Below, piece by piece: positions 1 to 64,000 of a stretch of 64,000 nt of DNA. The stretch's first letter is position 1. Each line of letters begins with the position of its first letter. A model generated the notes under the pieces. That model did no database searches. It saw only the letters and a program-made list of their open reading frames with translations, and was not told the DNA's origin. Origin of the DNA: Lytechinus pictus (lineage: Eukaryota); assembly GCF_037042905.1 (NCBI RefSeq), contig NC_087254.1:30566001-30630000 (forward strand). The letters are read 5' to 3'. The translations under genes were made by a program, and so were the position numbers.

Positions 1-744
1 TCAGTCATTCAATAGATAATAACTTTGCAATTGCATATCCAGTTTTCTTTTGCAATAAAACACATGGATCAGTGGTAGGTCCAGGTAGGGGCACATCCAG
101 AGCAAAATGACCTCTATTTGGTAGTGCAAACATCTTTTTTTGCTTTTAAAACAATTTTTTGCCCCCCCCCCCCCTTGGAAAGTCCTGGATCCGCCCCTGG
201 TATGGATCGAGTTACAAGAGTGAAGATTGAATTATCAATTGCAAACGTATGCTTTCAACAGGTTGTAGGTGTATCTAATATCACGGGACCTTGTAGTCGA
301 GCGTTAACCCCGAAGTCCTCCACCAGGAAGTAGGCATACTCAGGGCTGACGAGAGTGGTGGTATTATTTCTGATTTGGGATTGGGGGTTGGGGTGAGCCT
401 TTGTAATTTGGTTTTGATTTATGTAATAATACAATCGATGTAAATCACATAAAGATATTCATGTTTAAAAAAAATCAGTTAATTATAATGAAAATAAACA
501 ATGGGGGCAAGTCCTATTTAAAACTGAATGAGAAAAGGTTGATTGCTGGACCAGGGGAACAGAAGGCGCAGCTGATCTGTATCATTGATAGAAGGTGAAG
601 GACTGAAGGTGGAGGTCGATCACAGAGATGGATGACTTTTTTTAAAAGATGTTTTATTGTTTTTCTCTCAAATTAAATCCATACAGTTCACAAAGTAACA
701 ATTGTATAAATAATTCGAACAAATTACTTAAACTCTTATACCTT

Positions 745-1737
745 GTAGACTGTTGTTACTGCAAAAGAAGTCCCTTCGTATTATTCATAATTCAGCTTTT
801 CGTTCACACACTGACCCACTATTTTTTGACAGCAAATTGCTGAAGATAAGCGACCTATACTTATTTCATTTAGGGCAATTTATGTTTAAATTTAACAAAA
901 ATATCCTTCCACGTGTATTTGATTCTATGTTTCCTCTTAATCGGTCTTTTCATAATTACCCTACGAGGCAATCTAACGAATTTCATTTACCCCGTTTTAG
1001 AACTTTATTGGCAAAGAGTACATTTATGTTCGATGGCCCTAGTTTTTGGAACTCCCTCGACAATAACATAAAAAACAGCCCTTCCATACATTCTTTTAAA
1101 AGAAAACTGAAAAACTTCTTACTTAAATCCTACCGAGGTCTTCATTACTAATTCCCGCTCGTTACCACCCCCTCTCAGACATCTAGTTATTTTTATTAGT
1201 CTTTATCATCTTGTTTTATTCTCTAATTTCGGTCGCAATTCGTCCTGTTTCTATTTAAGTTTACTTCTCCTTTTGTCGTCCTGTTCTTGTTCTTGTTTTT
1301 TTTTTTTTTTTTCTTCGTGGTATTTTACTCTTTATTAGTTTTGTCTTGTTCTGTGTGTTATCTTGTTCTTTTTAATCTATTCAGTAAGTCTCCGTAGGCA
1401 AATAGCAACCATTGCGTCTCTCCCCCCCCCCCTCTTTCTTTCTCTCTCTCCTCTTTTCTCTTCTTTGAGGGAGGTTCACATTATACAAGCTTTGCTTTTG
1501 AGTGAATCTCCTATTTCCACAGATACCTTTTTTTTTCTATTTGAATTATATTTTATAATTTGTCTACGAAATGCACCACATTTTGTATATATCTTTATAT
1601 GTTAATTATCATGAATGTTTTTTACTATGATTATAAAGACAATGATTTGTATCGCAAATATTTGTTACAATGTATGAAAATGATTTGTATCAATATTTAT
1701 GTTATTTCTGTTGGAAATAAATCTGAATCTGAATCTG
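745..1737 (+). mobile_element. 5'-truncated LINE (CR1/L2-group) 3' end: ORF2 C-terminus plus 3' UTR and tail
   Basis: ORF 753-1151 (LQKKSLRII...HTDPLF...HNYPTRQ...GPSFWNSL...SFKRKLKNFLL) matches the typical post-RT C-terminus of CR1/L2-group ORF2. It ends with AATAAA (1716) and a (TCTGAA)n tail. The 5' boundary is approximate. Confidence 0.8.
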
Positions 1738-2145
1738 GACCTTATGCGCATCATGTAATATTATTCAAAGACACTGTATCGTTCAAGATGAGGTGTGACC
1801 ATAGAGATGTAGGATGGGGGGTCGGGTGTCCGGACACTTTATATTTTTGAAGCCTTCTTTTTGTCTTTGGATTACACTAAAAATATGAATTCAATAGTTG
1901 TAATCATCTTCTATTTTTTTCTCTATAATATTTCTTAACATTTTGTACTAAAAATTGATGAAACTTCGCTTGTAAATTTTTCCAAATGACTTTCTAAAAT
2001 TGATCGTCCGGACACACAACCTGTCCGGACACACAACAACTCGGTATATACTAATCATCTCTATGGGTGTGACTCACAAAGATATGAGAAAAAACTTATA
2101 AAAGTATAGGAGACGTTCTACCTGCCCCTACCTGACCCCTCCTAA

Positions 2146-2234
2146 ATTGGTCGATCCGAGGAGCTAGCTCGCTGAGCCCGCAATTTTCGGCCCTCTGCGG
2201 TCAAAGTTAAATAGGTTGTAGCGGTTTCTTTGAA
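2146..2234 (+). promoter_or_regulatory. Survivin proximal promoter: inverted CCAAT box plus CDE-like/CHR module
   Basis: ATTGG at 2146-2150. AGCGG (2220-2224), 4-nt spacer TTTC, then TTTGAA (2229-2234), about 50 nt upstream of the ATG in CpG-rich sequence. Confidence 0.6.
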
Positions 2235-2282
2235 AATTGATCATCTTTTGTAGATTCCCAACTTAAAATTGTATTTACTGCT

Positions 2283-5200
2283 ATGGCAGGAGAAAATAAG
2301 GAAAATGTTGACGTCGATACTGAAGCAGAAATGGAAGAATTTGCAATGCATTTCGAGGCAAATCGTTTGGATTCATTTAAAGACTGGCCATTCCAAGAAG
2401 ATTGTTCATGTGTTCCACAAAAGGTAAGCAGCCAGTGCAAATGCACAGACGACTCGAATTTTCTACCGTATGCAGGCCGGTGCTCTCCCGCTAGCCGCTT
2501 GCAAGTTGAGGCACGGCCGCGCCGCGGAGTAGCTGCTCAGCTCCGGTGCGGTGACAGTCAGTCGGCTAGCCTAAAATACCAGGAATAACCTTCGTTTCTG
2601 GGGATTTATTAACAATTTCTGACATTTACTTTCATGTTTCAATTATATGATAAAAAGCTGTAATCCCATTAACATGATGGCATGCCAACATGATTAACAC
2701 CCTGGTAGTGGTAATGAAAACTGACATTGTGACAATGACAAAAATCAAAATGTCAAAAAATCAGGCATTTGTCCCCAGCCCAGGGCCAAGCTCAAGGCCC
2801 AAGGCCAAGCAGAAAAAGAGAAAATAAGCCAAACTTATGGTGGTGTGACCTTAATTCGCGCGTTACCTAATTTTGAGCAGAAAAAGCAACCCAAAATTAC
2901 TCAGTATTTGAGTATCATATCAGTACAGTATGGTAATTTTCTTGAAACAAGGTAAGCCTTCGTAAGGTCTCTCAAATTGTGAAAAACTGAAAATATTGGC
3001 AAAACATCGGCGAATTTTGTTACCTTTTGCGTCCGCTCCGAGAAAATCTGATCTTCTCGACAAGCATTAAGAAATCGCTAGTTTTAATTGCAAGCAGAGG
3101 TCTCCAAATAAATAAATAAAATGTGATACCAACCGAATTTATGGCATTTTAACCTAGGCTCTATCTGATTCTGATATCATTATCTTACCTTTGTTTGATT
3201 TCTTTTCTAAAGGCAAGCTTTGCAAAATGCAAAACGATCATGCGCAAATTAAGGTCACACTTTTTATGACACTTTTTAAGTTTTTCAGCCGAGCGCACAC
3301 TAGTCGATCACCATGGAATTTTTAGATTGCGATACGAGCGATAAAATTCCGTCAAGCAAATTTGACTTTGGGATCTTGCCTTCCGTCTGGTATTTATGAT
3401 TTTGATTAATTTTGTGTGAACTGTGAGAAATTTTTGATTGAGAATCAACTTCATGATGATTTTTAAAATGTGCGCAAATTTACTAGTACATGTACTTACT
3501 TCCAGTATACTAATAGTAATACTAACCTCGCAATATGTGTGAGTGACTTACTTCCAACATTGCCAACCTTACAGTATTTTCCCACACAGGAAGTAGATCT
3601 ACATGTACTGATCTACATACGTGTAGTAACAGAGAATAAGGATCATAACCTTGTTCATTGAATGAGTGCCCAAGACCATGCACGATATTCTAATAAAAAT
3701 CCAAATTTATTAAACTCAGTTTTTATAGGTCTAAGAAATACCTAGATCTGCAGAATATTAAGATGTAAAATTTTGCTGAATTAATTTTCTTAATTACAAA
3801 ATCAGCTCCCGATCGCACCCCTCTTCGACTTTGCACGTGAAATATTTTGGCCATTTGACTCTTGAAAATAGTATTGTACAAACTAATAACGTGTGTTTCC
3901 TGTGGGAAAAGTTGAGAAAACAACTGGCAACTGCCCCCACTAATGCTCTATCTTTACCATATTTTTATTTTTTGAGAATACAAAGAATTTGAGAGTGTGT
4001 TCTTGACCATTTAATAATTCAATTCAACTCAAGTTCCCTTCATGCCCTTTGAAAGGATGTTGCAAAGTTTGAGTGTATGAAATTTTATCTTGATGCGTGC
4101 GTTCGGTAATACAAGGCTGGTCGCTAATACAATAACTCACTATAGACCTTCTGGTTCTGTATAGGTTATACATGTAACTTTCAAACAAGTGAATGGATCT
4201 ATTCAAATGCATGATTTGTTTGACTTTGAGTCACATTACTAGTTAGTATTCAAGTTATCCATATTATCACTTATCATTTTGCACCAGTTTCGAGTCCCAT
4301 GATCAAGATCAAAGGGCATTGCCAATGAACTTACTATGAATGGTGTTTTATGAATTATAATAAAAATATGGTCAATAGAGTGCAGTGACACTTAGTAGTT
4401 GGTATATGTACATGTATCATATCATTACCCCCAGCTAGCAGCTGTAGCTGAGGCGCCATTTACATGTAAGCAGGGACGGATCCAGATTTCCAAAAGGGGG
4501 CACATTTTTGCGGGGGAAAATTTGACAAGCAACAAAAAAAATTTCTTTCAAAAGGGGGGGGGGGCACACTTATGTTTTAAAGGCATTTTTACATTAAAAA
4601 TTTCAATTGTGCCTCTCAAAGGGTACGGGCCAGCTTATAATATATATACATGTAAGGGCTATGTGGAGGCATCATGGTCTTGTGGTTACGACTCTCCTCT
4701 TTCAATCAGAGCGACGTGGGTTCGAATCCCGGTCATGACGTGTTTTCCTTCAGCAAGAACTTTACCCACATGGTGCTCATTAGGCCTGGGAGTAGCCATC
4801 GATTGATCGAATGGCTTGCCGCCGATCGCCAATCGATTAGCAAAATTTACACTAATCAAATGTTCAGCAGATCCCGATTATGACTTTGGGATAACTCGAA
4901 TACCCAAGTAATAATAACAAAAATGATCAATGATTGTATCACATTCACAGTTAATCACCGACCTGAAAGAGCTCCGAACATGTTAATCCCACCCGGCCTT
5001 GCCCTCGATACACAATATTGTCATTGCCTGCGTGCTCAAAACAGAAAGTAAACTCACAACCAGCTCACTTGAGCTGAATGGACCTTCGATAGCCAATGAA
5101 ACTTTTTGGGAAACAGAAGAAGCCACATGCGTTTCCTTATCAGGAAAGGTCATGACTTCAGAAATAAATTGACCCCTCCCCATCTGTGTGTGTGTGAGGG

Positions 5201-8200
5201 AGAGAAAGAGAAAGATAGGGGGTGGGAGTCGGAGAATTCCTTTCATGTTTCAAAACAATGCAAACTTTTTTATATCCCCCTCACACAATCAAAACATTCC
5301 AATACGCGCCCGCGCCTCCGTCACCTACTTTCTTGACTAGTCTCCAAAAATAGACCCAGTTATACATGTAGGTTCACGGGTTCAAATGATAAAAATTTGT
5401 AATTTTGAAAACTATTTTAAATGAAAAATATTGTGCAAAATATTTTTTTGAAATACATGTGTAGCATTGTGGGGAATGCCACAAGTGGGGATGGGGACAT
5501 GGTGTGGGCAAGGGATGAAATTTTTCAAGAAGTGAAATGCACCACCTGCGTGTCAGTCTCAAAGAATACTTCATGAATGAGTTGTTTACTACTTAGACGT
5601 CTTTGGGCTTGGGGCTCGGCTGATCTGGGCTGATTCATTCATATACAGGGGTGTGGCACTTGAAGGGATGCATGCATAATACCAGGGTACCAGCATTTAT
5701 TTTTTTCATTGGAACAATAAACTGAAAGATTTAATCTCATTTCAAGTAGTTTCTTTTGATATAAAAATCATGGAGAAGGGGGAAAAGGGCCTACTTTCAT
5801 TTATGATAAACATGTGACTTTGATGGAGATTTCTTCATTCGGGAGGTCACCAAAAAGTAGGTTAACTATTGTGACTTCAAAGACGTGGTTCCCGACGAAC
5901 AATCGAATCATTCGATTATTTTTTCAGGAAAATAATAATCGAATGGTAAAAATTACATTCGTCCCAGGCTTAGTGCTCATGTACGTGCTGCACTCGACCC
6001 TGGTGAGGTGAATGGGTACCTGGTAGGATTTATTATTGACGCTTTAGTGACGATATGGCGGCTCAGCTATGGCCGGGGTATAACATAATACCACAAAGCG
6101 CAGTTGAGTGTATGCACACAGTTAATAGTAACAGTGCTATATAAAATTATGATTGGACATATTATTATTAATATTAATAAAAGCCTTCAAGGAATATAAT
6201 ATTTGTGAATAATTTTTCATCTTAAAGGGGAAGTTCACCCTGACAAAAAGTTTATTGTAAAAATAGCAGAAATAAAAGAAAAAAAATTTGGTGAATGTTT
6301 TTTTTTTTTTTTTACATCATATATGCGAGCAGCTTCCCATGTAGCCTACATGTAGGTTGGGTCCAGGAGCATAGCCCCATGCGGAGGTCAATAAGGCAGT
6401 GCACCCTGAAGCTTATGGATTTTAGCAACTTTAACCCTAAAAGTACTGTGCTATTTGAGATGTATTGAGGACAGGTTTTGGTGGGGCATGAATGGGTCTA
6501 TTGTGATTTTTCCCACATTTTTTTTTCTTTCATGAAATTTCAGAAATCGTAACATCCTGATTTTTAGTCATTTTAATGACTAAAGATTTTGAAAGTTTAA
6601 TGATCCTGATAAAATCAAGATTCAGAAAATTTGGCAGGTTTTTAATTGCAAAGTTAGCATATGAAACAGGCCCCTGGATTTAAACAGAGGAAATTTTATA
6701 TCAGCATGAGATGTAACTGGTCTTGCATTCTCAGACATTTGTGATATTGTTTTTTTTTCTTTCTAGCTTGCTGAAGCGGGATTCTATCACATACCTAGTG
6801 AGCAAGAACCAGATGCTGTCAGATGTTTTATGTGTCAAAAGGAGCTTGATGGTTGGGAACCAGATGATGATCCAATGTAAGTTGTAATTATGTATACATG
6901 TACTGTATAGACTATAGTGCTCTCAAGTTAAATATCGGGGTAAACCATACAGCCACATCTGAATTGACCTTCTTCAGACTTCGCTGTGAAATTTGGACAT
7001 CTTGTAATTTTTGGCCCAACCCAATGGAATTACCTATCTATGAATGCACATTTTTTGTGTAGTTTTACAATATAAAGAATGCACTATGAGATGGTTAAAA
7101 ATAAAAGGAATCTAACCAATCGTTTGGGTTGTAGCATCCATCATGCAGTTATTGTTACATCACAAAGGCAGCCTGACAATATATGCAATGAGGTGGCACA
7201 TTAATTCACATAAAATGTCATTACTATGGTGACTAACGTCCTGCTCACTTTAGCATATAAAAACTTTGTACCCAAAATAGTGCAGATATTGTTAGGATCC
7301 ATCGATTGTGGGCTTGTGGCCATATAACAAATTACGCATTTGGTAAGGAGAGCGTATCTAAGCAATCAGAAACCTTTGACCCATTTTATATACAGGATTA
7401 TCTTCAACTGATATTGCTCAAAGGTGTTTTACATAGAAGATTTTCCATTGTAAATTGTGGATAGTGAAAAAGTTGAAGGGTTTATTATGAGACTAGTAAT
7501 ATTAGTAAATTGAAACTCATGTGTGTTCTTAGTCAGAATTGAATGAAGGGATGTGGAAGGGTCGTGGTGTAGCGGTTCTGACTCTTGCCTTGTAATCAGA
7601 GGGTCGTGTGTTTGAATCCCACCATGGCCTAGTGTCCTTTGGCAAGGCGTCAATCCACAATTTGCCACTCTCAACCCAGGTGTTAAATGGGTATATTATA
7701 TCTGTAAAGCGCTTAGTGACGTCGTTCTGATGTATTAAGTGCTAATAAAAAGTGTATTATAATATTATTGCCCCTTTACATTGAACATATTTATTATTTA
7801 CTCTGTGTATTGTATTGTGTTTCTCTCCTTTCTTTTGAAGGAGTGAGCATCGAAAGCATGCACCCAAGTGTTATTTCCTTAAGCACTGGAAACCAGAAGA
7901 AGAGTACACTGTGGCTGACTTTGTTAAGAGCATATCAGAACGCCAACAAGCAAAAATGGTAAGAAAACAACATTTTAGAGGGGTAGAGGGAAGTTGGTAG
8001 AGTACCGAATGATCCTGTGCTGGTTTTTTCATAGTTAATAGAGATAATCTTTCTATATCTGATTGGTTAAAGGATTTTTTTTTAACCTCCAAAGGCAGTT
8101 GTCATGTCATGTGATTGAATAAGAAATTATATATAAATGACTGAAACAAACCGTGTACAAAAAATTGTACAACATGTAGTATATTTTTTGATAGGTAGAC

Positions 8201-9261
8201 TATGAATTATTATGAACGCCACTATACATGGAGAACACTGTGAAAGTAATGTGTAACAACACTGTAAATGGAGAAGATTGACTATGCTAGAAATCAAAGA
8301 TTCACAACCCGACTGTCATAAAATCCAATGTATCCAATGTGCACCTGTAATTTTTACCGACCTGCCAATTTTGTTCGGTCAGTTGCTGTACAAATCTTAG
8401 TATTTCATTGAGTAGGACTTCTTTCGCGAACGTTTTTTGATGATTGAATGTCTGTTGCTTCATCGACTTTCGTACAGGGCGTTGCAATTGATTCCAACAA
8501 AATAAATAAATCAAACAAAAAGTATCAGAATTTTTCATTAATTGAAAGCGTGTGTCATCTATGAAAAGTATAGTTCCTCTTCTTGATATATTGTTGTTAA
8601 TGTATACCGATAATGTACAAATAATGCCTTGTACATGTAGGTTTGTTTCAAAGTTTATAAGATGTTTCCCTTTATTTGATTGCAAAGTCATACTGTTGAA
8701 TTGCTTTGAATTGTATTTTGTACTATATGTCATTTCGAATTAGGGTAGGAAATAATTTTTTTTTTTTCCACATTGGGGCAATTGCAGAATTTTTGGGCTA
8801 TTTCTTTCATTTGAAGGTCTACTTTTTAGGGGTAAAAAGTAATTGTGCAGTAAAAGCAAATATTCTTCTGCCACTAAGAATATTGATTTTCTAAATAATC
8901 TTGAATTTTGTTTGGAACAGATCTTTGGGCGACTGTATAATGAATGGTCGCCCCAAAGCATGCATTTTGGGGGAATTTTAGGGGCAATTGGGCTGTTATG
9001 AGGGCAAAATCGCCCGTCACCCTCATGTTTTTCTGACGCTGTTTAGACTTTAGAGTACTGGTAAGCTGTCTGATCTTGACGCATATTTTGTTACTTTTTT
9101 GTATGTAGAGTCACTATTACATGTATACCAGGTACTAGTAATTAAATGTCATGTATGATATGCATTTACTTTTTCCACAGAAACGTCTGCTAGAGACAAA
9201 GACAAAAGAATTCCAGAAACAAGCTGCAGAAGTCCGGAAACAGATGGAACTACTAAAATGA
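2283..9261 (+). CDS. BIRC5: Survivin (single BIR domain, chromosomal passenger complex), 149 aa
   Basis: Exons 2283-2423, 6767-6876, 7841-7958, 9181-9261 (450 nt, all GT-AG). Protein [17 protein letters not shown]|[33 protein letters not shown]|[10 protein letters not shown]..: BIR Zn ligands C-x2-C..H..C, then a C-terminal helix. Internal exons of 110 and 118 nt match the vertebrate structure as recalled. Confidence 0.96.
2843..3260. mobile_element. MITE with ~19-bp terminal inverted repeats (survivin intron 1)
   Basis: GTGTGACCTTAATTCGCGC at the left end; GCGCAAATTAAGGTCACAC at the right end. Confidence 0.6.
4664..6178 (+). mobile_element. tRNA-derived SINE split by a hAT MITE
   Basis: Head with A/B boxes (TGGTCTTGTGGTT..GGTTCGAATCCC) at 4664-4780. 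The body resumes at ~5984 (..GAATGGGTACC..CCGGGGTAATAA..) and ends in a (TAT)n tail. Confidence 0.7.
4781..5972. mobile_element. Non-autonomous hAT-type element, 1192 bp
   Basis: TIR TAGGCCTGGGA / TCCCAGGCTTA. Perfect 8-bp TSD GTGCTCAT at 4773-4780 and 5973-5980. Subterminal CGAAT/ATCGA repeats. Confidence 0.85.
7555..7768 (+). mobile_element. tRNA-derived SINE, internally deleted copy of the 20006 family
   Basis: Head and tail closely match 20006-20364. The centre is missing between two GGGTA microhomologies. Confidence 0.85.
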
Positions 9262-12200
9262 AATGCAACAGAGGCTCCTTTACATTTCAAAGTGAATGTT
9301 TTGCTTCATATTACACAAATACATGTATACCAGGCTCTGAGAAAGTATAGTGGGGAATAATTAGTGTGAGGTTGGACTGGCAAGTACTATTTTTTTCCAA
9401 GAAAATATAGTAATATTGTCAATCCAACAGAGGATGAATAATTCCCTCTTTTCAAAAGAAACACCTGTATACTTGTTTTATATCCCTATTTGAACAATAA
9501 ATCTTGTCCCGTTTGTCTGTTTCCCCATTTTGAACCAAATTTATTCAGCCACTGCACTTCGCAGAATCTATCAGTCTCTGCGCCACTCCTCCGCAAGGGT
9601 TATGGTTTTCCAACGAGAGACAACTCGCTGTTTGCTGTGCCAAAGGTTCAGCTTTAGCCCCATAAAGTTTTTACACAAAAATATAGTGGACAAATATTTT
9701 TTGTCACATAAGCATCTACTGACCAATCACCTAATTTGAATACTCATGATATGAGAAATAATGACACTTTTAAGAATAGGGGGAGACCAAGAAATGACAT
9801 GAAATTTTAGAGAATGAAATATTTTTGGCTGAAACATTTTAATTTTAATTGATATAAATAACTGACTGAGATACCAAACAACAATAAAATACCCGAAAGC
9901 AATATGATACATTTGTAAATCAGTAAGAAATCTGGATCTTAATCTGTTTGTACTTTGCAAAGCTTCATATGGGATGCATGGAAAATGAGGAGTTATGAAA
10001 GTTTGTCATATATCTCACCAAAGAACATACAATTTGAATTTTGGAAACAGACAACGCTGATCAGAGGTGCATAACAGTTGACATTCAAATCAAAGAAATA
10101 TTATACCCAAGAAGAGCCACTACACACCTTTTTATGTTTGTTTGTTTTTAACTTTATTCAAAGTATAATGTTCATATTTCTGATTTTGCAAACAAACTTG
10201 ACAGGAAAACTTAAATAGATCATTTCAAAGACTTTCTAGTATCAGCTTTCATGGTGAAGCTGAATCTCTCTGATTCTTTGCCAAATCAAGCAAAAGAATC
10301 TCTGTGATTTGAATAGATGGTACAGCTTAATTGATCAAGTCCCAAACATGTAGTTAGATTACATGGATTTCTTTCACATCTCCAAAAGTTTGGTGGACTT
10401 CAGCAAATTGTAATCTACTTCCAATGAAATCTCAAGATAGAATGACTGTTAAAATCTGTCTCTTTGACTATACGTGGAGTATTAAAGAGCAAGAGATCAA
10501 AGAATGGATTCGTTTTATTAGTTCCTAGCAATCAACTGTATTTCATTTAGAATGTTGTTTTCCTGTCATCTGAGTGTAAACTGATTTGTAATAACTTGAC
10601 ACTTGTTTTTATAACTGGGAGGTGTGTGGGGGGGGGGGGGGTAATTATTTGTATATTTTACGTGTATATACTGATATGTTATGTGTCTTGGAATTATGTC
10701 ATTTTAAATGATGGAGGGAGGGGGGGTAATTGATTGAATCTTTCACATGTACATGCATATGAAACAGGACATAGAATGTATCTTATTTGAAATGATTATT
10801 ATTATTGTACAGAGTATATTTTTAACATTATTTCTAAGCTTCTTTCAAGTTTCAAGTCTTGACAACATCATACCAATAAGTACATCATATGGTTATACAC
10901 AGACAAGTTAATAAATGCACCTAGGACTCGCCTTTGACTTGTTATTATTTCCACTCTATTGTACAGTCACAAACATAAACATATTTTATATATATATCTA
11001 TATATACATGTATAAATTTTGTACAAAATCAATGGCTTTGAGAAATGTACAATTTACATTTAGGGTAGATTTGTTGATTCTTGGATGTATTCTGGACAAT
11101 AACCATCATGGTATAAATATGGTCAAGAACGTTCAAGAGTGAATGCACAGATTATGAATATTTTGGATTGTGTAGTCACATCTCTCATGTTGCAGCAATA
11201 TTAACAAAACTGATTCAAGATTGCTATTGCTATTGTTGGATTTACTGCTGTGTAACACTATTTTTTGTCCTTATCGCTATTTTTTGTATGACAGATGGAA
11301 AGTTGTATACACGTAGAGCACTTTCATTTAACAGGTCTATTTGTAATACCATTTTTAATGTAAATAAGTAAATAAATAAGTAAAAAATATTCACTTGTAT
11401 TCAACAGAGTATTGTATGTTGTTTTCATCCTTAATTGGTAACCCAAAGGTTTGTGAAAATTGAATAGATAAGAGAATACATCAAGCTTATAGCAAATTAA
11501 CATTACTGCCAGCAGATTTGCATAACCCACAGGTTAAAGTAAACAACCGAAAGTAAAATATTACACCATGCTGCTTTCCATAAGGCTTGCCTTATTTACC
11601 TTTCAAGGATTATGACATCAATATTGCCTTTTGGGGGTTATCTCTTATTTTCTTTGAATAAAATTGTGATAAAAAAGCAAATAAACACCTCTTGGCATTA
11701 CTTTTTCTTAATCATTTTTTATGCTTGTATGGCAATTGGACCCTATTACATGAAACTTAAAATTGATAACTCTGCCATCAATATTAAGTACTATGGATGG
11801 TAACAATGAAAAACGTTTCAATTAAAATCAAGTGAAAATTACCCTAAATGCCACACATTACATCATCAACAAAGGAAAAATCATTCTATTAAGATGTAGA
11901 CAGTTCCTCAAAGACTGGCGGAAAAAATTTACAAGTTCTGGCCTATCGCAATAACGGCACAAGTCCAAGATACATGCTTCTTAAAAATCAAGTGGCGTAT
12001 GATTGAAACTATTTCTGTGAAGAGCCTTAGGTGTCCACTTCTTTGCTGAAAAAAATAAATTGCATATTTTACTTGTTTTTTTCTCCAAGGAGCAGCAGCA
12101 GCAAACCATTTGACTGGTCTATTCAAAGCTTTCTTTGGTTGTTGTACATGGATTGACTACTGTATGATTGTGTATCTTTACAAAAAAAGGCAAAATTACT

Positions 12201-12575
12201 TAAAATAATTATATTCTTTGCAACAGAGACCAGTGCCCAGTTGCATGAAAGTTATATTTGTGGTAAGTTTGCCATCCAATGGTATTTAGCATGGTAAGAA
12301 TGCTAGACAATTAAAGACATGGATTCCATGGCAGTTACCATTGGATGGCAAAGCTACCATAATATAACAGTTCAAAAAGAAAACTAAGGCATTTGTTGAA
12401 TAGGTCCAGACACAACTTCTCAACGTCCAGTCATCCTCAAAATACATAACAGGAAGGAAGATGCAGTCATAGTAATGCTTTTGATGTTTTCAACAACGGG
12501 AATAAAACTTCAGTTTGGACGGATTCATAAGGTAAATGCTCCTCCAAAGTCTAGAACAGTCTTTTAACACAATTT

Positions 12576-15500
12576 TCATGATCGTCCAGCTTTGACTGCA
12601 TCAATCTTCTTCTTCACACCAGCTAAATTCAGCGTGAGTTCTGCATGATGACGCTTTAGATACTCCATCCTGCCTCGTAATTCGTCTCCCTCGTCCTTTC
12701 TTTCTTCAAAGTCCTGGAGAAGGGATTTCTTACCCAAGAGGCCGCTCTTTTGCCGAAGACGTTGGTTGTCTATTCTCAGGCTGTCTCGTGCCTTCTTGGT
12801 TCTTGACAGGACATCACGTTTCTAAAGGAAGTTGATATAGAGAATTTGAGATTAACAAGAATGCACACGTTCAAAGTTTCTTTGGAATTTAAAATAAATG
12901 AACATCAAATTTGGTTTGCCATATTCAAGTTGTTCGTATTTAAAATCATGCATAACTTTATAAAAAGCTAATCAAACAGCCCCTACAAAACAAATCCTGT
13001 GCCCCATCTTATAAAGAGTGTGATTAATCCAATCAATCTTAATTTTGGAAAGAAAGCTGGTAATGCCATAATTTTTTGTCTATGCGTACACAATTATCCC
13101 CTTTTAACCCTAACCAGACTGGGCTTTTTGGGTGTTCTATGACTGGGGGGCTACCCCCCCATTTGAGATCTCGGCCATCAGGGAATGCTAATTTTTTATG
13201 CAAATATTCTTCATACTATTGCTAACAATTACAAATGAAAAAAATCCTGGTGTGAAAATGAATTTATTATGTAATTCATTGTTTTATGAATTTCTTATGT
13301 ATTTTTCTGTTTTTGGACCTAGCGTTTTTCTTTGTTTTTTTACCAAATTTATAGCAGAACCTTTTTAAAGCAAAATTATGCTAAAAATCAATTAATTTCA
13401 GCTAATAAAAGTAAAAATAATCAAATCTTTATGAATAAGGTGAGAAAATTCAGTTTATATTGACTTTGTACACAAAATCACGTCTTGGAGCAATTTTGGG
13501 TGCGACATGCACCGATGTAATGTTGCGTAATTATCGAACCGCATACCTTGGCATCATAAATTTGGTGTCAAAAGATGTGCAAGACTTCAAAGTAAAAAAT
13601 CAGTGAGCGGCGCAGTAAAAAAAAATTGCGCAGCCGAATGGTGAATCAAAACAATAACACACGAATTTGTCATATTTAGAGGGGCATAATTTTGAAGACA
13701 TGGAATTCTAGATGACGGGTCTCTGGCCTTCCATAGTTGAGATTGATAGAATCAATCACACTACCTTGAAAGATCATGCCCAGAAATTACCTGTGCCACC
13801 AGTTCTTCAACTTCTCTCAGCTTGCCTTTCTGAACATGGTTCTCAGCCTGAACAAACTGGAGCTTCTCCTTGACGTGGGTCAGCACCTGAACAGTACTAG
13901 TGATCTTCTTTCTCAATTTGAGTAATTCCTGTATGAAATGTACAGAGAAAAGCAATAAGACAATGAAGGCACTCTGGTGTAGTGGATCAGATTTGACTTA
14001 AGATTAGAGAGTCACAGGTTCAAATCTAGTTAGAACCTGATCTGTGATCTTTCTCAATTTAAGTAACTCCTGTATGAAACATGAAAAGATAAAGGCAATA
14101 AGACAATAAAGGCGCTCTGGTGTAGTGAATCAGATTTCACTTGAGGATTAGAGGGTCAGAGGTTCAAATCCTACCCATAGCCTATGGCTTTAGACAAAAT
14201 ATCCACATTTCCCTCAATGACTTGGGTAGAGTGAATGGGTATCTAGCAGGAAATAATGATTTCTTGAGATGCTTATGCATCACGATGACAACAAGATCCT
14301 TGAGCACTCTGCAGTGCGCTTGAAAAAGGCATCATTAAATTGTTCATGACGGGAAGACGGGTAAAGGATGGAAAGAAATCAGGAAGAGAGATATTGAGTT
14401 TGAGTTTATTTACTTAACAACAATAACAATGTGTTAACATCACAGCACAAACATAACTATTCTAGTATACAGATGTAATTGCTAACATTATAAAGGACAA
14501 AATGAGAATACAAACGATAAATCTGAATACATAAAATGTGACGTGCGTGTATAAACCTAAATCAAATGTTTTAACATTTTTTTAAGATCCCAGTCACAGT
14601 TTCCAATATTGATAATCTAACAAAAAGATATATATATGGTTGAATGTTGTTGTTAAGAAGGAACCAGAACAAGTGCTAGTCGAGACTGATTACTTCAAAT
14701 CTTTGGTATTTTTACATAAAAGAAATACGTGTGAACACTGAATAATACTATAAATGTTTAATTGAAAGGGATAGAAATAGAAAGGGGTGGGGTGGGAGTG
14801 AGAGAGTCTCCTATGTTTTACCTCATTCCTTTCTTCAATCTTCTCATTGTATGTCTGGTTCTCAATCTTCAACTGTTCAAAGTCAATCAGATGAAGACCT
14901 TCAGCAAGTTCCTCCTTGGCCTTGAGCTGTTGCTCTCTCTTCTTAAGACGGTTCTTGAGTTTGATGTTCTCCAGTCTTACTTGCTTCACCTCTTCCTCTT
15001 TCTTCAGCTCATTGTAGAGGTACACTTCCACTTCCTGTTGATTAAAAATAAACAAATGGATCAATAAAAAAAATCAAACAAAAATTGTGACCAATACCTT
15101 TGTTTTGATAAAAAATATAGCATGAATTCAGAGAGCCCTTGCAGTTCATGCTCAGTAGGGTAAGGCCATTTTGAGAATCCCCTTAGAATCACTGTTGGTA
15201 ACATGGAAATTTAGAGAGCAGCAAGGCGATTGAGGTGGCACCTAAGGCAATTGCCGCCTTCACCTCAGCTAACTGTAAGTCTTTTCAACAGTGGAACTTC
15301 AATTCTTCAGATATACATGGATGTTTAGCCTGATAAAAATGTGACCTTTGATATTGTGGTAACAGGGCTCTGCAGCAAATCACAATCAAGGTTTTCCATG
15401 GCAGTTACAATAACGAAATTACCATAGTTGTCAGTAATTATGATACAGGCCCCAGTTCAGTAAATACATTTAAATGCCTTAACTGGAATGTTGATTCACA

Positions 15501-18500
15501 CACAAAACAAGACAATCCTCACCCTTGGAGCTATGGGTTTCCCAGTCCTGCTGCTGATGGCCGTCAGGGCTACTTGTCTCTTGAGTTCTAAGAATTGTTG
15601 GTTCTCATTCTCAACATAGTCTTGCTTCTCCTGCTTTCGGTCTTTGAGCTCCTCAAGATTCAGGAAGGAGAGTTCTCTCTCCTCTTGTTCTTGTTTCCTT
15701 AGCTCATCCAAATTGGCTGAAAATGAAACAAAATGAAATAAGGAAGAAGCAATGGTAAACGCTCTTTCCTATCTGGCTTGGATAAACTCTGGCAATGCAA
15801 ACAGTTCTATGTACCATGACATCCATGCACACACACATCATTTACTAGTTGTGAATTAATACATTTTATGACTTTGTCAACAATCGAGAGATCTACAGGA
15901 TTACCTCATTCCCGTATACCAGATGATGATGATGATGACGTCATCTTTGTGGGTTATTTCTAATTTCAAATAATGCAAAGTTAGCATTGGGACTTTAGGT
16001 CTCAAATCACAAAAATATGCAGAAATTACCATTTTTATAATAACACCTCCTACAATTCTAATTTTGTTAATTCTCCTATGGTCTATAGTTACTCCGTCTG
16101 ACTACAATAAGGCCTTCAACAATCTAGCTGGTCTTCGTGTCACTTTGTCTATTTTCCATTTGATCTATATCTAAATCAGCTAATTTCAAAAGATCAATGT
16201 TCACTTTGTTGCCAACCAAATTCATCAAACTACTACTTCATCTAATTATAGTCTAATTCTTGAATCTAAATTCCCCCAAGGATATATGTATATCTCTGTT
16301 TGTCTTTCACCCCCCCCCCCCTCTCTCTCTCTTCAAGACTTACACATGTATTTGAGATATCTCTGCTCTTGATCTGTCACATTTTTGTCCATTTCTTGTC
16401 TCTGGTCATCTGTCTTCTTCTTACGGAAATATTCAGCAAGCTTATGTTGGAGTTGGATATTTTGTTGATTCAGTTGCTCACGCTCTGACACCATTGCCTT
16501 CAGATAATAAAGTTCAAATGAAGGTAATTAAGTTGAATTCATGAGCACAATTTTTGTATTATACTTCAAAGATATTTTAAATCCCAGTCATAATGTACTG
16601 ATTATCAAAGAGAAATCTACCTACAGCTTTCCCATTAAGTAATGTATTCCAGTATATACTGGAGATTATTATGCTGTTACAAAAATGTTATGTTGTTATA
16701 TGTAGTTCAATCAATTCTAAAAGTCCAAAGCATCATTTTTTTTTTCATTTTAAAAGTCCAAAGCATCATTTTTTAAAATTCATCTTAAAAGTTCAAAGCA
16801 TTGAAAATTGATTGCATGACATATAACACAACAATATTTTGAGAAGATGAAAGTTCCTTCAATCACAATCCACAAAATTTAAACCCCCAAAATACAAAAT
16901 AATATCACGTAGTATGCAAAAAATCACAGAACATTTCTGAAGGCAAACTGCCACTCTGTCTAATCCTTTTTTTTATTTGTCCAATATCAGTTACAACCAG
17001 TCTGTTTATTGATACCTATTTAATACCTGCTTAATTTTGAAAAAAAAAATCTTCATTTCCTTTTCTCATATTTTCAAGCCTCAATCCTATGTTTCTTTAA
17101 AATTTTCAAAAACATACCAACAATCATCTTTCTTACAAGTTAAAAAAAAAATCCTATTTCTGGGGGGAAAGTCCTATTTAGCATCACTTTCCCCATAACA
17201 ATCCTAAAAATTATAAAATCTTACTAATTAGCAGCTCTGCATTAGACATTGGGACATTTCAATTGGGATTTATCTTTTGTAAAAGAAGTGCCATTTGGAT
17301 ACTTGATATTGGACCAAGTTACTAATGTATTAATAGTAACCTGGATTTAACAACACAATCTGTGTTTCACAAAGATGTTAACTTTCCCAACACATGTGTA
17401 AGCGTCAATGTGCATATGACATTTGACACGTAATCTACCATGAATCCCCCAAGCATGATTTGACCAATGCAGTGATGTATCATATACCGCACACAACTGG
17501 GAATTTAAAGGGAAAAAAAGATAGCTTGTGTGGTAACAGAAAATCAAAGAAACAGATCAACGAAAGTTTGAGAAAACTTGAATGAATAATAAGAAAGTTA
17601 TGAGCATTTGAAGTTTAGATCATTATTGTAATGTAGATCCTCTCATTGGCAATGCAACAAAGATGTGTGATATCACATGTAAACACCTTTCCCATTGCTT
17701 TTGTATATATTTCACTTAAAATACCTCTTTTATCACATCAGTAGATCATGAATTATTTCTATAAGAGGGCTTGTAATACAGATTTTCAAAGAACATATTA
17801 TGGATAAAGAGTTTGTACCACCATAAGAGCACAAAGAGACGTTTTGGAGGTATTTTATAGTCCATCAAAGAGAAAGTTGTCTACATGTGACATCACACAT
17901 ATCTGTCGCATTGCCAATGGCAGGATCTCCATAGCATTAGTAATTGCAATATTCAAACGCTCATAACTTTCTCATCATTTGTCTGATTTTTCTCAAACTT
18001 TCTTTGATCTTATTCTTTGATTTTTCTTTTTCCACACAAGTCCACTTGTTTCAAGAGTTTCATTCCCCTTTAACAGTTACTCCTTGAATGTGAAACATCC
18101 CTTGGGAATTTAGACTAACTGGCATAATTGAATTGAATTGAATGTATTCATTGTCCTTAAATCCATTGCAGAAATCTCTAGCTATATAGTCACACATACA
18201 TACCTGATACATTTCTATAAGTTCTTCTCTTGATATTAGATCCTCTTCTTCTTCTTCAAGCAAAGCTTCTTCTTCTGGGAGAGGAGATACTGGAGTACAA
18301 GTAGGGCAGTAAAGAGAGCAAAATACAGTCAAGTATGACAAGGGAAAGATATTAACAAAGAATAAAGAGAGAAAGAGTAAAGCAGGGGGAAAATACAATT
18401 TCTTTTAAATGGGCAATTTTCCTGCTTGTGTTCACTCATATTTTTTTTAATTATATCCAGTGGTAAATTACATGGGTTATTTTGGACATTTGGAGGGCTA

Positions 18501-21500
18501 AGTAAATTGCTCTCAGTCCCCATTTCTTCTTAACTGAAGAGCATTTGGATTTTATGAAAGATATACAGTCCACATAATTTGATTGAAAGTGCTCTCAAGT
18601 TATGAATTGTATCAGGTCAAAGTAATCCTTGTATTCATTCTACTTCAATTAGCTGTAAAAAAAAAAGTGAAAATATAAGAAAATACAATATTCAACATTG
18701 ATTTTTTTTTTGGGGGGGGGAGTCATGAATGAATCCAATATATCTTACTTTCTCTCTCGGGTGTCCCTGGTTCAATTTGAGCTGGTTCATTAGGAGGGGG
18801 TGTTGCTTCTCTGGATAAAGGCTCCATAACCTGGACAGTAGGGGTCTCCGGTCGATCTCCTTCCTGGAATGTGTCACTCTGTGGTATCGGACTCTTGGGC
18901 TCCTCCTCATCTCCACCCTCTGGTTTCTCAGCTCCTTCTCCATCACCTTCACGAAGAGCTTGGGTGTCATCTCCAGCTGGGGTAGCTCCTCCTTCTCCTT
19001 CTTTCTCTTTGTCATCTTCCTCTGCAGCCCCTTCTCCCTCAGGATTTCCTTCCCCACTTTCACCTCCTTCTGCTCCCTCTGCAGTCTCCCCTGACAAAAT
19101 TGAAATATTTATAAGTAAATATTAGTTCAAATTCCACTCTGTATAATAGAATAGATGTATGTAGTGGCACTCACAGATAACATCTTGGGATGCTCATGGT
19201 GCAGCAACACTTCTAAAAAATATATATATATATATTTTCAAGTAAATTAGCTACTGTCAGATATCAAAACAATTCTATATAATCCATATAGCACCCACTT
19301 TGTTGTTATTGCTATTGAGTGTAAAAAGTAAACAAACGGCAGACAGATTTATGTTATCTGAAATTACTGTCTCTGATATCTGGTCGACTATTAAAATAGG
19401 ATCTCTTAATATCTGAGACAAAAATTGGAATACATGATAAAATCTTATTTGAAATACCCTATCCACTTAACCTCATTTTTTAAAACATTATTTGCAACTA
19501 AAGAAAGAGAATATATATCATAAATTGGTACATTTCAAAATTACAATTTTCTAATTATATCACAAGATTCCTTGACAAATGCCTTACCTTCGCCAGGTTT
19601 TTGTTCTTCTCCCTCCTTGCTTTCCTCTCCTTCTTTCACTTCTCCATCTCCATCTGCCGTCTCTCCATCAGCACCTGGTGAAGCAGTTTCCCCTCCTTCC
19701 TGTCCCTCTGCTTCTGCCGCCGCTGCTTCAGCGGGTGGACCATCGCCATCGGCTGCCCCTGGGGAACCATCTGCTGTGGGTTGCTCTGCTTGCTGCTCCC
19801 CTTCTGCAGCAGGGTCTGTGGGGGTGTCTGCTGGTTCTTGGTTTACTGCTGGTGATGCCTCTCCCTCTGCTGCTGGAGTTGCTTCTGGGGGGGGGGGGGC
19901 ATAAAAAATATTTCTACTATTGAGTGACATTTCATAAAGCAAGATATATCTATCTGAGTGAGTGCCTGAGTGGTGATAAACATCACAGTGATGACAAGAT
20001 AATACGGAAGCGTCGTGGTGTAGCGGTTCTGACTCTCGCCTTGTAATCAGAGGGTCGTGTGTTCGAATCCCACCATGGCCTAGCGTCCTTTGGCAAGGCG
20101 TTAATCCACACTTTGCCACTCTCCACCCAGGTGTTAAATGGGTACCCGGTAGGATGTGAAAGCCTATAATATGTAGTATGCCTAGCAATTGAGTCTTTGA
20201 ACTCTTGTTGGAATGCTCCCCAGGGAGTGGAGAAGGTGCATACATTGTATGCGGGCATGCAAGGATCCGATGACCGGGGTAATAATATGTCTGTAAAGCG
20301 CTTAGAGACGTCGTTCCGATGTATTAAGCGCTATATAAATGCGGAATATTATTATTATTATTATTAATACACTAATTAAGTACCAAAAATAAAATAATAA
20401 AAATAGAGGGAAGAATGGAGGGAGAAGATTTAAAGAATTTCAAAGAATTTTAAAGAATCAATCAAATTTAAGGCAAATATGGCATAAAGGGCAAGTTAAA
20501 TTCTGAAGGATGAAAAATCAGGGGAAAAAATCAGCCAAATAAATGTGACTATGATAAAATGAGTGTAAACTACCAAAATAATTCACTCAGAATGATAAAG
20601 GATCTGTGATACAATCTATAATGTTGATTACTGCCAAAAGGTAGATGTGCAGTCCTTAAGGGAACAACAGGAAATACATCCCTACATGGCATTACAATAA
20701 AATTACCAAATGGCAAATTTCAGATTGACATCTACACCATAAACAGAGTATATAGTGAACTCATCTTTTAAACATCCATATTCCTATTCTGTGTCTGATT
20801 TCTTTCAAACTTTCATCTCCTCTATTTTATTTTCCTTTCCTTTATTTTAATTTTTTGTTGTTGCTTTTACACAAAATATGATATACAGGTCCAAAACTGG
20901 CATGACCCTTCAAAAGGATTATTAAGAAAAATGAGGAAGTGGAAACATTTGAATAAAATACAAGGCAGGGAATGCAAAGGAAAACAGGTGTCTGTAAAGA
21001 CTCTATATTCAAGTTGCATGTATATTTACCCTGATTTTCTGCTGCTTCTACTGCCGGAGTGCTAGTCTCCTCTCCAGCCCCTTCAGCAACGGCTGGGGCT
21101 TCTGCTAATTCCTGTGTAGGTTCTTGTGATGGAGCCTGTTAGATTAAATTTATAAAAAAAAGGAAGTGGTCATTCTAAGAACAAGGGCAAGTCCAAGGTA
21201 ATGGCCCCTCAGATAGGAGAAATATATCTTGGCTTAAGGTAAAAAAAATTGTCATGATTTTGTAGCCAAAGAATGAAAAGAATCTATTTCCAGCAGACAA
21301 AAATTAGAATAAAAGTATTTAACGCAAGGTCAAATGTCATCAAAATTTACAACAATATTCTCTTCATAGTTATCTGTCGTACTATAACACACAAAATCAA
21401 AATAATTTTCAGAGGTTGGAAACCTGTGGATATCCCATAGTAAGGGTTTTTTTATGTATCTATTTATTTAAAAAGGTTTATTACAACAAGGGCTATTTGG

Positions 21501-24029
21501 CTGAAAAGCCAAATTGCATAACCCTTTACAAAAATGTACATAATTCAAATACATTCAACATCAAATCAAAAAGCTCAATTTACATGAATTCTACATCATA
21601 AGAAAAAAAAACACATAGAAATGTTGTTTCTCATGTTGGGGATGCATGTATTATGACATGCTCCCCATCATGATAAACCAAAATTGAAAGTACATGCGGC
21701 CAATACATGCAGCTAACAATGAGTTCTGACAAACCAGAAAGTAGTAAAGAAGGGGGAAACGAAAAGAAAAGAGACTATGAGAAATAGAACAAAAGAGAGA
21801 AAGAGAGAATGTGTGATTGTGAGTGTAACAATGAAAATTTATACTATCCTACCTAGATCCTGGTAGATTTGAATAGATCAGGTGTACATTATTGGAGTTA
21901 AGTGGCCACAATGAGAGGAAGCATACAAATGATACAATATATAAAGACACTCACAATATCATAATATAAATCAACATAAATACACAGAATAATTTTAAAA
22001 ATTCACATCTGAATGACAAAATTTGTTTTTTTTTCCCAGTATTAACATCATTTAAATAATTAAATAATGAGTTCTCATCTCAATTTATTTACACAGAGCT
22101 AAGGACAGGGAGAAGAAAAGATGGAATAGGAATAAGAAAGAGAAATTGAGCGAAAGTCAAAGAGAGAGAAAGAGAGGGAGAATAGGAAGGAGAAAAGAGA
22201 AAAGTAAAGAGGTGAATTGATGAAGTAAAAAAGACGGTGGACATATAGAGATTGCGAGTGTACAAACAGATGGATACGTTATTCATTGATACTGTAGCAC
22301 TTCCTAATAAACATTTACCAAACAGCATAATTCCAGAAATATAAAGGAACCTACAGCTACATATAATCTAGGCCTAAGAAGTGGATCTTGTAACCAAAGG
22401 CAAGACGAAAACAGTCATAAAACAGTACAATATGAATTCTAAGTAAGCAATGCATCCTTGAAAGGTGAAAAGAGGCATAGCAAGAAAAGAAGATAAAAGG
22501 TAAAGGAGAAGAAAAAAGAGGTAAGAGAAGGATAGAGAAAGTATGAAAGAAAGAAAGGGAGAAAGGAAGGAAGGAAGGAAGAAAGAAAAAAAAAGAAACA
22601 AAGTCAAATACAGTAAGAAAGGTTTTCTGGGGTGGACTACACAGATAATGAGATTATAGGCCTAGGCCTAATCTATATTATTTCTCATTTTCTGTCAGGG
22701 ATATGCTCCGCTGACACTTCGTCTGGCACTGCTGCATCCCCTCCATCAAGAGACTGATAACGGCCATTGGGCTCGTTGGTCGTAATGGTGGTGGCAACAA
22801 CCGCCGCTTAACTTCAGCATCTATGGACATGCACTCTAGGCGACACCCCAATAATATACTTACCCGTGCTAATAAACTGGGACTCCACTCACGCGCATTT
22901 GGGCCGCCCTAGCTTAGAACTAAGCTTTGTTTTACTAAAAAATAAATCTTGTAATGATTCAATAAATGTTACTTAATAAATTAGTACTGTTAAATCGGTA
23001 CTCACCGGTTCTTTTCTTGAATTTTCTGGCAATTTCCCACGCTTCTGGCTTCAATTCTGCGGCTGTTCCTGTCGCGGTAGACAACTACATATGCAACTTT
23101 ATTTATAAATAGAGCGCCCCTTACGATAGTTGTTAAGAACGCGGCCAAATTGTTAGGTTTTTTGCACTGTGTCCAAGGCGTTTTTATTTTGTTTGATTTT
23201 TTATTTTTAATAAATATTTTGTTAAATAGGGCCTAGCGATTTTTACGTCAAATATTAAATTCATATCACAAAATATTTTTAATTGTAGAAATATATATAA
23301 TATCATGCAATTATTCATTCTATATATATTTTATAATAAAATTTATAATTGTTGCGGTCTTTAAAAAAGGATAGTCGATTGATCAGGTGATGACCACACG
23401 TATCACGTGATCTGAAAATCAGCTTCATAGTCATACCGCTTTGATCGCACTCGACGGTGACCGGACTGACTGCCAAAAAAAGATCGAAAAATGACTCAAA
23501 TGTAAGTTTCCCTTTATTTTATTAAATTCAAATTAGGAATAGGAATATATTTAATGGGCAATCTTTTAATAAATGATAGGGCCTAGTCCCTAGACAAACG
23601 AGGACAAATTACAAAACTCATATTTTGCCTTTTTTTTGGGGAGTAATATCATACTTGGGTGCAGGAAACAGTACGTTTAGAAGTTATAACCTGTTTTTAA
23701 CGCATTGTCGCCTATGAGGTCCATACATGTTAATGTTTGGACCTCATTGGTACTAGGAGTGATGGACATGATGGAGAAGGCGGGGAAATAAGCGCGGAGG
23801 GAGACGGGGAAGATGCCGCATCGATATAGACACGTGGGACTGAAATGAAACCGGTGATTGTGGCCCGTGTGTGGCTCGTATCTTAACTCTGCAAAACAAG
23901 AATTATAGAGTAGCAAGAAAACAGAATAATGCATGGAAATGTACTTAGAATATCATACTACCCTTATCTACAAAAAATTATGTTACATGAAAGTGTAAAT
24001 ATATGTTATCCTACCTCTTCATCGGCCAT
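12576..24029 (-). CDS. CCDC96: Coiled-coil domain protein 96 / CFAP184 (DUF4201 ciliary protein) with acidic Ala/Glu/Pro/Gly-rich N-terminus, 596 aa
   Basis: Exons (minus) 24029-24015 (MADEE), 21135-21030, 19884-19588, 19090-18749, 18289-18204, 16497-16344, 15716-15523, 15034-14822, 13928-13791, 12821-12576. Total 1791 nt, all GT-AG, phases consistent. Diagnostic motifs EGLHLIDFEQLKIENQTYNEKIEERNEELLKLR..TVQVLTHVKEKL and LRQKSGLLG..LLQDFE. The 15-nt first exon is the least certain part. Confidence 0.9.
17509..18069. mobile_element. TTAA-target MITE (Kolobok-like)
   Basis: TTAA|AGGGAA...TTCCCCT|TTAA with long internal inverted arms (e.g. GGCAATGCAACA / TGTCGCATTGCC). Confidence 0.7.
20006..20364 (+). 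mobile_element. Full-length tRNA-derived SINE
   Basis: A box TGGTGTAGCGG, B box GTTCGAATCC, core CACCCAGGTGTTAAATGGGTACC, (TTA)n tail. Candidate TSD TAATAC at 20000-20005 and 20365-20370. Confidence 0.9.
22100..22610. repeat. Purine-rich (GA/GAAA/GGAA) low-complexity tract
   Basis: Long A/G-rich runs; these account for the F/L/S-rich minus-strand ORFs. Confidence 0.7.
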
Positions 24030-24051
24030 GTTGATTGCGTTGACCGTCTCT

Positions 24052-24099
24052 GTTGTCAAGGTACTATTTACTCATTAATATTCATGAGAATGAGATTGG
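24052..24099 (-). promoter_or_regulatory. CCDC96 promoter region: degenerate RFX X-box and CCAAT box
   Basis: GTTGTC-AA-GGTACT (24052-24065) resembles GTTRCC-N-RGYAAC and lies ~25 nt upstream of the ATG. GATTGG at 24094. X-boxes are typical of ciliary genes. Confidence 0.4.
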
Positions 24100-25773
24100 T
24101 ATCCGAATTTGAGTCACCCGTATCGTATCCTGTGCATATGCGTGTAGCAATATCGTAAAGCATAGAATGGTTATCAATCTACCTAGAATTGAGCAAGTCT
24201 GAAAATATAATTTGTCACATAGGATCTACACCACGGAAATATATATTTCCGTGATCTACACCCCTCCCGATCAAATGGGACATAAAATTATGAAGCACAG
24301 TTTGAATTCATGAACAGGATCCAGGGGAGGCGATCCCGGGGGGGGGGGGAGGCAGGGTACCACCACTTTTTTAAGCAATAAACAATTAATTCCCCCCTTT
24401 TACTCTACCCACGGGCCGGGATCCAGGATTTTCCGAAAGGGGGGGGGGGGGGAATTTTGACAAGCCCCCCCCCCCCAAAAAAAAGGTTTTCAACCACAAA
24501 TTAAGGATGTTTCGTACCGGAAAAAAGTTGACAAGCAAAAAAAAGTTTGGTATTTTTACATTACAGATTTTAATTTCTCTGTTCTCAAAAGGGGGGCACA
24601 TGCCCCCCCCCCGATGCCCCCTGTGCCCCCCCCCCCCTCTGGATCCGCGCCTGACTCTACCCAAGAGAAAAAAAAGTACATCAGTCCAAAGAATAGCATA
24701 TGATATAGCTGGGCAGTGGGGTTGCTGCGTGTATTATTCTCCATAGCACCCCCTGGAATTTAGATCAGTGATTATTTTGTTTTACTTTTTTTTTCATTAT
24801 TAGATTTTGTTATTGCTTTTCAAAAGTATCGGGACCGAAATGACCTTCATTTTAAAGTGGAATTAACCTTTTTTCCCTTTGTTTGTTTGTCAAATTTACA
24901 TCAGCGCCCTCGGTAAAAAAAAGTAGATAAGTATATAAAAAAAAACTGCATATGGGGATGGGAATATTTCATGCCTTCCCACGCTTTCTAAATCTCTGCT
25001 GAGGAGACAAAATAATAAGAAAGGGAGTGTTAACACTATCCTCCATTCCCTGATTGAATTAATTTGCATTAGGCCTGCAGGCCCCCATGAAAGATTCATA
25101 TGCATATACTCCGGCATATACTAAATCATCAGATGAGCATTGTGCATGCCACCGTTTTCTAAGAAACTGATAACATGAATGTATCGAGAATCAAATCAAT
25201 TAATAATTCATGAAATGCCTATAGAAACAATTTTACAATCAAATTAATTTATGCAAGGCAACAAATATATGAAGTTAAAAAAATTGGTCCATAAAAAATT
25301 CACTAGCCTGTGACGGCTACTTCCTTATTTATTTTAATTTGATCCTTCCAATCAACATTTGATATTGCAAGAAGAAAAGCGATTGAAAATCCACAATAAA
25401 ATAGACAAATATGTATTTTAAAAAATAGAACATAAAACAGTAAAGCTGTGTGGCTTACATTTTCTTATTAATGTATTTTTTAATGCCAGATTTTAATGAG
25501 TCACGGTCATGGTAGGCGGTCGTATAGTCTGCATGCAGGCGCAGATCCTGATTGAAGCTTTGATTAACAAGCTAGTGGGTCTCTACTTGCTGTTTCAATT
25601 TAGGAGCGAGAATTAAAAGTCAAGTCCACCCGAGATCATTTTTTAAAATTTTATTTGAATCAATAGAGAAAGACAAAACAAGCATAATGCCGAAAATTTC
25701 ATCAAAATCGGATATAAAATAAGAAAGTTATTATGACATTTTGAAGTTTTGTTTATTTTTCAGAAAACAGTTA

Positions 25774-26915
25774 TGTTGCTGCGACGCAATGCGCGCATTA
25801 ATTGTTACGTAATCAGTGTCATTTTAATCTTGATTGCTGCGTCATGGTTGCCATGTATATTTGCGCATAATAATAATAATAATCATAATAGTTGCGCGCG
25901 TGTTATTAATATTTGTCATGGTTTCAGTATTAACGTCAAAAGGAAAATTAAAGGCTGTGTCAAGTATACAGAAAGAAACAGAAAGCCATATTTGGTAAGT
26001 TCGATTACTTTTATTATAGAATGGATGGGAAAATCCCTGCAATCTGATTGGTTGAGAGCAATGCAAGAATTTTTACTGGGCTGCATGAACGATATCCCGA
26101 TAATCAAAACGATAAACACTGTAAACAAGCTATCGTCCGAAAAGGTCATTGTGATGTCATCGCGCATGTCCTGTTACGCTTGTTTACGTCAAAATTTTGA
26201 ATATTCGATCAAGGCAGAATGAATCAAATAAAGGATGCAAAATGATCTGTAAGTACAAATACGTTACCGTAATTGTCATAGGGATTAAAACTGCCTGCAT
26301 ACTCGTTAGTTGAGAAGTCCAGACATACGATCTAACGTTTATAGATCTACTGGCACTGCCCTGGGCTGGCTGTGGCTGTGCACAGCCAAATCTCCAGTGC
26401 GGGCCCAGGCAGCCGTAGGCACTGGCCACCGGAGCGGCCCGGGCATACACACACAGCTATGCCTATGGCTGCCTCATAGATCTAGTCAATGCAAAGGCAA
26501 AGCTGTATCTGGCATTTTGGGTATAATGATGCCTTTGTGCCAACATATTATCAAGTTAGGTTATGCATCATTTGTATATTGGATTATTAATTGCACTCTG
26601 TTATTACCAAATATTTATTATGAGAATAATGATGAATCGATGTTGTTTTAATGTGAATGATGATGATTAACTAAATTATGTAAATATGAATCTAATGTGT
26701 AAACGAGAAGATAATATGTCTGTGTATTTATGATTCTTGTATATCTGTTCTATAATTTTCAGAATGTTATCTGCAACGCTTAATCTACAAAATAATTCTT
26801 CTGATCAAAATCGACAATCATCTATTATTAAAGAGTTTTTGTAAATCGTATATGAAACTCGTCCTGTCATTCGTCGTATATTATTGGAAACTCCTCTTGT
26901 ATAGAGGCAGCCACA
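25774..26915 (+). repeat. 5' LTR (577 bp plus 565-bp insertion)
   Basis: Matches 33271-33847 with no difference seen by eye apart from the insertion at 26016-26580. Confidence 0.93.
26016..26580. mobile_element. 565-bp non-autonomous element inserted in the 5' LTR
   Basis: Absent from the 3' LTR. TATT is duplicated at 26012-15 and 26577-80. Imperfect terminal IR TATAGAATGGATG / CATCATTTGTATA; 3' terminal hairpin 26521-26578. Confidence 0.85.
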
Positions 26916-26964
26916 ATAACATTCAAATTAAGCATCAAGCTGAATAACATTCAAAAAGCTGACA

Positions 26965-29900
26965 ATGGACATGATGGAGAGAAAAGATAAGCATGATAAG
27001 GAAGAATGCGGATCTCTCAAGTCAAAGTGCAGTTCCACGAGGACCGGAGTAAGTCTAGCGGTCTCTGTAGAGCTGGAAATGTTGGAGTTAAAAAAGAAGG
27101 CCGCCGCCATGCAAGCAAAATTGTCTTTCAAAGAAAAGGAAAAGAAAGTAAAGGAAATGGAAAGAAAAGCCAAGATGGCACAAGAAGCATACGAAGAGAT
27201 GCAAGATGCATTAGTCTGCGAGATAGAACTCGCAGAAAACGAAGCTAAGTTAGAAGTGCTGGAAGAATTTGGATTGGAGAAATCATCCCTATTGGAAGGA
27301 CTTGATATCAATAAAGAAGCTGATATGGATAGATTTCTGAAGTCATGCGAGGCAGATGTAACGCCTCCTCCAAATCTTGTAGCGGGGCAGTCGCCGCAGA
27401 ATTTCCAAGTACCTTCTACCCAACAGTCAGGATGGGAGCAGATTGCCAAATCACTGGAAAGATGTGTTACTCAGCTCGGCAACGTAAGTCTCCAACAATG
27501 TGCCGCTAATCAGGAAATGTCGGCATCTCTTCAGCTACCTAAGATAGACATTCCCATCTTTAATGGAGACCCCATGACCTACCCAATGTGGAAGCATGCA
27601 TTCATAAGTATGATAGATAGCAAGCCAATGGGATCTACCACCAAGTTGATGTACCTGAATAATTATGTAACAGGAAAACCAAAGGATGTCGTCCAGCATT
27701 TCATGCTGATAGGAAGTGAAGATGGCTATGAAAGAGCGATGAGTCTCATAAGTGAGAGATATGGAAATCCAAGCATCGTTAGCACAGCCTACATGAATAA
27801 ACTTGCCGCCTGGCCAAAGATAGGACCGAAGGATTCAAACGGTTTGATGGAGCTCGCAGATTTCCTAGGAAAAGTAAAGGCAGCAAAGCAATCAGTAAAA
27901 TCTCTTGGAATCTTAGATTATCCACAGGAGAATGCCAAACTTTTAGAGAAATTGCCTGTATATCTCGAAGGAAGATGGAGAGATGAGATTGACCGTCAGA
28001 GAGAAAACATCGACCAACAAGAATATCCATCATTCTCAAAGTTTGAAGAGTTTGTGAGAAGGGCAGCTAACAAGGCCAACATCCCTGAACTTGCAGGCCT
28101 CAGAGAAACCTCGAGAAGTCTTGGAGCATTGGGTCCTAAAGCAAGAACCTTCGCTACAGATGGAAGGGGGGTAAAATCGGAATGGTCGAAAAATGGAAGC
28201 TATGCAAACTGTCCTTGGTGTAAGGAAGACCATACCCTAGATGAATGTGATGATTTCGTCACCAAGCCTATGTATGACCGGAAGGCATTTTTCTTCAAGC
28301 GGAGACTGTGCATGGGATGTGGGATGACAGATAGTCATCGTATCAAGGAGTGCCAAGGTCGACGATCGTGCAAGGAATGTGGGGGTAGCCATCTGTCCTG
28401 TCTACACTATGCTACCAAGAAGACCGAGCATGCAGGGTTTGCCAACTGTACTACAGTATGCTCAATCCAGGATCAAAACGGCAGAGATCATAGTATGATT
28501 GTACCAGTCTGGGTGAGACATCAAGAAAATCCAAGTAAAGAGTGCCTTGTGTATGCAGTGCTTGATGATCAGTCAAATGTAAGCTTCATGTCAGAGAAAC
28601 TGCGTGAAAAACTCGGCGTAAAGGGAGCTTCAACAAATCTGCAGCTGACAACAATGCATGGAAGTTCTAACATCGAAAGTAAGAAAATCAAGGGTCTGGA
28701 GATACAAGACTATAATAAGGAGCATGTAATTCAACTACCAGTGGCCTTTGCAAGACAGGAAATACCAGCCAGCAGGTCACAAATACCCAAGAAGGAGGTG
28801 GTAAATCACTGGCCTCATCTTCGTCAAGTTGCGGATGAAATGATACCCTATGATAGAAACATTGATGTGTCACTCTTGATCGGAAATGATTGCCCAAGAG
28901 CTATCCGGCCTCGACAAGTAATCACTGGAGGGGAGGATGATCCCTATGCTCAAAAATCTCTCCTAGGTTGGGGAATTATTGGAAAAGTCTGCCTGACATC
29001 TGAAAGTTCAGGTGCTGTTGTTTGCAACAAAGCTACAAGTTGTGAGAGCGAGAAGTTTGCAGTCCCGTCAACAGCGAAAGAAATCCTCTGCCCGCAGAAA
29101 GTCATTGCGATTCTCGAAAAGGACTTTGCTGATGAAAACATGGGAGGGCAGTCTATCTCAATGGAGGACAAGAAGTTCCTGCGAATCATGGAGAAAGGAA
29201 TAAGGAAACGACCAGACGGACATTATGAGATGCCCCTCCCCCTCAAGACGCCTAACACATCGCTACCATACAATCGCAAAGTAGCAGAGAACCGATGGAA
29301 ACAACTAAATGCCAGGTTTAGAAGGAACCCAAAGTTTATGGAAGACTACATAGAATTCATGAAAGATGTGCTTGAAACATGTGCTGAAAGGGCTCCCTCT
29401 AGCTACAAACAAGGAAAGGTAAACTATGTACCCCATACTGGTGTCTATCATCCCAAAAAGCCAGGGAAAATACGTGTGGTCTTTGATTGCTCAGCAAAGT
29501 GTGAAGGAATCTCACTCAATGACAACCTCCTACAAGGACCAGACTTGACTAATGGCTTAGTTGGAGTACTGTGCAGGTTCCGCCAAGAAGAAGTTGCTGT
29601 CGTTGGAGACATCAAAGGAATGTTTCACCAATTCTTCGTGTCGGAGGAAGATCGGGACCTTCTCCGTTTCTTGTGGTGGGAAGATGGTGACCCAAACAAA
29701 AACGTGATCGAATACAGGATGAAGGTTCACCTATTCGGCGCTACTAGCTAGCTCACCTGGATGTGCTAACTATGGCTTCAAGAAAGCAGTAGATGATGGC
29801 GAAGCTGAGTTTGGGTCCAATGCAGCTTCATATATTCGAGATGACTTCTATGTCGACGACGGACTTAAGTCAGTCGCAACCCCAGATGAAGCCGTGAGTG

Positions 29901-32556
29901 TCATGAAAGCAAGTCAAGCAATCTGCAGTAAAGCTGGACTGAGATTACACAAGATAATGTCTAACAATAAGGAGGTTCTGCAGAGTTTTCCTATCGAAGA
30001 CAGAGGTAAGGGTATTGCTGACTTGGACCTAGAAGTTGATCCACTACCAATAGAGAGAGCATTAGGTGTATTCTGGTGCGTGGAAAGTGATACATTGCAG
30101 TTCCGAATTGAGCTTAAAGATCGCCCTCTTACTAGACGGGGAGTTCTATCCACTGTTGGCTCAATTTATGACCCTATCGGCCTTGCAAGTCCAGTGACTC
30201 TGAGAGGAAAACAGATTCTCCAGGACCTCTGCAGAAGGAAACTTGATTGGGACAGCCCCTTACCCGATGACGTCCGACCACAGTGGGAGAAATGGAGATC
30301 TGAAATAAGTGAACTCGAGAAACTAAACGTCCCAAGATGCTACAAGCCTCCAAACTTCGGCAAAGTAAAGCGTACGGAGTTACATCACTTTTCAGATGCA
30401 AGTTTTGATGGTTACGGACAGTGCTCTTATATTCGCCTGGTGAATGAAGAGGACAAAGTGTGTTGCTCTCTCGTGACAGCCAAATCAAGAGTAACCCCAC
30501 TCAGACAGATGACTATTCCCAGACTCGAACTGACGGCTGCCACTGTATCAGCAAAGATGAGTACATTTCTAAGGAAAGAATTGACAGTGGCTAAACCTCA
30601 AGAATTCTTCTGGACAGATAGTCAAGTAGTCTTGGGTTACATTCGTAACGAAGCAAGGAGATTCCATGTCTTCGTGGCAAATAGGGTGCAACAGATACAT
30701 GACGAAACAAACCCCAAAAGATGGTTCTATGTGAACACAGAAGACAACCCTGCTGATGAGGCGTCTCGAGGGATGACAGCAAAGGAGCTCGTTGAAAGTA
30801 GCCGCTGGCTGGTTGGACCGAAGTTTCTTCATGAGAAAGGAGAATTCAAGATTCCTACAGAGCAGTATAAAGCCAGCTGTGAGAAAGATGACCCAGAAGT
30901 TAGACATGTGTCGACCTTGTCTACAATGACTGCTAGAGCCAACCACTTCGAGATTAGTCGCCTCCAGCATATCTCAAGCTGGCAACGTGCCAAGAGAGTG
31001 GTAGCACTATGTATGATGTTCAAAAGTAAACTACGAAAGAGAGAAGTGAAGAGGAAGACAAGCCCTAAATTGAACCGTCCACTCCAACGTGTTATCTTGA
31101 CAGTTGCAGAAGTCGATGCAGCAGAAACTGAAATAATCCGAAACTTGCAGATAGAACATTTTCGTGACGAATTGATGGTACTTCGCAACTTAGGCTCTGG
31201 TGAGCAAAATGACAGACAGACAGCAAGAAAGAGAAACAGTGAAATCAAGCCAATCAGTTCTCTATATCGTCTAGATCCATACATTGGCAGTGATGGTATC
31301 ATGCGAGTTGGTGGAAGAATCGACAAAGCTGCCGTACCTGACGAAATCAAGCATCCCGTCATCATGCCGAGAAATTCTCATATGACGACATTGCTCATAA
31401 GACACAAGCATGAGCAGGTTCACCACATGGGAAGAGGAATCACACATAATCAACTGAGACAAAATGGATACTGGGTGATTGGTGGTTCTTCTGCAGTTTC
31501 CAGTATCATATCAAAGTGTGTCTTGTGCAGAAAAATGAGAGGACCATTGCAGCAACAGAAGATGGCAGATCTGCCAAAAGATCGCCTAGAACCGGCACCC
31601 CCATTCACATACTGTGCTGTGGACTACTTTGGACCTTTCAACATCAAAGAAAAAAGAAGTATTGTGAAAAGATATGGAGTACTTTTCACTTGTATGGCAT
31701 CAAGAGCCATTCATCTAGAAGCAGCAAATAGTCTCACAAGCAGTAGCTTCATCAACTGCCTCCGGCGGTTCCTCACTCGTCGTGGACCAGTCAGACAGAT
31801 CAGATCTGATAGAGGGACTGCTTTCGTTGGCGCTAGAAACGAGTTGCGGGAAGCAATGAGAGAGTTGGACCAGGAATCTATCCAGACGTATCTACTAGAG
31901 AATGGAGTTGATTGGATACCCTTCCAGATGAACACGCCGAGTGCATCTCACATGGGAGGAGTTTGGGAGCGCCAGATTGGTACAGTACGCAGAGTCCTTG
32001 AACCCCTCCTCATGAATTCAGGGTCACAACTAGATGATGAATCCTTCCAGACGTTCCTTACTGAAGTGGAGTCAGTTGTCAATTCCAGACCACTGTCTAC
32101 AGCTAATCTATGTGCAGGAGATGCCCCTGAACCGTTGACTCCGAACCATCTTCTAACCATGAAGGCAAAAGTTGTGATGCCTCCCCCAGGCAAGTTTCAG
32201 CGAGAAGACGTGTATGCTCGGAAGTGGTGGCGTCGTGTGCAGTATCTAGCGAACGAATTCTGGAGTAGATGGAAGCGTGAATATCTCCAAGACATCCAAA
32301 CAAGACAGAAGTGGGTCCATCCAAAGCGTGACCTCGCGATAGGCGACATTGTCATTGTAAAAGACTGCAGCGATACTCGAAGTCAGTGGCCACTAGGAAG
32401 AGTGACAGAAGCCTACAAATGTGATGACGGCCGAGTTCGTAAAGTGAAACTGATCATGGCTGATCGCGATCTTCGAAAAGACGGTAAACGTAAGCATGAG
32501 CCTAGATTTTGGAAAGACCCATACATAAGCTCGTTTTGATCCTAGCAGATGACTAG
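26965..32556 (+). pseudogene. BEL gag-pol polyprotein (Gag zinc knuckles, protease, RT, RNase H, integrase) with two frameshifts
   Basis: Three Cys/His knuckles (CPWCKEDHTLDEC, CMGCGMTDSHRIKEC, CKECGGSHLSCLH). Protease YAVLDDQS; RT RVVFDCSA..DIKGMF..FGATSSP..YVDD; RNase H HHFSDAS..PRLEL..WTDS..NPAD; integrase H-H-C-C and DYFGP..SD..E. A TAGC duplication at 29745-52 and a 1-nt loss at ~32507 break the frame; the restored end is LERPIHKLVLILADD*. Confidence 0.93.
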
Positions 32557-33270
32557 ATTTGTTCTTAATGTGATACTGACACTATAACAGAAAGAGACTG
32601 CTTTTTACATGGGCTAGTATAATCTACGCGAAAGACATTTAGGGATTCCCCCGCAAGGAGCCAAACACAAGAACAATTATACTGTTATATTATTATCGTT
32701 TATTTTTATATCAATAGGCAATTAGCAGATTGATATGCAAAGTTATTGATAGCTTGGAAAATTGTTTCTGTGCTTTTTGAATATGTGATATTTCATTTTG
32801 GTTTGTTCAACCAAATAAGCGAAACATTGCTTATATTGCAACGTGCATTATTTGGCATGATACATATACAAATTTAATATATTATATTCTTGATGTTTCA
32901 AGAATCAAATTGGATCAAGGAAATGCATTTGAAAAGAAAAAAAGGCTTGCTATATTTTGAGATATCGTTCAAAATATTGTATTATGCATTCTTTTATTTA
33001 TCATTTTATGATTTTATCGTATAGTTTTGACCTGAATGTGCTTTCGAACGTTTGAAACTTCGAACTATTAGAATTATTCACTTATCAAACTGTGATGAGA
33101 GCATGCAAGCATAATACTAAAGCATGAATACTTTATTGTTTATTGATATTTTTAAAAGTGGTTTATAGTATTGTTATTTTTATGCAAGCGCTATAGATAT
33201 TTCTAATTGAAGTTTATAAGTATATATATATATATAAGTAACTGTTTTGGATAATCAGTTAAAGGAGCCA

Positions 33271-33847
33271 TGTTGCTGCGACGCAATGCGCGCATTAATT
33301 GTTACGTAATCAGTGTCATTTTAATCTTGATTGCTGCGTCATGGTTGCCATGTATATTTGCGCATAATAATAATAATAATCATAATAGTTGCGCGCGTGT
33401 TATTAATATTTGTCATGGTTTCAGTATTAACGTCAAAAGGAAAATTAAAGGCTGTGTCAAGTATACAGAAAGAAACAGAAAGCCATATTTGGTAAGTTCG
33501 ATTACTTTTATTGGATTATTAATTGCACTCTGTTATTACCAAATATTTATTATGAGAATAATGATGAATCGATGTTGTTTTAATGTGAATGATGATGATT
33601 AACTAAATTATGTAAATATGAATCTAATGTGTAAACGAGAAGATAATATGTCTGTGTATTTATGATTCTTGTATATCTGTTCTATAATTTTCAGAATGTT
33701 ATCTGCAACGCTTAATCTACAAAATAATTCTTCTGATCAAAATCGACAATCATCTATTATTAAAGAGTTTTTGTAAATCGTATATGAAACTCGTCCTGTC
33801 ATTCGTCGTATATTATTGGAAACTCCTCTTGTATAGAGGCAGCCACA
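33271..33847 (+). repeat. 3' LTR (577 bp)
   Basis: Direct repeat of the 5' LTR, TG...CA. Confidence 0.95.
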
Positions 33848-35297
33848 AGTTATATGCACAATCTAGAGACATGCAAATGAGAGAGTCGATGTCCCGCACT
33901 CACTTTTTCTTTTGTTTCTTATTATTTGAATTGTACAATATTTAAATTTTTACAGATTTTGCAATAATAACTAACTCGACTGAACCATAAAGTGCATGGT
34001 AATTGTACATGTTCAGGGAGGAATAAAATATTGTTTCACGTACAGGACAATGAATTAAAAAAAATTGAATTTTCATATTTCAGATAATAAAATTTAAAAG
34101 AAATAGTGAGTGATGTCATCACTCCCCTAATTTGCATACAGACCAGGATGGGCAGATAAATGATTTGTGAAATTAAACGAAATTAATTTTAAAATGTCAG
34201 TTTCTTATTTTATACATCCGATTCTGATGAAATTTTCAGTATTTTGCTTGTTGGATTCTCCTATTATTAAAATCAACTTTCTGTTGGGGTGGACTTGTCC
34301 TTCAAGGCCTAGGCTTTATAGCCTAAGGGGGGGGGGGGTTCTTCTTTTTATTTGGCAACCAGTCAATTTAATTGACTATTTTCGCCATCATAAATATTAT
34401 AATATTATTCACGTTTGTTTTCTTTAAGGAAAAAAAAATATATAAAGTAAAATTCAAATATTCATTTTTTCCTTCTTCTTTTCTTTCCTCTTCCTCTTTT
34501 TTTTTTTTTTTTGGGGGGGGGGTTAGGGTACAAGGATTTAAAGTCGAGTAGGTGTGTCTAAAAAAATTAAAACCAGGGCTTTTACTGAAAATATGTTAGA
34601 TATATAGGCCTACTATAGTATGCAAGTAAACAGTACACAAGGCATTATATAGGCTGTACATTCAGACCCTTAACTCGTGTGAAGGGTTTGCACAGTAAGG
34701 GGGATAGGCCTACATTTTTTTTTATTCGGCCCATTTCAGCTAGGAGGCAGATGACGGAGTGGTCTATACGTACTGCATGTAACTATGACTTCTTTCGTAA
34801 AAATTGAATGGTAAAAAGGGATTAAAAAGTTGTCAGATTTTTTATATTGACTATGTAGGGCCTATTTGCAGGGGCGGAAATCTCTCCCAAAAGGTAGGGG
34901 GACAATAGGCTGAAAAATTTGACAAGCAAAAAAAAAAAAAAAAAAGAAAGGTTATCACCCCCAATTTAAGGTCATTTCGACGAAAATAAATTTGACCAAA
35001 AAAAAAAAAAAAAAAAAAAAGTAAGGTGATCTTGTATAATACACGGTTTATTTCGATTTTGAATGATGTATTTCCTACCATCATAAAACACAAATAGTAG
35101 GGGGGACATTTGATATTGTGTTCCCTCTACTATTTTGAGTAGGGGAGACACGTCCCCCCTGTCCCTCCTGGGATTTCCGCCCATGTGTATTTGTGGTTTA
35201 ACCATCGACTGTGTCACTTGCACTTACATGTATAATAAAATAATGTATTCATAATTGTTATTGTTTTAGTATATAGCTGACACTGCGATCTGTTTTG

Positions 35298-35503
35298 ATT
35301 GGTCTTACAGTAAATGTCAGGCCGGGATATGTAAAATATATTTTGAAGTGTAAAGCGGGGAGTGGAAACATTAAATCGGACTATTTTGAGTAATATTTCT
35401 TTGGGCAAAAATCTGAAATGTCTTTGGCAAAGACTAGGAGCGTCTAGTCAAATAATTGCCCCCACCCCCTCGATCCTAGATCTGGCCTGGCGCCAAATTT
35501 GAA
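35298..35503 (+). promoter_or_regulatory. TK1 promoter: inverted CCAAT, E2F site and CHR
   Basis: ATTGG 35298-35302; GCGGGA 35355. TGGCGCCAAA (35488-97; TTTGGCGC E2F on minus) immediately followed by TTTGAA (35498-503), i.e. GGCGC-4nt-TTTGAA. Confidence 0.7.
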
Positions 35504-35667
35504 CAACGACGCGACGCGCGCTGCTCATTTTCCAGCCGCCTTCTAATTCTTCCAACATCCGATCCAGATCCAGTCCCGTACTCCGACCGTAGTCGTAGAA
35601 AATTAGTCGGAATATTTTTTGTCATTCTTTCATCTTTACCTCATCTGGGCCTGTATATCCAATAATC

Positions 35668-38600
35668 ATGATGTCGTGTGTAGATGCAATCGATGGAATG
35701 AGACATGGGCACAGAAATAAAGGACAAATTCAGGTGAGTTCAAAGCGAACGAGATTCGAGAGGCTGCAGGGAAGTGCAGCAGCCGGCCCGACAGCTCCGT
35801 TTGCATCATCAGACTCAGAGCTCGAGCTCAGGCAGTCAGCGCCTAGACAGCTGGCAGCCGTCTGTTTTGGACTTTTGAGGAGTTTTTTTTTATTTTTATT
35901 TTTTTTTTAATTTCTCCTCGTACACAGACGGCTCTCGCTATCGTGCAGCCACCATTAGGGGACTTATTACAATGCAAAATCCCCCCATCGGGGCTCTTCA
36001 ATTTTTGTCTTGACTTGTCTTAAGTTAAATCAATGTCTCTACTCTATATATAGGCCTAACAGTTAAATTACTGAGTAAGACATGAATCAAATTCAAACTT
36101 TTGAAAATTAACGCGACCGAAATGGCATTAATTGCCAAAAAACAGGGAAAATCAAGTTAAAAGGAACAAAAACAGTGACTGACCTCGGCTGTCGCGCAAC
36201 TTAACCTCCCCGTTTTATCCAAACTTAGTACACATAGGCTAAACATATGGCCATTGTCATTGAGTCCCCTGTACTAGATCGCGCTAGAACTTCGGTCTCT
36301 GTATTTGGTGAGTGAAGCCAACGGAGTTCAGCTGAACAACCAACATAACACAGAGACCTAAGCTTTTGGTCTATACTATTACTAGTACATAAACATGGCC
36401 ATTGAGTCCGCTGTATGATGGGGGGACCCACCCAAGGGTTCATTACATGCCGCCGCGCACAGAAAAATCAAGCCATTGAAGTCGTGTGTTGTGGACCCAA
36501 GAAGTGAGATCCCAGCACGCGCGACCCACTAGTTAGAAATCCACTGCCAAACGCGGGTCGTGGTGCGAGGTTAGTATACTAATACTAACCTCGCAATACG
36601 TGTGAGTGGGGGGGACCTAAACTGGGCTAAAGCTACGCACTTTGTTTTCAAACAATAAAAACTATCCCAATTTTAATATTTCAACAAATATCTTTCACTA
36701 ATTTGTGGCAAACATTCTAAAGATCATTAACCAGGAAGAAAATATCGCAAAACTCACTAATACGAAAATCCCGCCGTGTTCTCCGAAAACCTCTTGATTT
36801 TGCCACCCGATGTAGAAGGGGTCCTAAAACCACGCACTCGATTTATCATGCAAAAAAATAGTATTTCCTGTGCCTCAATTTCTAAAATATATTCATATTA
36901 TTATAGGATAAAATGAAATTTAAGCGAATATAACTCCAAAATTCCAAACAGTTGTTGGTTTCTCTGCATTTAGAGATTTACTGCAGCCTCTGTAGAAAAA
37001 ATTGAATAGGAATCGTTCGTCACTCTGCAGTCACAGTTCCACACACAGAGTGCACATTTGCCATAAAAACTGTATGCGCGATGAGTGGTGCGTAGCTTTA
37101 GGACCCCCTACCATACCATTTTTTTACCGGTATACAAACTTTGCTCATTTTCCTTACCTGAAGACTACGAGAACACACTTCTTGAAACGTTGAGTTTGGG
37201 TTGTCAGGACAAACAATTGCCCGTGAAAGATGGTGTACCACGAAACCTATTAGTCCTGCACTATGCTAGGAAAAAATGATACAATATATAATGTAAAAAT
37301 TTCAAATAAGTTTTAGCCCAAGGCATATTTATTAATTGTAGAAATATAACATAATAGAAACTGGCTTTGGCAGAAAATCAAGCATTCTAATCCTCTAGAA
37401 AAAGTAAGTAACAACGAGAAAATGTCCAAACATGTTTTTGCCAACCCTATTTCAATACACAGATCTAGGACTTGATCTGCTCACATAGATCTACTACTCT
37501 GTATGAGGAATGAGGACAAGATCATACAATCATGATAACTTCTATTATTGTGATCTAATGAGGACTTTTCTTCAAATGTCATATTAAAATCTGCACAAAT
37601 AGAAATTTTAAAACTTTCATTTTCATATAAAAATACATACTGCAGGGCTCCACACTAACCCTTTTATTCTACTGGTCCAAACTGTTCATGTCGGACCAGT
37701 CGATACCCAGTTTTTTTTTTTCTGGTCCAAACCTAAAATTTACTGGTCCCCAAAATGAAGAAAATAAAGAAAAACATTTAAAAATGAGTTTATTTGGCTG
37801 TATTTTATTGCTTATTGTTACCCCCTACCCCCCCAAAAAAAAATGAATAAAAAATAATAACTAGGGGTCTAGGGCAAGGTACACACTCAAACACACAACA
37901 TAATTCATGAGAGACATATTTTTGAGACTCCAGAGCCATTATCATAATTTACAAAAAAGAAAATATCATTTGTCTCAGTTTGATATATTATTTTCCTGGT
38001 CATATCGGACTAGTATGGCTATTTCTGAAAAGTTAGTGGCCCGTCAGCAATTTTAGCTGGTCTGGGATCGTCGGCCTGGTGCCAGTGTCATGCTCTGCAT
38101 ACCGGTAGTATATTTTAGATTTTGTGACATAATTTAAGTTTCATGTTGCATTATTATTCATAGACCCTTTCAGCCTTGGTCCCAAACTTTTTTACACTGT
38201 TTTGTGAAAAAAATAAGCAAAATTTGAAAATGTGCTGTAGTATTTGATATCCAATTTTGATGAAAATATGAAATTATAAAGTGGTATGCTTGTTTAGTTT
38301 TCCACTTCATGGTTAAAGCAAATTCTGTTGGAGTAGACTTTCCTTACAGTTCACTCTCCAATACATGTACATGTATTACTATATCTTTTGTTTTTCTTTT
38401 AACCTATCAGGTCATCTTTGGGCCCATGTTCTCTGGTAAAACGTAAGTACTGACTTGTATTTTAAAATTAAGATTATCATATCAATTGTCCATGTCATCT
38501 TGAAATATGCCTTTCATGTTTTACAATGAAAATAAGGTAGGCTAATGTGTGTGTGGTGGCTGTGGCCCTTTTGAAAGAATTTTGTTTTGTTTAGTTTGTG

Positions 38601-41600
38601 TTTTTTTTAATGTTCTTAATGAATTAGGAGTTGTGTGGTCTAGTGGTTAGAGCTTTGGATTTATGATTGAAAGGTGGTTTGAATGCCAGCTTGGCCTTTA
38701 TTTTAACCAATAAGGCCAGAGAGTAATTTCTATTGTCTATAAGGTCAGCCACTACATGTATGACTGGGTTAACTTACTTGTCTTTGTAATTGCTTACATA
38801 CCAGCTTGGTGTTGATGCAGCAGTCAGCTGCTTTTTCGAGTTTCTATGACAGTTCAACAGAAATTAATTATGTATTTCTTAACGTAAAATCCCTTGAGGA
38901 CCCCCCCCCCCTTCACATGCACAAGGGGGGGGGGGATAAGTCATGTATGTTGAAGGGAATCTAACTTTGGCCATGAAATGGAGTGTGATGAGAAGAGAAA
39001 AAGAGAGAAAATAAAAACCAGAATGGTGAAAGTTAGAAGGAAACAGTGACTGCATGTAACCAATAAGAGAGCTATGGCTGTTTAAGAAATGAGACCACTA
39101 GGACAATGCAAATTTCAAATTGGCAGCTATAACTAAATTATGTCAAACAAGACCATTTTTCCATAGGCTACTATGTACTACTGCCTTTACAAACATTAAC
39201 ATAGATGTTCTCTTCTCATGACATGAAAAGAAATTTGAAATTGAAGTAAAAATAAAAAATTACATTTTAGCCATTTTGCGAATTGGAGCAAATTGAAGTA
39301 TAGTCCCTACATTACATTGTTGACATCATCAATGCAACTAAATTTAAGTCTTCATCGCTAAAGTGATTTCAACTTACAACTTTAAAAAAGTCATAACTTA
39401 TTTTATTACCGATATTGTTCAAACTTTCACCTCCACATATCTACTTATCTGATTTTCTTTTTTCTCTGAAGACAACTTTTTATTTTGATTGGATTACCCT
39501 TTATAACTACTATATTTGAATTTTTAATTCAGAGAATCTATTTCCCCTACTATATTTCAGAACTGAACTGATCAGGAGGATAAAGCGTTATCAGATTGCA
39601 AATCACTACTGTCTTCTCATCAAATACGACAAAGACACAAGATATGACAAGGATGGTGTAGCAACTCATGATAGGTGAGTGGTTCTAAACACTTATGTAC
39701 CGTATAGTAAATTAATACCCATTTCCTTAAATATTTTCCCTCCATTTCAAAATACTTCAATTTAATTATTTGCAGGACGTACACAAGGCCTACACATTAA
39801 ACTGTCTGGGTCCTTTTATTCATAATTTTTAAGTAAATTATTGTATTTATTGTGATGTAAACTTCTTTCTTTACCTTCAGTTTGGACTGCTCAATACCTT
39901 TTTTTATTATTCAGTAAAAAAACAACACAATCATTAATTGCTTTGTTATTGCACAAGTGCCTTCAGAAGTTTTGAATATTATTAACATTTCTCTAAATCT
40001 TTCTTATCTGCAAACTAGGCAAGTATGTAAAGCTACTTCTGCTAGCAATCTATCTTCAGTCACAGAGCTTGCTGAGGAGTATGAGGTCATAGGAATCGAT
40101 GAAGGTCAATTTGTAAGTACAATCTATCTGTTCAATTCTTCTTATTAGTATTTCCTTTAGAATTTCTTGAAAATCGCCTTGAGAACAGACTCTAGAGTGG
40201 ATTTGTATGATACAAGTTCAAATTATTATTGTGTTACATTTTTTGTCTTTCAAATTCTGTCTTTTTTTTTTAATGAATGGGGTTAATACTAAGTTTACTT
40301 TGTATTAAACTGATATTTTTTCAGCTTTTCATGCAGCCATTATCTTTTATACAGGTCTGTAAGCACTTTTTGATTGTAATATTTGAGATCAAATTAAATA
40401 TTTTGAAATGATTGTAATGATAAATATGCTTCTCTGAATCTCTGATATGATAATCATGGCTGGTGAGTGAATAATGAATATCTATCCAGCACTGCATGGA
40501 AGTTTAGCAAGTTCTCTTTATAGTCTCAAATTAATTGAGTGACATGATTCTTAGTATAATCTTAACTGTTATACATTCTCTTATTGATCTCTCTGTGGTT
40601 ACACTGCTTGAATTGAGCAGAACTCATTTGCACCCCTGTCGCAACTGTGTGTTAACATTTGGAATGTGTCTATATTATCTCTTTAGTTTCCTGATTGTGT
40701 CAAGTTTTGTGAAGAAATGGCCAATCTAGGCAAAATCATCATTGTAGCTGCATTAGACGGAACATTCCAGAGGAAGGTTGGTACCAAATATTTGATTAAC
40801 TTAACTACATGTCTTCATAAAAAAAAAATTGAAACTATTGAGCAGGTGCTATTTTTTCAACTTTTGTTTCTTCTGATCAGAACTTCTGAACCATATTTCA
40901 TATTGAAGATTTTTTTCATCTGCACTTTTGCCTCTCAGAGCTTATTGCAAATATCTTAGGGACAAGTCAGGGTGCTACACAGCTTTTTAAAAGCACTTGC
41001 CCAGTCGGGCAAGTAAATTTTTAAATAGTTCAAATATACTTGCCCAAAAATCTATTTCACTTGCCCGAAAAAATCCTTGAAAAAAAAGTTTTACCTCTTC
41101 ATAAGAAAGTATTGCGGTATTATAAACCATTGACCTTTTTTTCTCTTTTGACATGAACATATCTACCTTGTTATTGCCATGACCAAAATTAGGGTCAATA
41201 TCATATCATATTGACCCTAATTTTGGTCATTCTACTGTGAGAATTTTGCTTGCCCAATTTGGGCAAGTAGTTATGGTCTTTACTTCAAAATACTTGCCCG
41301 ACTCTTAACTTTTACTTGCCCCGGGCAATCGGGCAAGTGCTTATGTAGCACCCTGCAAGTGATACTTTATTTGAAAATGGATTGAATTATTCCCATTTTC
41401 CTGATAATTGAATAATCCTGTTTTTTTTTCTTATATTCCCTTGCAATATCTTGTAACTTTTAACCGTTTCTTGTATTTTTTCTTCTAAATAGGGTTTTGG
41501 TGATATTTTAAATCTTGTACCACTTGCTGAAAGTGTCATAAAGCTCAACGCTGTCTGTATGCATTGCTATAACGAAGCTTCATATACCCGAAGGATAGGA

Positions 41601-42340
41601 TGTGAAACAGCTGTAAGTCTTCATACATGTATCTCACCATTGTCTCTTACTTGTATACAACATTTCTTTGTGTTTCTAATAGAAGTGCCCACTTGTAAAC
41701 AAGCTTTTGATTTTTAGTCGCTGATTGACATACATTTACAGATAAATTGGTAACTTTATATAAAAAAGTAAAATTAATGAATTTTTATAAATATGTGCAG
41801 TCCATGTTATAAAAAAAATAAAGTATTACAGCTAAGATTTTTATGTTTTACTGGGTGGCATTGGCTTCGCAGTGATTAATTGATTATGCAAAATATTTTG
41901 CAAAATCAAATATTTTCAACAGTAAATCTAAATAAATTGCTTTTTTTTCTTCTTCTTAGAAAAGATAGGCATTCACACATTAACATCTATTCCATAATAT
42001 AATCAATTTCAATGAAGCATTCATTTATATGGGCTGTCATTACATAGAAATCCCTGACAAATGTGTTCCTGTTGCTTGCTTAACATATGCTTTGTGCCAA
42101 GATGATTATTAATAATTTTCTAATTTTCTTTGTTTCAACCCTGTCCAGGTGGAGGTCATAGGGGGCGCTGACAAGTACATGGCCGTCTGCCGAGACTGTT
42201 ACTTACTCAGTCCAAGTAAGATCAATGATAACAGTATACAAACCCCCATCACGCTAGATACAACACACAAAGCTAATAAACAAGGGAGGCGATTATTCCA
42301 ATCTCCCAGCAGTGATGGAGAGTCAAGCATGTCCCCTTGA
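35668..42340 (+). CDS. TK1: Thymidine kinase 1 (cytosolic, type II), 235 aa
   Basis: Exons 35668-35733, 38411-38442, 39561-39674, 40019-40112, 40687-40776, 41493-41612, 42149-42340 (708 nt). Motifs [15 protein letters not shown] (P-loop), [24 protein letters not shown], Zn ligands CMHC and [13 protein letters not shown]. Confidence 0.97.
37643..38097. mobile_element. hAT-like MITE
   Basis: CAGGGC..ACACT / AGTGTCATGCTCTG termini and ACTGGTCC subterminal repeats. No clean TSD. Confidence 0.5.
38954..39501. mobile_element. Degenerate TTAA-target MITE
   Basis: AGGGAATCTAAC... / ...TTGGATTACCCT termini; internal motifs resemble the 17509 element. Confidence 0.5.
40968..41355. mobile_element. MITE with CAGGGTGCTACA TIR and 5-bp TSD
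   Basis: TIR CAGGGTGCTACA/TGTAGCACCCTG. CAAGT on both flanks (40963-67, 41356-60). Many CTTGCCC/GGGCAAG subterminal repeats. Confidence 0.85.
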
Positions 42341-43422
42341 CTACGGTGAAGTTTGGTTTTTAATTAGTTTCTAGAATTTGAATTGTAATTATTATGAATT
42401 CTTCAATTTTTAACCGTTTTACATACATGTTATCTTTTTAATCATTGTTCAGGTAGAAAATAACTTTTAAAGTAATGCTGTTCATGATTTTTCTTGAAAT
42501 GCATGTGTGTGTAGTTTGACAGACTGTTGGACAGTAATTTGCTTAAAAGCAACTTTCAAATGAATTAAGTTGTCAGGAATAGGGGGAGTCCAACCCAAGT
42601 AGGTTTTTTATAAAAAGAAAAAGAAAGGCAGAAACTCGTTAAAAATTGATGAAATTCAAGAGTTATCAATTTTGTGATACCTCATGTAATCTGACCTCCC
42701 AATGTCCCATTCAAAAAAAAAAAATTATACAAATTTGTGATAGATGATGGATTTTCTTGCTCAAGAAGATTATTTGGAATATGTGTCTAATTATCACATC
42801 AAAATCATTTGATTTTCTTGGAGATAACTGCAGTTGTTGAGTTCATTGTTGGGCCTTCATACATGTGGGAGAGCAGCTTACATACAACATCACAAAAATA
42901 AAACTATCACAAATCTGGTATCTCTTTCCATAAAAAAATCAATAATCTTTTTTTTTTTCTGCATTTATGGAAACCTACTTTAATATTAGGGTGAACTTTC
43001 CCTTTGAAACTATAACATATTATAAACAATGTCCTAATATGACCTGGGAATAATTTGATGAAGCTTGTCAGTTTTTTCATTCTCTGGTGATTACCACAGT
43101 AACAGTGAGAGACCAGTTCTTCTCAGCCAATCAAAATCAAGGAATTGACTGATATTGTCCAATCTGACAATTTAGTCAGTGCCGACAACATTCATGTAAC
43201 ACACCCTGATATCAGAACAGAGAAAGATTGCCATTGGTAGCTATTTCAGACTATATTCAATTCAAGAATATCAATAATAATATTAATATTCACACCTTCA
43301 GCGCTTTCAGATGTATTGTTTGAGAGTATTTATCAAAACGGTTGAGATGGATTATTAATTGGTATTCATATTCTTAATCCACTCTGTAGTATCAAATAGC
43401 ACTCGGCAGTGGCCAACACAAT

Positions 43423-43795
43423 GGCTCGTATTCTGATAGCAGGTTTAACTTAAACTCAGGTTTGAAGTTGTAGTTTAAGTATGGATAGCCAATTCTGATA
43501 GCAGGTTTAACTTAAACTCAGGTTTGAAGTTGTAGTTTAAGTATGGATAGCCAATTGTTACATAAATCACTAACAGTAAAGATATCATATTTCAGCTCAT
43601 TTGGCTCTCAAATCATTCATTATTGTCTAGGAAGTATACATTGATGATTGTCTTCACCATCGATGAATCAGGAAAGAGCACAATAAACATAAGAAACACA
43701 CAACTTAATAAAAATGTTGATACTTTTGGCTTCCCTTACTTAAACCACAACTTTAAACCTGAGTTTAAGTTAAACCTGCTATCAGAATACGGGCC
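43423..43795. mobile_element. PIF/Harbinger-type MITE with long TIRs
   Basis: ~40-bp TIR GGCTCGTATTCTGATAGCAGGTTTAACTTAAACTCAGGTTT; 3-bp TSD AAT; internal ~62-bp tandem duplication. Confidence 0.8.
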
Positions 43796-45520
43796 AATAT
43801 GTTTTACTTTCCACCCTAGGTTGGTATTGATTTTATTCTTCATCAATAATGCCTGTTTGTATACTTCTACCTCATTCATACAAATACAATGTACTGTATG
43901 CATTATTAGTCAGGAAACAAATCTGGGATGAGATAAGATTCTATATTTGTCTCCGTTGTTTGTCTGGTTCTGTGTTTAGCACTTTGAAGAAAAGTTGGAA
44001 AATTATTAAATTTCAAAAATTCTTCTGACGTGCACCTGTTCAAATATCATTCAGTATATTTGGGTTTAGTCCAATAAACTCTATTGTTTGTTGATGCATT
44101 TTTGTCAGCCAATCTGAAAAAAAAATCCTCATTCAATGAATGTGTTTGAATCTATTGACAAGAGGCTAGTTAGTTCATGAACCATGAATGACAAACCAAC
44201 CACAATGCTCTAAATAAACTGGACATATACATGTAATCCTCAATAATAGGACTATCTGTTTTTATATCACATAATTATGAAGTATTAGGATCAGCGAAAA
44301 TTGTTTATAGCAGTATATTAATTTTGTCTTTTTGTAAAGGAACAACATGTAATATAGCTTTATTTGTATTCTACATATATTTTATTTTTCACCGAACATT
44401 GTATGTCTGACAATCAAGATTAACATACAAGTATATGACTAAGCATTAAAAAAAAAATGAAACAAATATTATTGGGTGAAGGCAGCCCTCAGGAGTGCTC
44501 AGCAATATTTGGGAAAATATGTCTTCAAAAGAGAAGGACAGCAAGCCAGCAAAGTAGGCGAGGGGGTATTCACAGCATTTACTTCATCTCCTTTGGCCAA
44601 TGCAAACCTAGTGTGTGATGGAAATACATGTTTACCTGAAACTCTTTGTAGTTTCATTCTCAGTTATATAGCAGATTTTAATATGTTGTTTTTTTAGTGA
44701 TTTTTTACTGTTTTATTATTATTATTAATTTAGAGCTGGTCAATACACCCCTGCTATTGAATATTTTTAATAGAATCTAATTGAAGGACACTCATTCTTC
44801 TCAGGTGGTTGGCAAAGTCAAAAAGAATGTACAACAAACTTTACATGCAACAACAGGTTAGCAGTAGTAGTGAGTCTGGTTCCTGAAGAGTTGTTGTTGT
44901 TTTTTGTAGAGAGGACATCATTATATTAATGTTTTTAAAGTGACCGTAACACGAATTATTCTCTTTCTATGAATTGGAGATATTGTAAATATTTGTGCAG
45001 ATATCAATATAGAGTAGAATGTACAGTTAGCATTTTCTAGCAAAAAATAGAAGGAAATATAAGTATTTCCTTCCTTTAAAAAAAATATATATTTAATGTG
45101 GCATTATATTTCATTAATCTGTGTACAGAAACTACATGTATCTTCTGTTACATTGATTCCTTGGTTCTAATCTTAATGGCATCCCACAATATCTTCCATT
45201 TATCATGGTGCTCTTCTTAACATGTATACACAGCTGTAACTAGGGTTTAAAAGCCTTCCTGTCGAATTCTTACAGCACATGCTCTTTGGTCTAATTGCTC
45301 TCAGGCTTAATACGTTAAGTCTTCCAATTCACATGAGCTAATTATTACTTTTGTATAACGTGTGGTACAGTTGTCACAAGGTGATGTCTCATTGATGAAT
45401 ACCCACAAGTGCACATCTCCTGAACTACTCAAACTTTCTGACGGGCAAATGTTTACAAAATGGTTCTAGGGATATTTTTTTCCAAATGGTTATAAGGCAG
45501 CATACTGAGCCTAGGTCAGC

Positions 45521-45702
45521 AGGGGTCCGTTTCATAAAGCTGTTCATAAGTTAAGAGCGACTTTAAGAACGACTGGTGATCCTTTCTTACGCGCTAAACC
45601 ATCGCCAATTAACATTTTGGTATATACTCTTTACCACGAAATGATCACCAGTCGTTCTTAAAGTCGCTCTTAACTTACAAACAGCTTTATAAAACACCCA
45701 CC
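45521..45702. mobile_element. Short palindromic MITE
   Basis: ATAAAGCTGTT..AAGTTAAGAGCGACTTTAAGAACGACTGGTGATC is mirrored by GATCACCAGTCGTTCTTAAAGTCGCTCTTAACTT..AACAGCTTTAT. Confidence 0.75.
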
Positions 45703-46799
45703 TGGTTGTATAAAGAATGCAATTAGACCATTTGCAAAGGTACTAATTGGGCATTAGAGAAGAACATGTAGACAAGGGGTGTTCCACAAAGATTTGAGTG
45801 TGACTCAGTACATTAAATACCATAAGCTATTAAAGCTTGGTTCTGAAGCATGACTGTAGTTCACACAATTATTTGCAGAACACCCCCCCCCCCCCCCCCC
45901 CGGTATATATACTTTCTGTATTCAACTCAATTACAGTTTGGCAACCATAAAAAAACAGTCCTGTTGCAGCTAAGAATGTTCCAGCTAGGAAGTATTTCAG
46001 AGTGTATTATACTTGTACATATTTCTGTATTTTTTACTTGAATGTAGAGCCAATAAAGGATACTCTTTGCCAAAAAAGAATGCTTTTCTGTTCGTGGAGA
46101 TATTATTTCAAATGATTTTGTTGCTTGTTTGGAATGAAATTTCAAACTTGAGTACTGTATATATATGTTCCAAAACATGCCCCATCTCACTGTGTATATT
46201 TAAAGAGATAACAGAAATTGCATTTTGAGAATTACGTTAGCAGGGTACTCTAGGCTGAATATAATATAATTCCAGTACAGAGGGTAATGCAATTACGAAG
46301 AGAGCTGATTAAGTCATCTCACCTCTCCTTATTTTATCATCTGAAGTCTTCGTAAAAATATCTTTTCATCCTAAGTGTATATGATATTGTCTTGAAACAA
46401 TATCAGTTACAGGAATGTTAATCCTTATATATTACATTGAAATTCAATCTTTTTTTTACATTACTTAGCAGACAAATTGATTAAATGTAATTTCTATAGT
46501 AAAATGCAGGAGAATAGTAAGGAGACGACACTTTATGAGCTTGTTCATTGTATATATATAACATACAAAGAATTAAATCTGCAAAACACAGTTGTATAAA
46601 TTTGCAATTGATTGCAAAAAAATTTTTTGCAGCACCCCCTAAGTGAATTATACAAGTGGAAATATACTAAAATCGCTCCAGTTGAATGACCGGGAAAAAA
46701 TCTTCAAAGAAATCTAGCATTTGATACTTTTTATGAAAGCGGGAACACAAACGAAAGGTTGCAATGGATCGCAAACATGAAGGAACACTCCTGATTGTT

Positions 46800-47590
46800 T
46801 CCTGGGGCCCTTTGCAGAGAGAGCTGAGATCAAACACAACTCTTTTAAAATTCATATGCAACTTGATTTTCACCCAATTAAACAGCATTTGTGACTTGCG
46901 CTTGATTTTTTTTTACTTGTGTTTAAATGCAACTCTTTCTGCAACAGGCCCCTGGGCTCTGTCTTACAAAGAGTTGAAATTGATCCACTCAACCAAAACT
47001 GTGGAAAGCCAGCAACGCCAACATCAAAAATGCACGCTTGTTCAAAATACTTTCTAGATTTGATGTATACTCATACATCCATCATTGTCTTGACAATGGG
47101 TGTGCCCCTCATTGTTTACAAAGGACATTATACAAATTTCCTGTAGGAACACGTCATGACAATGTTGGATTTCCATGTAGTTAAGATTGATCAGATAAAT
47201 TGCAGCTCTATGCAAGACATGGCCCAGGTCAGTGTTTTGAACAAAATATACAAATGGAATGACACAATGATCTTGATTTTTTATATTGCCATTTAGCAAT
47301 TGATTACGAACTTTTCTGTTAGCCCTGGGGCCCGTCTTACAAAGAGTTGCAATTAATCGCAACTATGGAAATCCGACAAAGTCAACATATAAAATGCATG
47401 TTTGTTCAAAAAAAATTCTAAATATGTATATCCATAAATTCAATGATTTCTTGACAATTTGGTACGATCTCCTTTGTTTACAAAGGACATTTTGCAAATT
47501 TCCTGTAGAAAATAAAAATTATGACACTGATGGATTTCCATAGAGTTACGATTGATTGGATCAATCGTAACTCTTTGTAAGACGTGGCCT
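46800..47590. mobile_element. Cluster of ~3 related GGGCCCGTCTTACAAAGAGTT-type MITEs
   Basis: Copies at about 46803-46952, 46954-47225 and 47327-47590. Another family member lies at 49138-49402. Confidence 0.65.
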
Positions 47591-49137
47591 TGGTCATGTC
47601 AATGAATTTAGGATTACACTAAAATTTAGGAGCAGCTCTGTGAAACACGTCCCTCTTTCTGTAAGTCAATTATTAAGAATTTTGATCCATTCTCTTCTCT
47701 ATGCTTCAGAGTTAAAAGGCGATATTTCTTTGAATAAATGGGGTAGCTTTCAATAGGAAAAGGCTATGAATTGTAATGCTGTTATTTAGAGGTATGATCA
47801 TAATTTGGCAGTGATACATAAGACAAACTCAATGAACTGAGAACACAAAACCAGACTAAAATATATGTTTATAAATTGCTTTATTCATACAGATTTAGAT
47901 ATTAGTTGTTTCAAAAGGTATATCATCATTCTAGTAATTCTTTAATGCCTTGGTAGTTAGAATTCTTATATATACATTAACATATTCACATAAACATTTA
48001 AATAGTGTACATCACCACATGAGCAAATAAAATATTTTGGATCATAATATAAATCTGATCTAATACAGCTTTGGTCATCAATGCCACTATGATTTCATGT
48101 TATGAATACAGTGAAACCTGAATATAAAGAGCACACATGGAAGATAAGAAAAGCAGTCTTTATAAGATGGTCTTTAAAGACAGATTCCTATGATACATGT
48201 GGTAAGGCGAATCAAACTATGGCATGGTTTTTATAGGCAAACTCCTTTAAACTTACCAGTACATTATTTTACAACTCAACATTCAATTTTATCAATATTA
48301 CAACATTATTATTCTAAATACCCCACTCTAAAATTTACATACCAGGAAAGTAGTTAAGACCGGCCTTGGTCTCAGCCTGAGTTACATGTACAATGTCTAT
48401 GGAAGAAGGTTTTCTCCAGCAGACTCGAGACTATCGGCCTCTACTAAATTAATCCCTTGTTAGACAGGTAAATTGAAATTTGTCAAATTCATCTGTGTGG
48501 CAGATTTCATTCATTAGTGTCAGTATTCTCCTTTCAAACATTCTATTGGCAAAATTAAAATACAATATATCTACTCTGTAACTGTAAATAATTGAAAGAA
48601 AACAAACATATGATGTTAATTAAATTAAATCTATAATGCATATCATTTGAGGTTGATATACAGCATACCATCTATAATGTACCTGTGCAACTATATCAAT
48701 GAACAGCAAAAAAAATTATAATAATACCCTATTCAAATGTGCTTGCAAACCTCTCTTGTGCAAATTATTTTTCAAATACTACTTGAAAACACATCAGATA
48801 CTACAAATTTAATTAGGATTGGATTGAAGGCAGAGTTATCCAACATATTATAGCAATGAATGTTTTAAACTGATTTCAGTCACTATGGGCAAGCAATGCT
48901 ATTTCAATGACTTTGATACACATAAAACACCTTTGAGAACAATTTCATTTCAATGTGTATATTAGTTTTGATAATGTATGATGCTATTCACACTTAAAAC
49001 AATACAAATCTTTCACAATAAAGGTATTTCACGTTCATATTTTTTTAATAACTTGATTCATTGGAATATTTTTTTTTAAAGTTTGTAGTAATACTGGGCA
49101 AGCAACTCTGTTGGATGATTTACTATCAGATTGTTCA

Positions 49138-49402
49138 GGGGCCCGTCTTACAAAGAGTTACGATTGATCCAATCAATTGTAACTCTACGGAAATCCATCA
49201 GTGTCATAATTTTTTCTGCAGGAAATTTGCCCAATGCCCTTTGTAAACAAAGAGAAGCACATTAAATTTTCAAGAAAATAATGAATGCATGAATATACAT
49301 CATAGTTAGAAATATTTTGAACAAACATGCATTATAGACGTTGCTGGCCATCCATAGTTACGATTGATCGGATTAATTGCAACTCTTCGTAAGATGGGGT
49401 CC
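49138..49402. mobile_element. MITE, same family as 47327-47590 (inverted)
   Basis: GGGGCCCGTCTTACAAAGAGTTAC ... GCAACTCTTCGTAAGATGGGGTCC. Confidence 0.75.
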
Positions 49403-50402
49403 AGATTTATGATTTCTTTAAAAAAATTTGCTTAAATAGAATACGCCTCTCCAGTGCCAACAATGAGTAATACATTTCAGTATGTTGGTGGAGGAGATAC
49501 GACAATCTATACTTAGATCTACATAATTTTACTTTAAGTTGCGTAAATTGCCAACCCAGGTATTTTTACCTCTGTGTTACTGTAAACCTTTTTTTTAAGC
49601 CTTTGGCAGGCTCAGCCAAAAGCAGAAAGACAACAAATGCATCAATCTCAACTTAATCAAACTTTTGAAACAGAAATTTCAATTTAACCCCTCACAGAAG
49701 TAGACATGTGTCACAGCACACAAATTCATGTTATATCACTTTCAGATATGCTTAAAAAGAGGATAGGCAGTGCAATTAACTTGAATCCAAGATAGCGCAA
49801 GGTGCAAAGCACTTTATAGCCAGGATAGTACACAGTGAAACACATTGTACAAACTTCTAATACTGACACGCTGTGACTCTAGGCCTACTGATTAAAATAC
49901 TATCAAATGGAGATCAGAGAGATCAGTAAACACATTGAACTCTTCTTTCCAGATGATTGAATGATGGGTAGAATAAATATCACACGATTCACTTTGTCCA
50001 ATTTTTTGTCATAGCACTTGTATGTACATGAAGAATAACATATAATTCATAATGATTACGTCATATAATGATGTGAATTTAGAAAAATATACTTTATCAG
50101 AATACTTGCTCCTTCACCAATTCATCATCATCAAATTCATTCAAGAGCCATACATATTTGGTGTTGATTGGAGGGGGGGGGGGACAGACAATTATACCCC
50201 TTCAAAAATTTGTTAAAACCTTATAAAGAAAAGAAGTTTCACCCTCGGTGCAGTGATTTTCGGTTTTGCACTGAATGTTATTTACATGCCTTTCTTAGTC
50301 TGAACCCCCCCCCAAAAAAAAAAAAAAAAAAAATACTAATAATGATAATAAAAAATGAAAATATATCAATAATAAAATACATAAATAAATGAATCAATCA
50401 AT

Positions 50403-51370
50403 AAACAAGTGGAATGCCTCTGGCCGTCTCACCTGCATCACGCGATTCAATATAGCAGCAGTGCTGATTTTGAAAACTACTATAACTCGCACAAGATGTT
50501 CAGTGATACTTGGTTACTCTTATTTCCACGTTTTATGAACTAGACCAATACACTTATAGAGATATGATGGCAATTCAACAAATACCCCCAACGTGGCCAA
50601 AGTTCTTTGACCTTACATGACCTTTGACCTTGATCATGTGACCTGAAACTCGCACAGGATGTTCAGTGATACTTGATTACTATTATGTCCAAGTTTTATG
50701 AACTAGACCAACACACTTTCAAATTTATGGCTGTAATTCAACAAATACCCCAATTTGGGCAAAGTTCATTGACCCTAAATGACCTTTGACCTTGATCATG
50801 TGACCTGAAACTTGCACAGGATGTTCAGTAATACTTGATTACTATTATGTCCAAGTTTCATGAATCAGATCCATAAACTTTCAAAGTTATGATGGTAATT
50901 CAACAGATACCCCCAATTCGGCCAAAGTTCATTGACCCTAAATGACCTTTGACCTTGGTCATGTGACGTGAAACTCATGCAGGATGTTCAGTGATACTTG
51001 ATTAACCTTATGTATAAGTTTCATGAACTAGGTCCATATATTTTCTAAGTTATGATGACATTTCAAAAACTTAACCTTAGGTTAAGATTTTGATGTTGAT
51101 TCCCCCAACATGGTCTAAGTTCATTGACCCTAAATGACCTTTGACCTTGGTCATGTGACATGAAACTCAGGCAGGATGTTCAGTATTACTTGATTAACCT
51201 TATGGCCAAGTTTCATGAACTAGGTCCATATACTTTCTAAGTTATGCTGTCATTTCAAAAACTTAACCTAAGGTTAAGATTTGGTGTTGACGCCGCCGCC
51301 GCCGCCGTCGCCGCCGCCGTCGGAAAAGCGGCGCCTATAGTCTCACTCTGCTATGCAGGTGAGACAATAA
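50403..51370. mobile_element. Helentron/HINE-like non-autonomous element with internal tandem repeats
   Basis: Subterminal IR GTCTCACCTGCAT (50426-38) / ATGCAGGTGAGAC (51353-65). 3' hairpin GTCTCAC..GTGAGAC, a (GCC)n microsatellite, ~4.5 internal units of 160-190 bp, A-rich flanks. Confidence 0.7.
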
Positions 51371-51561
51371 AAAATAAAAATAAAGAAATTGAATTCATTC
51401 CTAACCTCACCCACATTCACAACTACCACAATCCTCAAACCAAAATCCCACAATCCTTTACCCAAATAATATGCTATTGACATATTAAGCCCTGATGAAT
51501 CCTTGCAAGAACAAATTCTGAAATCTGAATCACTTATAATCTTCCTCAACCTAACCACTCT

Positions 51562-54500
51562 TTATTTAAGTCCATTCTTGTCCAGCTTTTCTCCAATGAA
51601 TTTGAATTTCTTTAGAGCCATTTCAATATCTTTCTCTGTGACATGGTGATTCATGGCAGCTCGCAATGAGTTAGCAGTCTCTGGAAACAGCTTTACCTGG
51701 GAACATGAATCAAAGATAGTCAAAACTATTTTAATACCTTAAATAAATTAATATTACAGGTAAATGTTTATGAACCATTGATAACACATATTAATGGAAA
51801 CTGCTTCAAGCAATTAAGATGAGTTTGTTCTGGTTTATTTCATAAGATACAATTCTAAAATTAATAAGACTAAGAGAATAGTGTGTGTGTAATTGTGTTT
51901 TTTCAGACGTGTATGAATCAGATATCTAGAACTAACCTTTACCAACACCATCTCAAAGATACAAATCAGGGTTCAAATCTGGAATCTGAAACCCATGTAG
52001 CCTGAATCACAGGCAATCTGGAATCTGAAACCCATGTAGCCTGACTCACAGGCAATCTGGAATCTGAAACCCATATAGCCTGACTCACAGGCAATCTGGA
52101 ATCTGAAACCCATGTAGCCTGACTCACAGGCAATCTGGAATCTGAAACCCATGTAGCCTGACTCACAGGCAATCTGGAATCTGAAACCCATGTAGCCTGA
52201 CTCACAGGCAATCTGGAATCTGAAACCCATGTAGCCTGACTCACAGGCAATCTGGAATCTGAAACCCATATAGCCTGACTCACAGGCAATCTGGAATCTG
52301 AAACCCATATAGCCTGACTCACAGGCAATCTGGAATCTGAAACCCATGTAGCCTGACTCACAGGCAATCTGGAATCTGAAACCCATATAGCCTGACTCAC
52401 AGGCAATCTGGAATCTGAAACCCATATAGCCTGACTCACAGGCAATCTGGAATCTGAAACCCATGTAGCCTGACTCACAGGCAATCTGGAATCTGAAACC
52501 CATATAGCCTGACTCACAGGCAATCTGGAATCTGAAACCCATGTAGCCTGACTCACAGGCAATCTGGAATCTGAAACCCATATAGCCTGACTCACAGGCA
52601 ATCTGGAATCTGAAACCCATGTAGCCTGACTCACAGGCAATCTGGAATCTAAAACCCATGTAGCCTGACTCACAGGCAATCTGGAATCTGAAACCCATGT
52701 AGCCTGACTCACAGGCAATCTGGAATCTGAAACCCATATAGCCTGACTCACAGGCAATCTGGAATCTGAAACCCATGTAGCCTGACTCACAGGCAATCTG
52801 GAATCTGAAACCCATGTAGCCTGACTCACAGGCAATCTGGAATCTAAAACCCATGTAGCCTGACTCACAGGCAATCTGGAATGTGACACCCATATAGCCT
52901 GAAACCCAACATCAGCCAATTGGTATTGTACAACGCCTACTTAGCTTGTTGTACGCGAGCAAATGGGAGGCGGAATGTCAAACATTTGTACCGTTGCACA
53001 AAAGACGTACCATCCAGAATGTACCGTTGCACGGCTTTAGGAGGTGACGTCACAATACAATTTAATTCACTGCGCTCAGTGAAAATGAAGGTGCAATGCG
53101 CGTATAAGCCTGCTGGCTAAATGTGCAATGCTGCCAAAGGTCATACATGATGTGCGCTTGTGGGATTTTGCTTTCCACTTTCAGTATTTTTGCTCCCTTT
53201 TCATAGATTACTATAGGGATAAACTCTTGTTTTTTCATATTTTCGCTAAATTCCGAGGCGTTGTACAACACAAATAGCGAATATTCTTCGCGCAATTGTG
53301 CAAGATTTGGCATTTGGTGAAAGAAATAAAACGCTCTATTCATCTTGGCTAACGCCTCGTTGAATAGAGAATCTTTCTTTCACCTCATGCAAAATCTCGC
53401 ACCATCGCACTCATGCCTATTTGCTATTTGTATAATCTATGGTTTATGGACAACTTTGACATTAAGGAATATCATCGGGCACAGGTACAGCCGAGACAAT
53501 ATTTTGGAGAGGCCGACTGTTGTGCAATAACAAAAAGTCGGCCCCTGAAATGGTATTGTGTTCAACTTGGCTAGATCCGCCACTGAATATCATTGTCATA
53601 CCTGAATACTCTGACCAAGGGTAGCAATTTCATCATCAGCTACGTTTCCTAGGAGCTGAGCGGCTTGCATGGATGGAATGTCTTCTCGTATTAGAACATG
53701 TACCATATTTGTCTGTGTGTTCTCTGGGATGGATGTGAAGACTGGGTTACCCATCTCTTTTAGACCTGATTCAAAATGCACAAATTAAAGAAAATGGATA
53801 TTGTGACTAGGTTAGAACATTAATTAATCAATAAATAAATTACTTTTTTAAAAGAAGAGAAAAGTGCATTCACCCAACCATGGTTGTAAATAAAGTTAGA
53901 TAAAGACTTGTGGAGTGTTGCAAGAAACTTGCAATCGATTGCAAATCAAGTTTTTGTCTCCAAATCAATAATAAGTCTGGTAATTAATTGCAAATTTTTA
54001 ATTGATCACTGGTCTGCTTCGGTTTTCAAGTATAAAGTCATTTGCTTGATTTGATACTGATCTATCACTTGTAAATTTGCGATTGATTGCAAATATTTTC
54101 TTGCAACACCCCCTTAGGGGTGACAATAGTGACTGACAACCCCCCCCCCCCCCTGACTCTGAGAAACACACTTAAAAATAATACATATTTTATGACAACT
54201 TTCTTTAAATTTCTGGCTAAACACTAATTTCATGACATAAACATCTTAAAGCAGGCAGAGAGCATGCATGGTAATAAAAAGTAACCACTTTGAAATAATC
54301 TTTCTTATTTCATGTGACATATGCACAAAAAATTTCTCAATGCAAACTGGCCTATGTTGGCAACATACATGTGTAAACTTACCTTTGGATAGCTTTTGAG
54401 CATTTTTATGGTCGACATGGAGTCTTGCATATCCTTGATCTATGCCCACCAGAGCGGCAGCGGCAAGCACACCACACTGTCGCATACCTCCCCCTAAAGC

Positions 54501-57500
54501 TTTCCTGTGCCTCAAAGCTCTGGTGAAAGAAATTAATACCTATGTGTTACCAACCTGAGGTTATGCTGAAGATAATGAGGAATGGTTACACTGAATAACT
54601 GCAATGCAGCAACTAAGTTGCAAACAAACAGAAAATGGCCATGCCTTTGCAAGATTCATAAAGTTATGGGCCGATATATCCAAATTGAAATCCTGCTCAG
54701 AAATCTTCTTTTCATTGTCCTATGTGGTTGATGAAAGGTTTGAAATTAAATATTATTTGAAGGTTTAAGCTGAGGAAAGGGAGGTCATTAAGTGGTTAAT
54801 ATTCATTTTTTCTGTTGTGATACTTAGTTTCTTTACGGTACTGATCCACTGGTCCCCGCCAAAAATCACTGGCAAACATAGGTAAAAAAAAACTGTTATG
54901 ACACGGCTGTAGTGAATTTGTAAATAGAGTACCGAAGTGATGAAGTCACAAAAAAACTTTTTTTTTGCATTTCAGAATTTCTGATACCACATTTTGTTAG
55001 AGCATGATGAAATACCTCCACTACCGAATTTTGGTGCGAATCGGTCCATGGGGGCCTGAGATTTGACCCCATGAATACATAATTAGCCCCATTGAAGTCA
55101 ATGTATTATTGGCCTGGTTCTAAAAGTTAGGAACATTGACATGAGGTCATTATCTTAGGCCCCCATGGACCGATTCTCACCAAATTTTGGAAGTGGGGGT
55201 ATTTCATCATGCTCTACCAAAATATGGTATAAAAAATCCTGAAATGCAAAATCGGAAAATTGATGACGTCAAACTTCGGTACTCTGTAGTAAGGCACCTT
55301 GTCAAAAGTCACAGCCATGTCTTCCTGCAGAAATCCTGCAAGTAGATTTTCATTACAAACCATCACAGTTGCCATAGACAAGACAATGGGGACTGCAGGA
55401 AAGCTCCAATGAAAAGATGCATTATATCATCCTAATAGTGATTTATCCTGCTGAACGACGCATCACAGAATTTGGACAAGATGCTTAAAGGTCAAGTCCA
55501 CCCCAGGAAAATGCTGACTTGAATGAATAGAGAAAAATCAAACTAGCATAGTGCTGAAAATTTCATCAAAATCGGATGTAAAATAATAAAGTTATGACAT
55601 TTTAAAGTTTTGCTTATTTTTCACAAAACAGTGATATGCACAACTAGGTGACTCATACCCCTTTCATATTGCGCTTTTCCCCGGCAAAGTTCACCAGCGA
55701 AGGGGAAAGTGTCCAGTATGAAAGGTACACCGGAGAACTTTACCGGCAAAATTCTCAACCAACCTCTAGAGGTGGAGAACTTCGCCAGTGAAACAGCCAG
55801 TATGAAAGCAAACCGGAGAACTTCTCCTCCTTAATGACGTCAGATGTAATTTTTTCCTCCCCGAAATCCCCTGAACTGAGATTATGCGCGCTAGCTAGCT
55901 ATTATTTCCGCGGCTAAATGTAGAAGGCCACGCTTTATGAGCTATTCGATCATTCCATAGTTAAATACCCTCGAAAATACAGTTTTTTTTTTCTACTAAT
56001 GATATTTATTTTAAAAGCGTTAGTTTACATGCTAAAAATGTGCTGAAAATATCAAAATACTTTGATTCGTCTTTTGTTTTGCTTCTAATATTTCTAGAAT
56101 ATATATATATTTTATTTAACCTTTTTGTAATCGGTAAGAAGCAATGTTTACAATTTTCTTTTCGTTCGTTCTAATTCTGCAATCTGCATGGAAGTGCCGA
56201 GTAAGCTGAGCAGCAACTGCTGCTGAGAAGTGTTTACCAGCCGTCATCTCCAAAACTTCACTGAGAAAATTAATTAGGTATCTGCAATTAATAAGGAAAG
56301 AGTACGATTAAAATTAAAATTTTAAAAAAAACGTGCGCTTTCATTGACACCGGGTTTGCACTTATTCCCCCCGAGCAAATCACCCGTTGACTTTCGCCGG
56401 GGAAGAGATGTCAGTGCGAAAGGGTACATTTTTTTCTTCGCCTGGAAAGTGAGGAATGCGTGCCGGAGAAGTTCGCCGGGGAAAAATGAAGAGGCCAGTC
56501 TGAAAGGGGTATCAGTCGATGATGTCCATCACTCACTATTTCTTTTGTTTTTTATTGTTTGAATTATACAATATTTCATTTTTCATAGATTTGACAATAA
56601 AGACCAACTTGACTGATCCATATAGTATTAAACAATGCTTATTCCACATGTTCAGGAAGGAATTAATTGTTGTATCACTTGACAATGAGGAGAAAATAAG
56701 AATATTTCATATAATAAAATACAAAAGAAATAGTGAGTGGATGACATCATAGTCTCCTCATTTGCATACCAGCCAGGATGTGCATATAACTGTTTTGTGA
56801 AATTAAGCGAAACTTTAATATGTCATAACTTTCTTATTTTACATATGATTTTTGATGAAATTTTCAGTGTTATGCTTGTTGGATTTTTCTCTTTTTATCT
56901 CTTTATCTCTCTTTTAAGCATCCTATCCAGGCTGGAAAGTTAGTTGCTTATTTTCATCTGCATTCATAAATGATACAATATTTATTTTTTTCATAATATG
57001 ATATCCGTCATTAGAGCCATCCATGTTGTTAATACTAGTATGTAATCATTAGATTAGATTTTTGTAAGAACATACAATGAGACCTTTCCCTTTGAGGTAT
57101 TTCCCTTTCAGAGGCTTGGAATTTTTTTTTAAATGCACCAAACTTTTTACCATAATTAAAAGTAACATGAATATGGAAATAAATGAAAAAGAATATACAA
57201 AAGCGGTATGACCTTGTGCAAAAAAATATTGGATGTACCGGTAATTTGTGCTATGAGAATAGAAAAAATATTAGTAGGACCAAGAAAATTACCAACATTA
57301 ATTAGTGGATAGGCTATAAATATTGAGCTTTGCAATATTGCTTGGAATTTTGCATTCTGCAGACTATAAAAAGCAAGCTAAAAATTTTTTTTCTTTCTTC
57401 CATTTCCCCTCATTTTATTTATTTATTATTTTTTTGGTGTGTGTGGGGGGGGGGGGGGGATGCACAACTATGTTTCACCAGCAAAGCAGCCATCTTACAC

Positions 57501-60500
57501 AATAAAAGAAAGATTAGATAATCTCAGCGCTCTTAGTACTGACTTATGTTAGTAATACCCGTTAAGGATGCCTTCTAATGTTGGTCCACTGAGGTATAAT
57601 ATTTTGATATTTTATAACCATAATATCATAATACAATCTTATTATTTACTGGAGATGGGGACAATTTTATGATAGAGTAAATAAAGTAAAAATGATGTCT
57701 TCCCATGATAAAAGACAGAAGGTGGAGTCATTTTTATTCTCACATTTATGGTAACTATGCCATTGAATGTTAACTATCATGGAATCCTTAATTTTCATTG
57801 GCTGTTGGGATTGATTAACATAAAAGTTACTAAAGGTGCACACATGGTAATACATACAGCATTTTAATCAATAAAAGAGCAAGGTAGATTGAATGCTTGA
57901 GGCCGCACCGGAAATCGAACCCCAGATTTCCATGGTGTAATCAGGCACCATAGACCACTCGGCCAAGGCACCTGGTCTATAACATAGTAAGGTATCTTAA
58001 CTATCTTAAATGCAACTGTGACATGATGAAATTGTTATAATCTGATGATAGTTTGTACTAAATTAAGAACGACTTCCCAAAACAAAGTACAAATTCACAT
58101 TGATAATCAAGCACAATGGGTAAATAAATGAGCATAATATAATTTGTAAACAAATTTTAGGCATGACTCCCATGTATTGAAGATCGTATGCTCGATCTGT
58201 AATGAATATCATAAGTCAGAAAAAAAAATGGAACCAGTGGGATTCGAACCTGCCATCTACTGCTTGTCTGGCAGCGACTCAACCACCAGGATATTCTGGT
58301 TCACGGCTTAGTTTTGATGAACTGGAATTCAAATACCCTCAATCCTTTTCTTTCTGCCTCATTAATATGCAAATGCAGTCCGCAGTGGACAATAGATAGC
58401 AAATTTTGTTAATAGGAGGAAATTATAATTTGTAAACAAATAACATAATATACTTATTGTCTTAGACTTGATGAATTATCATCACACTTTTGATAATTAA
58501 ATCATTAATTATATGAGACATATTACAATGTTTTTTTTAATTTGCCCTTCAAACCAAACACAAGTGTTAAATTACAAGAACACAGTACAAAGACAATATA
58601 TACGGTTCCACAATGTTCTCACTTGGGCCCATTTTGCTTTAGGCTACACTTAAAACTTACCAACTTACACTTAACATTTCTCTTTAAATTGTTCACTGGT
58701 GATTCAAATATTTTTCAAACTTTTGATAAAAGACAGAGAAATACATGTAAGATCATTATCAAACTGATAAACTTGAAGAAAATCACATTTGTAATTTTGT
58801 ATAGTGATAATGAAACAATAGCAATCATTTGCAATACATTACATATGTTTTTTCAATCACACTTATTGAAATGAATAGGAAAAGTGCAGCATCTTAACAC
58901 TGATCAGGCACCTTAAAAGCACTACCTGAAATATTTGCAAATTAAAAATTTTAACACATTAATTAGTACATGATTCATCAAAATTAAAAAAGATAATGCC
59001 TTGTTTCATAAAATGCATAGATCATAGATTTAAGAATTTGTTATGTGCATGTTTTGAATCTTCCCTTGTCTTAACCATTTAATGTCAGATCATTATGCCT
59101 CTGCCATCACCACAATTTTCTACTTAAATTCTGAAAATTGTGGTATTTAACCATAACAATGGAAACAAAACAAATCGAGCCATTTCAAAACCTTTTCATA
59201 GAAAATACACTCATGAAATCATACACGCAATATGATATGATTCCTTTATGTACAAGCCTCTTACCTCCAAGGATTTGCATACTCTGGACTATCAGTTTTA
59301 TTGCTTGTTTTTTTTTTTTTTTTTTTTTTTTTAGATATGAAGGTGATAGAATTCATAACATCATCTTGTATTCAGTCATTGATGATATGCTTAATGAAAC
59401 AGTGTTCTACCCCTCTGGGTTAATTATAAGTGGGAAAGATACTCACCTTGCGATTAAGTCATTAGATCCTATAAGGGCAGACCCCACTGGACAGCCAAGT
59501 CCCTAATAAATATAGAGAGTGGGTATGTTTTTAACGAGAATACAAATACAGACAATAACAATTTCATTTGTCCTCCTTCCCTTCTTTTCTACATGTATTT
59601 TCTATTAAACAATGCCAGTTATCGTCATTCTTTTCTACAGCTAACAAATTTATTATTCATTGTGTTGAGAGGAGTAAATACAAGGGTTACTTTTTCTACT
59701 ACAATTTTGGATCCTAGTTCACATCTGTTGCATTAAGCTCTTTCAAAGCATGTTCAAGAGGAAAATTAAATTATGATGTAAATTCGAGGATGAAAGCTAA
59801 TTTAGAGTTCAAGAAATTCTGTGTAGTTTAACGTTAAACAGATACCAATAAGTACCAATAGGTTGACGATTAATTTTATAATTCAGCATCTCAAATCATT
59901 TCAACATCACAAAGATTATGATTATAGTATAAGGGGGGGGGGGGCTGTCTGCGCATCTGTAATCTATCCTAAGATTACACATTCATTTCTACAATATTAT
60001 ACATAACTTTCAGACAATTTTGTTTGTTATATTCTGAAAAGTATCCCCAAAACCTCATAAAAAATTGACCAAAATATATATCTTGCAAAAGAAAAAAAAG
60101 CCTGTCATTTCTAAACTGGAGTTTTCCACACTATTCAAGGGTTTAAATGAGAAAGGCTGAATTATGAGGTCTTCGCATAAAATGCCTGAAATTTTCCAGT
60201 TTTGTTGTTTAATATAGCAAGCCTGCTATGATTAGATTCATGAAGATAAGGGGCACTGCATATAGGTCACCACACCATACTTGCACAAAGAAAGAGTTGG
60301 TATTGTTACCTTTGAGAAGCAGAGACTGATAGAGTCAACATACTGGGTGATGACATCAGGGGTAACATCCATAGCAACGGCTGCGTTAAGAAGACGAGCA
60401 CCGTCTAAATGAACCTTTAGATTATGCTTATCTGCTATAGCTCTCACCTAGATTGAATCAACCAAATAATGATGGCATTTATACATGCAACAAATAAAGT

Positions 60501-63082
60501 CTATCCAAAGCTGAATTAGATTGATGAAATGAATTTACATGAGCTACTAAGAAGTTTTAGGTATTTACACTAGGAGGTTTTCAACAGATCTTCAACCCTT
60601 AAATACAAACCCTCTTTTATCAATATTTTGTGACTCTATTCTCTCTGTCTCTTTCCGATTGTCATATTGGTTACATTTGATTGATTTTTACTAGTCAGTA
60701 ACTGATTTAGCCCTGAATAGACGAAGTACTTTGGATGAAAATACCAATATTTCAGCTGTTGATCACTACATCACAACAAAAATCAGCATGCACTTCAACC
60801 ACAACATATTCTACAAAATTTTAGAATTGATTGCTCAAAATGACTGGTTATTCAAAAATACAGCAATCACTATTTTATGCACAAAATTATAATTTCGCTG
60901 TAAATCTTGAAATAAAGCTCCTCAACTGCATACGTGATACATGTATATCACTGCTCGACATACAATTTAGGGGAAAATCAAGGTTAAAAACTAATCTGCA
61001 TTTTTTGTGAGGAAATGGATAGAACTTTGAGTTGATGATCAGAATACCTTCTTTAAGAACTCCAGAGGGAGCACTCTGCCTCCTGTTGCATTATGGGTGT
61101 TTTCGATGCAGATGAGTTTGGTGGTGGCCATGTGAACATCACTAGGTCGTATCTTGGACTCTAGTTCCTCCAAGTCTAGAGTTCCATCTGGTAAGGTCTT
61201 GACTGTGTGTGGGCACACACCAGCAAACTGACATTATACAGAAAATTTATGACATTTTCAAGCTTCAAGTCTGGTTATTTTCAATTCAACTCTACTTAAT
61301 TTGACAACATATTAGAGAAATCATTACACAGTATAAAGAACCAAATCACTAATAGAAGAGGCAAATATCACATTTTCCATAATCTGGTCTGTAAAATTGC
61401 TAAATAGGAGAGGTCAAATAATGCTGATTGCTGACTCAAATGTATGCTTCAATGAACGTTATTAACACTGCATCATTGTCAAAATAAAGTGTAATGCCTC
61501 AAAGGACTGTTTTAAATATTTTCACTATCACTATCATTCATCTTCATCATCATCATCACCATCATTAATCCTTATCATCATCACTATCATCATCATCATA
61601 ATCATCATCATCACCATCATCGTAATCATCATCATTATCATCACCACACTCCATAATCATCATCACCATCATCATCAACATCATCATCATCATCGTCGTC
61701 ACCAACACTATCAATGTCATCATCATCATCAGAATCATAATCATCAATATCATCATCATCTTCATCAAAACATTATCAGTATTATCAGCAGAGGCAACAG
61801 CGGCAGCAGCAGCATCATTACTACTACTACTACCACTACTGCTTCTAATATAATTATTGTTCATTATTATAATCATCAGCAGAAATAGCATGATGATCAA
61901 TATAATCATTTACATCAGTATTATAAATGTCATAATCACTATTCTCATCATTATCAGCATTACTTTTGACATAGGGAGTAGTGACAATGAGCTCTATTTT
62001 CTTACCTGGGCCATACCACCCTGTTCCCATGTAAAGATGTGACACTTGTCTCCTAGCAATATCTCCTCACCTCGACCAGTACAATGACCCATCACTGTAA
62101 AAATAAAGAAATAAATCATTATTAATATTCTAAACATTTTTGTAAGAATCGTTTAACTTCTATCCAGAAATCTACCTTTTAAAAGTAAGATTATACATAA
62201 GCCACAGAGAGAAAAGTCAAAATGTATATCAAAGGACAAGTCCACCACAACAAACTAAATAAAAAGTGAAAAATCCAACAGGCATAACACTGAAAATTTC
62301 TTAAAAATCGGATGTAAAATAAGAGAGTTTTATGACATTTTTAAGTTTCGCTTAATTTCACAAAACAGTTATATTCACATCCTGGTTGGTATGCAAATGA
62401 GGGGACTGATGACATCACTCACTCACTATTTCTTTTGTATTTCATATGAAATACACCCATTTTCTCTTGGTTGTCCTGTGAACAAAGTTTTATTCCTCCC
62501 TGAACATGTGGTATTACCATTGTTTTAACATTATATGGTTCAGACAAGTTGGTTCTTATTGTCAAATCTGTAAAAATTGAAATATTGTATAATTCAAACA
62601 ATAAAAAAACCAAAAGAAATTGTGAATGAGGGACATCATCGAATCTTTCATTTGCATGTCACTGAGTTGTGCATATAACTGTTTGGTGAAAAATAAGCGA
62701 AACTTTAAAATGTCATGACTTACTTATTTCACATCCGATTTTGATGAAATTTTCAGCATAATGCTTGTTTGATTTTTCTCTATTGATTAAAATCAAAATT
62801 TTTCTGTTGTGGATTTGACCTTTAAATTTTTTTCTACAATCTTTCATTTCTCCAAATTTAGACATTTTCGACATTGATTCAAATCGCATTTGTCATATAT
62901 GTGATACATATAATTTGATTCTTTTCTCTAATTTATATAGAATAATTTCATCTCTAAAGCTGCAAATAAAAATTAACTTATACAAGAAATTACTTTACCT
63001 GCAATCAAATTGGACATTGTCCCTGTTGGAACAAAGAGGGCAGCATCCTTCTTCATCATTTTGGCCACTTTGTTTTGTAGCT
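51562..63082 (-). CDS. THA1: Low-specificity L-threonine aldolase (PLP-dependent, GLY1/Tha1 family), 5'-partial
   Basis: Exons (minus) 63082-62999, 62094-62006, 61227-61048, 60447-60310, 59502-59447, 54519-54383, 53765-53602, 51696-51562; phases consistent. Motifs ALFVPTGTMSNLIA, HIFTWEQGG, ICIENTHN, VHLDGARLLNA, SLCFSK|GLGCPVGS (PLP lysine), RKALGGGMRQ, TNMV. The N-terminal exons (DLRSDT motif) are not in the window. Confidence 0.94.
51976..52902. repeat. 39-bp minisatellite, ~24 copies
   Basis: Unit AATCTGGAATCTGAAACCCAT[G/A]TAGCCTGACTCACAGGC, almost invariant, in the last THA1 intron. Confidence 0.97.
52926..53436. mobile_element. Non-autonomous element with split inverted repeats and a large 3' hairpin (Crypton-like architecture)
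   Basis: TTGTACAACGCCT (52926) is inverted internally at 53256-68. ACAAATAGC.. (53270) pairs with ..GCTATTTGT (~53431). Hairpin centre CTCTATTCA-TCTTGGCTAACGCCTCGT-TGAATAGAG. Confidence 0.6.
54926..55285. mobile_element. Palindromic MITE
   Basis: AGAGTACCGAAGT.. / ..ACTTCGGTACTCT, with long internal arms (GAGCATGATGAAATACC / GGTATTTCATCATGCTC). Confidence 0.75.
55489..56900. mobile_element. TTAA-target (Kolobok-like) MITE hosting a Harbinger-type MITE; right end truncated
   Basis: TTAA|AGGTCAAGTCCACCCC; collinear with the 62233 and 25617 copies. Confidence 0.7.
55656..56511. mobile_element. PIF/Harbinger-type MITE, 856 bp
   Basis: TIR TACCCCTTTCA/TGAAAGGGGTA; 3-bp TSD TCA (55653-55, 56512-14); CCGGAGAACTT subterminal repeats. 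Confidence 0.85.
57899..58291 (-). pseudogene. Two degenerate tRNA-like sequences (tRNA pseudogenes or SINE heads)
   Basis: 57972-57899: TGGCCGAGTGG A box and GGTTCGATTTCC B box. 58291-58230: GGTTCGAATCCC B box. The acceptor and anticodon stems do not pair properly. Confidence 0.5.
61520..61960. repeat. Degenerate (CAT/ATC)n trinucleotide microsatellite
   Basis: Long ATC/CAT/ACT/GCA runs in a THA1 intron. Confidence 0.9.
62233..62821. mobile_element. TTAA-target (Kolobok-like) MITE, uninterrupted copy
   Basis: AGGACAAGTCCAC...GTGGATTTGACCT|TTAA; same family as 25617 and 55489. Confidence 0.8.
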
Positions 63083-64000
63083 CTAGAATATATAAGTAAG
63101 AGTGCAACAGCTTTCGGATGAATTATATAAAAAAAGAATCCTGATATTTCCTGAAAGTCTTATTGATCACTATATAAGAGACTACATAATATATCCTAAT
63201 GTAAACACTCAAAAGTATTGTTGCATATTTCTACCATTAAAGTAAAATAGACCAAAGGGACAAATATCTACATAACAATTATATATGTTGAGTAGACAAA
63301 TGGCAAGTATTTGCTCATAGGTGTAAGGGAGAATATCTGATAATCATAAAATGTATGGAGAAGTGTAAAAAAAGGTTGTTCTTATGAATGTATGTTCAAA
63401 TATCATCATCTGCAGTTCACCTACAGTTCTCTCATTTTGTAATATTGGTATGACAGAAACTATCAGAATTCCCTTTCTCCAGCTATCCATTCTTTAATAA
63501 AAATAAATGTAAGACCGAAGTTACATACAAATTCATGTTTTTTCACTGCTTGGTTCAATAGAAAAATCACCAACATCAGGGGAAAAGAAAGTAGAATTTT
63601 AGGCAAGTAGCAAATGAAATGTTATATCATCTCCTCAGAAATCATTTTTCCCCCACCCTGTAAGTTAAATTTCCTTTATCATCAGCCATTCTTAATTTGA
63701 TAAAAGCTGCTATCAGAACATATAGGGCTCACAAAGGTTACATGTATCACATGAACTGTAAGGTAGAAAGTCCGCAGAATATGACATGCTGGTATTTGAC
63801 AAGCTTTTTTAAATGATACTGTACAGCTAAGGCTAACAAAGCAATCTGAATGTGCAGCCTACTCATGCCTTGTGTACTGAACAGCTCTCTCCTGAACAGC
63901 AAGTTTTGTATGTGCTAGTCTTTGCATGGAGGCACACATGTTGATCAAAGTCCCAATCAGGGTCTGTGCCTGCAGACTAGTCTGCTCCAGCCTTCTCAGA

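What the first reader, a model, noticed from the sequence alone, without database searches (positions are those of the whole stretch)
2283..63082. BIRC5-TK1-THA1 cluster: possible deep microsynteny shared with mammals
Seen: survivin, TK1 and threonine aldolase lie within 61 kb. Recalled knowledge: mouse chr11 and human 17q25.3 carry Tk1-Afmid-Birc5-Tmem235-Tha1 (THA1P, a pseudogene in human) as immediate neighbours. Inference: three unrelated genes have stayed tightly linked between this invertebrate and mammals, despite changed order and orientation and an intervening CCDC96. This could reflect a co-regulated proliferation block (dTTP salvage, mitotic CPC, glycine supply).
Basis: partly seen in the sequence, partly recalled or inferred. 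Interest (0 to 1): 0.75.

Follow-up and report, generated by a model that had tools for sequence, protein, structure and literature searches.

The report
Ancient survivin–CCDC96–TK1–threonine aldolase gene block
This sea urchin keeps survivin, thymidine kinase 1 and threonine aldolase side by side as mammals do, but the oldest part of the block is a back-to-back pair of TK1 and the cilium gene CCDC96, found from sponge to sea urchin; it is one more case of a known kind of conserved gene neighbourhood.

Summary
The window (a Lytechinus-like sea urchin, chromosome C10) carries survivin/BIRC5(+), CCDC96(-), a young BEL/Pao LTR retrotransposon, TK1(+) and threonine aldolase THA1(-). THA1 runs off the 3' end of the window. 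TK1 and THA1 have one locus each in the genome, survivin is the only BIR gene outside the IAP loci on C4, and the TK1 tree follows the species tree.

The linkage is older than chance allows. Sea star has LITAF-BIRC5-CCDC96-TK1. Acorn worm has CCDC96-TK1-THA1-CLEC16A. Sea anemone, a sponge and a spider have a CCDC96-family gene head-to-head with TK1, 0-0.5 kb apart by annotation in sponge, spider, sea star and acorn worm. Other human 17q25.3 orthologues (CANT1, ENGASE, RPTOR) are on the same urchin chromosome but 8-14 Mb away, so this block is far tighter than the rest of the shared linkage group.

The "intervening" CCDC96 is the core of the block. AFMID and SYNGR2 are not nearby. BIRC5 or THA1 next to TK1 was seen only in deuterostomes. 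The "proliferation block" idea is untested and sits badly with a cilium gene at the centre.

Verdict: new member of a known kind, a conserved ancestral microsyntenic block. Moderate interest.

The parts
2283..9261 (+). Survivin/BIRC5 gene, 4 coding exons (2283-2423, 6767-6877, 7842-7958, 9181-9261)
   Evidence: tblastn of the L. variegatus BIRC5-like protein P0001 covers residues 1-149. The BIR exon hits human survivin at E 1e-14 and Pfam BIR. Exon positions are shared with Acanthaster and Lottia.
12576..21138 (-). CCDC96 (CFAP184) gene, tail-to-tail with survivin. Conserved exons: 12576-12821, 13788-13934, 14819-15073, 15514-15723, 16339-16515, 18183-18239, 18792-19097. Acidic low-complexity N-terminal exon candidates reach about 21.1 kb; the true 5' end was not determined.
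   Evidence: Pfam PF13870. The PDB hit to human CCDC96 is E 8e-16, against 1e-8 for CCDC113. tblastx shows 72-92% identity to the Acanthaster and Saccoglossus neighbours of TK1. The paralogue CCDC113 is on C2.
25764..33808 (+). BEL/Pao LTR retrotransposon inserted between the 5' ends of CCDC96 and TK1. LTRs are 25764-26876 (with about 560 extra bases) and 33261-33808, 98-100% identical.
   Evidence: Direct repeats. DUF1759, Peptidase_A17, Integrase_H2C2 and DUF5641 in the two long ORFs.
35490..35503 (.). E2F consensus (complement of TTTGGCGC) directly followed by TTTGAA (CHR-like), 178 bp upstream of the TK1 start codon. This is the only strict E2F consensus in the 64-kb window.
   Evidence: Motif scan. 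Sites at similar positions occur in Saccoglossus, spider, lamprey and Oscarella. This is a motif match only; function is not shown.
35668..42340 (+). Thymidine kinase 1 gene, 7 coding exons (35668-35733, 38408-38443, 39562-39675, 40017-40112, 40687-40776, 41493-41612, 42146-42340)
   Evidence: Pfam TK, the only locus in the genome. tblastn of Diadema, Acanthaster and Saccoglossus TK1. Best PDB hits are human TK1. Sister to Diadema TK1 in the tree with 100/98 support.
51565..64000 (-). L-threonine aldolase (THA1/GLY1) gene, tail-to-tail with TK1. Exons: about 51565-51699, 53599-53775, 54375-54531, 59446-59502, 60307-60447, 61045-61234, 62003-62092, 62976-63060. The 5' exon(s) lie at 63979-64149 and beyond, outside the window.
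   Evidence: Pfam Beta_elim_lyase, the only locus in the genome. tblastx to the Saccoglossus gene next to TK1. PDB threonine aldolases. Exon translations.

Best explanation
The three genes are true single-copy orthologues. They sit in a remnant of an ancient animal gene neighbourhood, reconstructed here as (LITAF)-BIRC5> <CCDC96 TK1> <THA1 CLEC16A>.

The core is the divergent (5'-5') pair CCDC96-TK1. Its two starts are 0-0.5 kb apart by annotation in a sponge, a spider, an acorn worm and a sea star. I infer that it is held together by a shared, E2F-bearing bidirectional promoter region.

BIRC5 (tail-to-tail with CCDC96) and THA1 (tail-to-tail with TK1, head-to-head with CLEC16A) were attached at least in the ambulacrarian ancestor and, given mammals, most likely in the deuterostome ancestor. 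They persist because the block is compact and offers few harmless breakpoints.

In vertebrates the multi-exon CCDC96 left the locus. Human CCDC96 is intronless and lies elsewhere, which suggests retrogene replacement. AFMID now occupies the head-to-head position at TK1, local inversions changed orientations, and BIRC5, TK1 and THA1 stayed together at 17q25.3.

In this urchin a young LTR retrotransposon has pushed CCDC96 and TK1 apart without breaking the order.

Shown: gene identities, single-locus status, the neighbourhoods in nine other species, and the scatter of other 17q25.3 orthologues. Inferred: the shared promoter, selection against breakpoints, and the vertebrate history.
For: - Gene identity and copy number.
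- Acanthaster: LITAF-like(-), BIRC5(+), CCDC96(-), TK1(+) on one scaffold within 25 kb, with a CCDC96-TK1 gap of 346 bp.
- Saccoglossus: CCDC96(-), 186 bp, TK1(+), THA1(-), 951 bp, CLEC16A(+).
- Nematostella: CCDC96(-), TK1(+).
- Oscarella: CLEC16A ... CCDC96(-), TK1(+) abutting.
- Spider: a PF13870 gene(-), 519 bp, TK1(+).
- L. variegatus is collinear over ALKBH5-BIRC5-CCDC96.
- The urchin's CLEC16A lies about 42 kb beyond THA1 on the same strand layout as in Saccoglossus.
- CANT1, ENGASE and RPTOR are single-locus on C10 at 22.4, 19.7 and 16.3 Mb, while the block is at 30.6 Mb. Macrosynteny is therefore kept but scrambled, and this block is the exception.
- Mammalian order: PMC555945.
- Fugu: CANT1-AFMID(-), TK1(+), SYNGR.
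- AFMID is listed with TK1 among RB/E2F-pathway targets in human, as expected for a shared promoter (PMC9090780).
- An E2F consensus lies next to the TK1 start in 6 of 9 species, against a background of 0.1 per kb.
- Enrichment of 5'-5' pairs with short spacers among conserved pairs is a known pattern (PMC3514665).
Against: - No amphioxus, tunicate, annelid or bivalve TK1 locus could be examined, and only 10 kb on each side was visible in any other species. Absence of BIRC5 or THA1 near TK1 outside deuterostomes is therefore weak, and so is the dating.
- In Lottia, BIRC5 has no TK1, THA1 or CCDC96 within 10 kb. In Xenia, TK1 faces a PDPK1-like kinase. In lamprey, no partner is annotated within 10 kb. 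In fugu, BIRC5 is not within 10 kb of TK1.
- In this urchin the two 5' ends are at least 14.5 kb apart, so a shared promoter cannot be essential here.
- The spider partner could not be firmly assigned to CCDC96 rather than CCDC113.
- The human positions of CCDC96, GID4, ALKBH5 and the 16p13/17q25 paralogy rest partly on my memory.
Confidence: 0.62

Rival explanations
1. Neutral inertia. The block is ancestral, as above, but no constraint holds it. It simply has not yet been hit by a rearrangement in slowly rearranging lineages, and it has decayed where expected (Lottia, Xenia, teleosts).
For: - The block is broken in several lineages.
- An 8-kb transposon sits in the CCDC96-TK1 spacer here without apparent harm.
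- Orientations differ between mammals and urchin.
- Humans lost THA1 function altogether.
Against: - Other 17q25.3 neighbours have drifted 8-14 Mb apart on the same chromosome.
- The CCDC96-TK1 pair survives with the same 5'-5' orientation in five phyla, with spacers under 0.6 kb in four species. That is the signature reported for constrained pairs.
Confidence: 0.2
2. One reading: selection keeps TK1, survivin and threonine aldolase together as a co-regulated proliferation module (dTTP salvage, chromosomal passenger complex, glycine supply).
For: - TK1 and BIRC5 are both cell-cycle genes controlled through E2F/CHR-DREAM sites in mammals (PMC9090780).
- An E2F+CHR-like motif lies upstream of the urchin TK1.
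Against: - The gene most faithfully linked to TK1 is an axonemal protein (PMC7987202), not a proliferation gene.
- Survivin and TK1 are separated by CCDC96 and point the same way here, but differ in mammals.
- No strict E2F consensus lies upstream of the urchin survivin.
- THA1 is a pseudogene in humans and low-expressed in mouse.
- BIRC5 is unlinked within 10 kb in Lottia and fugu.
- Co-expression was not tested.
Confidence: 0.1
3. Coincidence. The urchin/ambulacrarian cluster and the mammalian cluster arose independently by random shuffling within one conserved linkage group.
For: - All the genes belong to the same macrosyntenic chromosome, so chance proximity is possible.
- My rough look-elsewhere estimate is about 0.2 chance triplets per genome.
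- No chordate invertebrate could be checked.
Against: - The probability for a given triplet is about 8e-6.
- The same neighbours recur in sea star and acorn worm.
- Further flank genes (LITAF, CLEC16A) recur in a mollusc and a sponge.
- Their human orthologues sit together next to SOCS1 at 16p13.13 (PMC4657880), while THA1 sits next to SOCS3. That is the pattern expected if one ancestral region was split by genome duplication.
Confidence: 0.07

Closest known systems
Conserved ancestral microsyntenic pairs (CAMPs) of Irimia et al. 2012 (PMC3514665), e.g. the HSPE1-HSPD1 bidirectional pair
   Same: Unrelated genes kept adjacent across phyla for more than 600 My. The core pair is 5'-5' with a very short spacer in most species, which is the class those authors attribute to shared promoters.
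   Different: The core pair CCDC96-TK1 is not adjacent in vertebrates, so human-anchored surveys would miss it. I could not check whether it or BIRC5-TK1 is in their lists, because no supplement is held. No main text in the library links CCDC96 and TK1.
Mammalian 17q25.3 / mouse chr11 E2 cluster SYNGR2-TK1-AFMID-BIRC5-TMEM235-THA1-SOCS3 (Edgar 2005, PMC555945)
   Same: BIRC5, TK1 and THA1 lie within a few genes of each other. TK1 has a head-to-head partner.
   Different: AFMID, SYNGR2, TMEM235 and SOCS are absent from the urchin block. CCDC96 and CLEC16A are present instead. Gene order and orientations differ.
P4HB-ARHGDIA conserved microsynteny, also at human 17q25.3 (PMC5722932)
   Same: Another pair of unrelated genes from the same human region, reported as conserved neighbours (title and abstract seen).
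   Different: Different genes. That study proposes a functional interaction of the products, and nothing of the kind is indicated here.
Retrogene replacement, e.g. amphioxus SYCP1 (PMC5803294)
   Same: A multi-exon parental gene is lost from its ancestral neighbourhood while an intronless copy works elsewhere. This is what I infer for vertebrate CCDC96.
   Different: Not demonstrated here. It rests on the multi-exon invertebrate gene, on CCDC96 being discussed in a preprint on human intronless genes, and on my memory of its position at 4p16.

Membership tests
Conserved ancestral microsyntenic block (CAMP-type) | The genes are unrelated (not tandem paralogues) | tested here: met
   Distinct Pfam families: BIR, CCDC113_CCDC96_CC, TK, Beta_elim_lyase
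Conserved ancestral microsyntenic block (CAMP-type) | Orthologues adjacent in several deeply diverged lineages | tested here: met
   CCDC96-TK1 in sponge, sea anemone, spider (family level), acorn worm, sea star and urchin. BIRC5-CCDC96 in echinoderms. TK1-THA1 in urchin and acorn worm. Mammals from PMC555945.
Conserved ancestral microsyntenic block (CAMP-type) | One-to-one orthology of the linked genes | tested here: met
   Single loci in the genome. CCDC96 is distinguished from CCDC113. The TK1 tree follows the species tree. No trees were made for THA1 or survivin.
Conserved ancestral microsyntenic block (CAMP-type) | Tighter than expected within the shared linkage group | tested here: met
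   CANT1, ENGASE and RPTOR are 8-14 Mb away on the same 37-Mb chromosome. The triplet probability is about 8e-6. No formal genome-wide permutation was run.
Bidirectional-promoter gene pair | 5'-5' orientation with a spacer under about 1 kb | tested here: inconclusive
   Met in Saccoglossus (186 bp), Acanthaster (346 bp), Oscarella (abutting) and spider (519 bp), by annotation. Not met in this window: at least 14.5 kb, including an 8-kb retrotransposon.
Bidirectional-promoter gene pair | Both genes driven by the shared spacer, or co-expressed | not tested
Only motif matches are available.
Genomic regulatory block (developmental gene plus bystanders) | Contains a developmental regulator whose enhancers lie in or beyond the neighbours | tested here: not met
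   None of the block's genes is a developmental transcription factor or signalling gene. Conserved non-coding elements were not searched.
Mammalian TK1-AFMID-BIRC5-THA1 cluster | AFMID head-to-head with TK1, and SYNGR2 on the other side | tested here: not met
   No Abhydrolase_3 match on C10. The only MARVEL match on C10 is at 8.26 Mb. Fugu, as a control, shows AFMID-TK1-SYNGR.
Survivin (BIRC5) | Single BIR domain with Cys/His zinc ligands plus a C-terminal helix, about 140-150 aa | tested here: met
   The four exons give a 149-aa product matching the named L. variegatus protein. The C..C...H...C pattern is visible in exons 2-3. Survivin is the best PDB hit.
TK1-type thymidine kinase | P-loop, DEGQF motif and two Cys pairs of the zinc lasso region | tested here: met
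   [20 protein letters not shown] and CRDC are visible in the exon translations. Pfam TK. Human TK1 in the PDB.
L-threonine aldolase (PLP, Beta_elim_lyase) | Domain along the whole length, with the PLP-binding lysine | tested here: inconclusive
   Pfam positions 1-285 are covered exon by exon. A lysine ends the exon before the GLG..VGS exon, as expected for the Schiff-base site. The start codon lies outside the window and was not found.
CCDC96 / CFAP184 | Closer to CCDC96 than to its paralogue CCDC113 | tested here: met
   61 bits to human CCDC96 against 38 bits to CCDC113. A separate CCDC113-like locus lies on C2.

The most novel reading that the evidence does not exclude
The CCDC96-TK1 divergent pair is a pan-metazoan regulatory unit. 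One E2F-bound bidirectional promoter serves an S-phase salvage enzyme in cycling cells and a motile-cilium protein in ciliating cells. E2F4/5 with multicilin drive ciliogenesis in vertebrates (my knowledge), so the pair could be a hard-wired link between the divide-or-ciliate decision of animal cells. The whole LITAF-BIRC5-CCDC96-TK1-THA1-CLEC16A block would then be its regulatory domain, split between human 17q25.3 and 16p13.13 by the vertebrate genome duplications.
Probability: 0.1. Interest if true: 0.7.

Novelty: new member of a known kind. Interest (0 to 1): 0.45.

Why it matters
This is a clean, checkable case of deep microsynteny: a four- to six-gene block of unrelated housekeeping genes whose core pair is shared by sponges, cnidarians, an arthropod and ambulacrarians.

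It also shows how such a block is remodelled in vertebrates. One member leaves, probably as a retrocopy. Another gene (AFMID) takes over the head-to-head slot at TK1. The flanks are apparently divided between two paralogous human regions.

It gives a concrete promoter for testing whether bidirectional promoters really hold gene pairs together, including a natural experiment: an 8-kb transposon now splits the pair in this urchin.

It does not change the general picture, since hundreds of such pairs are already catalogued.

Tried and rejected
There is therefore no expression, transcription-start or splice evidence. Those places were sent to no search tool afterwards; local scripts that read the whole window still included them.

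2. Lists of conserved pairs. No supplements are held for Irimia 2012 or Simakov 2013. The seven held supplement files of Robert et al. 2022 do not mention BIRC5, TK1, THA1, AFMID or CCDC96.

3. AFMID and SYNGR2 in the flanks: not found. No SH2/SOCS-like motif lies within 40 kb left or 60 kb right of the window.

4. An RFX X-box in the CCDC96-TK1 spacers: no match in any species.

5. Spider partner gene. Exon pieces gave no decisive CCDC96 or CCDC113 hit. There is one weak match to an urchin CCDC96 exon, E 0.002.

6. Gigantopelta (snail) TK1 is not on record for context, so there is no mollusc TK1 locus. No amphioxus TK1 or survivin was among the listed homologues.

7. The exon-piece protein search found only the L. 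variegatus protein, because of the length filter.

8. The bacterial-type promoter/terminator scan is irrelevant to a eukaryote and is ignored.

9. Earlier findings of the scan: nothing near the window or by words.

10. The FoxQ2 synteny paper that mentions survivin has no bearing on this finding.
Full report
WHAT IS IN THE WINDOW

The window is G000:C10:30566001-30630000 of an 812-Mb assembly, and C10 is 37.18 Mb long. Its DNA is about 88% identical and collinear to Lytechinus variegatus over 20 kb. Its survivin exons match the L. variegatus BIRC5-like protein at 95-100% per exon. It is therefore a congeneric sea urchin.

From left to right the window holds:
- Survivin/BIRC5 (+, 2283-9261, 4 exons).
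- CCDC96 (-, 12576 to about 21.1 kb, 5' end not fixed).
- A BEL/Pao LTR retrotransposon (25764-33808) with 98-100% identical LTRs.
- TK1 (+, 35668-42340, 7 exons).
- Threonine aldolase THA1 (-, from about 51565), whose 5' exons lie at 63979-64149 and beyond, past the window end.

These calls support the layout: 2, 3, 4-6, 11, 52-54, 77.

ORTHOLOGY

- Pfam TK and Beta_elim_lyase each match one locus in the whole genome.
- The only BIR match outside the multi-BIR IAP loci on C4 is the survivin exon.
- Survivin exon 2 hits human survivin at E 1e-14, against 6e-7 or worse for other IAPs.
- The TK1 exon hits human TK1 best. The THA1 exon hits threonine aldolases.
- The coiled-coil gene scores 61 bits to human CCDC96 against 38 bits to CCDC113. 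A separate CCDC113-like locus lies on C2.
- A maximum-likelihood TK1 tree of 23 sequences places the window's protein with Diadema (100/98) inside echinoderms and recovers separate echinoderm, hemichordate and vertebrate clades.
- A lineage-specific paralogue is therefore unlikely for any of the genes. I made no trees for THA1 or survivin.

NEIGHBOURHOODS ELSEWHERE

I looked at 10 kb on each side of the gene, using annotation plus my own tblastn and tblastx.

| Species | Arrangement |
|---|---|
| L. variegatus | a 447-aa gene (collinear with this genome's ALKBH5), BIRC5, a 599-aa gene (tblastn: CCDC96) |
| Acanthaster (sea star) | LITAF-like(-), BIRC5(+), CCDC96(-), TK1(+) within 25 kb of one scaffold; CCDC96-TK1 gap 346 bp; no THA1 in the next 10 kb |
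| Saccoglossus (acorn worm) | CCDC96(-), 186 bp, TK1(+), 2.2 kb, THA1(-), 951 bp, CLEC16A(+) |
| Nematostella | CCDC96(-), TK1(+) |
| Oscarella (sponge) | CLEC16A, GRAM, Forkhead, adh_short, CCDC96(-), TK1(+) abutting |
| Spider Oedothorax | a PF13870-family gene(-), 519 bp, TK1(+); subfamily unresolved |
| Lottia | LITAF-like(-), BIRC5(+), an unrelated 1223-aa gene; no TK1, THA1 or CCDC96 |
| Xenia (octocoral) | a PDPK1-like kinase faces TK1 |
| Lamprey | no annotated partner within 10 kb |
| Fugu | CANT1(-), AFMID(-), TK1(+), SYNGR(-) |

For mammals, mouse Tha1 lies between Birc5 and Socs3, and the human pseudogene has SYNGR2, BIRC5 and TK1 as near neighbours (PMC555945).

THE REST OF THE URCHIN CHROMOSOME

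- CLEC16A (FPL domain, exons 75-86% identical to the Oscarella gene) starts about 42 kb beyond THA1, on the + strand, as in Saccoglossus.
- Upstream of survivin lie ALKBH5 (PDB E 1e-33) and GID4 (PF09783).
- LITAF-like genes are 1.1 Mb and 14.5 Mb away.
- CANT1, ENGASE and RPTOR, which by my memory lie within about 1-2.5 Mb of TK1 in human, are each single-locus on C10 but at 22.4, 19.7 and 16.3 Mb.
- The chromosome is therefore macrosyntenic with human 17q25.3 but scrambled at the megabase scale, and the BIRC5-TK1-THA1 block is an exception.
- Three given genes placed at random on 37.18 Mb fall within 62 kb with probability about 8e-6. Allowing for all mammalian neighbour triplets, I estimate about 0.2 chance cases per genome. 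That alone is suggestive, and it becomes convincing with the replication in sea star and acorn worm.

INTERPRETATION

- BIRC5 and THA1 were joined to it at least in the ambulacrarian ancestor. The simplest reading of the mammalian cluster is that they were already joined in the deuterostome ancestor.
- LITAF next to BIRC5 in sea star and limpet, and CLEC16A near the block in sponge, acorn worm and urchin, suggest a still larger old neighbourhood.
- Human CLEC16A, SOCS1 and LITAF lie within about 0.5 Mb at 16p13.13 (PMC4657880), and THA1 lies next to SOCS3. This fits one ancestral region divided between two paralogous regions after the vertebrate genome duplications. That last step rests partly on my memory of 16p13/17q25 paralogy and was not tested.
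- The invertebrate CCDC96 is multi-exon. Human CCDC96 is discussed in a preprint on human intronless genes and, by my memory, lies at 4p16. Retrogene replacement would explain its departure.
- In vertebrates AFMID holds the head-to-head slot at TK1 and is listed with TK1 among RB/E2F-pathway targets (PMC9090780). That is what a promoter active in both directions would produce.

MECHANISM

- For the core pair I favour a shared bidirectional promoter region. The orientation is conserved and the spacers are 0-0.5 kb in four species, which is the signature reported for constrained pairs (PMC3514665).
- A strict E2F consensus lies within about 130 bp upstream to 80 bp downstream of the annotated TK1 start in Saccoglossus, spider, lamprey and Oscarella. 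In the urchin it lies 178 bp upstream of the ATG.
- In the urchin it is the only such site in 64 kb and is followed directly by TTTGAA. The background rate is 0.1 per kb.
- These are motif matches only.
- The flanking genes may persist because the compact tail-to-tail and head-to-head packing leaves few harmless breakpoints. That is inference.

Against any strict constraint:
- The pair is at least 14.5 kb apart in this urchin because of a young retrotransposon.
- The block is broken in Lottia, Xenia and teleosts.

It sits badly with several facts:
- An axonemal gene lies at the centre (PMC7987202).
- Orientations have changed between lineages.
- Humans have lost THA1 function.
- No E2F consensus lies upstream of the urchin survivin.

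NOVELTY

Conserved microsyntenic pairs of unrelated genes number in the hundreds, so this is a new member of a known kind. I found no main text linking CCDC96 with TK1 and no description of a BIRC5-TK1-THA1 block outside vertebrates. The supplementary lists of the systematic surveys were not available, so prior listing cannot be excluded.

LIMITS

- No cephalochordate, tunicate, annelid or bivalve TK1 locus was examined.
Those places were sent to no search tool afterwards.
- The true 5' ends of CCDC96 and THA1 were not determined.

Noticed in passing
window 25764-33808: Full-length BEL/Pao LTR retrotransposon with two long intact ORFs (928 and 881 aa) and 98-100% identical LTRs. The left LTR carries about 560 extra bases (26016-26576). 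It is a young insertion between the 5' ends of CCDC96 and TK1.
   Followed up: partly
left flank, G000:C10:30552451-30561900 (L033, L034): GID4 (PF09783, - strand) and ALKBH5 (PDB E 1e-33, + strand) lie directly upstream of survivin, about 5 kb apart. By my memory both human genes are at 17p11.2, about 150 kb apart, so this may be a second small conserved linkage.
   Followed up: partly
L017:1-14154 (Acanthaster) and L018:1899-11302 (Lottia): A zf-LITAF-like gene lies head-to-head with survivin, about 8 kb away, in both a sea star and a limpet. In this urchin the nearest LITAF-like gene is 1.13 Mb away (C10:29.43 Mb).
   Followed up: partly
right flank, G000:C10:30672400-30688548 (L029, L030): CLEC16A (+) lies about 42 kb beyond the 5' end of THA1. 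THA1 and CLEC16A are head-to-head, 951 bp apart, in Saccoglossus, and CLEC16A lies 7 kb from TK1 in the sponge Oscarella.
   Followed up: partly
window 35490-35503: The only strict E2F consensus in the window is followed directly by TTTGAA, 178 bp upstream of the TK1 ATG. E2F consensus sites lie at comparable positions next to TK1 in acorn worm, spider, lamprey and sponge.
   Followed up: partly
window 51966-52919: About 950 bp of tandem 39-bp units, read as 13-aa repeats in two frames of the - strand, sits inside a THA1 intron.
   Followed up: no
window 7429-7674, 19983-20258, 4656-4880: Several copies of a short interspersed repeat share a tRNA-like stretch (translated motif ...[21 protein letters not shown]...). 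One copy lies among the 5' exons of CCDC96.
   Followed up: no
L024:1-9528 (Xenia): In the octocoral Xenia, the gene head-to-head with TK1 is a PDPK1-like protein kinase rather than CCDC96.
   Followed up: partly
   Followed up: no
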